From assembly GCA_031393885.1 (NCBI GenBank), contig JANMWG010000193.1, positions 1-52,310 of the forward strand: 52,310 nt of DNA, in the 5' to 3' direction. A model generated the notes under the pieces. That model searched no databases. It worked only from the letters and a program-made list of their open reading frames with translations, and was not told the DNA's origin. Origin of the DNA: Betaproteobacteria bacterium (lineage in GTDB: Bacteria > Pseudomonadota > Gammaproteobacteria > Burkholderiales > Ga0077523). Numbering within the stretch: the stretch's first letter is position 1; each line of letters starts with the position of its first letter. This document shows, piece after piece, positions 1-52,310 of this stretch. The position numbers were made by a program, and so were the translations under genes.

Positions 1-332
1 CTCGGAAAGCGCGGTGAAGCGATCGGCGTGTCGTTGTAGTTCTGGTCGCCGAGCCGCGACACGTTGATCACTTCGGCGGTGAGCGAAAACCCGTGGAAGG
101 GCAGCGTCCGCCAGCCCGCGAGCAGCCGGTTGGTGAAGGCATTCGCATCCTCGCGCTTGCCGTCCTGCTCCACCGATTCATAGCGTGGCCGCACATTGAG
201 CAGCAGCTTGCCGCCGGTGACGGCTTCCAGCAGCGTCTCGGCCGGTTGTGGCTCCTGTGGCACTTCCGCAGCCATCGAAATCGAGGCAACAAGAGCCCCG
301 AGCAGGAGCAGGGCTCCCGTTTTTTCCAACAT
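1..332 (-). CDS. Alginate-export-family outer membrane beta-barrel protein, N-terminal part (runs off the window edge)
   Basis: Not in the ORF track; translated by hand as MLEKTGALLLLGALVASISMAAEV...GKLLLNVRPRYESVEQDGKREDANAFTNRLLAGWRT. It has a signal peptide, the family-typical R-x-R-Y-E start, and an AGGAGA RBS. Confidence 0.7.
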   Translation of the reverse strand, partial: MLEKTGALLLLGALVASISMAAEVPQEPQPAETLLEAVTGGKLLLNVRPRYESVEQDGKREDANAFTNRLLAGWRTLPFHGFSLTAEVINVSRLGDQNYNDTPIASPRFP

Positions 333-377
333 GATGTTCTCCTGAATCCATGTTCTCCTGAAGAGTGTGTGTCTGGC

Positions 378-713
378 TCAGATCTGCAGGTAGACGACAC
401 CTGCCTCGATCCTCACCGGATAGCGGCGTGTACAACCCTCGTCGGGCGCAATGGCGCAACCGTCTTCGAGACCGATGGACCAGTTGTGCAGGGGGCACGC
501 GACCTTGTGCCCGTAGACGATCCCCTGCGACAAGTGCCCGCCCTTGTGCGGACACTTGTCCGCCAGTGCGAACACCGTGTCGTCCTCCGCCCGGAACACG
601 GCGACATCGCCGTCGTCCGTGCGCAGGACCCGCGCGCCAAGGCGCGGAATGTCGGTGACGGCGCAGACGCTGCGCCATTTGCTGGTCGTTGCGACGCCCG
701 CGGGTGCATTCAT
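378..713 (-). CDS. nirD: Nitrite reductase (NAD(P)H) small subunit, Rieske-type
   Basis: C-terminal 111 aa of ORF 378..1970 with Rieske motifs CPHKGG and CPLHNW; AGGAGG RBS; directly follows nirB. Confidence 0.93.
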   Translation of the reverse strand: MNAPAGVATTSKWRSVCAVTDIPRLGARVLRTDDGDVAVFRAEDDTVFALADKCPHKGGHLSQGIVYGHKVACPLHNWSIGLEDGCAIAPDEGCTRRYPVRIEAGVVYLQI

Positions 714-826
714 GTTCTCGGCCTCCTGGTCCATCGGCGTGTCATCACCATCGCCTGGCCGGCCTCCGCCGGCACTCGCCTGACCGCCGATCCCCACGCT
801 GCGCGCGGGGCCCCTCGTCGGGTGGC

Positions 827-3286
827 TCATGCCGGCAACACCTCGAACTCCGGACGCGACGCGCGCGCCGCGATCTCGACCCACGGATCGCGCTCGTCCT
901 GCAACGCGAACAGCAGCCGCCGGTACAGGTCGCCGCGGCTCACCGCATCGTCCACCACCCGTGCCTTTACGTGCTCCATACCCACCCGCTGCACGTAATG
1001 CACGGTGCGGTCGAGATAGCGCGCCTCTTCGCGATACAACTGCAGGAACGCGCCGGTGTACTCGAGCACCTCTTCCCGGGTGGCCACCTTGCACAGGAAC
1101 TGCGCGACCTCGGTCTTGATGCCGCCGTTGCCGGCAACATAGAGTTCCCAGCCGGAATCGACGCCGATCACGCCCACGTCCTTGATGCCGGATTCGGCGC
1201 AGTTGCGCGGGCAGCCCGACACCGCCAGCTTGACCTTGTGCGGCGAGTACATCTTCCACAGCATCTTCTCGAGGTCGATCCCCATCTGGGTCGAATCCTG
1301 GACACCGAAGCGGCACCACTCGGAACCGACGCACGTCTTGACCGTGCGCAAGGCCTTCGCGTACGCATGCCCCGACGGCATGTCGAGTTCGCGCCAGACA
1401 TCGGGCAGGTCGGCCTTCTTCACGCCCAGCAGGTCGATGCGCTGGCCGCCGGTCACCTTGACCGTCGGGATGCGGTACTTGTCGACGACGTCGGCGATGC
1501 GGCGCAGCTCCGAGCTGTTGGTGACGCCACCGAACATGCGCGGCACCACCGAGAAGGTGCCGTCTTTCTGGATGTTGGCGTGGGCGCGCTCGTTGATGAA
1601 GCGCGACTGCGGGTCGTCGGTGAATTCCTTCGGCCAGGCGCACAGCAGGTAGTAGTTGAGCGCCGGGCGGCAGCTCGCGCAGCCGTTCGGGGTACGCCAT
1701 TCGAGCGTGCGCATCACCACCGGGATCGAGAGCAGATGCCGCTCGACGATCGCCGCCCGCACGGTCTCGTGGGTGAGATCGGTGCAACCGCACATCGGCT
1801 TGTTGGTGGTGTCGGCGGGCTGATAGGCGCCACCCACCGTGGAGGCGAGAATCTGTTCCACCAACCCGGTACATGACCCACAGGAGCTCGACGCCTTGGT
1901 GTGCTTGCGCACGTCGTCGAGCGTGAACAGGCCCTTCTCGGTGATGGCCTTGACGATGGCGCCCTTGCACACGCCGTTGCAGCCGCAGACCTCGGCGCTG
2001 TCGGCCATCGACGCGGCGCGGGTCTCGCCCTGGTGACCGGTGTTGCCGAGATGGTTTTGCCCGAACATGAGGTGGTCGCGGATCTCGGCGATGCTCTGGC
2101 GATCACGCATCAGCTGGAAGTACCACGCGCCGTCGGCGGTATCACCGTACAGCACGCTGCCGATGATGCGCTCGTCGCGGATCACGAGCTTCTTGTAGAT
2201 GCCGCCCATCGCATCCTGCAGCACGATCTCCTCGGTACCCTCGCCGCCGCTGAAGTCGCCGCCCGAGAACAGGTCGATGCCGGTCACCTTGAGTTTGGTC
2301 GAGGTGACCGAACCCTGGTAGCGGCCGATGCCGTATTGCGCCAGGTGATTGGCACACACCTTCGCCATCTCGAACAGCGGCGCCACCAGGCCATAGCTGG
2401 CACCACGATGCGACACGCACTCGCCGACCGCATACACGGCGGGGTCGAAGGTCTGCAAGGTGTCGTTGACGACGATGCCACGGTTGCAGTGCAGGCCGCA
2501 CGATTCCGCCAGCGTGGTGTTGGGCCGGATGCCCACTGCCATCACCACGAGGCCGGCCGGCAGTTCGTCGATGCTGCCGTCGGAACGCTTCAGCCGGATC
2601 GCGGCCACCCGGCCATCGCGACCGACGATTTCCTGCGTCTGCGCTTCGAGCGCGAACGCGAGCCCGCGCTCCTCGAGCGAGCGCTGCAGCATGCCGGACG
2701 CCGTGCGGTCGAGTTGCCGCTCCATCAGCCATGGCATCAGGTGCACCACGGTCACGTCCATGCCGCGCAGTCGCAGACCGTTGGCGGCTTCCAGGCCGAG
2801 CAGGCCGCCACCGATCACGATCGCGTGCCCGCTTGTCGACGAGGCGGCAATCATCGCTTCGGTGTCGGCGATATCGCGATAGCTGATGACGCCGCCGAGC
2901 GCCGCTCCCGGCACCGGCAGCATGAACGGATTCGAGCCGGTCGCGAGCAGGAGCCGATCGTAGTCGGCGACCGTGCCGTCGTCGGCGATGACGCGCTTCG
3001 CCCGGCGATCGATGCGCACGATGCGCTTGCCCAGATGCAGGTGGATGCCGTGCCCGGCGTACCACGCCTCATCATTGAGCATGATGTCGCTCAGGGTCAT
3101 CTCGCCCGCCAGCACCGGTGACAGCAGGATGCGGTTGTAGTTGGCGTGAGGCTCCGCGCCGAACACCGTGATGTCGTAGGTGTCCGGCGCGATCTTCAGC
3201 AATTCCTCGAGCGTCTTCACGCCTGCCATGCCATTGCCCACCAGCACCAGACGCCGCCGCATGTTCTTCGACTCTGCCATGTTCAT
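827..3286 (-). CDS. nirB: Assimilatory nitrite reductase large subunit
   Basis: FAD motif GNGMAG, NADH motif GGGLLG, two BFD-like Cys clusters, siroheme/4Fe-4S ligands CVGSEWC and GCPRNC; AGGAGG before the ATG at 3286. Confidence 0.96.
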   Translation of the reverse strand: MNMAESKNMRRRLVLVGNGMAGVKTLEELLKIAPDTYDITVFGAEPHANYNRILLSPVLAGEMTLSDIMLNDEAWYAGHGIHLHLGKRIVRIDRRAKRVIADDGTVADYDRLLLATGSNPFMLPVPGAALGGVISYRDIADTEAMIAASSTSGHAIVIGGGLLGLEAANGLRLRGMDVTVVHLMPWLMERQLDRTASGMLQRSLEERGLAFALEAQTQEIVGRDGRVAAIRLKRSDGSIDELPAGLVVMAVGIRPNTTLAESCGLHCNRGIVVNDTLQTFDPAVYAVGECVSHRGASYGLVAPLFEMAKVCANHLAQYGIGRYQGSVTSTKLKVTGIDLFSGGDFSGGEGTEEIVLQDAMGGIYKKLVIRDERIIGSVLYGDTADGAWYFQLMRDRQSIAEIRDHLMFGQNHLGNTGHQGETRAASMADSAEVCGCNGVCKGAIVKAITEKGLFTLDDVRKHTKASSSCGSCTGLVEQILASTVGGAYQPADTTNKPMCGCTDLTHETVRAAIVERHLLSIPVVMRTLEWRTPNGCASCRPALNYYLLCAWPKEFTDDPQSRFINERAHANIQKDGTFSVVPRMFGGVTNSSELRRIADVVDKYRIPTVKVTGGQRIDLLGVKKADLPDVWRELDMPSGHAYAKALRTVKTCVGSEWCRFGVQDSTQMGIDLEKMLWKMYSPHKVKLAVSGCPRNCAESGIKDVGVIGVDSGWELYVAGNGGIKTEVAQFLCKVATREEVLEYTGAFLQLYREEARYLDRTVHYVQRVGMEHVKARVVDDAVSRGDLYRRLLFALQDERDPWVEIAARASRPEFEVLPA

Positions 3287-3294
3287 TTTGCCTC

Positions 3295-3534
3295 CTATGC
3301 CGCCATTGAGGCCACCCGCGTCGCCGCCCGGGCGCCGCACGCGACCACCGCCCCGACGACGATGATCGCCGGACTGCGGAGATTCACCGCGGACGCCGCG
3401 GCTTCGAGATTCGCCAGTGTGCTGACCACGCTTTCCGGTCGCGGCGTGGTGCCGCTCTGTACGATCGCAGCCGGCATGTCGCCCGGGCCGGCACCGACCA
3501 GATACACCATGCCGGGATTCGCGATGGCGGTCAT
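3295..3534 (-). pseudogene. cobA: Internally deleted uroporphyrinogen-III C-methyltransferase (CobA/CysG-A), 79 aa
   Basis: N-terminal VYLVGAGPGD is fused directly to C-terminal PAAIVQSGTTP...SPAIIVVG; the catalytic core is absent. Confidence 0.85.
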
Positions 3535-6242
3535 ATCGCCACCGCCTTCGTCGCGGACAGCATTCGCTTGAGTTCGGGCACGCACGATCCGCATTGCGTG
3601 CCGCAGCGCAACCGCCATTGCAGTGCCGCGAGGTCGGCGCCCGCCGCGACCTCGGCCGCGATATCGCCCTGCGCCACATCGAGACAACTGCACACGATAC
3701 GGCCGCGGACGGCGACACCGAGCGGCGGTGTCGCCAATGGCGCCAGCATCCACGCGCGCAGGCTCGACGCATCGGCATGCGAAGCGACCAGTTCCTGCAA
3801 CCAGCGATGGGCCGCGTTCTCGCCACAAAGGCGGGCGCCGACCACGCGCTTGCCGTCGAGCAGGATGCGCTTGGAGATCCCGCGCCGGGCGTCGCGGTAA
3901 CTCATGGTCGCGCCGTCGTCGTCGAGCCCCAGTGCGGCGTCGAGTCTCGCGATCACCTGGTCCCGGGGCGCGGCGCTGCAGACCGCGCGAAACACCACCA
4001 CGCTGCGCTCACGGCCGGCCAAGCCGCAGTTGGCCGACGAAAACTCGCCCAGCAAGGACCTGAGGCGAGGCAGCATTTCGCCGGGGTTGCCGGCGCGCAT
4101 CGCGACCACGGACCACGCCAGTTCCAGCTTCTCGATCCGCACCGCGGCGTGCTTGTACTCCGGTTGGCGCGACACCGGATCGACCGCCTGCGTCGTCAGC
4201 GCGTTGATGCCGAGGCCACCGACGAACGCGCCGCCCCAGTGCATCGGCAGGAAAACCTGACCCGGACGCAGATCGTTCGACGCCTCGACCCCGATGCTGA
4301 TCGCGCCCCGACGGCTGGCGACCCGGACGCGGTCGCCGGTACGCACGCCGCGCCGCGCCATGTCCTCGGCGTGCATCGACAGCACCGGTTCCGGCGTGTG
4401 CGCATACAGGCGCGCCACCAGGCCGGTCCGGCTCATGCCATGCCACTGGTCGCGCAGGCGGCCCGTGGTCAGGTGCAACGGATAGTTCGCGTCGGTCGGC
4501 TCGGCGAGCCGGCGATGGCGGACAGCGACGAAGCGGGCGCGTCCGTCCGGCGTGGCGAACCGACCGTCGCCGTACAACCGTTCGAGTCCGCGCGTCGCAC
4601 CTGTCGGCAGCGGCCATTGCTGCGGGCCGGTGTGCTCGAGGCGAGCGTAATCGAGGCCGGTGATGTCCAGATCGCGACCGCGCGTGGTTTCACGATGCTC
4701 GTCGAAGATCTGCGCAGGCCGGGTATACGGGAACAGGCGCGGCGCATCCGTGCGCCCGAGACGATGGCCGAGGCGACGCCCGAAATCGGCGAAGATCTCC
4801 CAGTCGTTGCGTGCCTCGCCGGGCGCCACGACTGCGCGCCGCGTGCGCGTGATGCACCGTTCGGAATTGGTCTGGGTGCCATCCTTCTCGCCCCAGGTTG
4901 CCGCCGGCAACAACACGTCGGCATAGGCCGCGGTCTCGGTGGCCGCGAACGCTTCCTGCACCACCACGAACTCGGCCGCCTGCAGCGCCTCGCGCACTCG
5001 CGACTGGTGCGGCAGCGATTGCGCCGGGTTGGTGCAGGCGATCCAGATCGCCTTGACGCGCCGCTCCCGCAACGCCTCGAACATCTCGACGGCGGTCAGT
5101 CCGGGGCGTGACGGGAACGAGTCGATGCCCCAGAAGCGTGCCATCTCGTCCCGATCCGCGGCACTCGCCAGATCGCGATGCCCGCTCAGCAGCGTCGCCA
5201 TGCCGCCCACCTCGCGCCCACCCATGGCGTTCGGCTGTCCGGTGAGCGACAACGGCCCCGCGCCCGGCCGACCGACGTGACCGGTGGCGAGGTGCAGGTT
5301 GATCAGCGCGATGTTCTTGTCGGTGCCCTGCACCGACTGGTTCAGCCCCTGGCAGTAAAGCGAGAGCGTGGCCGGCGACCGCGCGAACAGGCGTGCCGCG
5401 GTCACGATATCGTCCACGGCAAGACCGCACAGACCGGCGACAGCACCCGGCGTGGTTTCGGCCACCGCGGCGCGAACCTCATCGAAACCGCTGGTGTGAT
5501 CACGGATGAACGCGTGGTCGGTGAGGCCTTCCCAGAGCATCACGTGCAGCATCGCGTTCAGCAGGGCGACATCGGTGCCGGGCAACAGGGCGAGATGCAG
5601 GTCGGCCACGGCGGCGGTGTCGGTCCGGCGTGGATCGATCACGATCAGCTTCACGCCCGGATCGGCCTGGCGCGCCTTCTCGATCCGGTGAAACAGGATC
5701 GGATGGGCGCAGGCCGTGTTCGAGCCGGCGATGACGATGCAACTCGCCTGCTCGATGTCGGCATAGCAGGCGGGAGGGGCATCGGCACCGAGCGTGGCCT
5801 TGTAGCCCATCACCGCCGACGACATGCACAGACGTGAGTTGGTATCGATGTTGTTGGTGCCGACCAGCGCCCGCGCCAGCTTGTTGAACACGTAATAGTC
5901 TTCGGTGAGCAACTGGCCCGAGCCGTAGAACGCCACCGCGTCGGGGCCGTCGCGCTCGATGATCGTGGCGAAGCGCTCGACCGCGAGCTGCAATGCGTCG
6001 TCCCACGATGCCCGCTGCCGGTCATCGCCGCGCGCACGGCGCAACTGCGGATGCAGCAAGCGGCCGTCGCCAGTCGCCGACAGATGCAGGGTCGACCCCT
6101 TGGAGCAGAGCCGCCCGAAGTTCGCCGGATGGTCGGGATCACCGCGCACCCCGGTGATGCGTGCACCGTCGGACTCGATGATCACGCCACAGCCGACACC
6201 GCAGTAGCAGCAGGCCGACCGGGTTTCATTCAAGGCATGCAC
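3531..6242 (-). CDS. nasA: Assimilatory nitrate reductase catalytic subunit (Mo-bisPGD)
   Basis: CCYCGVGCG 4Fe-4S motif, NSRLCMSS, GQPNAMGGRE, LTTGRLRDQWH, C-terminal BFD-like CSC...CGTQCGSC. Confidence 0.95.
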   Translation of the reverse strand: MHALNETRSACCYCGVGCGVIIESDGARITGVRGDPDHPANFGRLCSKGSTLHLSATGDGRLLHPQLRRARGDDRQRASWDDALQLAVERFATIIERDGPDAVAFYGSGQLLTEDYYVFNKLARALVGTNNIDTNSRLCMSSAVMGYKATLGADAPPACYADIEQASCIVIAGSNTACAHPILFHRIEKARQADPGVKLIVIDPRRTDTAAVADLHLALLPGTDVALLNAMLHVMLWEGLTDHAFIRDHTSGFDEVRAAVAETTPGAVAGLCGLAVDDIVTAARLFARSPATLSLYCQGLNQSVQGTDKNIALINLHLATGHVGRPGAGPLSLTGQPNAMGGREVGGMATLLSGHRDLASAADRDEMARFWGIDSFPSRPGLTAVEMFEALRERRVKAIWIACTNPAQSLPHQSRVREALQAAEFVVVQEAFAATETAAYADVLLPAATWGEKDGTQTNSERCITRTRRAVVAPGEARNDWEIFADFGRRLGHRLGRTDAPRLFPYTRPAQIFDEHRETTRGRDLDITGLDYARLEHTGPQQWPLPTGATRGLERLYGDGRFATPDGRARFVAVRHRRLAEPTDANYPLHLTTGRLRDQWHGMSRTGLVARLYAHTPEPVLSMHAEDMARRGVRTGDRVRVASRRGAISIGVEASNDLRPGQVFLPMHWGGAFVGGLGINALTTQAVDPVSRQPEYKHAAVRIEKLELAWSVVAMRAGNPGEMLPRLRSLLGEFSSANCGLAGRERSVVVFRAVCSAAPRDQVIARLDAALGLDDDGATMSYRDARRGISKRILLDGKRVVGARLCGENAAHRWLQELVASHADASSLRAWMLAPLATPPLGVAVRGRIVCSCLDVAQGDIAAEVAAGADLAALQWRLRCGTQCGSCVPELKRMLSATKAVAI

Positions 6243-6309
6243 CCGCCGGGCCGCTCACTCCCCCATCGGGAGGTGGCGACCGCAGGAAGCTTGGTGAACG
6301 AAGGAGCGG

Positions 6310-6610
6310 CGGCACGTTGACCTGGCTCGCGGCCTCGCGGTAAAGCTCGACCTGATCGATCTTCGCCGCCATGGCCAGGTAGCCGGGGTCTGCCTTTCGC
6401 AGGCCCCGGCGCCGACGCTGGGTGGGGAACCACATCCCGTCCGACAGCCACGTGAAAGTTCACGGCACCGCCGATGCCCACCGGCACGCCATAGACCAGT
6501 CGGTACAGCACGTGGGCGGCATCGATCTCGCCGCCCGACTGGCGCACGAAATCACGACGTTGCGTGCTACCCGGGCTGGACTCCGCGCTGCCGGCCTGCT
6601 CTGTGGTCAT
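6310..6610 (-). pseudogene. nrtA: Collapsed nitrate ABC transporter substrate-binding protein (NrtA/NasF/CmpA family)
   Basis: Joined fragments: Tat-like QRRDFVRQ, GEIDAAHVLYRLVYGVPVGIGG, GAVNF, then a frameshift into WLSDGMWFPTQRRRRGLRKADPGYLAMAAKIDQVELYREAASQV. Confidence 0.8.
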
Positions 6611-6645
6611 GTTCGATATCCGAGGCTTCCACCGCCCGCGAGGGC

Positions 6646-6723
6646 AAAAAAAACGTCCTATCGGCCTGACTTTCAACTCGCACGAATGGACGCCTTTATC
6701 CGGCGATGCCACCGTCGTCGGCG
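6646..6723 (-). promoter_or_regulatory. ANTAR (NasT/NasR-type) dual-hairpin leader overlapping an intrinsic terminator
   Basis: Minus strand reads GCCGAC-GACGGT-GGC...GGAT-AAAGGC-GTCC, then a CGTCC...GGACG stem followed by a T8 tract. Confidence 0.8.
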
Positions 6724-6810
6724 ACACTGCCACCTGCTGTTACCTGCTCTACCGACGCGGCGACCTGACACCGCTTCACCTGTCGACCCGTCGTTTGGCA
6801 CTTCCCGGAT

Positions 6811-6826
6811 CGCAATCGGCGTGCCA
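6811..6826 (-). promoter_or_regulatory. Sigma54 (-24/-12) promoter of the nitrate assimilation operon
   Basis: Minus strand TGGCAC-GCCGA-TTGCG matches TGGCAC-N5-TTGC. Confidence 0.85.
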
Positions 6827-6913
6827 CTCGCTGCGCCGACAACACCAATCCGCTAAGTACCTGTAAGTACGAGAACAGATGCCCGGTAATCGACATTCCC
6901 GCCTATTGAAGTT

Positions 6914-6961
6914 TGCCCCATCGCAGTGCAGCACGATCGATCGATGCACCGGCAACAGGCG
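6914..6961. promoter_or_regulatory. Two putative NtrC binding sites (upstream activator sequence)
   Basis: TGCCCCAtcgCAGTGCA (6914-6930) and TGCACCGgcaACAGGCG (6945-6961) compared with TGCACCA-N3-TGGTGCA; about 90-135 bp upstream of the sigma54 site. Confidence 0.6.
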
Positions 6962-7158
6962 TTTTCGATCCGATCAATTCGGCCAGGCGGATCACTTGAA
7001 GGAGCATCGTGCGCGGGCTTGGCCGCCATCGGCCTCGGCATTCATCGCCGGCCGGCTCCACGGGGCGATTCACGCCGCCGTTCTGCACCTATGCAGCAGC
7101 GGCATCGGTCCGATTTTCGAGTTTCGGGTATGGTTAGGCCTCCGCACTGAAGGCGCGC

Positions 7159-8532
7159 ATGAACCAGCATTACAACCTGATCTGTATCGGTGGCGGCAGC
7201 GGTGGCGTCGCCACGGCGAACCGCGCCGGCTCCCACGGCGCGAAAGTGGCCCTGATCGAGGCCGACCGCCTCGGCGGCACCTGCGTCAATGTAGGCTGCG
7301 TGCCCAAGAAGATCATGTGGAGCGCGGCGCAGTTCGCCCACGCATTCGACGACGCCGCGGGCTATGGGTTCTCGGTGCCCGGCTATCGCTTCGACTGGGG
7401 AGCCCTGGTTTCGGCGCGCGACGCCTATGTTCGCGACCTGAATGCCGCGTATGGCCGGTATCTCGCCTCCAACCAGGTCGAGGTGATCCGGGGATGGGCA
7501 CGATTCGCGGGGCCGAACGCCATAGTCGTCGACGGCCGTGAAGTCACCGCCGACCAGATTCTCATCGCCACCGGCGGGCACCCGATCGCGCCGCCGATTC
7601 CCGGCGCGAACCTGGGCATCGACTCCAACGGCTTCTTCGCCCTGAAGCAGCAGCCGCGCCGACTGGCGGTGGTGGGGGCGGGCTACATCGCGGTCGAAGT
7701 CGCCGGACTGATGCAGGCGCTCGGTACCGCCGTGACGCTGTGCCTGCGCCGCGATCACTTTCTGCACGGCTTCGATCACATGCTGAGCCGGGCACTGATG
7801 ACGCAGATGCAGGCCGACGGCGTCGATATTCGGCTGCATCTGTTCCCGGCTGGAGTGGAACGCGACGGCGACGACCTGTACCTGATCGCCGGGGACGGCA
7901 TGCGCCACGGTCCGTTCGACACGATCCTGTGGGCGATCGGACGCCGGGCCAACACCGCTGCGCTCGATCTCGGCAGGGCCGGCGTGTTCGCGCACGAAAG
8001 CGGCGTCATTCCGGTCGATGCGTGGCAGGTCACCAATGTGCCCAACATCCACGCCGTCGGCGACGTCATCGGCCATCACGAACTCACGCCGGTGGCGATC
8101 GCCGCCGGGCGACGCCTCGCCGACCGGCTGTTCGGCGGCAAGCCCGACCGTCGCCTTGACTACGACCGTATTCCAACGGTGATCTTCAGTCATCCGCCGA
8201 TCGGCACCGTGGGTCTCACCGAGGGCGAAGCATTCGCTCGTCACGGTGCCGGCGCCAAGATTTACGAAACCAGCTTCACGCCGATGTACCACGGCTTCAC
8301 CGACCGGAAGGTGAAGATGTCGATGAAACTGGTCGTGGCCGGCCCCGACGAGACCGTCGTCGGTTGCCACCTGATCGGACCGGGCGCGGACGAGATGCTG
8401 CAGGGGTTCGGCGTTGCGGTGCGGATGGGCGCGACCAAGGCGAATTTCGACGACACCGTCGCGATCCATCCGAGCGCATCGGAAGAAATGGTCACCATGA
8501 AAACCGCTCGCCCCGCCCTGGCGAACACATGA
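7159..8532 (+). CDS. gor: Glutathione-disulfide reductase
   Basis: GGGSGG, redox-active [20 protein letters not shown]-terminal AIHPSASEE. Confidence 0.96.
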
Positions 8533-8680
8533 CCCCCCCCAGGCTTGCTGCGCTTCGCCACCCCCGAGGGGGCGCAGTTCGCTTGGCGAGCTTCGGCCGG
8601 ACATGGACAGTCCCTGCGGACTGTCCGTGCCTGCAGAAGGACAGCGGACGCCGGCCGCTGGCGGCCCGGCGCTCACTGCT
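8529..8680 (+). repeat. Stop-codon-anchored structured repeat carrying the nested 68-bp module (8595-8662)
   Basis: ATGACCCCCCCCAGGCTTGCTGCGCTTCGCCACCCCCGAGGGGGCGCAG...; the module matches 31042-31109 and 38022-38089. Confidence 0.85.
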
Positions 8681-8753
8681 CCGATGCGGGCAAAAAGATC
8701 GTTCTGACGATTGCCGGCGCAAACCTTCACCGTTACCGATTCACCACCAGGAG

Positions 8754-9143
8754 ATGAGCATGGACATCGAACGCAAACACATCGGCAAGCGCCTTTCGCA
8801 GGTCGTCATCCACAACGACACCATCTACCTCGCGGGCATCGTCGCGAGCGACCCGGTCCCGGACGACGTCGGCGCCCAGGTCACCGACATCCTGCACCAG
8901 ATCGACCAGCACCTGAACGAAGCCGACAGCGATCGGTCGCGCATCCTGACAGCCACGATCTGGCTGGCCGACATGTCTTACTACACCGCGCTAAACGTGG
9001 TGTGGGATGCGTGGATCCCGGAAGGTCACACCCCGGCCCGCGCCTGTGTGGAATCGACGCTGGCCAACCCGAAATACAAGGTCGAGATCCGGGTGATCGC
9101 GGCGGTCGGGCACGGCGCGCACGGTAGCATGGGCATGGCTTAG
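8754..9143 (+). CDS. RidA/YjgF/UK114 family protein
   Basis: IYLAGIVA, ILTATIWLADM, LNVVWDAW, PARACV, KVEI; AGGAG RBS. Confidence 0.9.
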   Translation: MSMDIERKHIGKRLSQVVIHNDTIYLAGIVASDPVPDDVGAQVTDILHQIDQHLNEADSDRSRILTATIWLADMSYYTALNVVWDAWIPEGHTPARACVESTLANPKYKVEIRVIAAVGHGAHGSMGMA

Positions 9144-9158
9144 CCGCCTTTTCGCCGC

Positions 9159-10982
9159 GTGACGCTGCTGACCGAGGCCTTTGTCTTTCTGGCGGCGGCC
9201 GTCGTCCTGGTGCCGCTGTTCAAGCGGCTCAGGCTGGGGGCCGTGCTCGGGTTCCTGGCGGCCGGCCTGGTCATCGGCCCCTGGGGTCTGCGCCTGGTCA
9301 CCGAGGTCGAGAGCACCATGGGCTTCGCCGAACTCGGCGTGGTGCTGCTGCTGTTCATCATCGGTCTCGAGCTGCAGCCATCGCGCCTGTGGGTGTTGCG
9401 CAAGACGGTCTTCGGCCTCGGCGCGGCGCAGGTCGGCGCCACCACGATCGTCATCGGTGCCGTCGCGTTCGGGTTCGGGTTGCCGCTTCCCGCGGCGATC
9501 GTCGTGGGCGTGGCGTTGTCGATGAACTCGACCGCGTTCATCCTGCAACTGTTGGCCGAACGCCGCCAACTCACCACCCGCCACGGCCGGTCGGCGTTCG
9601 CCATCTCGTTGTTCCAGGACATGGCGGTCATCCCGATGCTGGCGGTGATCCCGCTACTGGTCGTAGGCGAAGGCATGCACAGCGCCAATCCGTGGCTCGG
9701 CGCGCTGAAGGCGGTGGCGGTGATCGTCCTGGTGATCGTCGGCGGGCGCTATCTGTTGCGCCCGGTGCTGCGGGTGGTCGCGAAAGCGCAGATCCAGGAA
9801 ATCTTCACCGGCTGCGCCCTGCTCGTGGTCATCGGCACCGCGCTGCTCATGACCAGCGTGGGCCTGTCGATGACGCTCGGTGCCTTTCTCGCCGGCGTGC
9901 TGCTGGCTGATTCGGAGTACCGCCACGAGATCGAAGCCAGCATCGACCCGTTCAAGGGCTTGCTGCTGGGGCTGTTCTTCATTTCGGTCGGCATGTCGGC
10001 CAACCTGGGATTGCTGGTCTCGCATCCGGTCGCGGTCGTTGGCACCGCTCTCGCACTGATGCTGATCAAGGCAATCATCCTGATTCCGGTGGGGCGGCTC
10101 TCCGGCGACAACGCCGATGGCGTTCGCAGCCTCGCCGTGCTGCTGTGTCATGCCGGCGAGTTCGCGTTCGTGCTGTTCAACGTGGCGCTGTCCAACCGTG
10201 TGCTCGGTACCGATACGGTCGAGTTCCTGGTGGTGGTGGTGACCGTGTCGATGGCGCTGACGCCGCTGCTGTTCGTGATCAACGAAACCCTGATGGCGCG
10301 TGCCCGCGGCCGCCGGACGCCCGCCGCGTTCGACAGCATCCCCGACTCCGCCAACCCACGCGTGATCATCGCCGGTTTCGGACGGGTCGGTCAGATCGTC
10401 GGCCGGGTGCTGAACGCGCGCCACGTTCCGTTCACGGCGCTCGACATCAGCGCGGAACAGGTGGAGTCGGTCCGCCGCTTCGGCCGCAGCGCCTATTTCG
10501 GCGACGCGTCCAAGCTCGACCTGCTGCGCGCGGCCAAGACCGAAGACGCGGAGATATTCGTCCTCGCGATCGATGACGTGGCCGCTTCGGTGCGCACCGC
10601 CGAACTGGTGCGCAAGCATTTTCCGCATGTGGCGATACACGCGCGAGCCCGCAACCGCTTCCATGCGCACAAGCTGATGGACCTGGGCGTGAAGTTGATT
10701 GCGCGCGAGACGTTCGCCTCGTCGCTGGAACTGGCCGAGGGCCTGCTGGGCGCGCTCGGCTTCGCCGCCGCCGATGCCCGCGACACCATCGCGCGCTTCC
10801 GCCGTCACGACGAGCAGACCCTCGCGCGCCAGTACGCCGTGCACACCGACGAAGCCAGGCTGATCCAGTCGTCGAAGGAAGCCGCCGCCGAGCTCGACAG
10901 CCTGTTCGATTCCGACCGCGATCCTCGCGCCGACGGGGCGGCACCGCTTTCCGCCACCGACCTGGCGCGCAGCTGGAAGTAG
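9159..10982 (+). CDS. kefC: Glutathione-regulated K+/H+ efflux antiporter (KefB/KefC, CPA2)
   Basis: About 13 TM helices, GLELQPSRLW, LFQDMAV, LADSEYRHEIE, KTN domain GFGRVG. Confidence 0.9.
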   Translation: MTLLTEAFVFLAAAVVLVPLFKRLRLGAVLGFLAAGLVIGPWGLRLVTEVESTMGFAELGVVLLLFIIGLELQPSRLWVLRKTVFGLGAAQVGATTIVIGAVAFGFGLPLPAAIVVGVALSMNSTAFILQLLAERRQLTTRHGRSAFAISLFQDMAVIPMLAVIPLLVVGEGMHSANPWLGALKAVAVIVLVIVGGRYLLRPVLRVVAKAQIQEIFTGCALLVVIGTALLMTSVGLSMTLGAFLAGVLLADSEYRHEIEASIDPFKGLLLGLFFISVGMSANLGLLVSHPVAVVGTALALMLIKAIILIPVGRLSGDNADGVRSLAVLLCHAGEFAFVLFNVALSNRVLGTDTVEFLVVVVTVSMALTPLLFVINETLMARARGRRTPAAFDSIPDSANPRVIIAGFGRVGQIVGRVLNARHVPFTALDISAEQVESVRRFGRSAYFGDASKLDLLRAAKTEDAEIFVLAIDDVAASVRTAELVRKHFPHVAIHARARNRFHAHKLMDLGVKLIARETFASSLELAEGLLGALGFAAADARDTIARFRRHDEQTLARQYAVHTDEARLIQSSKEAAAELDSLFDSDRDPRADGAAPLSATDLARSWK

Positions 10983-11182
10983 CGTTGCACCACGCTCGCG
11001 CGATCAACGCGCGGGGCGCACCATCACGACGCAACGCCGATCACGCACGGCCGGTCGGCGAGCCATGCCGATGCGATCGGACCGATAGCGCGACTGCCGA
11101 TGCCGACGGCAAATTTCACGCAATAACACTGACGGTGTTTCTAACAGGCGCGCCGGACACTATTTAACAACATCTGATACGC

Positions 11183-11220
11183 TGCGAAACGCTTGCGGTT
11201 AGAACCCGACGCGTTTCGCA
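11183..11220. promoter_or_regulatory. Inverted repeat/hairpin in the leader of the PQQ dehydrogenase
   Basis: TGCGAAACGC...GCGTTTCGCA with perfect 10-bp arms and an inner GGTT/AACC stem. Confidence 0.45.
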
Positions 11221-11265
11221 CGACACCGTGCGAAGCCCCCGAAAATCCACTGGAGATTGCCTGCC

Positions 11266-12993
11266 ATGCCACGAACTTTCCCGCGCTCGACCCGTGTCGG
11301 CGCCCTGCTCGCCGCGGCTAGTGGTGTCGTTCTCGCCGGTCTTGCACCGATCGCGCTTGCCGACCCGACCCACACGCCGGTCACCGAAGAGATGCTGCTC
11401 AACGCCCCCAAGGAGGGCAGCAACTGGTTGATGGCCGGCCGCGACTACGCGGGCACGCGCTACAGCCCGCTCGCCCGCATCAACGCCAAGACGGTGAAGC
11501 GTCTGGTGCCGGTGTACTCGTTCTCGCTCGGCACGCTCGACGCGCAGAACACCACGCCGATCGTGGTCGACGGCGTGATGTACGTCACCGCCGCCCACGG
11601 CAAGATTTACTCGCTCGACGCCAAGACCGGCAAGGAACTTTGGTCGTTTGCCCATCCGCTGCCCGACAACATCGGCAAGATGATGTGCTGCGACGTCGGC
11701 AACCGCGGCGCTGCCGTGTTCGGCAACAAGGTGTATTTCGCGACCCCCGACGCGCATCTGATTGCGCTCGATCGCAAGACCGGCAAGGAAGTCTGGGACG
11801 TGCAGGTCGGCGACTGGACCAAGGCTCAGACCATGACGGTGGCCCCGCTGGTGGTGAAGGGCAAGGTCGTGGTGGGCATGTCGGGCGCGGAGTACCCGAC
11901 GCGGCTGTGGATCGATGCCTACGACGCCGAGACCGGCGCCATGGCATGGCGCAAGTACACCATCCCGGCACCGGGCGAACCCGGCGCCGACACCTGGGGC
12001 AATACCGACATGGAGGCCGCGAAGTACGGTGGCGGCTCGACCTGGATCACCGGTTCGTACGACCCCGAACTCGACACGCTCTACTGGAGCACCGGCAATC
12101 CGAATCCCGATTGGGACGGCATGGGCCGCATCGGTGACAACCTGTACACCAACTCCACGCTCGCGCTCAATCCGGACACCGGCGAGTACAAGTTCCACTA
12201 CCAGTACACGCCGTGGGACGTGTGGGATTTCGACGGCGTCAACGAGACCATCCTGGCCAACGTCGGCGGCAAGAAGGTCTGGCTGCACGGCGACCGCAAC
12301 GGCTTCCTGTACTCGATCGACCGCACCAACGGCAAGTTCGGCTGGGCCAAGGAAATCTCGACGGTGAACTGGGCCACCGGATTCACCGCGGAGGGCCGTC
12401 CGATCGTCGCGCAAGACAAGGTGCCGACCTACGATAAAAAAGCCATCCACGTATGTCCCGCCTCCGAAGGCGGCAAGTGGTGGAATCCGATGAGCTACAG
12501 CCCGGTGGCGAAGATGGTGGTGGTGCCGAGCCGCGAGATCTGCGCCGACATCCTGGCCGGCAAATCCGAGCGGGTCGAGGGCAAGTACAACCTCGGCATC
12601 GCCGAGGCCGACTGGATCAAGGGCTACGGCCAACTGGTCGGGTTCGACGCGGCCACCGGCGAAAAGAAGTGGACGGTCGCGGCACCGTCGCCCTTCACCA
12701 GCGGCGTGCTGACCACCGGCGGCGGACTCACCTTCGCCGGCACACCGGAAGGCGAGTTCAAGGCGTTCGACATCAACACCGGCGAAGAACTCTGGTCGTA
12801 CCAGACCGGGTCCGGCATCGTCGGTAGCCCGGTCGCGTTCGCCGTGGACGGCAAGCAGTACATTGCCGTGCCATCGGGCTGGGGCGGCTGGACCGGCTGG
12901 GCCACCTGGGGCGGCAAGGGCGGCGCGCCGCACCTTAAGGACATGCGTAAAGGCGGCATCGTGCACGTGTTCGCGCTGTTCGATCCGCAGTAA
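11266..12993 (+). CDS. Periplasmic PQQ-dependent alcohol dehydrogenase family protein (type I, probably lanthanide-binding)
   Basis: Signal peptide, Trp-docking repeats (LDAKTGKELW), vicinal disulfide CCDVGNRG, GAEY, TGNP, WDFDGVNE. Confidence 0.9.
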   Translation: MPRTFPRSTRVGALLAAASGVVLAGLAPIALADPTHTPVTEEMLLNAPKEGSNWLMAGRDYAGTRYSPLARINAKTVKRLVPVYSFSLGTLDAQNTTPIVVDGVMYVTAAHGKIYSLDAKTGKELWSFAHPLPDNIGKMMCCDVGNRGAAVFGNKVYFATPDAHLIALDRKTGKEVWDVQVGDWTKAQTMTVAPLVVKGKVVVGMSGAEYPTRLWIDAYDAETGAMAWRKYTIPAPGEPGADTWGNTDMEAAKYGGGSTWITGSYDPELDTLYWSTGNPNPDWDGMGRIGDNLYTNSTLALNPDTGEYKFHYQYTPWDVWDFDGVNETILANVGGKKVWLHGDRNGFLYSIDRTNGKFGWAKEISTVNWATGFTAEGRPIVAQDKVPTYDKKAIHVCPASEGGKWWNPMSYSPVAKMVVVPSREICADILAGKSERVEGKYNLGIAEADWIKGYGQLVGFDAATGEKKWTVAAPSPFTSGVLTTGGGLTFAGTPEGEFKAFDINTGEELWSYQTGSGIVGSPVAFAVDGKQYIAVPSGWGGWTGWATWGGKGGAPHLKDMRKGGIVHVFALFDPQ

Positions 12994-13053
12994 CCTTCTG
13001 GCAACACCTCGTGACAACGGGGGCGGCGCACGCCGCCCCCGCTCCTGACATAC

Positions 13054-13416
13054 ATGCACACCATCGCTCGTTGCACCCTGCTGTTCGCGACCATGATGGC
13101 GATACCCCTCGCCACTGCCGCCATCACCAACCCGCTGTCACCCACGCCCGAGTTGATCGCGGAAGGCAAGAAACTGTTCAACCGCACCGGGTGCATCGCC
13201 TGCCACGGCCACAACGCCCGCGGCGCCGTCGGTCCCGATCTGACCGACGACGAATGGCTGCGCACCCCGTCCGACGAAATGGTGTTCAACACCATCCGCA
13301 ACGGCCGCCAGGGCACCGCAATGTCCGGCTTCGCCGACAACATCACCGATGAACAGATCTGGACCATCATCACCTGGATCCGCGACGAAAACCGCAAGCG
13401 CAAGCTGCCGCAATAA
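13054..13416 (+). CDS. Monoheme cytochrome c, likely electron acceptor of the PQQ dehydrogenase
   Basis: Signal peptide, CIACH, GPDLTDDEW, axial Met in GTAMSGF. Confidence 0.9.
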   Translation: MHTIARCTLLFATMMAIPLATAAITNPLSPTPELIAEGKKLFNRTGCIACHGHNARGAVGPDLTDDEWLRTPSDEMVFNTIRNGRQGTAMSGFADNITDEQIWTIITWIRDENRKRKLPQ

Positions 13417-13444
13417 TTTCACCGTCTCGCCTCGGGCCACCGGT

Positions 13445-13780
13445 CCGGCAACCGCTTCTACAAGGCCATGTTCGACCAGCAGGCGCGGCGCGAGAACTAC
13501 CGGCTGGGACTTTGCCGATGTTCACAACCGCATGAACCTCGGCCCGGCACGCGAGCGGTCGTGGTGGCAACACCTCTGAAGCTGAAACCGGGGTATCCAC
13601 CGCGTCGGACCACCACCATTTTCGGGAGCACGATATGCCCGCGCTGCCGGAGGACACCCGCCTCTACCAGATCCTTTTTCTCGCCACGCTGCTTGCCCTG
13701 GGCGCGCTGGTTCGCGACTTCACCCTGCGTCGGGAACAAGCTGGCGCTGACGTTCGCCGCAGGCCTCGGCACCCCGATGA
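13445..13780 (+). pseudogene. Remnants of a DUF2330-like gene (C-terminus) and an RnfD/NqrB-like membrane gene (N-terminus)
   Basis: Fragments RFYKAMFDQQARREN and TGWDFADVHNRMNL...SWWQHL*, then DTRLYQILFLATLLALGALVRDFTLRREQ with a frameshift into LALTFAAGLGT. Family names are from recall. Confidence 0.5.
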
Positions 13781-13864
13781 TGCCGCCTCGAATCAAGGCC
13801 GGTGCCGACGGTACGCGAATCGTGCACGATTGCGCTTTCCACGATCGCGACCAAGGCCTGCGTC

Positions 13865-14506
13865 ATGCCCCTGAAGACTCCACGCACCACCGTCAAACGC
13901 CTGCCCAAGCGGGCTCGTTACGACTTCGACACCATTGCCGCCATTCTCGACGCCGGGTTTCTCTGCCACATCGGATTCGTGGCCGACGGGCAGCCGTTCG
14001 TGATTCCGACCGGCTTCGGGCGTGATGGCGAGACGCTCTACTTCCATGGCTCGTCGGTCAGCCGCACACTGAAACAGGTGGCCGACGGCGTGCCCATGTG
14101 CCTGACCGTGACGCATCTGGACGGCCTGGTGCTGGCCCGCTCCGGATTCCATTCCTCCATGAACTACCGCTCGGTGGTGGTGCTGGGAGCGGCGCGCAAG
14201 GTCGAGGGCGACGAGAAGCTGCATGCGCTCGAAGTGATCTCGGAACAGATCCTGAAAGGCCGCTGGGCCGAAATTCGCGGGCCATCGCGCAAGGAACTCA
14301 ACGGCACCACTGTGCTCGCATTGCCCATCGGCGAGGCATCGGCCAAGGTGCGCACCGGTCCGCCGGTGGACGACGAAGAAGACTATGCGCTGCCGGTGTG
14401 GGCCGGCGTGCTGCCGCTTTCGGTGAAGCCTGGAGCGCCACTTCCCGACGAGCGGTCGCCGGCGTCGATCAAGCCGCCGAAATACCTGCGCAAAGCCCGC
14501 GCATGA
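13865..14506 (+). CDS. Pyridoxamine 5'-phosphate oxidase-like FMN-binding protein (NimA-like)
   Basis: RARYD...ILDAGFLCHIGF, LYFHGS, DGLVLARSGFHSSMNYRSVV. Confidence 0.9.
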   Translation: MPLKTPRTTVKRLPKRARYDFDTIAAILDAGFLCHIGFVADGQPFVIPTGFGRDGETLYFHGSSVSRTLKQVADGVPMCLTVTHLDGLVLARSGFHSSMNYRSVVVLGAARKVEGDEKLHALEVISEQILKGRWAEIRGPSRKELNGTTVLALPIGEASAKVRTGPPVDDEEDYALPVWAGVLPLSVKPGAPLPDERSPASIKPPKYLRKARA

Positions 14507-14574
14507 ATATGCCGCCCCCGGAGCCCAGGGCTGGCGTTGCGCCTGCGGCTGCCTGAATAGGCGAATCGACCGGA

Positions 14575-15486
14575 TCACTCGATCGCGCTGTCGGGCTCCT
14601 CGTCCTTGCGCGTGCCGTGCCCCCACGCCACGTACAGGCCGCTCGCGACGATGATCGCCATGCCGATCATCGAGTGCCTATCGGGAAAATCGCCGAACAC
14701 GAAATAGCCCGCGAGTACGATCCAGATCAGTTGCGAATAGCCGAAGGGCGACAAGGCCGACGCCCGTTCGATCTCCAGCGCCTTGATCAGCAGATAGTGC
14801 CCCGACATGCCGGCCGCGCCGAGCAGCAGGAAGAGCGGCGCATGTTCCAGTTGTGGCGTTCGCCATGAATGCGGCAGCATGAAGGTCATGATCGCGCAGC
14901 CGACCACCGCGGTGTAGAACAAGGTGGTGACCGGGTCATCGCCGCCGCTGATCTTGCGGGTGATGATCTGGTACAGGCTGTAGCAGGCCGCCGAGCTCAG
15001 TGCGAGCAGCACGGCCGGATTCAGCATCGCGCTGCCGGGGCGCACGATGAACAGCGTGCCGCCGAATCCGATCGCGATCACGATCCAGCGGCCGAACGTC
15101 ACCCGTTCCTTCAGCAGCCACACCGCCAGCGCCGTCACCAGCAACGGCGACACGAAACTGATGGCCTTGACCTCGGCCAGCGGCAGAAAGCTGATCGCGC
15201 CGAAATTGCAGATGGTCGAGCCGAGCAGCAGCGTGGCGCGCGCGATCTGCCCGGCCGGCTGCACCGTGCGGAACAATCGCCCGCGCCGGATCGGCGCGAA
15301 AATCAGCAGCATCAATCCGACGTGAACCGTGTAGCGCACCCAGACCACCATCGGCACCGGATAGCTGAGGCTGAGAAACTTCGCCGTGGTTTCCAGTACG
15401 GTGAAGCACATGGCCATACCCAGCATCATCAGCACGGCGCGCGGATCGACGGTGTGGGGTGATGCGGAATCGGCGGTAGTCGCCAC
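14575..15486 (-). CDS. DMT/EamA family transporter
   Basis: About 10 TM helices, LPLAEVKAISFVSPLL, LLKERV, SALSPFGYSQL; GTG start with AAGGA (start approximate). Confidence 0.88.
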   Translation of the reverse strand: MATTADSASPHTVDPRAVLMMLGMAMCFTVLETTAKFLSLSYPVPMVVWVRYTVHVGLMLLIFAPIRRGRLFRTVQPAGQIARATLLLGSTICNFGAISFLPLAEVKAISFVSPLLVTALAVWLLKERVTFGRWIVIAIGFGGTLFIVRPGSAMLNPAVLLALSSAACYSLYQIITRKISGGDDPVTTLFYTAVVGCAIMTFMLPHSWRTPQLEHAPLFLLLGAAGMSGHYLLIKALEIERASALSPFGYSQLIWIVLAGYFVFGDFPDRHSMIGMAIIVASGLYVAWGHGTRKDEEPDSAIE

Positions 15487-15555
15487 GAAAATCCTTGCGA
15501 GGGGGTATCGGCAGCCGAGTTTACGCTGCGTTGCACATTGCGCAGTCGTGCGACC

Positions 15556-15569
15556 GTGTTGTACAACAC
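15556..15569. promoter_or_regulatory. Perfect 14-bp palindrome, possible GntR/FadR-type operator between divergent genes
   Basis: GTGTTGTACAACAC in the divergent intergenic region. Confidence 0.45.
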
Positions 15570-15808
15570 CGTCATCGCAGCGTCTGCCCTGGCTGCGACA
15601 CCAAACGAATCGGGCATTCGCATTCGTTGTGACCGATCCGATCCGACTCCACCCACAAATCACGAGGTCCGGACCAACCCCATCCCGCCAACCGCGTTCA
15701 GTAGCGCGACAACCCTGCTTGTTTCGGGGGTGCCGCACGCTCCTGGCCGCGTCGAGGCCCGTATCGGGTAGCGGCTGACCTCACAACAGTCCCGAGGAGA
15801 AGCACTTC

Positions 15809-16966
15809 ATGGAACGCAATCGACCAACGCCGTACATCGATCTCGAACAACCCCTTGCCACCGGCACCGTTCTGCGGACGCCGAAAGCCTTCAGCCGCCG
15901 CGATTTCCTGACCCGCACTGCCGCGGCAACCGTCGCCGTCACAGCCGCGCCGCTCGCCCTGGCGCACGGCACCGACAAATTCGGCCGCGACCGCGACTGG
16001 ACCGGCGACGATCCCGTCACCTACCCGGAGCCGGCGTGGGAAGTGAAGGACAAGCGCTTCAGCGGCCGGCAGGGCAATTCGACGCTGCAGCGCATCTGGC
16101 ACGGCATGGGCAATGATGCGTCGCTGTGGAATGAAGGCCCGGTGTGGATGGGCGACTGGGGTTGCCTGCTGTGGAGCGACATTCCCAATCATCGCGTGCT
16201 GCGCTGGAACGAAGACGACGGCCACGTGAGCGTGTTCCAGACCGAGTCGGGCTATTCCAACGGCCATTCGCGCGACAATCAGGGGCGCCTGATCGCCATG
16301 GAGCACGACACCCGCCGCGTGCGCCGCCGCGAGTACGACGGCACCTGGACCATCCTCGCCGACAGCTTCGAAGGCAAGAAACTCAATGCCCCCAACGACG
16401 CCGCGACGCACGCCGATGGCTCCGTCTGGTTCACCGATCCCGGCTACGGCATCCTCGGACCGTACGAAGGTCACAAGGCCGAATTCGAGCTGCCCACCCG
16501 CGTCTACCGCATCGACGGCAAGACCGGCAAGTTGTCGGTCATCTCGGAAGGCAAGATCCGCCGCCCGAACGGCCTGTGCTTCTCGCCCGACTTCAAGAAG
16601 CTCTATGTCGTCGACACCGGCGCGACCGACGGCCCGTATCCGGCCGACATCACCGTGTTCGACGTCAACAGTTCGGGCACCGGCGTCAGCAACCCGAAGC
16701 AGTTCGCCGATTTCGCGCCCGGTTTCACCGACGGCATCCGCTGCGACACCGACGGCAACGTCTGGTGCGGATGGGGTTGGGGCGGGATGGACACCAACGG
16801 CGTGCGTGTGCATGCACCCGATGGCACCCTGCTCGCCTTCCTGCATACCCCGGAGGTCGTCGCCAACCTGTGCTTCGGCGGCACCAAGCGCAACCGTCTG
16901 TTCATGACCGGCAGCACCTCGGTCTACGCGGTCTACGTCAATGCGGTAGGCGCAGCGCTGTCGTAG
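15809..16966 (+). CDS. SMP-30/gluconolactonase family protein with Tat signal
   Basis: SRRDFL Tat motif, EGPVW, WSDIPN, SNG, LNAPND, PNGLCFSPD, DGIRCD. Confidence 0.92.
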   Translation: MERNRPTPYIDLEQPLATGTVLRTPKAFSRRDFLTRTAAATVAVTAAPLALAHGTDKFGRDRDWTGDDPVTYPEPAWEVKDKRFSGRQGNSTLQRIWHGMGNDASLWNEGPVWMGDWGCLLWSDIPNHRVLRWNEDDGHVSVFQTESGYSNGHSRDNQGRLIAMEHDTRRVRRREYDGTWTILADSFEGKKLNAPNDAATHADGSVWFTDPGYGILGPYEGHKAEFELPTRVYRIDGKTGKLSVISEGKIRRPNGLCFSPDFKKLYVVDTGATDGPYPADITVFDVNSSGTGVSNPKQFADFAPGFTDGIRCDTDGNVWCGWGWGGMDTNGVRVHAPDGTLLAFLHTPEVVANLCFGGTKRNRLFMTGSTSVYAVYVNAVGAALS

Positions 16967-16988
16967 TCGGGATCCGTCCCGGTAGTGG

Positions 16989-17023
16989 AGCCCGCGAACT
17001 GCAAGGTTCGCGGGCTTTTTCTT
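16989..17023 (+). terminator. Intrinsic terminator
   Basis: AGCCCGCGAACT-GCAA-GGTTCGCGGGCT followed by a T-rich tail. Confidence 0.85.
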
Positions 17024-17088
17024 GCCCGTCCGTCCTGCCTGTGCCCCTGTGGCAAAATCGGATACTCAGAACCTGAGGAGGAGTCGCC

Positions 17089-17445
17089 ATGAAGCACATC
17101 AACTGGGATCAGATTCCGTTCGAGCAGATCAATCCGCATTTCCGCCGCAAGCTCGCCTGGGATGGCGACGTGATGGTGGCGCGCACCGATGTCGAAGGTG
17201 GCTACGTGGTGCCATTGCACTCGCACCCGAACGAGCAGGTCACCTGGGTGATGAGCGGCAAGTGGCGTTTCCATCTCGACAACAAGGTGGTCGAGGTGGG
17301 CCCTGGCGAGATGATCTTCATCCCCAAGAACGTGCCGCACACGGTCGAGGCGGTGGAAACCCTCGTGGCCTACGACATCTTCACGCCACCGCGGAAAGAC
17401 TGGCTGGAGGGCGGCGACGCGTATCTGCGCGAACCCAAAGGTTGA
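17089..17445 (+). CDS. Cupin domain protein
   Basis: PLHSHPNEQ...IPKNVPH metal-binding motifs, FTPPRKDW; GAGGAG RBS. Confidence 0.9.
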   Translation: MKHINWDQIPFEQINPHFRRKLAWDGDVMVARTDVEGGYVVPLHSHPNEQVTWVMSGKWRFHLDNKVVEVGPGEMIFIPKNVPHTVEAVETLVAYDIFTPPRKDWLEGGDAYLREPKG

Positions 17446-17495
17446 CCCCACCAGGCTTGCTTCGCTTCGCCACCCTTTGAGAGGGTGCAGCGGCA
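17442..17495 (+). repeat. Short stop-anchored repeat copy
   Basis: TTGACCCCACCAGGCTTGCTTCGCTTCGCCACCCCTTTGAGAGGGTGCAG begins on the cupin TGA. Confidence 0.7.
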
Positions 17496-17640
17496 CTCGG
17501 TGGACAACCTGGAGGCCTTCAGGCAGTTCTACTTGGAGTACCCACAACTGATTTCCGAGACAGTGCGTAGCCAATTGGCGCTGCCCTCGATTTCCGAGAG
17601 GGTGTCTCGGAAATCCGCCGCGGCCGGTGTCACAGTGCAA
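17485..17640 (+). pseudogene. Fragment resembling the DUF1016/YhcG N-terminal domain
   Basis: SVDNLEAFRQFYLEYPQLISETV...ISERVSRKS resembles the YhcG S-x-x-N-L-x-x-x-R-Q-F-Y-x-x-Y-P motif; the sequence is AT-richer. Confidence 0.55.
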
Positions 17641-17710
17641 TCGCGCCCGGGCGCGATTGCATCCAAATCTCTCACCCCTGCTTGCGCTGGCAGGCAGGTA
17701 TGAGTTCGCG

Positions 17711-19768
17711 CTACCGCACCACCCCCACCACCCCCAGGATGAACGCATAGGTGAACGCGATCTCCTTCAGATAGTCGTAGCGGCCCGAGGCGCCGGCATG
17801 GCCGGCGTCCATGTTGGTCTTGAGCAGCAGCGGATTGCCGTCGGTCTTCAGCGTGCGCAGTTTCGCCACGTATTTTGCCGGCTCCCAGTACATCACCTGG
17901 CTGTCGTTGAGCGAGGTCTCCACCAGTATCGCCGGGTAGTCCTGCGCGATGAGATTGTCGTAGGGTGAATACGATTTCATGTAGGCGTAGGCGGCCGGTT
18001 CGTTCGGATTGCCCCACTCCTCGTATTCGCCAGTGGTGAGCGGCAGCGTATCGTCGAGCATGGTGTTGATCACGTCGACGAACGGCACCTGCGACACGAC
18101 CGCGCGGAACAGGTCCGGGCGCAGATTCGCCACCGCCCCCATCAACAGCCCGCCGGCGGAACCACCCTCGATCACCAGCCGGTCGCGCGCGGTGTAGCCG
18201 CTGTTGATCACCTTCTCCGCGCAGGCGATGAAATCGGTGAAGGTGTTCTTCTTGTTCATCATCCGGCCGGCGTCGTGCCAGCGCTTGCCCATGTCGCCAC
18301 CGCCGCGCACGTGCGCCAGTGCAAACACCATGCCGCGATCGAGCAGCGACAGCCGGCCCGAGCTGAAGCTCACGCTCTCCGGGTAGCCATACGAGCCGTA
18401 TCCCGACAACAGCATCGGCGATGGCGCCGCACCATGCCGGTCGGCGCGATAGACCATCGACACCGGAATGCGCTCGCCGTCAGCGGCGATGGCGTGCACG
18501 AGTTCGCTGCGATAGGCGCTCGCGTCGTAGCCGCCGACCACCTCCTGCTGCTTGAGCAGCACGCGGCTGCGCGCATTCATGTCGTAGTCGAACACCGAGT
18601 CCGGGGTGACGAACGACTCGTAACCGAAGCGGAAGACGTCGGTGTCGAACTCCGGATTGCCGCCGCCGTAGGCGCTGTACGCCGGCTCCGGAAACTCGAT
18701 CTCGTGCCGCGCACCGGTATCGAACCGGACCACCGCCAGCCGGGGAAAGGCGTCGCGGCGCTCGTGCAGCACGTAGTGGCGCGCGAACAGGTCGGCCGCC
18801 TCGAGCATGGTGTCGTCGCGATGGGCGACAACCTGCTTCCACCCGGCCTCGCGGCAGTCGGCGACCGGCGCGCGAACCATGCGGAAATTGCGCCCGCGAT
18901 CGTTGGTCACGATGTAGAAGTGATCGCCGTGATGATCGAGGTAGTACTCGTGGTCCTGGCGACGCGGCACCGCCAGCACCGGCGCGGCATCGGGCTCGGT
19001 CGCGGGCACGAAGCGCACTTCGGTGGTGGTGGCGCTGTGGGCGGTGATGAACACGAAGCCCAGACTGCGCGACAGCTCGACGCCGACGCTGAAGCGCTCG
19101 TCGGTTTCCTCGTACAGCAAGGTGTGGTCGGTGCTGCCGAGGCGATGCCGCCATACCCGGCTCGAGCGCTTGGTCTGATCCTCGGTCACGTAGAACAGCG
19201 TCGAGCTGTCGGCCGACCACGCGATCGACCGTGCCTTGGGCACCTCAAGGTCGAGCATCCGGCCGGAGGCAAGACTCTTCAGGCGCAGCGTGTATTCGCG
19301 AAACCCGGTGAAGTCGGCCGAGAACGCCAGCAGCTTCGCGTCCGGGCTCACGTCGAGCGCGCCCAGACCGAGATACTTCTGGCCGCGCGCGAGCCGGTTC
19401 GCATCGAGGATGACCTGCTCCGGCGCGTCGAGGCTGCGATGCTTGCGGCAATAGATGCCGTACTGCCGCCCCTTCTGCGTGCGCGAGTAGTACCAGAACT
19501 CGCCCTCGCGGTAGGGCACGCCCATGTCGGTTTCCTTGATGCGCCCGAGCATCTCGCGATAGAGCGTCTTTTGCAGCGCCCGCGACGGCTTCATCATCGC
19601 TTCGGTGTAGGCGTTCTCGGCTTCGAGATGGGCGGTCACCGCCGGCGTGCCCTTGTCGCGCAGCCAGAAGTAGTCGTCGCGGCGACGGTCGCCGTGATGG
19701 GTGAAGTGGCGCGGCTTGCGGGCGGCGACGGGTGGAACGGGCGGCATTGCTGGCATGGCGAAGGGCAT
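17711..19768 (-). CDS. ptrB: Oligopeptidase B (S9A)
   Basis: DDYFWLRD, GGSAGG nucleophile, EYEEWGNP, NDSQV, AGH; start approximate. Confidence 0.93.
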   Translation of the reverse strand: MPFAMPAMPPVPPVAARKPRHFTHHGDRRRDDYFWLRDKGTPAVTAHLEAENAYTEAMMKPSRALQKTLYREMLGRIKETDMGVPYREGEFWYYSRTQKGRQYGIYCRKHRSLDAPEQVILDANRLARGQKYLGLGALDVSPDAKLLAFSADFTGFREYTLRLKSLASGRMLDLEVPKARSIAWSADSSTLFYVTEDQTKRSSRVWRHRLGSTDHTLLYEETDERFSVGVELSRSLGFVFITAHSATTTEVRFVPATEPDAAPVLAVPRRQDHEYYLDHHGDHFYIVTNDRGRNFRMVRAPVADCREAGWKQVVAHRDDTMLEAADLFARHYVLHERRDAFPRLAVVRFDTGARHEIEFPEPAYSAYGGGNPEFDTDVFRFGYESFVTPDSVFDYDMNARSRVLLKQQEVVGGYDASAYRSELVHAIAADGERIPVSMVYRADRHGAAPSPMLLSGYGSYGYPESVSFSSGRLSLLDRGMVFALAHVRGGGDMGKRWHDAGRMMNKKNTFTDFIACAEKVINSGYTARDRLVIEGGSAGGLLMGAVANLRPDLFRAVVSQVPFVDVINTMLDDTLPLTTGEYEEWGNPNEPAAYAYMKSYSPYDNLIAQDYPAILVETSLNDSQVMYWEPAKYVAKLRTLKTDGNPLLLKTNMDAGHAGASGRYDYLKEIAFTYAFILGVVGVVR

Positions 19769-19936
19769 CTGGAGAAGGGTTTCAACGTCGGGCGCCGCCC
19801 GGCATTGACCTGGCGACCCGCCAGGACTCGATCCGCTCGCGACGCCCAGGGTCGCGGCGCAGCATACCGGAAGCGGGTGGCCCGAAACACGCCACCGGGC
19901 TAGAATCGTGGGTGGTTCACTTGAATTTTCAGGGGC

Positions 19937-20137
19937 ATGAGCCGCATGGAAAAATACGAATCCGAGACCACGCTGTTTCTGCGCGATTTTCTGGCGCGCC
20001 ATCCGGACGTGGTCGAGAAGCAGAAGAAGGCCCGCGCAACGTGGTGGGACAAGACGCTCGACGCCGACCAGCAGCGTGCCTTCGCGGCATCCGCGGTGCC
20101 CAAGAAGCCGTACGAGTACTACAGCAAAGAAGATTGA
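19937..20137 (+). CDS. DUF3460 family protein
   Basis: YESETTLFL...KARATWWDK...VPKKPYEY. Confidence 0.8.
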   Translation: MSRMEKYESETTLFLRDFLARHPDVVEKQKKARATWWDKTLDADQQRAFAASAVPKKPYEYYSKED

Positions 20138-20244
20138 TGCCGATGTGGCGCCGGATCGACCCCATCGGGGGCCGCAACGGTAGTCATGTTCGTCGATTGC
20201 CGGGTCTGGCCAGACCCGGGGCGCGCCATGGAGGAAGTCCTGTG

Positions 20245-21723
20245 ATGAAACGTCGTTTCCTTGCCCCGCTGCTGTTCGCGGCCCTGCTGCCGTGGACCAT
20301 GATGCCGGCCCACGCCGGCTGGGAAGAAGCGGTGGCCGCCTACAACAAGGGCGACTACGGCGTCGCCGCGAAGGAGTTTCGGCCGTTCGCCGAACAGGGT
20401 CAGGCCACCGCCCAGTACATCCTGGGCTGGATCCACCAGAACGGCGAAGGTGTCACCAAAGACGAAGCCGAAGCCGCGAAGTGGTATCTCAAGGCCGGCG
20501 AGAAGGGCAACGCCGACGCGCAGTACGCGCTCGGCTCGCTGTATGCCGCCGGGGCCGGCGTCAAGCGCGACGACGCCGAAGCCGTGAAGTGGTTCCGCAA
20601 GGCGGCCGACCAGAACAAGGCCGGCGCGCAATACCTTCTCGGGTACATGCTTTCCGCCGGCGAAGGCGCCGCCAAGAACGAAACCGAAGGCACATCGTGG
20701 TACCGCAAGGCGGCCGAGCAGGGCCTGCCCGAGGCCCAATACGCGCTGGCGCTGGCGTTGTCCGACGGCCGCGGCATCACCAAGGACGACCAGGAAGCCA
20801 ACCAGTGGTATCGCAAGGCGGCGGATCAGGGCAATGTCGATGCGGCCTACCTGCTCGGCTTCAACTATGAGGCGGGTCGCGGTGTGATCCCCGACTACGC
20901 GGAGGCGGTCCGCTGGTATCGGAAGGCCGCCGACAAGAACAATGTCGAAGCCCAGTATCACCTCGCCGCGCTGATCCGCGATGGCAAGGGGGCGGAGCGC
21001 AACGACGCCGAGGCGCTGGCACTGTTCAAGAAAGCGGCCGAAGCCGGGCAGCCCTACACCCCCACCGCCATCGACGAGTACATCAAGAAAGGCAAACCGG
21101 ATCTGGCGTTCGACCTGGGCGACACCTGGCTCGGCAAACGCCCGGACGACGTGGCCCTGCTCACCATGCTCGGCTTTTCGGCGGCTGGCGAAGCGCGCGC
21201 CAATCCCGCCAAGTACGCCGCAGTGGCCAAGAAGTACGGTGAGCGGGCGATCGCGAAGATCGAGGCCGATAAGCGTCCGGAACGCATGACGCCGGCCGAG
21301 TGGACCGAATACCGCACCAAGTGGCTGCCCCAGCTATACGTGCAACTCGCGGGGCTGTCGTCCAAGGCCGGCGATATCGCCGGCTCGCGCGCCAAGCTCG
21401 AACGCGCGAGCCAGCTCAATCCCAACGATGCCTACACCTGGTACCTGCTCGGCCAGAATCACTTCGGCGAGTACGAGAAGCTCAATGCAGCAGCCCGGAC
21501 GCTCGATGGCGAACCCAAGATGGATGCCACCGGCAAGGCGTTCGCCAAGCTCGACCGGGTGATCGATGCCTATGCCCACGCCGTCGCCCTCTCGGAAAAC
21601 AAGGACACGCTGCGCGACCTGCACGACCCGCTACTCAAGGACCTCACCAGCCTCTACGATTTTCGCAACGGCTCGCGTTCGGGCCTCGACAACCTCATCG
21701 GCAAGTATCGCGGGCAGCAGTAG
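20245..21723 (+). CDS. Secreted Sel1-repeat protein with a C-terminal TPR-like helical region
   Basis: Signal peptide; six AQYxLG...GxG...EAxxWYRKAA repeats; TPR-like LNPNDAYTWYLLG. Confidence 0.88.
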   Translation: MKRRFLAPLLFAALLPWTMMPAHAGWEEAVAAYNKGDYGVAAKEFRPFAEQGQATAQYILGWIHQNGEGVTKDEAEAAKWYLKAGEKGNADAQYALGSLYAAGAGVKRDDAEAVKWFRKAADQNKAGAQYLLGYMLSAGEGAAKNETEGTSWYRKAAEQGLPEAQYALALALSDGRGITKDDQEANQWYRKAADQGNVDAAYLLGFNYEAGRGVIPDYAEAVRWYRKAADKNNVEAQYHLAALIRDGKGAERNDAEALALFKKAAEAGQPYTPTAIDEYIKKGKPDLAFDLGDTWLGKRPDDVALLTMLGFSAAGEARANPAKYAAVAKKYGERAIAKIEADKRPERMTPAEWTEYRTKWLPQLYVQLAGLSSKAGDIAGSRAKLERASQLNPNDAYTWYLLGQNHFGEYEKLNAAARTLDGEPKMDATGKAFAKLDRVIDAYAHAVALSENKDTLRDLHDPLLKDLTSLYDFRNGSRSGLDNLIGKYRGQQ

Positions 21724-21725
21724 CC

Positions 21726-22424
21726 TCAGCGCTTCTTGGGGGGAGTAGGGGTTGGTACCGCCTTCGGCACGGGCTTCGGCATGCCAACGGGCTTCGGCGC
21801 CGGCTTGGCGATCGGCGCACTGGGCTTGGACATCGGTGCGGGTACCGTGTCGAACTCCAGGTCGATTGCGAAGATCGGGCGCCGGCTCACGAAGCGGCCA
21901 CAATCGAGCCGCATGGCGCCGTCCGGGCCAGTCCAGGTGCGGGTGCGATGTTCGAGATATTCCTCGACCCGGGTCGCCAATGCGGGCTGCTGGCCGAACT
22001 TCTCGATCAGGGCATCGAGAACGGCCCGGCACCCCGGATAGCGCCGCTCGACCTGCGCCGGCTTGTCGCCGTCGCCTTCGCGCTCGAAACCCAGCGTGAC
22101 CAGACGCACCTTCCCGCCCTCCAGCGACATGCTGACCGACGTGACCTCGGCGCGGGTGTCGTCGGCCGCGAGCCGCACGACATAGCGACCGTCGCCTTGC
22201 TTCAGCAGGGCTTCGAAACGCGGAATGTCGTCGCCCGGCACCACGACACTGCCGGTGCCACGCTGCCAGAACTCGTGCCGCGACGCCGGAAAGAGCTCTC
22301 GCAAGGTGGCAGGATCGGTGTTCGGACCGATGCCGGCATAGTCGACGGCGCCGACCGCAACGGGACAAAACGCCGCCAGCACGACGGTGACGCAACGCAA
22401 CAGACAACGCGGGACAGGATTCAT
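21726..22424 (-). CDS. Hypothetical exported protein with Pro/Lys-rich tail
   Basis: Signal-like N-terminus and KPAPKPVGMPKPVPK tail; fills the gap between neighbours. Confidence 0.6.
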   Translation of the reverse strand: MNPVPRCLLRCVTVVLAAFCPVAVGAVDYAGIGPNTDPATLRELFPASRHEFWQRGTGSVVVPGDDIPRFEALLKQGDGRYVVRLAADDTRAEVTSVSMSLEGGKVRLVTLGFEREGDGDKPAQVERRYPGCRAVLDALIEKFGQQPALATRVEEYLEHRTRTWTGPDGAMRLDCGRFVSRRPIFAIDLEFDTVPAPMSKPSAPIAKPAPKPVGMPKPVPKAVPTPTPPKKR

Positions 22425-22533
22425 GACAAGGGAGCACGGTGCATAACCGGGAATATAAACTGACGCCGGTGGACCGGGTATTCCCCGACCGCGATTTTCC
22501 TTCCCGAAGCCAACACAACCACGCGAGGACGCC

Positions 22534-23133
22534 GTGCCCAAGATCATCGATTATTTCTTCTCTCCCATGTCGCCATGGACACACTTCGGCCACGCTCGTC
22601 TGCGCGCCATGGCCCGGGCACATGGCGCCACCGTGCGGGTCAAGCCGATCGACTTCGGGCGCGTGTTTCCGGTGTCCGGCGGACTGCCGCTCAAGCAGCG
22701 CCCGATGCAGCGGCAGCTCTACCGCATGTCCGAGCTGAAACGCTGGCGCGATCATCTCGGCATCCCGATCCGGCTCGAACCCAGATTCTTTCCGGCACCC
22801 ACCGACCTGGCCGCGAAGCTGATCATCAGCGCGGCGCCCGCCGGCGCCGAGGTCCAGCTCGATCTCGCCGGCGCCTGCCTGCGCGCCTGCTGGGAAGAAG
22901 ATCGCGATATCGGCGATGCCGCCACCCTTCAGGCGATCGCGACCGGCGTCGGCCTGGATGGCCCCGGATTGCTGGCGGGTGCCCAGGGTGACGCAGCGAA
23001 AGCCGCCTACGATGCGTTGACCGAGGAGGCGATCGCGTTGAATGTGTTCGGTGCGCCGACGTATCTGATCGACGGCGAGATCTTCTGGGGTCAAGACCGT
23101 CTCGACTTCGTCGAGCGCAAGCTGGCGTCCTGA
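22534..23133 (+). CDS. 2-hydroxychromene-2-carboxylate isomerase / kappa-GST (DsbA-like) family
   Basis: IDYFFSPMSPW, ELKRW, VFGAPTY, FWGQDRL. Confidence 0.9.
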   Translation: MPKIIDYFFSPMSPWTHFGHARLRAMARAHGATVRVKPIDFGRVFPVSGGLPLKQRPMQRQLYRMSELKRWRDHLGIPIRLEPRFFPAPTDLAAKLIISAAPAGAEVQLDLAGACLRACWEEDRDIGDAATLQAIATGVGLDGPGLLAGAQGDAAKAAYDALTEEAIALNVFGAPTYLIDGEIFWGQDRLDFVERKLAS

Positions 23134-23151
23134 CGCCGACGCCAGGCCTGA

Positions 23152-23210
23152 CCGCCCTTGAGGACGCTGGCCCCCTTCAAGGGAGTGGCGAGCAAAGCGA
23201 GCCTGGGGCG
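23152..23210 (-). repeat. Diverged repeat copy
   Basis: Minus strand CCCCAGGCTCGCTTTGCTCGCCACTCCCTTGAAGGGGGCCAGCGTCCTC. Confidence 0.65.
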
Positions 23211-23280
23211 CGTGCTTGTCCAGCTTGCGCTGCGAGGCGCGCCGGTGCATGCCGAGCGCCTGGGCGGCCACCGAAGCGTT
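23208..23280 (-). pseudogene. Remnant of a RegA/PrrA/ActR-type response regulator HTH
   Basis: NASVAAQALGMHRRASQRKLDK resembles the RegA C-terminal N-x-S-x-x-A-R-x-L-G-M-H-R-R-T-L-Q-R-K-L. Confidence 0.6.
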
Positions 23281-23411
23281 CGATTGCCGATGCCACGATC
23301 ATCAGACCGACGTCCCGGCCGTCGGCCTTGGCGTGGTAGTGGCCGCGGTACTACTGGAGAAATAATGGATAGAAAAGTCGTGGCGATCCGGTCGCCACGG
23401 TCACTGCAATC

Positions 23412-24119
23412 CTAATGAGACTCCACGGTGTCGATACCCACGAACTCATCGGCCAGTGCAGCGATGCCCTCGTGCGCCACCTCGCGGATGAAGGCGCCCT
23501 TCTGGATGACCAGCACCCGGTCCGACAGCCGGCCGATGAACTCGATGGACTGCTCCACCAGCACCACGGTCAAGCCCCGGCTTTGCCGCAACCGCAGCAG
23601 CGTGTCGCCGATCTCGTCCACGATCGAGGGCTGGATGCCCTCGGTGGGCTCATCGAGCAGCACGATCTTCGGTTCCCCGCACAGGCACCGCGCCAGTGCC
23701 AGGATCTGCTGCTCGCCGCCGCTCAACACCCCGCCGGCGCGCTCCAGGATCGGTTTCAGCCGCGGGAAGTCGTCGAGCACCGCCGCGATCACGGTGTCCG
23801 GTGTCGCGCTGTGGATCGCCCCCATGCGCAGGTTCTCCTGCACGCTCAAGCCGCCGAAGATCTCGCGCCCCTGCGGTACGAATCCCAGCCCCAGCCGCGC
23901 GCGCTGGTGCGGCGCCGCCAGGCTCACGTCGTGGCCCCCGAGAATGACCTTGCCCGCGGTGGACTTGATGTGCCCCGCAAGGGTGCGCATGAGCGTGGTC
24001 TTGCCCATGCCGTTGTGGCCGAACACGCCCACGAACTCACCCTGCTTCACCGTCAGGCCGATCCCCATCAGGATCGGGATGCGGCCGTAGCCGGCTTTAA
24101 GCCCGGTCACTTCGAGCAT
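23412..24119 (-). CDS. ABC transporter ATPase (LivF/UrtE-like)
   Basis: GHNGMGKT, VPQGREIF, LSGGEQQ, LLDEPTEGIQP. Confidence 0.92.
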   Translation of the reverse strand: MLEVTGLKAGYGRIPILMGIGLTVKQGEFVGVFGHNGMGKTTLMRTLAGHIKSTAGKVILGGHDVSLAAPHQRARLGLGFVPQGREIFGGLSVQENLRMGAIHSATPDTVIAAVLDDFPRLKPILERAGGVLSGGEQQILALARCLCGEPKIVLLDEPTEGIQPSIVDEIGDTLLRLRQSRGLTVVLVEQSIEFIGRLSDRVLVIQKGAFIREVAHEGIAALADEFVGIDTVESH

Positions 24120-24124
24120 GTCGG

Positions 24125-24358
24125 TGTCCGCAGGGTTGCCCGCCGGGGCCATGCCCCCGAGAACGCCGAACGAAGGGAATTTCTCCAACGAAGGGGCAGC
24201 ATCCGCAGGGTTTCCCGAGGATTGCTGCGCCCCCTCGGGGAAGCCGCAGCGCAGCGCAGGCTGGGGGTGGAAGTCACGGTGCCCACAGGGCTCCCCGAGG
24301 ACACCGGCCCCCTGGAGGGGGAAGCCGCAGCGCAGCGCAGGCTGGGGGTGGACGTCAC
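24125..24358 (-). repeat. Two tandem repeat copies plus 3' tail, read as an 83-codon mini-ORF (24358-24107)
   Basis: Two GTGAC(G/T)TCCACCCCCAGCCTGCGCTGCGCTGCGGCTTCCCC units; the first GTG lies 1 nt after the upstream TGA. Confidence 0.85.
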
Positions 24359-24359
24359 C

Positions 24360-25106
24360 TCAGGCTACCTTGCGCTTGCCGAGGTACACGTCGCGGACGC
24401 GCTGGTCGCGCAGCACGATCTCGGCGTCGTCTTCCATGAGCACCTGTCCCTGGTGCAGCACGGTAACCGTGCGCGCGATCATGCGGATGAACTGCATGTC
24501 GTGCTCCACCACGATCAAGGACCGCGTCCCGCGCAGCCGGATCACCAGCGCGGCCAGGTGCTCGACCTCTTCGTGCGTCATCCCGGCTGCCGGCTCGTCG
24601 AGCAGGATCAGGTCGGGCTCGGCCGCGGTCACCATGGCCAGTTCCACGATCTGCCGCTGGCCGTGCGCCAGTTGCCCCACCATGCGGTTGGCCAAGTGCG
24701 CGATGCCCATGGTCTCGAGCACTTGGTCCACCGCCGCCGGGATCTCCCAGCGCCGTCCGCCCACGGTGGCAATACGCCGCTTCACCGCCAGCCACACGTG
24801 CTCGCGCGCGGTCAGCCCGTTGTACAGGCTGGGCACCTGGGTCTTGATGCCGATGCCGCGCCGCGCGATGTCCACGCTGGGCAGGCCGCCAATCGAGGCA
24901 TCCTTGAACCGGATCTCGCCCGCGCTGGGTTTAAGTTGCCCGGTCAGGCACTTGAAGAACGTGCTCTTGCCCGCGCCGTTGGGCCCCACCAGGCAGCGCA
25001 ACTCGCCCGCGGCAATGCCGAAGTCGATCCCGCGCAGCACCTCGACCCCGCCGAAGCGCATCACCAGGCCACGGGTTTCGATGACCGGGTTTGACACCGG
25101 GGTCAT
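24360..25106 (-). CDS. ABC transporter ATPase (LivG/UrtD-like)
   Basis: GPNGAGKST, LAHGQRQ, LLDEPAAGM, VEHDM. Confidence 0.92.
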   Translation of the reverse strand: MTPVSNPVIETRGLVMRFGGVEVLRGIDFGIAAGELRCLVGPNGAGKSTFFKCLTGQLKPSAGEIRFKDASIGGLPSVDIARRGIGIKTQVPSLYNGLTAREHVWLAVKRRIATVGGRRWEIPAAVDQVLETMGIAHLANRMVGQLAHGQRQIVELAMVTAAEPDLILLDEPAAGMTHEEVEHLAALVIRLRGTRSLIVVEHDMQFIRMIARTVTVLHQGQVLMEDDAEIVLRDQRVRDVYLGKRKVA

Positions 25107-25127
25107 GGGTTCAGGCGCCGGGCGTCA

Positions 25128-26261
25128 TCAGCGCGCCCCGGCGTTGGCCGCGGGGTGCTGCACCGTGGTGGCCGCCTGCAACGCAGGCTCGGTGCCACTG
25201 GCCGATGGCGGCGTTGCCACGCTCGGTGATGCGACCGGGCCCGGTGATGCCGGTGCGCTGGGCACGGCGTGCTGGCGCGGCTCGCGCAGCCGCTCCCACC
25301 AGCCTTGCAGCACCGGTTGAATCCCCTTGGGCACCAGCAGCACGAACACGATCAGGATGGTCCCGAGCGCCACGTTCGGATCCAGCCCCTGCAGCGTGCC
25401 CAACTTGGCCACGATCATCTGCAGCGCGATCGAGCCTGCGATCGGTCCCAGCAGCGTGCCCAATCCTCCCACCGTGACCCAGATGATCACCTGCGCGTTG
25501 TAGAACAGGCTGAACATGGTCGGGCTCACGAATACGCAGTTGGCGAACAGGATGCCAGCCATGCCTGCGATCGCGCCGCCGATGGTGAAGATACCCAGCT
25601 TGTAGCGGCGCACGTCGTAGCCCAGCAGTTCGCTGCGTGTCTCGTTCTCCCGGATCGAGATCACCACCCGGCCGAACCCGGTGGTGAGCAGCCAGCGCGA
25701 ACCCGCGTACAGCATCAGCAGCAGGGTCGAGGCGATGTACCAGATGTCTTCGGGCGCCAGTTGCGTGCCTACGTCCCACGGCAGGTTCAGCGGCGGGGTC
25801 GAGGGGATGCCGTTGAAGCCCCCCAGCGCGGCCCGGCCGATCTTGTAGGCGTCACCGGCGGTGGCGTTGAAGAACTTGAAGAAGATCAGCGTCATGGTCA
25901 GCGTGATCACCCCCAGGTAGACATCGCCGATGCGGCCCCAGAAGATGAAGTAGCCCACCAGCGCGGCCACCAGCGCGGGCAGCACCATGGCCAGCACGAT
26001 GGCCCAGGTGGAATCGCCGAAGTTGATCGCGCAAATGGCGTAGGTGTAGCCACCCAAACCGAAGAAGGCAGCCTGGCCGAAGCACAGGATGCCACCATAG
26101 CCCCAGATCAGCGCCAGGCTCAACGTCAGGATCGCCATGCTCACGTAGATCGTGGCGTTGATCAGGGTGAACAGCTCGAGCACGTGCGGCAGGGCGAAGA
26201 TCGCCACCACCGACAGGGCCAGGCCGGCCACCCATCCCACTACTTTGAGCGGAGCGTTCAT
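25128..26261 (-). CDS. ABC transporter permease (LivM/UrtC-like)
   Basis: LIWGYGGILCFGQAAFFGLG, IRENETR, VGGLGTLLGP; Pro/Ala-rich tail. Confidence 0.9.
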   Translation of the reverse strand: MNAPLKVVGWVAGLALSVVAIFALPHVLELFTLINATIYVSMAILTLSLALIWGYGGILCFGQAAFFGLGGYTYAICAINFGDSTWAIVLAMVLPALVAALVGYFIFWGRIGDVYLGVITLTMTLIFFKFFNATAGDAYKIGRAALGGFNGIPSTPPLNLPWDVGTQLAPEDIWYIASTLLLMLYAGSRWLLTTGFGRVVISIRENETRSELLGYDVRRYKLGIFTIGGAIAGMAGILFANCVFVSPTMFSLFYNAQVIIWVTVGGLGTLLGPIAGSIALQMIVAKLGTLQGLDPNVALGTILIVFVLLVPKGIQPVLQGWWERLREPRQHAVPSAPASPGPVASPSVATPPSASGTEPALQAATTVQHPAANAGAR

Positions 26262-26377
26262 CGCCTCACAACGCCGCCTCTCAGAACCATCGGGGATATT
26301 CCACCGTGGTCGTGGTCGGCGGCCGGCACCGCTCGGCTGACTGTCGATCCCCCTGCGGGGGCCCCGCGCCAGGTGCC

Positions 26378-27244
26378 TCACAGGGCCCGCCGGAAGAACC
26401 GGCCGGTGATGCCCTGCGGCAGGATGCGCAGCAGCACGATCGCCGCGAACAGCAAGGTGATCTCCCCCACCACGGGCGTTGCCACGAAGGTCGCCAGCGT
26501 GTTCAGCGACCCCAGCAGCGTGCTCGCCGACAGCGTCCCGGCAATGATCGCCGACCCGCCGCTGATTACGGTGATGAACGCCTTGGCCACGTACGCCACT
26601 CCCATCGTGGGCAGCACCCCCGATAGCGGCGCGATCAAGGCGCCTGCCAAGCCGCTCAATGCCGCACCGGCCCCGAAGGTCACCATGTACACCGTGTTGG
26701 TGCTGATCCCCAGCGACGCGGCCATCGCCGGGTTCTGCATCGTCGCGCGCGCGATCAACCCGGCCTTGGTCAGGCGCAGGATCGCCATCAAGCCCCCCAG
26801 CACCGCCACCACGATCACCACCAGCACCAGCTCATACAGGCTGGTCCGGTATTGCCCGATGGTCACGCCGCCCAGCGGCGCCGACACCCCGGTGGTGGTG
26901 TTGCCGAAGATCATGGTCGCCGCGCCGATGAGCAACAGGCTCAGGCCCCAGGTGGCCAGCATGGTGTCGATCATCCGGCCATACAGGAACCGGATCACGG
27001 TGCGCTCCACCACGATCCCCACCACCCCCACGAACAGCGGTGCCAGCAGCAGCATCGCCACCCACAGGTTCACCCCCCACCTGGTGGCGTAGATCACCGC
27101 ATAACCGCCCAGCATGATGAACTCGCCGTGCGCCAGGTTGATCACCCGCATCATGCCGAAGATCACCGCCAGCCCGACGCTGATGAGCGCCAGGCTCGCC
27201 ACCGCGGTGATCACTTGCAAGATGATGATGACAACCAGGTCCAT
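26378..27244 (-). CDS. ABC transporter permease (LivH/UrtB-like)
   Basis: GLAVIFGMMRVINLAHGEFIMLG, LATWGLSL, RATMQN. Confidence 0.9.
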   Translation of the reverse strand: MDLVVIIILQVITAVASLALISVGLAVIFGMMRVINLAHGEFIMLGGYAVIYATRWGVNLWVAMLLLAPLFVGVVGIVVERTVIRFLYGRMIDTMLATWGLSLLLIGAATMIFGNTTTGVSAPLGGVTIGQYRTSLYELVLVVIVVAVLGGLMAILRLTKAGLIARATMQNPAMAASLGISTNTVYMVTFGAGAALSGLAGALIAPLSGVLPTMGVAYVAKAFITVISGGSAIIAGTLSASTLLGSLNTLATFVATPVVGEITLLFAAIVLLRILPQGITGRFFRRAL

Positions 27245-27277
27245 CGCTACTACCCCCCCGACAAATCTTTGCAGCAG

Positions 27278-27363
27278 GCCAGCGCCCACAGGGTCCCCCG
27301 AGGACGCTGTGCCCCCTCGGGGGGAAGGCGAAGCGCAGCGCAGCCTGGGGGGGACGTCCTCAT
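27278..27363 (-). repeat. Stop-anchored repeat without the nested module; start of a 37-aa mini-ORF (27363-27250)
   Basis: ATGAGGACGTCCCCCCCAGGCTGCGCTGCGCTTCGCCTTCCCCCCGAGGGGGCACAGCGTCCTCGGGGGACCCTGTGGGCGCT. Confidence 0.85.
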
Positions 27364-28607
27364 ACTTTTACGTCGATGACGTATTGTTGATTTTCGTTCG
27401 GGTTCTTCTTCAGGTCGCATACCGCCGCTGTGTCGGCCGGCTTCTGCTGGCTGAAGCTCTCCAGCACCTTGAACTGCCGGTTCTGCGCTTCGGCAAGATA
27501 GACGTCGAGCACGGCATGGTGGGTCGCCGGATCGATGGTGGTCTTGCCGCCCGGGCCGGTGAAGCTCATGTTGCCTTCCAGCGCGTCGATCACCTTCATC
27601 CGATCGACCGTTCCCGCCTTCTTCACCGCAGCAGCCCACAGGTTGAACCCGTGGTAGGTCATCATCGCGAGTTCGGTCAATGGCGCGGCCTTCTCGCCGA
27701 AGCGCTGGTAATAGCGCTTGATGAACTCGGCGTTGGCCGGCGACTTCACCTCCTGGAAGTACGCATACGCAGCCAGGATGCCGTTGTGCTCCTCCGGGTT
27801 GGTCACCACGTGCTCGTTGCCCACCCCGAAGGTGGTCGACGCCATCGGGATCTGCTTCTTCATGCCCGCGGCCGCCCACTGCCGATAGAACGAGATGTGC
27901 GACCCGCCGACGAGCACCGACATGACGATGTCCGGCTTGGCCGCCTGGATCTTCTTGATGGTCGGCCCGAAGTCGGTCACGTCCAGCGGGAAGAAGTCGG
28001 TCTGCACGATGGTGCCACCGTTGTCCTGGGTGTATTTCTTCACCCACTTCGAGGTGATCTGGCCATAGTTGTAGTCGGCCGCGAGTACGTAGATCTTCTT
28101 GCCGTTGAACTTCTTCATCGCATACGGAATCAGCTTTTCGACCGTCTGCGCGGGCGTGGAGCCGGTGCAGAAGCAGTTGCGGTCGCACACGCCACCTTCA
28201 TACTGCGTGTTGTAGAAATACAGCGTGTTGAAGCGCTTGAGCACCGGCCGGATCGCCTCGCGCGAAGCCGAGGTGATGCCCGCGTGCACCACCGCCACCT
28301 TCTCCTTGGTGGCCGCTTCGGTGGCGTATTGCGTGTAGTACTGGATGTTCGACTGCGGATCGTAGTTGATCAGCTTCAGTTGCCGCCCCAACAGCCCGCC
28401 GGCGGCGTTGGCTTCTTCCACCGCCAGCGTGAGCACGTCGATCATCGGCCGACCGTAGATGTCCAGCCCGCCGGAGGCATCGTGGATGCCGGCGATCTTG
28501 ATGTCGTCGGCCGCGTGCAGGTCGCGGATGAACCATGGCCCGGCGGCAGCAGCGGTGCCGACGGCGGCGGCTTTGAGAATGCGTCTGCGGTCCAGCTTGG
28601 TATCCAT
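27360..28607 (-). CDS. Urea/short-chain amide-type ABC substrate-binding protein (UrtA/FmdD/AmiC-like), Tat-exported
   Basis: DRRRILK, GGLLGR, TSASRE, YNTQYEG, AADYNYG. Confidence 0.88.
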   Translation of the reverse strand: MDTKLDRRRILKAAAVGTAAAAGPWFIRDLHAADDIKIAGIHDASGGLDIYGRPMIDVLTLAVEEANAAGGLLGRQLKLINYDPQSNIQYYTQYATEAATKEKVAVVHAGITSASREAIRPVLKRFNTLYFYNTQYEGGVCDRNCFCTGSTPAQTVEKLIPYAMKKFNGKKIYVLAADYNYGQITSKWVKKYTQDNGGTIVQTDFFPLDVTDFGPTIKKIQAAKPDIVMSVLVGGSHISFYRQWAAAGMKKQIPMASTTFGVGNEHVVTNPEEHNGILAAYAYFQEVKSPANAEFIKRYYQRFGEKAAPLTELAMMTYHGFNLWAAAVKKAGTVDRMKVIDALEGNMSFTGPGGKTTIDPATHHAVLDVYLAEAQNRQFKVLESFSQQKPADTAAVCDLKKNPNENQQYVIDVKV

Positions 28608-29036
28608 GAATTGTCCTCGAGGTTTATGGAACTGCGGGTGCTACGTAAACCGGCGGCGTGATGCGCCGCCTCTCCGTTAACGCGACCAACCCCGAACCGG
28701 CGCACACCCGATCGCCATCACCGTGACGTGCTTCCGCAACGGTGTTTGGCGCGACGCGCGCATTCAGGAGTTATGCCTGTCAAGCGTTGGGGTCCTTCGA
28801 AAGATGTTCATGCACGCCGAGCCAGTGAGCGTCGGGCTGGCGAGGATTCAGGACGATGGTCTCGCGCTCGGCGCGGGTCTCGGTGCCGAGCGTCGCCGAG
28901 GCCTCGACTCTTACCGAATGCGCGAACAGGGCAACATCGTCGGTGACGAAGTGAATGTCCTGGCCGAACGACTTGCCGCCGAGAATGCGCAGATCGATCT
29001 CGTATTGTGCACCTCGATCTCGATTGCTCGCTACTC

Positions 29037-29096
29037 TGGTGCACGCCCGATTGGTGCACGCTCGATTGGTGCACGCTCGATTGGTGTGCGCCCGAT
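29037..29096. repeat. 15-bp tandem repeat, 4 copies
   Basis: TGGTGCACGCCCGAT / TGGTGCACGCTCGAT / TGGTGCACGCTCGAT / TGGTGTGCGCCCGAT. Confidence 0.9.
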
Positions 29097-29205
29097 TGCC
29101 GTGACGACATCTCCCTTGCAGGCACCCGCATCACCGGAATCGCCCGGCGACGGTCGAACCCGCACCGAAGCCCGTAGAATCAACGCCATTCACGAGGAGA
29201 CCACG

Positions 29206-29880
29206 ATGTTCCGCTTCGCCTTGGCCATCACGTTGTTCAGCACCCTTTGTTCCTCCCCGGTGTTGCGAGCGGAGGAACCGGTCCCCATCGAGGAGGAGCC
29301 GCAGCACAAGCTGCGTTTCGAGAATTCCCATGTGCGATTCTTCGACGTCCGGCTGCCCGCGGGTTACCGCGGGGTGATGCACATCCACCATCACGACGGC
29401 GTGTTCGTCAACATCGAAGCCAGCGCCACCGAGGCCGAGGACTGGGGCAAGGCGCCGGTGACAAGGCCCGGCCGCACACCCGGCGAGAGCTACTTCATCG
29501 GCTATGGCAAGCGCCCGAAAGCACACCGGGTGAGCAATGTCGGCGATGGCATCTATCACGTCATCGATACCGAGATCCTCGCCGGCTGCGGTGGCGCGAC
29601 GCCAGCGGACGACGCGGCCACCGGTCCGGTCGTGACGGATAACCCCCGCGTTCGCGTTTCCCGCGTCGAACTGGAACCCGGCGCGTCGGCCACGCTGCGC
29701 GGGCCATGCGGCATGCTGGTGGCAGTCACGCGCGCCCTGATCACGATCGACGCGCCCGGCGGCACCGAACGCATCGCGCTCGACCCGGCGGGCTTCAAGT
29801 GGCGCGACAGCCGCCAGCCCATGACACTCACCAATGTCGGCCAGACGCCGTTCCTGGCGATCGACATCCTGGTCAAATGA
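29206..29880 (+). CDS. Exported cupin-like (double beta-barrel) protein
   Basis: Signal peptide, EEPQHKLRFEN, HIHHHD, AHRVSNVG, second barrel DNPRVRV...LTNVG; GAGGAG RBS. Confidence 0.75.
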   Translation: MFRFALAITLFSTLCSSPVLRAEEPVPIEEEPQHKLRFENSHVRFFDVRLPAGYRGVMHIHHHDGVFVNIEASATEAEDWGKAPVTRPGRTPGESYFIGYGKRPKAHRVSNVGDGIYHVIDTEILAGCGGATPADDAATGPVVTDNPRVRVSRVELEPGASATLRGPCGMLVAVTRALITIDAPGGTERIALDPAGFKWRDSRQPMTLTNVGQTPFLAIDILVK

Positions 29881-29950
29881 CCCGATCACGCGTCCAACGA
29901 CCGATGCATCCCGCAGTCCCTCGCGCGCACCACGCCTGCGCGCCGCGCAC

Positions 29951-30976
29951 ATGAACGCGCCGGCACGCCCACCGCGGCTCTCGGTCCTCGACCAGTCGCC
30001 TATCATCCGCGGCCATTCACCCGCCGAAGCGGTCCGCCGCACCGTCGAGCTCGCGATCGAGGTCGAACGTCTCGGCTATCACCGCATCTGGCTCGCCGAA
30101 CATCACAACATGCGCGGGCTGGCCGATCCTTGCCCCGAGATACTGCTCACACGCGTGGCTTCCGCCACCAGCCGCATCCGCGTCGGCACCGGCGGCGTGC
30201 TGCTGCCCTACTACAGCGGGCTCAAGGTGGCCGAGATCTTCCGCATGCTCGAGGCGCTGTTCCCGCAGCGCATCGATCTGGGCATCGGCCGGGCACCGGG
30301 CGCCGATTCGGTCACCGCACGGGCGCTGTTCAACGGGGCGTTCTACGACTTCGACCAGTTTCCGGTGCATGTCCAGGAGACGGTCGCGTTGCTCGACAAC
30401 GCCCTGCCGCCGGACCACCCGTATGCCGGCATCGTGGCCATGCCTGCCGGCACGAGCGCACCCGAGGTCTGGCTGCTCGGCAGTTCCGACTACAGCGCCC
30501 GGCTCGCCGCCGCGCTCGGCCTGCGCTTCTCGTTCGCGCACTTCATCAGCGGCCATGGCGGCGATGCCGTGACGCGCCTGTACCGCCGCGACTTCCGTCC
30601 GTCCGCACGCGAGTCCGCACCGGCGGCCATCCTCACGGTATTCGCGATCTGCGCCGAAACCCAGGTCGAGGCCGAACTGCTCGCCGCCTCCATCGACTTG
30701 CGCCGTTTGCAGATGGCGCGTGGCCAGGACGGCCCGATCGTGCCGGCCGACGAGGCGATCGCGATGCCCTATTCCGACAGCGACCGTGCGCTCATCCGGC
30801 GCGAGCGTGCCCGCGCGGTCGTCGGCACCCCTGAAAGCGTGCGCGATCGCATCCTCGAGCTGCAGGCGGCGTTCGAGGCCGACGAGATCATGGTGCTCAC
30901 CATCACCGGCAGCTACGAATCGCGGATCGCGTCCTACGCCCTGCTGGCGCAAGCATTCGGGCTGGTAGCAGCTTGA
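29951..30976 (+). CDS. LLM-class (luciferase-like) flavin-dependent oxidoreductase
   Basis: LSVLDQS, GYHRIWLAEHH, RIRVGTGGVLLP, RIDLGIGRAPG, VWLLGSS. Confidence 0.92.
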   Translation: MNAPARPPRLSVLDQSPIIRGHSPAEAVRRTVELAIEVERLGYHRIWLAEHHNMRGLADPCPEILLTRVASATSRIRVGTGGVLLPYYSGLKVAEIFRMLEALFPQRIDLGIGRAPGADSVTARALFNGAFYDFDQFPVHVQETVALLDNALPPDHPYAGIVAMPAGTSAPEVWLLGSSDYSARLAAALGLRFSFAHFISGHGGDAVTRLYRRDFRPSARESAPAAILTVFAICAETQVEAELLAASIDLRRLQMARGQDGPIVPADEAIAMPYSDSDRALIRRERARAVVGTPESVRDRILELQAAFEADEIMVLTITGSYESRIASYALLAQAFGLVAA

Positions 30977-31135
30977 CGCCCACCCCCCGGCTTCGCTGCG
31001 CTACGCCTTCCGCCAAGTGGGCGCAGCGTCCTCGGGGGTGAGGCCGGACACAGACAGTCCCTGCGGACTGTCTGTGCCTGCCGAACGACAGCGGCCTCCG
31101 GCCGCTGGCACCCTGCGGATGCTGCCCCTTCGCTC
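30973..31135 (+). repeat. Stop-anchored repeat with the nested 68-bp module (31042-31109)
   Basis: TTGACGCCCACCCCCCGGCTTCGCTGCGC...GCAGCGTCCTCGGGGGTGA[module]ACCCTGCGGATGCTGCCCCTTCG. Confidence 0.88.
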
Positions 31136-31175
31136 GCGGACCGTCCGTCGCCTGCCGAACTGAAGGCGGTTCGGC

Positions 31176-32396
31176 GTGCCGACCCGGGCAGTTCCCTCCG
31201 AACGTCTCCTGCTCGGCCTGCTGGCGGCGGTCCAGGTGACGCACATCATGGACTTCATGGTGATGATGCCGCTCGGCCCGCAATTGATGCGGGTGTTCGG
31301 TACCGGGCCGCGCGAGTTCGGCCTGGTGGTCTCGGCCTATACGTTCGGCGCGGCGGCAGCCGGGTTTCTCGCCGCCTTCCACATCGACCGCTTCGACCGC
31401 AAGGTGGCGCTGCTGGGCATCTATGCCGGTTTCTGCGTCGCGACAGCGCTGTGCGCGATCGCCCCCGGCTTCTGGACGCTGCTCGCCGCAAGAGTCGCGG
31501 CGGGCGTGTTCGGCGGCGTCGCCGGCGCCGTGGTCTATGCCATCGTCGGCGACCTGATTCCGGAGACCCGGCGCGGCACCGCCATGGGCGTGATCGCGTC
31601 GGCCTTCTCGATATCGTCGGTGGTGGGCGTGCCCGCCGGCCTGTTCCTGGCCAACCACTTCGGGTGGCGGGCGCCCTTCGTCCTGCTGGCCGTATCGGGC
31701 ACCGTGATCTGGGTCGCCGCCTGGCGCACGTTGCCGCGCATCGACCGCCATGTGGATAGCGGACCGGGGCGCCCGGCCATCGCCCAGCTCGGCGCGATCT
31801 TCGCTCAGCGCAACCACTTGAATGCGTTTGCCCTGACGGCAACGCTGATGTTCGCCGGCTTCTCGGTGATCCCGTTCATCAGCCCCTACATGGTCGCCAA
31901 TGTCGGGTTGAAGGAAACCGATCTGCCCTGGTTGTATTTTTTCGGCGGGCTCGCGACGCTGTTCAGCTCGCGACTGATCGGTCGGCTGACCGACCGCTAC
32001 GGCCGAAAAAGGGTATTCCGTATCCTCGCGGCGATTTCGATCATACCTTTGCTGGTCACGACCAATCTGCCGCCGGTGCCGGTGCCCCTGGCGATCGCGG
32101 CCTCCGTCCTGTTCATGGTCTTCGTATCGGGTCGCTTCATTCCCCTTATGGCGCTGGTCACCGCCAGCGTCGACCCGCGCCTGCGCGGCAGCTTCCTGGC
32201 ATTCAATGCCTCCATCCAGCAATTGTTCGCCGGCCTGGCGGCCTTCGCCGCGGGTCTCATCCTGGGCCATTCCGTCGACGGCCGGATCACGCACTACAAT
32301 CTGGTCGGCGCGCTCGCGGTGATCGCCACCTTCACCTGCATCTGGCTGGCCGGCCGGGTCCGGCCGGCCATGTCGGTGGTCGGGGCGCCGCGATGA
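31176..32396 (+). CDS. MFS transporter (DHA1-like)
   Basis: About 12 TM helices, IDRFDRK and GRLTDRYGRK motif A, RRGTAMG. Confidence 0.9.
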   Translation: MPTRAVPSERLLLGLLAAVQVTHIMDFMVMMPLGPQLMRVFGTGPREFGLVVSAYTFGAAAAGFLAAFHIDRFDRKVALLGIYAGFCVATALCAIAPGFWTLLAARVAAGVFGGVAGAVVYAIVGDLIPETRRGTAMGVIASAFSISSVVGVPAGLFLANHFGWRAPFVLLAVSGTVIWVAAWRTLPRIDRHVDSGPGRPAIAQLGAIFAQRNHLNAFALTATLMFAGFSVIPFISPYMVANVGLKETDLPWLYFFGGLATLFSSRLIGRLTDRYGRKRVFRILAAISIIPLLVTTNLPPVPVPLAIAASVLFMVFVSGRFIPLMALVTASVDPRLRGSFLAFNASIQQLFAGLAAFAAGLILGHSVDGRITHYNLVGALAVIATFTCIWLAGRVRPAMSVVGAPR

Positions 32397-32533
32397 TGCC
32401 GCACCGGCTGGTCCGGCCGCGGTGTCGGCGCGGCGGCCGGCCAGGTTGCGGCCCCAAGTTGTCGGCTATGCGGTTTCGTGCGAACAATGCCGATATTCCG
32501 TAAGGGGCCCGATGGCGGGCGGAGCTTGACCAG

Positions 32534-35500
32534 ATGACCGAACACGATAGCCAGAACAGCGACTTCCGGGCCTTCACGACCCTGCGCCGCATCCTGTTCG
32601 TGGCAACCCCGGCCGGCGCGCTGGCGTGCGTTGCCGGCTACCTCGCGCGCTGGTACTCCGACGAAGCCGGCTGGATCCTGTTCGCGCTGTTCGAGGTGGC
32701 GGCGCTGGCCATTGCCCTCTGGCTGGCCGCGCAGCGACTCGACCGCGCCCGTCGTGGCGTACCGCTCCGGCCCGCCCAGGCACGATTCGACCAGGTCCAG
32801 ACCGCCCTCACCCGCGAGATCGAACTCGCCCGCGACGCTGCCCAGGAAAGCGTCGAACGGTTGCGGGTGATCACCGACAACAGCCCCTCATGCATAGGTT
32901 ATCTCGACACCGGGCTCCACTATCGTTTCTGCAACCGCACCTACCAACTTTGGTATGGCATGGCGCCCGAAGACCTTATCGGCCGCACGGTGGCCGACCT
33001 GGTGGGCGATGTCGCCTTTCGCGAGATCGCGCCGTTCTATCGCCGCGCCCTGGCCGGCGAGCAGGTGAGCTACGAACGCACCATCACCATCGACCACCAG
33101 TCGCGCACCATCCTGGTCGAGCTCGCCCCCGGTCGCGCCGACGATGGCGAAGTGCTCGGCCTGTTCGCCTGGGCCTCCGATGTCACCCCGCAGCGCGAAC
33201 AGCAGGCGGCGTTGCGCGAGAGCGAGACCCGGTTTCGCCAGGCGTTCGACTTCGCCGCCATCGGCATGGCGATCGTGTCGCCCGATGGCCGCTGGTTGCA
33301 GGTCAACCACGCCCTGTGCGACCTGCTCGGCTACAACGCCGCGAGCCTGCTGAACATGACTTTCCAGCAGGTCACCCATCCCGACGATCTCGCCGCCGAT
33401 ACCGGCTTCGTCGGACAGATGCTCGCCGGCACCATCGAGAGCTACCAGATGGAGAAGCGCTACCTGCATCGCGACGGCAGCGTGGTCTGGGTGCTGCTCA
33501 GCGTGTCACTGGTCCGCGATGCCTATCGGACACCGGTGCATTTCGTGGCCCAGATCCAGAACATCACGCCGCGCCGCGAGGCCGAGATCCAGCTTCGGCG
33601 CAGCACCTCGCTGCTGCGCCAGACCGAGCAGATGGCGCGCATCGGCGGCTGGTCGATGGATCTGCCGACCATGACCCTCGAATTGTCCGAACAGGTCTAC
33701 CGCATCCACGAACTGGCACCGGGTAGCCACCCCGACCTCACCGCCGCGCTCGACTTCTATCCGGCCGAGGTGCGGCCCGATATCGAGCGGGCCATCGCCG
33801 CCGCGCGCGCCGATGGCATCCCGTGGGATTTCGAAGTGCCCTTCGTCACCGCCGGGGGCAGACGACTCTGGGTACGGACGCAGGGCAATGCCGACATGCA
33901 AGACGGCCAGGCCGTGCGCCTGTTCGGCACCTTCCAGGACATCACCGAGCGCAAGGAAGCCCAACTTGCCCTCGAACGCAGCCAGCGTTTTCTCGACGCC
34001 GTGATCGAAGCCATTCCGCAACCCGTCTTCGTCAAGGACGAGCAGCATCGCTGGGTGCTGTTCAACACCCGCTTCGCCACCACCATGATGAAGCTGCCGC
34101 GCGAGCGCCTGATCGGGCACAGCGATCCCGACATCTATCCGCCGGATGTGGTCGCCAAGTACTGGGCGGAAGACGACGAGGCGCTGGGCCAGGCCGATCC
34201 GACCCTGCGCGAGAACCCGATCCCGCTCGACGACGGCAGCATCCGCTGGATGCTCGAGAGCAAGCAGCGGTGCGAACTGCCCGATGGCAGCCGCTACATC
34301 GTCGGCGTCGGCACCGACATCACCCACATGAAGCAGATGCAGGAGGCACTCGGTGCCAGCGAGGCCAGCCACCGCCTGCTGGCGGAGCATTCGAGCGACA
34401 TGATCCAGCGCCTGACCCCGGCGGGCGTGATCACCTATGTTTCGGCCGCGTGCCGGCGCACGCTGGGCTACCGCCCGGAAGACCTCAAGGGCAGTGCGCT
34501 CGCCGACTTCATCCACCCCGACGATCTCGAATCCACCGCCATGCGCTTCGCCGCCGTGGTCCGCAACGATGCTCAGCACACCATCACCTGCCGGCTGCGA
34601 CATCGCGACGGCCACTGGCTGTGGAGCGAATCGTCGTTCCGCGCCGTGCACGCAGCCGATACCGACGAGGTGCTGGAGGTCATCGCGGTCACCCGCGATA
34701 TCGACGAGCGCTTCCGTGCCACCGCGACCGTGAACCGTTTCAAGTACGCGCTCGACAACACGCTCGACCTGATCGTCATCATCGATCCCAGAACCCTGCT
34801 GCACCAGTACGTCAACCGCGGCGTCACCGATGCGCTGGGCTACACCGAGGCCGAAATGCTGCGCATGACGCCGATGCAGATTCGCCCCGGCGTCAGCGAA
34901 GACCAGTACCGGGGCGGCATCGCTCCGCTGCTCGCCGGATTGGTGCCGTCGCTGCGCTACGAATGCGATCTCCAGCGCCGTGACGGCAGCCCACTGCCGG
35001 TCGACGTTTCGCTGCAGGTGATCCAGCGTCCCGACGAGGCCGATGTGCTGATCGCGGTGGCGCGCGACGCGACCGAGCGCAAGAAGGTGGAGCGCATGAA
35101 GAACGAATTCGTCTCTACCGTGAGCCACGAACTGCGGACCCCGCTCACCTCGATCCGCGGCGCGCTCGGGCTACTGACCGGCGGTGCCGCCGGGGTGCTG
35201 CCCAAGCGCGCCGCTCATCTTGCCCGCATCGCCCTCGAAAACAGCGACCGCCTCATGCTGCTCATCGACGACATCCTGCACATCGAGAAGATGGAATCCG
35301 GCAACGTGCCGTTCGATGTCCGGCCCGAACCGGTCCGGCAGTTGCTCGCGCAGGCCATCGAGGCCAACGCCGCCTATGGTCAGCAGTTCGAGGTCCGCTT
35401 CGAGCTTGCGGTCGCGATCCCCGATTGCCTGGTGGCGCTCGACCGCAACCGCTTCATGCAGGTCATGGCCAACCTGCTCTCCAACGCCGCCAAATACTCC

Positions 35501-35830
35501 CCGCCCGGCGGCGTGGTGTCGGTGCGAGCCGTACGCGACGACGGCATGGTGCGCATCGAGATCACCGACCAGGGCCCCGGTATCCCGCCCGAGTTCCGCG
35601 CCAAGATGTTCGGCAAGTTCTCGCAAGCCGATTCGAGCGACACCCGGCCGCACGGCGGCACCGGCCTGGGCCTGAACATCGTACGGTCCATCATGGAGCG
35701 CCACGGCGGCGACATCGACTACATCACCACCACCGAAAGCGAAACCCCGGGGCGCAGCGGCACCACCTTCGTCGTCCGCTTTCCCGAGGCCAGGCTCGAG
35801 CCGGCCCGAATCGAGGCACTCGCGCAATGA
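32534..35830 (+). CDS. Membrane-anchored multi-PAS sensor histidine kinase
   Basis: Two TM helices, about six PAS/PAC units, FVSTVSHELRTPL, NLLSNAAKY, DQGPG, GGTGLGL. Confidence 0.92.
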   Translation: MTEHDSQNSDFRAFTTLRRILFVATPAGALACVAGYLARWYSDEAGWILFALFEVAALAIALWLAAQRLDRARRGVPLRPAQARFDQVQTALTREIELARDAAQESVERLRVITDNSPSCIGYLDTGLHYRFCNRTYQLWYGMAPEDLIGRTVADLVGDVAFREIAPFYRRALAGEQVSYERTITIDHQSRTILVELAPGRADDGEVLGLFAWASDVTPQREQQAALRESETRFRQAFDFAAIGMAIVSPDGRWLQVNHALCDLLGYNAASLLNMTFQQVTHPDDLAADTGFVGQMLAGTIESYQMEKRYLHRDGSVVWVLLSVSLVRDAYRTPVHFVAQIQNITPRREAEIQLRRSTSLLRQTEQMARIGGWSMDLPTMTLELSEQVYRIHELAPGSHPDLTAALDFYPAEVRPDIERAIAAARADGIPWDFEVPFVTAGGRRLWVRTQGNADMQDGQAVRLFGTFQDITERKEAQLALERSQRFLDAVIEAIPQPVFVKDEQHRWVLFNTRFATTMMKLPRERLIGHSDPDIYPPDVVAKYWAEDDEALGQADPTLRENPIPLDDGSIRWMLESKQRCELPDGSRYIVGVGTDITHMKQMQEALGASEASHRLLAEHSSDMIQRLTPAGVITYVSAACRRTLGYRPEDLKGSALADFIHPDDLESTAMRFAAVVRNDAQHTITCRLRHRDGHWLWSESSFRAVHAADTDEVLEVIAVTRDIDERFRATATVNRFKYALDNTLDLIVIIDPRTLLHQYVNRGVTDALGYTEAEMLRMTPMQIRPGVSEDQYRGGIAPLLAGLVPSLRYECDLQRRDGSPLPVDVSLQVIQRPDEADVLIAVARDATERKKVERMKNEFVSTVSHELRTPLTSIRGALGLLTGGAAGVLPKRAAHLARIALENSDRLMLLIDDILHIEKMESGNVPFDVRPEPVRQLLAQAIEANAAYGQQFEVRFELAVAIPDCLVALDRNRFMQVMANLLSNAAKYSPPGGVVSVRAVRDDGMVRIEITDQGPGIPPEFRAKMFGKFSQADSSDTRPHGGTGLGLNIVRSIMERHGGDIDYITTTESETPGRSGTTFVVRFPEARLEPARIEALAQ

Positions 35831-37935
35831 GCTCGACCCCGCTCGAACGTGTCCTGTACGTCGAGGACGACCCCGACATCCGCGAAGTCGCCCGGCTGGC
35901 GCTCGAAGTGGTCGGCGGCCTCACCGTCCTTGCCTGCGAATCCGGCGAAGACGCGCTGGCCCGCCTTTCCGGCTTCCGGCCCGACCTGCTCCTGCTCGAC
36001 GTGATGATGCCGGGCATGGATGGGCCGACGTTGCTCGGGCGGTTGCGCGAGACTGCCACGGGTCGTGATGTGCCGGCCATCTTCATGACCGCCAAGATGC
36101 AACCCGACGAAGTCGCCGCTCTGGAGCGCATCGGCGCCATCGGCGTGATTCCGAAGCCGTTCGATCCGATGCGGCTGACCGAGGAAGTCCGCGCCATCTG
36201 GACGGCGCACCAGGCCCGCCGTCCCGATACGGCGACCGCCGACGACCCGCGAAAGGCCACCATCGACCAGACGGTGAATCGGCTGGCGCTGCGGTTCTTC
36301 CACAAGCTTCCCGCGCGCATCGCGGAGATCGGCGAACTATGGGCGGTCCTGAAGAGTGCCGCGACCGACCGCCAGACCCTGGCCGAACTGCATCGCAAGG
36401 TGCACAGCCTGACCGGCACCGCCAGCACCTTCGGCTTTGCCGCGGTCGCCGCTGCCGCCCGATCGCTCGAACGCGCCCTGCTGCATCTCCTGGGCACCGA
36501 CGCCGTACCCGACAGCGCGCGGCTCGAGCCGGTCGAGCCGCTCTGGGCCGCGCTCGAGGCGGCAGCCATCGGTACGGCCCCCCGGTTCGATCCGGTGGAG
36601 GACGAGGCCGCCGAGATGGCCGAGATGGCCGAGCCCGCCGCGATCACGACCAACCGCTCGGCCGAGGGGCGGCGCGTGGTCTACCTGCTTGGCACCGGCA
36701 TCGATTCGCTCGAAGGACTGCGCCACCAGCTCGAAAGCCATGGCTACGACGCGCGAGCGTTCGATTCGATCGACTCGATCGAGGCGGCGACGCAGCGCCT
36801 GCCGCCCACCGCCATCGTGAGCGACGGCGACATGGTCGTGGGGCAACTCGCCGGCGCCGCCCTGGCAGCGCGCCTCGCCCAGCACCGGATCGAGCGCCCG
36901 CCCCTACTGTTCATCTCCGACCGCGGCGACCTGCGCACCCGCCTCCAGTCGGTCAATGCCGGCGCCGCTGCGTTCTTCGCCCGGCCGCTTCGGCTTGCCA
37001 GCCTGGTCGACAAACTCGACCAGGTCGGCGCCCGCTTCATCCCCGAACCGTTCCGGGTGATGATCGTCGAGGACGCCGAAGATCAGGCCGCCCTGTACGC
37101 CGCCATCTTGCGCAACGCCGGCATGCGGGTGTCGGTCATCGCCGATCCCGCCCGATTGCTCGAAGAGATCGACGACTTCCATCCGGAGCTCATCCTGATG
37201 GACATGTATCTGCCCGAATGCTCGGGCGACGACCTCGCCCGCGTGGTGCGGCAGCTCGACGCCTTCGTCGGCATCCCGATCGTGTTCCTGTCGGTCGAAG
37301 ACGATTTCGATCGACAGATCAATGCCATCGTGCGCGGCGGCGACGAGTTCCTCACCAAACCGATCAAGCCGGCACAGCTGCTGGCGGCGGTGAGCGGGCG
37401 CATTGAACGCTATCGGATCTTGCGCACGCTCATGGTCCAGGACAGCCTGACCGGCCTCAACAACCATTCACGGTTGCAGCAGCTGCTCGAAAGCGAAGTC
37501 GCCCGCGCGCTGCGCGAGGACACCCGGCTCGCGATCGCGATGATCGACATCGATCACTTCAAGAACGTCAACGACACCTACGGACATCCCACCGGCGACC
37601 GCGTGCTGCGCACGCTTGCCCGCTTTGTGCGCCAGAGCCAGCGCCAGAGCGATATCGTCGCGCGCTACGGCGGCGAGGAGTTCGCCATCGTCATGCCCAA
37701 CACCGACGAAACCGACGCCATGGCCGTGATCGACCGCCTGCGCAGCCGCTTCGCCACCCTGGTTCACGAGGGCGAAAAGGGCGAGACCTTCCAGGTGACC
37801 TTCAGCGCCGGCGTCGCGACGCTGGGCGGCCGCAACAATGCGCGCGAGCTGTTGCTCGCCGCCGACGACGCGCTCTACCGCGCGAAGGAACAGGGGCGCG
37901 ACTGCGTGGTGCTGGCCGCGTCGGACGCCGAGTAG
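35827..37935 (+). CDS. REC-HPt-REC-REC-GGDEF response regulator diguanylate cyclase
   Basis: ATGA overlap with the kinase; VEDD/LLDVMMP; HPt VHSLTG; LMDMYLP; I-site RQSD; GGEEF. Confidence 0.9.
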   Translation: MSSTPLERVLYVEDDPDIREVARLALEVVGGLTVLACESGEDALARLSGFRPDLLLLDVMMPGMDGPTLLGRLRETATGRDVPAIFMTAKMQPDEVAALERIGAIGVIPKPFDPMRLTEEVRAIWTAHQARRPDTATADDPRKATIDQTVNRLALRFFHKLPARIAEIGELWAVLKSAATDRQTLAELHRKVHSLTGTASTFGFAAVAAAARSLERALLHLLGTDAVPDSARLEPVEPLWAALEAAAIGTAPRFDPVEDEAAEMAEMAEPAAITTNRSAEGRRVVYLLGTGIDSLEGLRHQLESHGYDARAFDSIDSIEAATQRLPPTAIVSDGDMVVGQLAGAALAARLAQHRIERPPLLFISDRGDLRTRLQSVNAGAAAFFARPLRLASLVDKLDQVGARFIPEPFRVMIVEDAEDQAALYAAILRNAGMRVSVIADPARLLEEIDDFHPELILMDMYLPECSGDDLARVVRQLDAFVGIPIVFLSVEDDFDRQINAIVRGGDEFLTKPIKPAQLLAAVSGRIERYRILRTLMVQDSLTGLNNHSRLQQLLESEVARALREDTRLAIAMIDIDHFKNVNDTYGHPTGDRVLRTLARFVRQSQRQSDIVARYGGEEFAIVMPNTDETDAMAVIDRLRSRFATLVHEGEKGETFQVTFSAGVATLGGRNNARELLLAADDALYRAKEQGRDCVVLAASDAE

Positions 37936-37974
37936 CAGCCTGCGATCGAACACCTGACCCCGACAGCCTGGGAG

Positions 37975-38244
37975 TGCTGAACGAAGGGACTTAAGAAACG
38001 AAGGGGCAGCGCCCACAGGGTGCCAGCGGCCGGAGGCCGCTGTCGTTCGGCAGGCACAGACAGTCCGCAGGGACTGTCCGTGTCCGGCCTCACCCCCGAG
38101 GACGCTGCGCCCCCTTGGGGGAAGGCGAAGCGCAGCGCAGCCTGGGGGTGGACGTCACCTGTCCCTCGAGGGGGAAGGCGAAGCGAAGCGCAGCCTGGGG
38201 GTGGTCGTCAACTCGGCGCAGCGCAGCCTGGGGGTGGGCGTCAC
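37975..38244 (-). repeat. Three stacked repeat copies (two truncated, one full-length with module 38022-38089)
   Basis: Three (G/T)TGACGNCCACCCCCAGGCTGCGCT starts on the minus strand, the first 2 nt after a TAA. Confidence 0.88.
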
Positions 38245-38246
38245 CT

Positions 38247-38966
38247 TTAGAACCGAAAGCCGACCTTGCCGCCGAAGGTATTGGCGCTGCCGGTGCGATC
38301 GGCCTCGACCGCCACGTTGAGCAGCCCGAAGTTCACGTTCAGGCCGACGAACACGCGGTTCAGCCCGAACGATTCGCTCGCCAGACTGCCGACGCCGCGC
38401 GCCGAGCTGCTGACCCAGGTGCGCCCCACGCCGCCATAAGGCGTGAAGATCAGGAAGCCCTTCGAGATCAACAGGTCGAGACCCTTGCTGTCGAAATCGA
38501 GCTGATCCACGCCGGTGACCTTGCTGTAGCTGCCGCGCAAGCCGATCGCTGGCAGCACGGTGTTGCCCGCGATGAACGAATAGCGCAGCTCCCCACCCCA
38601 GGAGCGGATCGACGTACCGGGCACCGTGGACAGCGCAACCCCCACATCGAACCCGAAGGGCAGCCCCTTGTTGAGCCGCAGGCTGGGCACGGTGAGTGAA
38701 GAGAACGAATCGCTACCCGAGCTCGCCTTGTCGAGAATCGCGGAATTCTTCAGCGAGGTATTGGTGACCGCCACGCCGACATCGAAGCCGCTCAGGCCCT
38801 GAGGCTCGGTCGGGATCAGCGCCTTGTACGACAAGGCGGCACCCAGGTCTTCGGACAACAGCCGGAACTCGCTCTGGTTGAGCAACTGGAGCCGGTCGAG
38901 TTCGCCGGCGCCGGCCGGCAACACCACGGACGCCAGCAACGTCACACCCACCCTTGCAAGCCTCAT
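38247..38966 (-). CDS. Putative outer membrane beta-barrel protein
   Basis: Signal peptide, amphipathic strands, C-terminal GKVGFRF. Confidence 0.75.
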   Translation of the reverse strand: MRLARVGVTLLASVVLPAGAGELDRLQLLNQSEFRLLSEDLGAALSYKALIPTEPQGLSGFDVGVAVTNTSLKNSAILDKASSGSDSFSSLTVPSLRLNKGLPFGFDVGVALSTVPGTSIRSWGGELRYSFIAGNTVLPAIGLRGSYSKVTGVDQLDFDSKGLDLLISKGFLIFTPYGGVGRTWVSSSARGVGSLASESFGLNRVFVGLNVNFGLLNVAVEADRTGSANTFGGKVGFRF

Positions 38967-39100
38967 CCGGCCTCCCTGGCGCTGGACATGAATCGGATGC
39001 TCGCGGGCACGCGGCGAGCCCTCCGAGAATCTAGCACAGCCCCGATTGGACGCGGTTCGTCATTGCGTCGCGCCGCGCGATGCGCCGACAATCGCGCCCC

Positions 39101-39763
39101 ATGAGAGTGCTGCTGGTCGAGGACGACCGGATGATCGGAGAAAGCGTCGAGGCCGGATTGCGGCAGGAAGGGTGCGCCGTCGACTGGACGCGCGACGGCG
39201 TCGCCGCGTCGCTGGCGCTGCGCGCCGACGCCTACGACATCGTGCTGCTCGATCTGGGCCTGCCGCGCAAGGGCGGGATGGAGGTGCTCACCGAGCTGCG
39301 CGCACGCCACTCGGGCACCCCGGTGCTCATCATGACCGCGCGCGATGCCGTTCCCGACCGGATCCGCGGGCTCGACGCCGGCGCCGACGACTATCTGGTC
39401 AAACCTTTCGACCTCGATGAGCTGATGGCCCGCATTCGCGCTGTGCTGCGGCGGGCAGCCGGGCGCGCCGAACCGCGCCTCGAGCACCTGGGCGTTGTAC
39501 TCGACCCGGCAACAAGGCAGGTCACCCGTGACGGACAGCCTGTCGCCCTTTCGGCGCGCGAGACGGCGGTGCTCGCCGCGTTGCTCGAACGCCCCGGCGC
39601 GATCCTCTCGCGCGACCAGATCGAAGCCAAGATCTACGGCTGGGGCGAGGAGGTCGAGAGCAACGCGATCGAAGTCTACGTCCACGGACTGCGGCGCAAG
39701 CTCGGCACCGGCTTCATCCAGACCGTCCGCGGTCTGGGCTATACGCTGAGCCCTGCTCGCTGA
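39101..39763 (+). CDS. OmpR-family response regulator (QseB/PmrA-like)
   Basis: LLVEDD, LLDLGLP, GADDYLVKPF, ESNAIEVYVHGLRRKLG, TVRGLGY. Confidence 0.92.
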   Translation: MRVLLVEDDRMIGESVEAGLRQEGCAVDWTRDGVAASLALRADAYDIVLLDLGLPRKGGMEVLTELRARHSGTPVLIMTARDAVPDRIRGLDAGADDYLVKPFDLDELMARIRAVLRRAAGRAEPRLEHLGVVLDPATRQVTRDGQPVALSARETAVLAALLERPGAILSRDQIEAKIYGWGEEVESNAIEVYVHGLRRKLGTGFIQTVRGLGYTLSPAR

Positions 39764-41091
39764 TGGGTTCGATCCGAAAACGCCTGCTGGTTGCCCTGCT
39801 CGCCGCGGTCGCGATCGCCGCGATCGCGGGGTCGTGGCTCATCTACCGCAATGCGCTCGCCGAGGCCGACAGCTTCTTCGACGACGAACTGCGGCAGATC
39901 GCGATGTCGCTGCGCGACCAGGACTTCGGTTATGCCGTGCCGGAAGCCCTGCGCGAAGCCCGGGTCCGGTACGACTTCGTGGTGCAGGTGTGGAGCATCG
40001 AGGGGCGCCGCATCTACCTCTCGCAGCCGCACCCGACCTTGCCGGGCCTGGGGCGCTTGGGCTATGCCAGCACGCCCACGCCGGAGGGCAACTGGCGCAC
40101 CTTCACGGTGCAGATGCGCGGCCAGGTGATCCAGGTGTCGCAGCCGGAGAAGGTGCGCTCGCGCCTGGCCACCAGCCTCGCGTTCCGTACCCTGTCGCCT
40201 TTCATGCTGGTGATGCCGTTGCTGGGCATTGCGGCGTCATTGATCACGGCCTGGGGCCTGCGCCCGCTCGAAGACGTGACCCGCGCCATCGGCAAGCGCG
40301 ATCCGCAGGCGCTCGCGCCGCTGCCCGCGGCCGGGCACCCGGCCGAGATCCAGCCGCTGGTGGCCTCGCTCAACGCACTGCTCGAACGCCTCGGCGCCGC
40401 GCTCAATGCCCAGCGCAGTTTCGTTGCCGACGCCGCGCACGAGCTGCGCACGCCGCTCACCGCTCTCAAGCTGCAGCTCCAGCTTGCGCAACGCGCCCCG
40501 ACCGACGCCGACCGTGAGGCCGCGTTCGAGCGACTCGCCGCCGGCATCCAGCGCGCGGCGCGCCTGGTGGAGCAACTGCTGACGCTAGCCCGCCAGGAGC
40601 CCGAAGCCATGGCGCCGCGATTCGCCACGGTCGACCTCACCGAACTCGCGCGCAGCGTCGTCACCGACCTGCACAACGTCGCCGCCGAACGCCAACTCGA
40701 TCTGGGCATCGCCGCGGCCGCCCCGGTAACTATCCGGGGCGATGCCGATGGCCTGCGCATCCTGCTCGCCAATCTGGTCGACAACGCGATCCACTACACG
40801 CCCCCGGGCGGCATGATCGACGTGGCCGTCCACCAGGGCGCCGACGGCGCGGCGTGCCTGCGGGTGACCGACGCCGGCCCCGGCATTCCGGCCGAAGACC
40901 GCGAACGCGTGTTCCGGCGCTTCTACCGCGCGCCCGGCACCGGCACCGACGGCAGCGGCCTCGGGCTGGCCATCGTCAAGCGGATTGCCGATCTGCATGG
41001 GGCGCACGTGGATCTTGACGACAACCCCACGGGGTCAGGTCTTGCAGTAACGGTCACTTTCGCCGGCAGCGGCGCCGACGGGATCTCATGA
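39763..41091 (+). CDS. Sensor histidine kinase (QseC/PmrB-like)
   Basis: SIRKRLL, FDDELRQIA, HAMP region, FVADAAHELRTPL, NLVDNA, GSGLGL. Confidence 0.92.
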   Translation: MGSIRKRLLVALLAAVAIAAIAGSWLIYRNALAEADSFFDDELRQIAMSLRDQDFGYAVPEALREARVRYDFVVQVWSIEGRRIYLSQPHPTLPGLGRLGYASTPTPEGNWRTFTVQMRGQVIQVSQPEKVRSRLATSLAFRTLSPFMLVMPLLGIAASLITAWGLRPLEDVTRAIGKRDPQALAPLPAAGHPAEIQPLVASLNALLERLGAALNAQRSFVADAAHELRTPLTALKLQLQLAQRAPTDADREAAFERLAAGIQRAARLVEQLLTLARQEPEAMAPRFATVDLTELARSVVTDLHNVAAERQLDLGIAAAAPVTIRGDADGLRILLANLVDNAIHYTPPGGMIDVAVHQGADGAACLRVTDAGPGIPAEDRERVFRRFYRAPGTGTDGSGLGLAIVKRIADLHGAHVDLDDNPTGSGLAVTVTFAGSGADGIS

Positions 41092-41159
41092 TCGCCTGCT
41101 CGGCCTGCCCGCAGAACATGTTGGCCATCGACGGCGTGGGCTGTACGCCGACCGAAGCG

Positions 41160-41290
41160 CCACCGACTTTCCCGCGGTCTCGAGCAGAACCGGCTTGAAC
41201 TTGTCGATCATGTCGGGCGTTATGCCGAGCTTGGCGAAGGCTGACTTCAGCCCCGCCGTGAGTACACTTCCGTATCGGTCGCCGGCTTGC
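41160..41290 (-). pseudogene. Remnant resembling a DUF2780 C-terminus
   Basis: LKSAFAKLGITPDMIDKFKPVLLE with no matching N-terminus; family name from recall. Confidence 0.45.
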
Positions 41291-41343
41291 ACGTCACCAG
41301 CGCCAGATGGGCACGGGGAAACTCGCCGCACGAACACTTTGCG

Positions 41344-41934
41344 TCAGCGCATGAACCCATCGAGGCGATGCATCGCTTTCGCCAGGCTCGGCGCACGGGC
41401 CGCCGCGCGAAAAGGATCCCAGCGATTCAGCACAAAATCGCACCGGCGAGCGTTGTACTTCGGTCCGACATTCGCCCTCGAACCTGGCGCCGGCGCGATC
41501 TCCGCCGCGAGACGGCGGCTACGACTGCGGCGCGCCAGATTCACCAACTCGCGCTTTGGGTGTTCAAGATCTTCGGGGCGTGCCGGCACCTTCACCTGCG
41601 CCACGAGCAACTCTGCGGCCAACCCGACAGCGTCAGCGATAAGCCACGCTTCGACAGTGCGCACCACCACCCTGAACAGCAATGACGCCGGCCGAACCTC
41701 GAGCCCCCCTGTTTTCAGGAGCGTCGGCGCGCAGGCTGTTCGATCAAGATCGACCAGCACCACGTGAGGCAACACATGGCACGCGTTACGATAAACCGGG
41801 ATTTTGAGTCGTATGGCGTCAACGCCACCCGTCACGATCGGGGCGTAGATTCGAAAACCCCTGCCAGATGCCGATAGCAAGCGTCGCATGACCGCCATGC
41901 TCAACTCATCTTCGGCGACCAGCATCAAATCCAT
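41344..41934 (-). CDS. TOPRIM-like nuclease (DUF4276/RloB-like)
   Basis: VAED, VDLD (DxD), VEAWLIAD, APSL; lies downstream of an ABC/AAA ATPase. Confidence 0.7.
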   Translation of the reverse strand: MDLMLVAEDELSMAVMRRLLSASGRGFRIYAPIVTGGVDAIRLKIPVYRNACHVLPHVVLVDLDRTACAPTLLKTGGLEVRPASLLFRVVVRTVEAWLIADAVGLAAELLVAQVKVPARPEDLEHPKRELVNLARRSRSRRLAAEIAPAPGSRANVGPKYNARRCDFVLNRWDPFRAAARAPSLAKAMHRLDGFMR

Positions 41935-41947
41935 CGACAAACCGTGC

Positions 41948-42655
41948 TCAGAGCAGCAATGACAACTGCTCGACGCTATTCGGCTTTACCTTACTCAATA
42001 CGACCTCGGCAACCGAATAGCCGGCTTCGACCAGGGCTAACTCCTGCTCGGTGGCCCCCAGTACCCGGGTGCCGTCTTTCGAGGGCTCGAGCCGCAACAC
42101 CTCGCGCGGGTCTATGCTCTTGTCCGACAACATCGCCTCGCTGTGGGTGGTGATGAAAACCTGTCGGCGGTGCTTCGCCTTGCGCTGCAGATCCCAGATG
42201 AGCGGCGGTATCCGGCGCACGATATCCTCGTTCAGCGATAACGCCGGCTCTTCCAGCAAGAGCAACGAGTCGCCGTCGAGCAGGCTCCACATGATGCCAA
42301 GCAACCGCAGCGTCCCGTCGGAGAACTGTTCTTCACGCTGCCAACCGGCATCCGGCCGCCAGTGTTCGTACATCGCCTCCAGATGCGGACGGCCCGTAGC
42401 CACATCACGACGGAACTTGAGGTCGCGCATGTTGGGAACGCAGGCACGGAGAGCCGCTTCGATTTTCTTCAGTCGTGATTCGCGGGTCCGATCCGGCGTG
42501 TTGGCGATGCGCTCCAGGAACGACTGACCGAACGGATCGCCATCGAGCCGAGCCGCGCCGACGATCTCGCTGTACTTGAGCAGTTGCGGCACCAGATGCA
42601 AGTAAGTGAGCGTCGAAAAAAATTGGCAAGGCGCGCCGGGTTTGTATGCCGGCAC
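41948..42655 (-). pseudogene. 5'-truncated ABC/AAA_21-type ATPase
   Basis: Signature FSDGTLR, Walker B LLLEEP and H-loop ITTHS are present; no Walker A is present in or upstream of the ORF. Confidence 0.75.
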
Positions 42656-42851
42656 CGGATCAACCAGTCCCTTGCAGGGAAACGGCTTGGCTCACGATGC
42701 GCTCCGGAGCCAGTCAGCCTCGACTCCACGCCATCGCGGACCGGACCTGCTCAGCGGCTTTCCTGCATCACGGTGCCATCCCGTCACTGTGTAAACTGCA
42801 AACGCGTTAGCGGTACTGCGCCCACGTTCCTTCTACACAGGCAATCGATCG

Positions 42852-44381
42852 ATGCACAGCACGTTCAGGCAGTTGCTTTCCACGGGCGCCGACACCGCCA
42901 TTGCGATCTCGGCACCCGGCCGCACCGCCTTGTCGTATCGCGAGCTGCGGGCGCAGGTCGACAACACGCTCGCCAGCCTCAACACGCTGGGCGTCGGGCG
43001 CAACGACCGCGTGGCCATCGTGCTGGCCAACGGTCCGGAGATGGCCGTGTGCTACATGGCCTGCGCATCCGGCACCACCAGCGCACCGCTGAATCCGGCC
43101 TATCGCGCCGATGAATTCGAGTTCTATCTGTCCGATCTGAACGCGAAGGTGCTGATCGTCGAGCGCGACAGCGCCTCTCCCGCCATCGAGGTGGCGCGCA
43201 AACTCGGGGTGCGGGTGGTGGACCTGCTGGTGGCGGACGGCGCGCTCGCGGGCAGCTTCACCCTGGTGCCGCGCGACGGCAACGCCACGACGCCTGCCGC
43301 CACGCCGTCCGGCGGCTACGGCGAGCCCGGTGACATCGGCATGGTGTTGCACACCTCAGGCACCACCTCGCGACCAAAGATCGTGCCGCTGTCGGTGCGC
43401 AACCTGTGCGCCTCGGCCGCCAACATCGGCCACACGTTGCAGTTCACCGCTGCCGACATCGGCCTGAACATCATGCCGCTGTTCCACATTCACGGCCTGA
43501 TCGCGGGCGTGCTGGCGCCGCTGTCGGCGGGCTCGCAGGTGTTCTGCACGCCGGGCTTCAACGCGCTCAAGTTCTTCGCCTGGATGGACGAGGCGAAACC
43601 CACCTGGTACACGGCCGTGCCCACCATGCATCAGGCCATCGTCGGCCGTGCCAAGGGCAATGCCGAGGTGATCCGGCGCAACCCGCTGCGCTTCCTGCGC
43701 TCGTCGTCGTCGTCGATGCCGCCGCAGGTGATCCGCGACGTCGAAGAGGTGTTCGGCTCGCCGCTGATCGAGGCCTACGGCATGACCGAAGCCACGCACC
43801 AGATGGCGTCGAACCCGTTGCCGCCGAAGGCGCGCAAGCCCGGCACCGTGGGCCTGTCCGCGGGCCCCGAGGTGGCGATCATGGGCACCGACGGCGCGCT
43901 GCTCGGCGCCGGCGCCGTGGGCGAGATCGTGATCCGCGGCCCCAACGTCACCTCGGGCTACGAGAATAATCCGAAAGCCAACGAAGAAGGCTTTCTGAGC
44001 GGCTGGTTCCGCACCGGCGACCAGGGCACGCGCGACGCCGACGGCTACATCAGCATCACCGGCCGCCTGAAGGAGATCATCAATCGCGGCGGCGAAAAAG
44101 TCAGTCCGCGCGAAATCGACGAGATCCTGATGGATCACCCGGCCGTGGCCCAGGTGGTGTGCTTCGGCATGCCGCACCCCAAGCTGGGCGAGGAAGTCGC
44201 CGCGGTGGTGGTGCTGAAGGAAGGCATCGTCGCCACCGATCGCGAGCTGCAGGCGTTCGTCTCGACCCGTGCGGCCGACCACAAGGTGCCGAAGAAGATC
44301 CTGTTCATGGATGAAATCCCCAAGGGCGCCACCGGCAAGCTGCAACGCATCGGCCTCGCGCAGAAGCTGGGATTAGGATGA
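42852..44381 (+). CDS. Oxalate-CoA ligase-like acyl-CoA synthetase (AAE3/Pcs60/Oxs type)
   Basis: LHTSGTTSRPKIVPL, PLFHIHGL, TWYTAVPTMHQ, EAYGMTEATHQMASNPL, GKLQR. Confidence 0.85.
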   Translation: MHSTFRQLLSTGADTAIAISAPGRTALSYRELRAQVDNTLASLNTLGVGRNDRVAIVLANGPEMAVCYMACASGTTSAPLNPAYRADEFEFYLSDLNAKVLIVERDSASPAIEVARKLGVRVVDLLVADGALAGSFTLVPRDGNATTPAATPSGGYGEPGDIGMVLHTSGTTSRPKIVPLSVRNLCASAANIGHTLQFTAADIGLNIMPLFHIHGLIAGVLAPLSAGSQVFCTPGFNALKFFAWMDEAKPTWYTAVPTMHQAIVGRAKGNAEVIRRNPLRFLRSSSSSMPPQVIRDVEEVFGSPLIEAYGMTEATHQMASNPLPPKARKPGTVGLSAGPEVAIMGTDGALLGAGAVGEIVIRGPNVTSGYENNPKANEEGFLSGWFRTGDQGTRDADGYISITGRLKEIINRGGEKVSPREIDEILMDHPAVAQVVCFGMPHPKLGEEVAAVVVLKEGIVATDRELQAFVSTRAADHKVPKKILFMDEIPKGATGKLQRIGLAQKLGLG

Positions 44382-44482
44382 GCCTCCCCCCCAAGCTCTC
44401 GACGTTCGCTACCCCCCCAGGGGGGCCCGACGCCCTTGGGGCGGCCCGGCGGGCGCCGGCGCACGGGCAAGTTGCATCGTGA
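44378..44482 (+). repeat. Stop-anchored repeat forming a 34-aa bridging mini-ORF
   Basis: Reads MSLPPKLSTFATPPGGPDALGAARRAPAHGQVAS*; ATGA overlaps the ligase stop and GTGA overlaps the panE start. Confidence 0.8.
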
Positions 44483-45492
44483 AGTTTGCGGTTCTTGGCG
44501 CCGGCGCCATCGGCGGCTATCTCGGCACCAGGCTGGCGCTGGCCGGCGAAAACGTCACGTTCATCGCGCGCAACCGCAACCTCGCGGCGATCAACGCCAA
44601 TGGCTTCCGGCTGATCGCAGAAGACGGCACCGAGCTGCACGCGCCCGACGTGCGCGCGGTGCAGGACATGGCCGAAGCCGGTCCGCAGAACGTGGTGCTG
44701 CTCACGGTCAAGGCGCATCAGGTGCGCGACCTACTGCCCGGCCTGCGTGCGCTGTTCGGGCCCGACACCATGGTCGTGACCATGATCAACGGCGTGCCCT
44801 GGTGGTATTTCCACAAGCTCGCCGGCCCGCACGAAGGCCGGGCGCTCGACAGCCTCGATCCCGACGGCCTGCTGGCCGCCAACATCGAACCCGGGCGCGT
44901 GATCGGCAGCGTGGTCTATCCCGCCGCCGAGCTGGTCGAACCGGGTGTGGTGCGGGTGATCGAGGGCAATCGCTTCACCCTCGGCGAGCCCGACGGCAGT
45001 CGCAGCCCGCGCATCGAAGCGCTATCGAAGGCGATGATCGCCGCCGGCTTCAAGGCGCCGGTGAGCAAGGACATCCGCGCCGAAATCTGGATCAAGCTCT
45101 GGGGCAACCTGAGCTTCAACCCGATCAGCGCACTGACCCACGCCACGCTCGAAGACATCTGCCGCTTTCCGGCGTCGCGCGCGCTGGCGATGGCGATGAT
45201 GCGTGAAGCCCAGGCCGTGGCCGAGAAGCTGGGCGTCGTCTTCCGGATCACGCTGGAGCAGCGCATCGCCGGCGCCGAAGCCGTGGGCGCGCACAAGACC
45301 TCGATGCTGCAGGACGTGGAGCATGGGCGCGCGCTCGAGTTGCAGGCGCTGGTCGGTAGCGTGATCGAACTCGGGCGCATCACCGGCACACCGACACCGA
45401 CGATCGAGGCGATCCATGCGGCGACGAGTTTGCTGGCGAAGACGCTGGCAGATGCGAACGCCAGACTTGCGATGCAACCGCTGGAGCGATGA
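44479..45492 (+). CDS. panE: 2-dehydropantoate 2-reductase family (PanE2/oxalyl-CoA reductase-like)
   Basis: GAGAIGG, TVKAH, NGVPWWYF, KLWGN, HKTSMLQD. Confidence 0.85.
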   Translation: MKFAVLGAGAIGGYLGTRLALAGENVTFIARNRNLAAINANGFRLIAEDGTELHAPDVRAVQDMAEAGPQNVVLLTVKAHQVRDLLPGLRALFGPDTMVVTMINGVPWWYFHKLAGPHEGRALDSLDPDGLLAANIEPGRVIGSVVYPAAELVEPGVVRVIEGNRFTLGEPDGSRSPRIEALSKAMIAAGFKAPVSKDIRAEIWIKLWGNLSFNPISALTHATLEDICRFPASRALAMAMMREAQAVAEKLGVVFRITLEQRIAGAEAVGAHKTSMLQDVEHGRALELQALVGSVIELGRITGTPTPTIEAIHAATSLLAKTLADANARLAMQPLER

Positions 45493-45539
45493 CGCCAGCG
45501 GGCGACGCGCCGACCGACGACGCGAGGATCAGCCGGCGA

Positions 45540-46046
45540 TCATTCGCGCGGTGCGCGGAAACCGCCCTCGATCCACGCCTTGGCGCTGGCTGTGCTGAGC
45601 CTGAAGTTTGCCGCCACGCGCACCCGCCCCAGCGGCTCGCCCTCGGCATCGGTCGCTGCCAGCCACGCGTAAGGATCATCGTCGTCAGGAACGATGTCGA
45701 GCGTCACGGTGACGAACCCGTCGTCCGTGGTGACATCGAGACGCTTGTGCAGCGAGGCGCGCCGCTGATGCTCGTGGCGCGTGAGCACTTCCGACGCGGT
45801 CTTGACCAGCGTATGGAATGCCGACGGGTCCAGCGGCTTCGGATTCTTCTTGTCGCGCCCCATGGTCCAGGGCCCCACCAGCGCGGGCTCGGGTTCGCCG
45901 TCCTTGATCATCTCGACCGCCCAGCCTTCATCGCCTTCGTTCTTGATGACCCGCGCGGTCCACCCGTCGTCGCGCCAGAGGCGGGGTTCGTTGATCGGCA
46001 CGGGGGCGTCGTGGTCGGAATCGCCGGGAATGGTATCGATGGTCAT
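45540..46046 (-). CDS. Hypothetical protein
   Basis: Globular-looking sequence (WTARVIKNEGDEGWAVEM...GPWTMGRDKKNPKPL) downstream of yciH. Confidence 0.7.
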   Translation of the reverse strand: MTIDTIPGDSDHDAPVPINEPRLWRDDGWTARVIKNEGDEGWAVEMIKDGEPEPALVGPWTMGRDKKNPKPLDPSAFHTLVKTASEVLTRHEHQRRASLHKRLDVTTDDGFVTVTLDIVPDDDDPYAWLAATDAEGEPLGRVRVAANFRLSTASAKAWIEGGFRAPRE

Positions 46047-46113
46047 GGCCTCGATATTACGGCCGCGCGCGGTCCCTTCACTGCTCCCGCGACCAATATC
46101 CGCGACGAATCCG

Positions 46114-46476
46114 TCACCCGCCCGCACGCTTCACCACCCATCCTTCGCCCTGCAGCCACGTCATCACGCGCTCGCAATGATCGCCCTGCACTTCGAGCAC
46201 GCCGTCGCCCGTGGTTCCGCCCGCGCCGCAGGCGGTCCGCAATCGCTTGCCGATCGCGGTCAGGGCGGCGGCGTCGAGATCGAGGCCGCGCACGAGGGTC
46301 ACGGTCTTGCCGCCACGGCCCTTGGTCTCGCGGCTGACGCGCACCACACCGTCGCCCTTGGCGATGGTCCGCGCCTGCGCTATGCAAACGCATTCGGCCA
46401 CCGGCTTCCGACAGGCGGGACAAGTGCGGCCGCCATCGGTGGAATAGACCAGTCCGCCTGATCCCCGGTCGCGCAT
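46114..46476 (-). CDS. yciH: Translation initiation factor SUI1 family
   Basis: LVYSTD, CPAC...C, RETKGRGGKTVT, CGAGGT, VQGDH. Confidence 0.92.
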   Translation of the reverse strand: MRDRGSGGLVYSTDGGRTCPACRKPVAECVCIAQARTIAKGDGVVRVSRETKGRGGKTVTLVRGLDLDAAALTAIGKRLRTACGAGGTTGDGVLEVQGDHCERVMTWLQGEGWVVKRAGG

Positions 46477-46524
46477 CGTTGGTTTTCCTCCCGATCGATC
46501 GAGGTGGCGGCACCTGCCGCCACC

Positions 46525-46541
46525 TTTAAGGTTCACTTAAG
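46525..46541 (+). promoter_or_regulatory. PmrA/QseB-type direct-repeat box upstream of degP/Q
   Basis: TTTAAG-GTTCA-CTTAAG (YTTAAK-N5-YTTAAK), adjacent to a GC hairpin at 46502-46525. Confidence 0.7.
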
Positions 46542-46610
46542 ACAGCGTCGTCAACATGCGAACCATATCGCGGCACATCCGGTGCCCGACCCGATTCGCA
46601 AGGAGACGAC

Positions 46611-48068
46611 ATGAGACTCAGAAAGACCGTGCTGGCCCTGGCCGCTGCCGGCTTCATCTCGACCACGGCGCTGGCCGTGCATTACGTCGATCATGCCACC
46701 GACCCGGAGCGTGCCGCCCAGGTTGCGCCCCAGACCGCTGGCGCCGATGGTGCAGCCCTTCGCACCGCCTTGCCCGACTTTCGCGGCATCGTGCGCGAAT
46801 CCGGCGCGGCCGTGGTCAATGTGAGCACCACCGCCATGGTGAAGATGGCGCCGCAGCAGCAGCCGGGCATGGAGCCCAACGATCCGTTCTACGAGTTCTT
46901 CAAGCCGTTCATGGGCCCCAACGCCCAGAAGCCGGTGCCGATGCACGGCGAAGGCTCGGGCTTCATCGTCAGCAAGGACGGCCTGATTCTCACCAATGCG
47001 CATGTGGTGCGCGACGCCCGTGAAGTGACGGTGCGCCTGAACGACCGCCGCGAGTTCATCGCCAAGGTGGTGGGCATCGACACCCGCAGCGACGTCGCGG
47101 TGCTCAAGATCGAGGCCAACAACCTGCCCACGGTGCGCACCGGCTCGCCGGCGAGCGTCGAGCCCGGCGACTGGGTACTCGCGATCGGGTCGCCGTTCGG
47201 CTTCCAGAACACGGCAACCGCGGGCATCGTCAGCGCCAAGGGCCGCGCGTTGCCCGACGAGAACTACGTGCCGTTCATCCAGACCGACGTCGCGGTGAAT
47301 CCCGGCAACTCGGGCGGCCCGCTGTTCAACCTGAACGGCGAGGTGGTCGGCATCAACTCGCAGATCTACTCCCGCACCGGCGGCTACATGGGCTTGTCGT
47401 TTGCGATTCCCATCGATGTTGCGCTGCATGTGAAAGACGAGATCGTGGCCCACGGCCGCGTGACCCGCGGCCGCCTCGGCCTCTCGGCGCAGACCGTGGA
47501 CCAGAAGCTGGCCACCGCATTCGGCCTCGACAAGCCCGGCGGCGCCCTGGTGGCCTCGGTGGAGAACGGCAGCCCCGCCGCACTGGCTGGCATCAAGCCC
47601 GGCGACGTGGTGCTGTCGCTGAACGGCACACCGATCCGCGAATCGGCCGACCTGCCCCCGGCAGTGGCCAATCTCGCTCCTGGCGCCGATGCCACGATCG
47701 ACGTCTGGCGCGATCACAAGTCGCAGAAGCTCAACGTCAAGGTGGGTGAGCTGAAGGACGCCGTGGTGGCCCAGGCCGACAAGGCGGGCGACAGCGGCGA
47801 AGCCGGCAAGCTCGGCGTGCTGGGCCGCTCGCTCACCGCGCAGGTGCGCAAGCAGGCCGGCATCACCAGCGGCATCGTGATCGAAGATGTGTCCGGTCCG
47901 GCTGAAGCCGCCGGGTTGCAGCCCGGCGACCTGCTGCTCGCGGTGAACGGCATTCCCATCACCGGCGTGGGCCAGTTGCGCAGCGTGCTCGAAGGCGCCG
48001 GCGACCGGGTGGCGGTACTGGTGCAACGCGGCGGTCAGCGCATGTTCGTGCCGATCACGGTCGGCTGA
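46611..48068 (+). CDS. DegP/DegQ (HtrA) periplasmic serine protease with two PDZ domains
   Basis: GSGFI, TNAHVV, DVAVLKI, GNSGGP, two PDZ domains. Confidence 0.93.
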   Translation: MRLRKTVLALAAAGFISTTALAVHYVDHATDPERAAQVAPQTAGADGAALRTALPDFRGIVRESGAAVVNVSTTAMVKMAPQQQPGMEPNDPFYEFFKPFMGPNAQKPVPMHGEGSGFIVSKDGLILTNAHVVRDAREVTVRLNDRREFIAKVVGIDTRSDVAVLKIEANNLPTVRTGSPASVEPGDWVLAIGSPFGFQNTATAGIVSAKGRALPDENYVPFIQTDVAVNPGNSGGPLFNLNGEVVGINSQIYSRTGGYMGLSFAIPIDVALHVKDEIVAHGRVTRGRLGLSAQTVDQKLATAFGLDKPGGALVASVENGSPAALAGIKPGDVVLSLNGTPIRESADLPPAVANLAPGADATIDVWRDHKSQKLNVKVGELKDAVVAQADKAGDSGEAGKLGVLGRSLTAQVRKQAGITSGIVIEDVSGPAEAAGLQPGDLLLAVNGIPITGVGQLRSVLEGAGDRVAVLVQRGGQRMFVPITVG

Positions 48069-48156
48069 GCAAACGGATTTTCAGATGACGCCGTAACTTT
48101 CTCAGAGGTGGTCTCCCCCCGACCCCGCGCCCTCCCCCGATAGGCCAGGTCGGTTC

Positions 48157-48201
48157 AGCGGGAATGCCCCCGAATGGCATTCCCGCTTTTTTCTTTTGTT
48201 G
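48157..48201 (+). terminator. Intrinsic terminator between convergent genes
   Basis: AGCGGGAATGCC...GGCATTCCCGCT followed by a T-rich tail. Confidence 0.85.
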
Positions 48202-48202
48202 T

Positions 48203-48580
48203 TCAGATCCCGAGTTCGACGAACACCTCCTTCGCGTTGCGAAAACTGTCGAGCGCGGCCGGCGCCCCGCAATAGACCGAGGCGTGCAGGAATACCTCGC
48301 GAATCTCGTCCTTGGTGACGCCGTTGTTGAGCGCGCCGCGCACATGCAGCTCGAGCTCATGCGGGCGGTTGAGCGCCATGAGCATCGCCAGATTGAGCAT
48401 GCTGCGGGTGCGCCGGTCGAGCCCGGGCCGATTCCACACCTCGCCCCAGGCGAACTGCGTGACCAGTTCCTGCATCGGCATGCTGAAGTCGTCCGCCTTG
48501 GCGATGGCGGCATCGACATACTCCGCACCGAGCACCTCGCGGCGGGTCTTGAGTCCACGGTCGAACAATTCCTGGTTCAT
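48203..48580 (-). CDS. pcaC: Carboxymuconolactone decarboxylase family protein
   Basis: GLKTRREVLGAEYV, WGEVWNRPGLDRRTRS, HVRGALNNG, YCGAPA. Confidence 0.85.
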   Translation of the reverse strand: MNQELFDRGLKTRREVLGAEYVDAAIAKADDFSMPMQELVTQFAWGEVWNRPGLDRRTRSMLNLAMLMALNRPHELELHVRGALNNGVTKDEIREVFLHASVYCGAPAALDSFRNAKEVFVELGI

Positions 48581-48682
48581 CGCACTTTTCCTTTCGTGTG
48601 ATTGTCGCAGGGGATGAAATACTAAGGGCTGCCAGTCGGGCCATCGTCCGGCCTGTGCCTGCCCGACACCAGGAGCACCGCC

Positions 48683-49936
48683 ATGAGAATGATCTTGTCC
48701 GCTGCCGCAGCCGTCGCCCTGGTCGCGGGCGCTCCCGCCCTCCACGCACAGGACACGTCGCGGCTCGAACGCCTGCCCGTGCCCAAGGCCGCCAACACGG
48801 CGGACAACGCCGCCGTGCCGCAGACCGGCCCACAGGCCGAGGCCATCCGCGAGACGCTCGAGCGCATCCGCCTGCCCGACGGCTTCAGGATCGAGCTCTA
48901 TGCCGTAGTGCCCGGTGCCCGCTACATGGCCGTGGGCCCGGCCACCGGGGTCGTGTTCGTGGGCACCCGCCGAGGCCGCGTGTGGGCCGTGAGCGACCGC
49001 AACCACAACCACGTGGCCGACGACGTCAGGGCGTTCGCGCCCGGCGTCGAGTTCAATGTGGCCAACGGCGTCGCCCTGTCGAGCGATGGTGGCCTCTACG
49101 TGGCCGAACTCAACCGCGTGCTGGTCTTCCCCGCTGCCGAAGCGCGCTACGAGAGCGCCGACATCCCGGCCTTCAGCATGGTGCCACAGGGCAGGCTGAT
49201 CCCGCCCGACGAGGAAAGCCAGAACCACGGTGCCCGGGTCATCAAGCAAGGCCCCGACGGCAAGCTCTATGTCACCCTGGGCCAGCCCTACAACGTGTCA
49301 CCGGCCGGCAAGCTGGCGTTGTATGACGACACCGGCATCGGCGGCATCATCCGCCTCGATCCTGACGGCGCCCACCGCGAAGTGTTCGCCCGCGGCGCCC
49401 GCAACCCGGCCGGCATCGCCTTCCACACCAACGGCACGCTCTGGTGGAACGACCACCAGGTGGACGGCATGGGCGACACCATCCCGCCCGGCGAAACCAA
49501 CATCAGCACCAAAGCCGGGCAGCACTTCGGCTTTCCCTGGTACGGCGGCGGCCGGATCCGCACCGCCGACTACAAGAACGCCATTCCGCCCGCCGACGCG
49601 GTCTTTCCGGTACTGGAGCATGACGCGCACGCCGCCGACATGGGCGCGATGTTCTACACCGGCAGGCAGTTTCCGGAAACCTATCGCGGCGGCTACTTCT
49701 GGGCCCAGCACGGCTCCTGGAACCGCAGCGACCCGATCGGCGCGAGGGTGATGTGGGTACCCGTCAAGGACGGGAAACCCACCGGCAAGCCGGCGCCGTT
49801 CGCGGAAGGCTGGATGAACGGGGCCGGGAAGTATCTGGGGCGGCCGGTGGATGTTGCACAGCTAGATGACGGATCGATGTTGGTGTCGGATGATCAGGCG
49901 GGGGCGGTGTATCGGGTTTGGTATGGGGGGAGGTGA
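48683..49936 (+). CDS. Soluble PQQ-dependent glucose/sorbosone dehydrogenase family beta-propeller
   Basis: Signal peptide, LPDGFRIELYA, HGARVI, GARNPAG, HGSWNR, GRPVDV. Confidence 0.88.
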   Translation: MRMILSAAAAVALVAGAPALHAQDTSRLERLPVPKAANTADNAAVPQTGPQAEAIRETLERIRLPDGFRIELYAVVPGARYMAVGPATGVVFVGTRRGRVWAVSDRNHNHVADDVRAFAPGVEFNVANGVALSSDGGLYVAELNRVLVFPAAEARYESADIPAFSMVPQGRLIPPDEESQNHGARVIKQGPDGKLYVTLGQPYNVSPAGKLALYDDTGIGGIIRLDPDGAHREVFARGARNPAGIAFHTNGTLWWNDHQVDGMGDTIPPGETNISTKAGQHFGFPWYGGGRIRTADYKNAIPPADAVFPVLEHDAHAADMGAMFYTGRQFPETYRGGYFWAQHGSWNRSDPIGARVMWVPVKDGKPTGKPAPFAEGWMNGAGKYLGRPVDVAQLDDGSMLVSDDQAGAVYRVWYGGR

Positions 49937-50096
49937 GGGGCGCGCGAGGGGTGCAAACTTGTCGCAATTGCGCACTACGACAGCATAATTCGGTAGAGTC
50001 ACGGAAAATCATGGCGAGTATCGTCGATGGTTTCGCTTGCTCCCGATTCGGTTAACGCGAGCTTACTGAGGAGGGTTAGATGGCACTCGTAGAAGC

Positions 50097-50468
50097 ATGG
50101 GAAATCTCCCCCTGTTTGAGAAAGACAAGACAAAGCACACAGCTATCTTTTTGGTAGTCCTGATCCTCAATTTGGCGACGATTGGTGCACCAGCCGCAGT
50201 CATGATCCGAGGTCTTCATTCTTGCGGCGAATGGGTCACCGAAAGACAAAAGCCACAGTTCACGATCGTTCGGGGCGCTTTGGAGATTTGGCTGATCGGA
50301 TTTCTTTCGGGCCTTGCAGTGGCGACCAACACGGATGTTCTCAATGGCACCGACATCGAATCTCTCCATGTTTGGATGGATAACTACTGCCATGACCATC
50401 CGCTCGACAACCTTGATTACGGGAGTGTCGAGTTGTACCGACAGTTGAAGATAAAAAAGGGCCTGTGA
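50097..50468 (+). CDS. Small exported two-Cys hypothetical protein
   Basis: Signal-like segment, SCGEW...WLIGFLSG...WMDNYCHDHPL; AT-richer sequence; start uncertain. Confidence 0.65.
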   Translation: MGNLPLFEKDKTKHTAIFLVVLILNLATIGAPAAVMIRGLHSCGEWVTERQKPQFTIVRGALEIWLIGFLSGLAVATNTDVLNGTDIESLHVWMDNYCHDHPLDNLDYGSVELYRQLKIKKGL

Positions 50469-50469
50469 G

Positions 50470-50568
50470 ATGACCGCTAAAGCCATCGGCGTACTCCAGG
50501 TTAAGGGCGGCGCAGGCAGTTCAACGCTGGCCACCAACCTTGCGGTTATCCCTTGCAGCTTGAACTAG
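50470..50568 (+). pseudogene. ParA-family ATPase N-terminal stub
   Basis: MTAKAIGVLQVKGGAGSSTLATNLA (deviant Walker A), stop after 32 codons. Confidence 0.7.
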
Positions 50569-50637
50569 GCTCACATATCGACGACCGCCTAGTCAAGCCA
50601 CTCCACTTGGCCCGTAGGACAATCGGTTCGTAGTCAC

Positions 50638-51987
50638 TTGGAGATTCGTGTGTTCAACCTAGAAGGCACTCCATACCTCCTTGACCAGAAGGCGTCCGCA
50701 CAAGTAAAGGCACGACTTGATGCTATAGAGGAGCGCGTTTCACTGCTTCGCCGCAACGGAACGCTAACCGCGCAAACCGTCAAGGACTACTACGGTGAGA
50801 AGCGCTTCGAACAAGTCGCGGAGTCAAATGCAATAGAAGGCAGTACCCTGTCCGCCGGCGAGACTGAACTTGCGGTGTTGAAAGGCATAACGATCACAGG
50901 TCACGACCCAGCGTATGCCAAAGACGCGATGGCGCTGGACCGCGCACTAACGCGCATCACAGAGCTTGCACGTGACACGAAACACCCTACTGACATTCAC
51001 CAACTGCATGAAGTGCATGCCCTTCTTCTTGGCGATCGGCCCGGCGCAGGAATATTTCGCAAGGAGAGGGTAACGATCCGCGGCGCAAAGCACACTCCCC
51101 CGAAAACTTGGGAGCACATCATGTTCATGATGACCGAATGGCAGTCTTGGTCTGCTGAAAACATCACACTACCCGCACCGGTCCGCTCGGCCGTGCTCCA
51201 CGCTTGGCTTACTCACGTGCATCCGTTCATTGATGGCAATGGGCGGATCTCTAGGGCGATAGGGAACCTTGAACTCATCCGAGCGGGTTATCCTCCAATA
51301 ATTATTAAGAAAAAGGAGCGCGATCGTTATATTGAGGCCTTGGCCGAGTCCGACGAAGGCGGTGATATTCGATCTTTCTTAGAGCTAATATTTGATCGAA
51401 TTGAAGGGGGACTTACTGGACTCGAACTGTCTGCAAAACGAAAGCAGGGCTTCAATCCCGTCGTCGAGAAGATTCGCCAGATGCAAGAGAAGCAACTCTA
51501 TATCTGGGAAACAAGCGTAAAACTACTGGCGTCCATAATCGGACATCGCTTGACGCAACGTCTCGAGTCCGTTGGGGGAACAGGAAGCATCCGCCTGTAC
51601 GATTCACCACTCGACTTGGACGACTACTTGGAAGTATGTGGAGGACGAAGCGTTGCACGGAGCTGGGCATTCACCGTCAAAATCGAGATCCCCGGCGTTT
51701 CGCGGCTTGAAAAGCTTGCATTTGTTGGTCATCGTAGCAACCGGATGCACCAAGCGATGAACTACGAGGGTGGGCCGTCTCTGTATTGGTCGTCGAAGAA
51801 CCCCGCGAATTTCCCAAAATGGCTCGCTGACGGCGAGAACTCTCCCTTTGCACCAGAAGTTACCTCAAGGGCAGGGAATGGTGATGAGTGGATTGCCCGA
51901 CTTGCGGACGACTCGATTCTGAGAGTTCAGACGACTGAGCTGGCAGCAAAAATCGCCGAGGCGCTAGTTGGTCAGGTCAAACTCTAG
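50638..51987 (+). CDS. Fic-domain protein (class II) with an extra C-terminal domain
   Basis: Inhibitory SNAIEG N-terminal to the catalytic HPFIDGNGRISR; AT-richer sequence. Confidence 0.92.
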   Translation: MEIRVFNLEGTPYLLDQKASAQVKARLDAIEERVSLLRRNGTLTAQTVKDYYGEKRFEQVAESNAIEGSTLSAGETELAVLKGITITGHDPAYAKDAMALDRALTRITELARDTKHPTDIHQLHEVHALLLGDRPGAGIFRKERVTIRGAKHTPPKTWEHIMFMMTEWQSWSAENITLPAPVRSAVLHAWLTHVHPFIDGNGRISRAIGNLELIRAGYPPIIIKKKERDRYIEALAESDEGGDIRSFLELIFDRIEGGLTGLELSAKRKQGFNPVVEKIRQMQEKQLYIWETSVKLLASIIGHRLTQRLESVGGTGSIRLYDSPLDLDDYLEVCGGRSVARSWAFTVKIEIPGVSRLEKLAFVGHRSNRMHQAMNYEGGPSLYWSSKNPANFPKWLADGENSPFAPEVTSRAGNGDEWIARLADDSILRVQTTELAAKIAEALVGQVKL

Positions 51988-52066
51988 GCCAAAATGACAT
52001 TGCCATAGGTCTTTTTCCGCGTGTATGGCCGCGTCCGCGAAGTTGAACGTCGCCAAAGAGCCGACC

Positions 52067-52310
52067 ATGCTTCGAGGTAGCTGCCTGTGCCAGGGCTTAG
52101 CGTTCGAGATCGACGGTACCGTCCGCGATGCCCTGTACTGCCATTGCTCGATGTGCCGCAAGGCGCACGGCACGGCTTTTCGCGCCCGGGGCAAAGTCAA
52201 GGCGGTGGAGTTCCGCTGGACGAGAGGCGAAGATCTCGTCCGCTACTACGAATCCTCTCCTGGCACGCACCGGGGCTTCTGCTCGGTGTGTGGCTCCAAC
52301 CTCATCAGCA
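52067..52310 (+). CDS. GFA/CENP-V family Zn protein (runs off the window edge)
   Basis: Translated by hand: MLRGSCLC...CHCSMCRKAHG...YESSPG...FCSVCGS. Confidence 0.88.
   Translation, partial: MLRGSCLCQGLAFEIDGTVRDALYCHCSMCRKAHGTAFRARGKVKAVEFRWTRGEDLVRYYESSPGTHRGFCSVCGSNLIS

Follow-up and report, generated by a model that had tools for sequence, protein, structure and literature searches.

A family of stop-codon-anchored intergenic repeats with putative mini-ORF bridges in an uncultured betaproteobacterium

The closest described systems are the mycobacterial MIRUs (Supply et al. 1997), which, as summarised in PMC12548453 and PMC3184786, are units of 40 to 100 bp, often in tandem, that lie intergenically in operons. 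According to the same accounts, filled and empty sites together with tetranucleotide direct repeats suggest that MIRUs are mobile, and the ends of their internal open reading frame (ORF) overlap the neighbouring genes, with translational coupling kept and the neighbour little affected. Other ORF-bearing repeats, classed as MITEs in the account of PMC2229807, are RPE of Rickettsia, ERIC, the 107-bp Correia element and YPAL. The original prediction, in which repeats relay translation from one operon gene to the next, had been thought undescribed; by analogy with the same logic described for MIRUs, which are a close precedent, the coupling concept is not new. A published description of the betaproteobacterial repeat family itself was not found in the literature. 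According to our analysis, its copies are best read, with a probability of roughly 55%, as lineage-restricted, small, non-autonomous mobile repeats inserted in sense orientation behind stop codons and equipped with a putative mini-ORF relay.

Seven sites and the anatomy of the repeat

The window, i.e., the whole stretch of DNA analysed (52,310 nt), contains nine heads recognised by a hidden Markov model of the repeat head (head HMM). The seven sites of the original prediction are the following:

8527..8682, plus strand: long-form copy (head HMM 8527-8586; repeated region 8533-8682, depth up to 166)
17442..17503, plus strand: truncated, diverged head copy, whose TGAC supplies the stop (17443-17445) of the cupin gene 17089-17445
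24107..24362, minus strand: two tandem short units plus tail modules (heads 24361-24292 and 24277-24213)
27250..27365, minus strand: single short unit directly 3' of the TGA (27362-27360) of a periplasmic binding protein gene
30973..31163, plus strand: long-form copy, whose TGAC (30974-30976) supplies the stop of a luciferase-like gene
37964..38249, minus strand: three-unit array of a 33-nt head-only unit (38249-38216), a 53-nt unit (38213-38163) and a long form with tail (38163-37975)
44378..44482, plus strand: diverged variant (repeated region 44385-44459, depth up to 49)

When the sequence was re-read and the ORFs were recomputed, the seven coordinates, the start/stop overlaps and the mini-ORF ends came out as originally predicted; the gene names also fit, with Pfam matches to Ribonuc_L-PSP, BPD_transp_2, ABC_tran (two), MFS_1 and ApbA/PanE. 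The copy at 8527..8682 consists of head, hairpin 1, inner hairpins and a class-II-like tail, and its TGAC supplies the stop (8530-8532) of the Pyr_redox_2 gene 7159-8532, while ATG 8529 overlaps this TGA and its frame stays open to 9143, the RidA stop. At 17442, TTGA opens a 12-aa ORF and the next gene is convergent. The array at 24107..24362 separates the TGA of the ABC ATPase gene 24360-25106 from the ATG (~24119, supported by homology) of the next ATPase gene, and is spanned by an 83-codon ORF that runs from GTG 24358 to 24107, inside that gene; the empty site of a relative at this junction reads TGA C ATG. From ATG 27363 (ATGA), a 37-codon ORF stops at 27250, 5 nt before the permease ATG 27244; a native Shine-Dalgarno-like stretch is retained downstream of this insert, and the site is empty in three relatives (G001, G015 and G007). 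The luciferase-like gene that ends at 30974-30976 is 13 codons shorter than in G001, and is followed by two chained ORFs (30973-31041 and 31038-31163) that share GTGA and end 12 nt before the MFS start 31176. The array at 37964..38249 lies in a convergent context, with 3 nt (AGG) between its start and the TAA of gene 38247-38951 (38249-38247), carries a GTG at 38244 and matches 30974-31132 at 94%. The variant at 44378..44482, missed by the head HMM yet repeated elsewhere, occupies the space that separates gene 42852-44381 (TGA at 44379-44381) from the panE GTG 44479; its 34-codon ORF (44378-44482) runs from ATGA to a GTGA that lies on the panE start.

In the 4.69 Mb draft genome of this uncultured betaproteobacterium the head HMM has 570 matches, at least 536 of which include the anchor column. 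Genes were called with our own crude codon-usage caller, whose stop positions are robust but whose start positions are not. The short unit measures ~81-84 nt, and the long form (~190 nt) adds two inner hairpins. Units are often arrayed head-to-tail, most commonly at spacings of 81 and 84 nt with a mild preference for multiples of 3, and 137 of the 536 heads are tandem-internal; such internal units retain TGAC. The 5' leader (consensus (T)GAGAGG-TGA-CGCCCACCCCCAGG) contains a TGA overlapped by an NTG start, and frequently a second TGA in another frame. The body folds into a CCCCC/GGGGG hairpin and a second stem, and many of the tails have (C)TGA as their end. At five places, the loop of hairpin 1 contains a foreign fragment of ~120 nt.

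The second stem is maintained through compensatory changes. Its arms covary (GCAGCG/CGCUGC, GCCCCG/CGGGGC, GCAACA/UGUUGC, CCGGUG/CACCGC and others), and the paired fraction is 0.80, against 0.67 in column-shuffled alignments and at most 0.37 when slid. The predicted fold of the long form has an energy of -107 kcal/mol (z -4.4). A search of the whole window against Rfam gave no covariance-model match at the gathering score, and only chance-level matches were seen at 37900-38300 (at most 25 bits, against cut-offs of 44-70).

The family is present in only 3 of the 25 genomes of the genus, being absent from 22. Its open frames mislead gene callers, either by extending starts into the repeats or by giving rise to spurious small proteins. 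Furthermore, the family breaks short-read assemblies, with 47 of 1092 contig ends lying within 200 nt of a head.

Insertion in register with stop codons

After setting aside the tandem-internal heads and 35 heads with no upstream gene on their contig, 364 were left for the stop test. The nearest upstream feature is a co-directional stop in 321 of them, an enrichment far above chance that bears out the predicted adjacency to stop codons, and for 278 of these 321 the distance from stop to anchor base is 8-25 nt, which places the stop within the 5' leader or immediately ahead of it. No more than 3 nt separate the stop from the start of the repeat in 167 of the 202 co-directional and 64 of the 83 convergent gaps. 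Arrays in co-directional gaps are oriented with the genes in 202 cases and against them in 14 (p 7e-44; the copies share descent, so that this and every other p-value given here is an overstatement), and in all 315 head-bearing gaps the heads have a single orientation. Free space is smaller upstream than downstream of the repeat in 163 gaps vs 19 (p 1e-29), and in 71 vs 8 for convergent gaps (p 1e-13). Divergent gaps are avoided (16 of 462 contain repeats vs 83 of 357 convergent gaps), as are gene interiors, where only 10 of the 536 heads are found. The anchored stops are TGA (208), TAG (52) and TAA (31), in proportions similar to those of the genome as a whole (2463, 750 and 328, respectively). 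Anchoring recurs in other assemblies, where it applies to 65 of 78 non-tandem heads.

Aligning junctions with those of relatives that lack the insert revealed empty sites in 14 independent filled/empty pairs, plus J3 and J4. On these alignments, the repeats are insertions in register with the stop codon: the upstream protein ends at the same codon in all 12 stop-sited pairs, while the stop codon itself differs between the alleles in 6 of the 14. The pairs show no single clean target-site duplication. Four of the 14 (#4, #15, #19 and #29) have (N)TGA at both ends, and in the others there is either no duplication or a replaced native spacer. Two of the four, #15 and #29, are filled sites at non-stop TGAs, with (C)TGA at both ends.

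Start codons, the putative relay and alternative readings

An NTG overlaps the element's own TGA in 371 of 536 heads, and the base before that TGA in the 404 TGA-bearing heads is G in 195, A in 110, T in 66 and C in 33. The NTG at the stop is present in 155 of 176 co-directional vs 46 of 69 convergent arrays; the ATG share is 64/166 in co-directional and 4/47 in convergent contexts (p 4e-5). A chain of ORFs covers the whole repeat in 146 of the 176 co-directional and 40 of the 69 convergent arrays (p 1e-4); among NTG-bearing copies alone, cover is alike in the two contexts (146/155 vs 40/46, p 0.11). The NTG frame is poorer in stop triplets than the other two frames (28 over 6 mutational targets vs 65 over 8, p 0.016). 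Against predicted starts, 72 of 137 repeat gaps have a chain that bridges them as far as the following gene's start, compared with 36% of shuffled interiors and 135 of 824 ordinary gaps, while a simple bridging ORF is seen in only 46 of 188 co-directional gaps. With downstream starts defined by homology, an ORF or two-ORF chain leads from the stop to the next start in all nine co-directional filled sites, and in five of these the final TGA overlaps the ATG. Counted by copy, 27 of 48 head-to-tail distances are multiples of 3; counted by distinct length, only 12 of 30 are, and the frame test loses its significance once copies of equal length are collapsed. The open frames of different copies run through the same DNA in different phases; the predicted peptides MKLPPPGCAALRL... 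and MKRPSQASLRFAF..., for example, rejoin the same tail.

The idea of a translatable bridge is partly supported, by the start codons, the open frames and the enrichment of bridging chains over shuffles. It does not hold as the cause of siting, since anchoring is equally tight at convergent ends (64/83), where nothing is relayed, and coupling cannot explain the siting on stops. We infer that the mini-ORFs may be translated and relay coupling. Synthesis of the upstream protein would end on the gene's own stop codon or on the TGA that the element brings; the terminating ribosome could then re-initiate at an NTG that overlaps or adjoins it, translate the element while melting its hairpins, and stop at or beside the downstream start. 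Restarting and stopping in this way, it would not leave the next cistron cut off by an insertion in the operon, and the element may thus enter operons without silencing the next gene.

A tentative alternative, to which we give appreciably less credence, is that the repeats are REP-like structural elements whose hairpins are what matters, either as DNA for a recombinase or as RNA. The hairpins might protect the 3' end of the mRNA or stall the terminating ribosome, tuning down the upstream gene, and the mini-ORFs would be a by-product of very high G+C and of an open founder copy, whose frame its descendants would inherit. The compensatory changes that keep stem 2 and the stability of the long form agree with such an element, and so do the anchoring of convergent gene ends as tightly as operons, the bridging already seen in GC-rich shuffled interiors and the weakness of the frame test after collapsing lengths. 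There are also parallels in the literature, where an E. coli REP less than 16 nt from a stop is reported to lower translation (PMC12306157), stable structures directly after stops are described as widespread and as influencing re-initiation (PMC7518266), and REPs are given as targets of insertion sequences (PMC8450116, PMC12288879), as the hairpin-1 loop with its foreign fragment seems to be. However, a downstream gene goes with more frequent start codons, a larger share of ATG and better ORF cover, C is rare at the start-codon position (33/404), and every one of the nine operon junctions checked is bridged, five of them with an ATGA overlap. Two copies lie in one ABC-transporter operon, at a junction which in the relative is TGA C ATG and where a pure roadblock would cut off the next gene. 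Moreover, neither inverted REP pairs nor a repeat-flanked RAYT gene were found.

Random insertion, or insertion with the trinucleotide TGA as its sole target, with the anchoring on stops left behind by selection, is quite unlikely. Such insertion would fit the two filled sites at non-stop TGAs, the TGAC retained within tandems and the 22 of 74 unanchored copies that have another TGA, TAA or TAG within 9 nt before the element's TGA. However, TAG and TAA stops are anchored at their genome-wide proportion, mostly with a full NN-TGAC leader behind them, anchoring within 3 nt extends to convergent gaps, where insertions farther downstream should be harmless, and intergenic TGA sites far exceed stop codons (a rough estimate, not computed). 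We regard as very improbable that the mini-ORFs are real small protein genes or that hairpin-driven stop-codon readthrough gives C-terminal extensions. The open frames, 20-80 codons long and provided with a start codon, and the 10 heads inside predicted genes would suit either, but the frames through the same DNA differ between copies, lengths and modules vary freely, genes run into no more than those 10 of the 536 heads, and most genomes of the genus lack the family. Considerably less probable than the preferred sense-inserted mobile repeat with its putative relay is an element that homes to stop codons as such, with a built-in re-initiation relay hiding it from operon expression. This reading draws on the genome-wide proportions of TGA, TAG and TAA, the sense strand and the nucleotide-exact placement, even where there is no downstream gene. 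If stops are homed to and no plain DNA target motif explains it, the insertion mechanism would have to sense where translation ends. A single-strand-specific enzyme accepting T-purine-purine might act on the non-template strand, which would be exposed at points where ribosomes come off the transcript; alternatively, the route might pass via an RNA copy. To our knowledge, no known bacterial transposition mechanism explains nucleotide-exact siting behind all three stop codons, and we think that this siting is the part most worth pursuing.

Relation to known repeat families

As predicted, the repeat is sited at stops and stop/start junctions and appears to be non-autonomous; no transposase linked to it was found in the genome or the genus. 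The genome has three matches to PF01797 (Y1 transposase), in whose own flanks no head copy was detected, the nearest one, on C325, standing behind a gene two genes downstream. Relatives of these Y1 genes occur in 17 of the 25 genomes of the genus, non-carriers included, and their presence does not track the repeat. With REP, BIME and REPIN sequences the family shares high copy number, G+C-rich intergenic palindromes and the role of insertion-sequence target, as well as a location that for REPs is often close behind stops, with effects on translation there according to PMC12306157. However, REPs and REPINs are palindromes of ~20-40 nt in inverted pairs, whereas the units described here measure 81-190 nt, follow each other in direct head-to-tail order and have a nucleotide-exact, strand-specific placement at stops. 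Membership of the REP/REPIN-RAYT system was rejected, given the RAYT without flanking repeats, the lack of inverted pairs and the single orientation per gap.

RPE, ERIC, Correia and YPAL resemble the family as small non-autonomous elements, described as being of 100-200 bp, with long stem-loop transcripts and contiguous ORFs co-translatable with neighbours. According to the same description they differ in being fused in-frame inside genes or scattered in intergenic regions, and most of them show TA duplications and well-defined terminal inverted repeats, whereas the betaproteobacterial repeat avoids gene interiors and is tied to stop codons. As for classical MITE features, comparison by eye shows only an imperfect likeness between the left end (CGCCCAC CCCCC AGG) and the right end taken as its complement, the target-site duplication is not constant, and a parent element was looked for and not found.

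The MIRUs come closest, although they are likened here by description, belonging to a different phylum with no sequence relationship expected. Both families consist of short units (here ~81-84 nt), often in tandem, that lie between co-oriented genes in the genes' orientation; both have G+C-rich internal inverted repeats. Filled and empty sites suggest mobility here as in MIRUs, with (N)TGA at both ends in 4 of the 14 pairs, and the putative counterpart of the MIRU ORF starts on the element's TGA in most heads and reaches the next predicted start in 72 of 137 gaps, against 36% of shuffles. The families differ in that MIRUs, of which there are ~40-50 copies, are described in a review as inserting on start codons (overlap of -4), whereas here at least ~536 copies have their 5' end fixed on the upstream stop, convergent ends included, with a modular long form and a clearly covarying stem. 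If the relay is real, the family would be, after the MIRUs, the second natural case, independent and far larger, of a selfish repeat escaping polarity via a coupled mini-ORF, with hundreds of copies compared with some forty MIRUs, and with copies, contexts and filled and empty sites enough to test termination-reinitiation across long structured spacers.

Anatomy and structure of the repeat family

According to our sequence comparison, a single repeat is common to all seven junctions named in the original prediction (8529, 17442, 24358, 27363, 30973, 38244 and 44378), where every coordinate and ORF end, as well as the gene names, proved correct on recomputation. Read in the same direction as the upstream gene, the 5' consensus of the repeat, its head, is (T)GAGAGG TGA CGCCCACCCCCAGGCTGCGCTGCGCTTCGCCTTCCCCC-loop-GGGGGCGCAGCGTCCTCGGGGGACCCTGTGGGCGCTGCCCC. 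A collection of copies from the draft genome (4.69 Mb, 546 contigs, 65.5% G+C, the window being contig C115) confirmed the repeat as a family, with 570 matches to an nhmmer profile of the head, 536 of which could be aligned to the A of CCCCCAGG, the anchor base. Among these 536 heads, 137 are internal members of head-to-tail arrays, and units can be followed by optional modules at the tail, with the pattern CCCCTTCGCTTC.GA.GTCCCTTCGTTCAGCA.

Forms of the repeat
Short unit: about 81-84 nt
Long form: about 190 nt, with two extra hairpins within the second stem; seen in the window at 37975-38163, 30973-31160 and 8527-8682
Third form: tail ending ...GGCCCGGCGNNNNNCTGA

The CCCCC/GGGGG hairpin is almost invariant among copies, while stem 2 covaries, its arms pairing as GCAGCG/CGCUGC (n = 50), GCAGCA/UGCUGC (n = 32), GCCCCG/CGGGGC (n = 18) and GCAACA/UGUUGC (n = 15), with CCGGUG/CACCGC and CCAGUG/CACUGU as further arm pairs. 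The stems were named by eye and the pairs then counted, giving a paired fraction of 0.80 for stem 2 versus 0.67 in column shuffles (300 shuffles, none above 0.69) and at most 0.37 with the partner slid. Both sides are changed at three stem 2 pairs in 78 of 317 copies, which represent a handful of independent switches because subfamilies share descent. The long form folds at -107.3 kcal/mol (z of -4.4 versus shuffles). RNAalifold returned no structure from the 317-row MAFFT alignment, and Rfam gave nothing at the gathering score and, with a more lenient cut-off, no matches above chance level. No U-tract was seen by eye behind the hairpins, so they are not typical intrinsic terminators.

Placement behind stop codons

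Genes were called by a codon-usage model with dynamic programming (4495 genes, 86% coding). For the 364 heads that are not internal to tandem arrays and have an upstream gene on the contig, the nearest upstream feature is a co-directional stop in 321 cases, a gene start in 33 and the inside of a gene in 10. In 278 of these 321 cases, 8-25 nt separate the end of the stop from the anchor base, with peaks at 12 nt (offset 0; 80 cases), where the gene terminates on the element's own TGA, and at 17 nt (offset 5; 81 cases), where two bases lie between the stop and the element's TGA. The same two peaks appear in 58 loci from other assemblies, in which 65 of 78 non-tandem heads lie 8-23 nt behind the end of a strongly coding frame.

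Head orientation is never mixed within the 315 head-bearing intergenic gaps, and in co-directional gaps the arrays lie sense with the genes 202 times and antisense 14 times (p 7e-44). Heads are found in 83/357 convergent, 216/1942 co-directional and only 16/462 divergent gaps. The predicted enrichment next to stop codons was borne out when repeated DNA was delimited independently by all-against-all BLAST of the gaps, its onset lying at most 3 nt from the stop in 167/202 co-directional and 64/83 convergent gaps. The downstream side is free, with a median remaining space of 50 nt and 27 nt, respectively.

Two explanations of this anchoring were rejected. One, a plain TGA target, does not suffice on its own, since the anchored genes end in TAG (52) and TAA (31) as well as in TGA (208; genome-wide, TGA 2463, TAG 750 and TAA 328), and the copies behind TAG and TAA stops mostly carry the full leader NN-TGA-C. 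The other, selection for translational coupling, fails as the cause because convergent gene ends are anchored as tightly. The placement of the repeat is shown to be independent of which stop codon is used, and we know of no mechanism for placement irrespective of stop-codon type.

The family is present in only three of 25 genomes of the genus. In the ABC-transporter operon of the window, two units with a tail stand between TGA and C ATG, whereas a relative (G015) reads GTC TGA C ATG. At the next junction, the sequence is TAG ACGGGGGTAGGCC ATG in G001, itself a carrier, and TGA, one unit, then GGGGGGGTAGTAGCG ATG in the window. Comparison of the draft genome with loci from other assemblies, about 90-95% identical to it, gave 30 indels of at least 75 nt, of which 18 involve the repeat; 14 independent filled/empty pairs were left after three both-filled sites and one duplicate had been dropped. 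Twelve of these lie at a gene stop, and for each of them both alleles terminate the protein at the identical codon. Pair 15 has its insertion at an out-of-frame TGA, which follows a TAA stop by 5 nt, and pair 29 at a non-stop TGA. Pairs 4 (ATGA), 15 (CTGA), 19 and 29 show (N)TGA at both insert ends; the remaining pairs either lack a duplication or have a short native spacer replaced. The stop codon differs between alleles in 6 of the 14 pairs, and at 30973 the element's TGA shortens the protein by 13 codons relative to G001. Judged from these alignments with insert-free relatives, the repeats are evidently insertions in register with the stop. Filled alleles may also spread by homologous recombination, as suggested by pair 26 (locus L062 versus G000:C469:3117-3314), where a patch of raised divergence marks the filled site in a 98% identical background and the alleles, TCC TGA ACA ATG CCC and AGC TAA ... 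GTG GCT, differ from the last codon through the first codons.

At the first junction, the G001 contig ends right behind the stop. At the seventh, no orthologue of 42850-45500 was found in G001, G007 or G015 at E 1e-30, so there is no empty-site comparison. Metagenome contigs from four public DNA runs end at repeats, where depth spikes, and none joined across an empty site. Around window 24280-24455 and 27272-27447, summed depth was 300-5900 over repeat bins versus about 10-40 in most neighbouring gene bins, consistent with a very high number of copies in the communities sampled.

Other intergenic sequences were noticed beside the studied family. A second, unrelated family is made up of palindromes in arrays, typified by CCCTCTCCCGAGGGGAGAGGG; the draft genome has it at sites where the close relative's loci lack it.

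Second repeat family
G000:C363:10755-10939: pair 2
G000:C297:4597-4811: pair 21
G000:C125:931-1154: pair 24

A different G+C-rich palindromic sequence (CCCCCGACTGCGTCGGGGG..., CCCCCAGCTTGGCTGGGGG) stands behind the orthologue of window gene 7159-8532 in the repeat-free relative G007 (locus L012, G007:C1:95500-95950). Short stretches at window 6260-6294, 23165-23208 and 26330-26365, outside the studied family, match five or six other intergenic regions of the genome.

Open frames across the repeat

A start codon overlapping the element's TGA (NTG) is present in 371 of 536 heads, the base preceding that TGA being G in 195, A in 110, T in 66 and C in 33. Homology fixes the downstream start at nine co-directional filled sites, and at all nine a single ORF or a two-ORF chain runs from stop to start, with the final TGA overlapping the ATG in five, and the five co-directional junctions of the window are bridged likewise. 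Among all gaps of 60-260 nt in the genome, 72 of 137 with the repeat have a chain extending to the predicted start, versus 36% with shuffled interiors (the p of 1e-4 is valid only for independent copies, which these are not) and 135/824 ordinary gaps. A simple bridging ORF is found in only 46 of 188 gaps with predicted starts.

Context matters to these frames. The NTG stands at the stop in 155/176 co-directional versus 46/69 convergent arrays, ATG makes up 64/166 versus 4/47 of the overlapping starts, and the full length of the repeat lies within an ORF chain in 146/176 versus 40/69 (p 1e-4); among NTG-bearing copies, ORF cover is similar between contexts (p 0.11). Stop triplets are rarer per mutational target in the NTG frame (28 over 6) than in the other two frames (65 over 8; p 0.016). 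The distance from head NTG to tail TGA is a multiple of three in 27/48 copies, yet in only 12/30 distinct lengths.

The main rival function is a REP-like one, in which the repeat would stall ribosomes and lower translation, as REPs within 15 nt of a stop do (PMC12306157). Stable structures directly behind stops are also reported to govern re-initiation (PMC7518266). Our own reading is that the repeat family is built to allow read-through and that selection preserves this inside operons, where ribosomes, as we infer, would relay across the repeat. The original observation is confirmed and greatly extended, and its interpretation is partly supported: the proposed translatable bridge would fit the excess of bridged gaps over shuffles and does not account for the siting on stops, given the equally anchored convergent ends.

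The open frames also affect gene calling. At window 23412-24152 and other junctions, the codon-usage caller pulls downstream starts into the repeat, for example to 24152 where homology favours about 24119, and automatic annotations of such genomes likely carry wrong starts and spurious small proteins.

Mobilisation and comparison with known elements

No parent element of the repeat was found. Three genes match the Y1 transposase domain PF01797, two of them with full-length products (284-312 aa) and one a shorter match.

Y1 transposase matches
G000:C480:42883-43737
G000:C325:19611-20549
G000:C15:6804-7001

They were rejected as the mobilising enzyme for want of support: the repeat is missing from their own flanks, relatives of each full-length gene occur in 17 of the genus's 25 genomes, some of them non-carriers, and the carrier G001 (81% complete) yielded neither.

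A fragment some 120 nt long, containing the end of an open frame, was observed within the repeat's hairpin 1 loop or where contigs start.

Fragment of about 120 nt
G000:C228:31695-31814
G000:C297:3049-3168
G000:C518:9-128
G000:C92:1-108
G000:C111:11388-11450

Possibly it is the terminal part of an insertion sequence with the repeat as its target. IS110-family elements target REPs, and the fragment presumably resembles IS110-family C-termini; a Pfam search of its 50-aa tail gave no match, and the single PF02371 match, on C168, is unrelated to it.

The closest precedent for the repeat family is the MIRU. As described in PMC3184786, MIRUs are units of 40-100 bp in 40-50 copies; they have G+C-rich inverted repeats, their filled and empty sites show tetranucleotide direct repeats, and their ORFs overlap the neighbouring genes at both ends. 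In other bacterial MITEs, ORFs end up fused with genes (PMC2229807). The present family is much larger than the MIRU family, and its placement at stop codons extends to all three types. The original prediction did not recognise the family as a described one, and no published description surfaced in the literature searched, which is no proof of absence. The kind of element is already known from MIRUs, but the family itself appears to be new.
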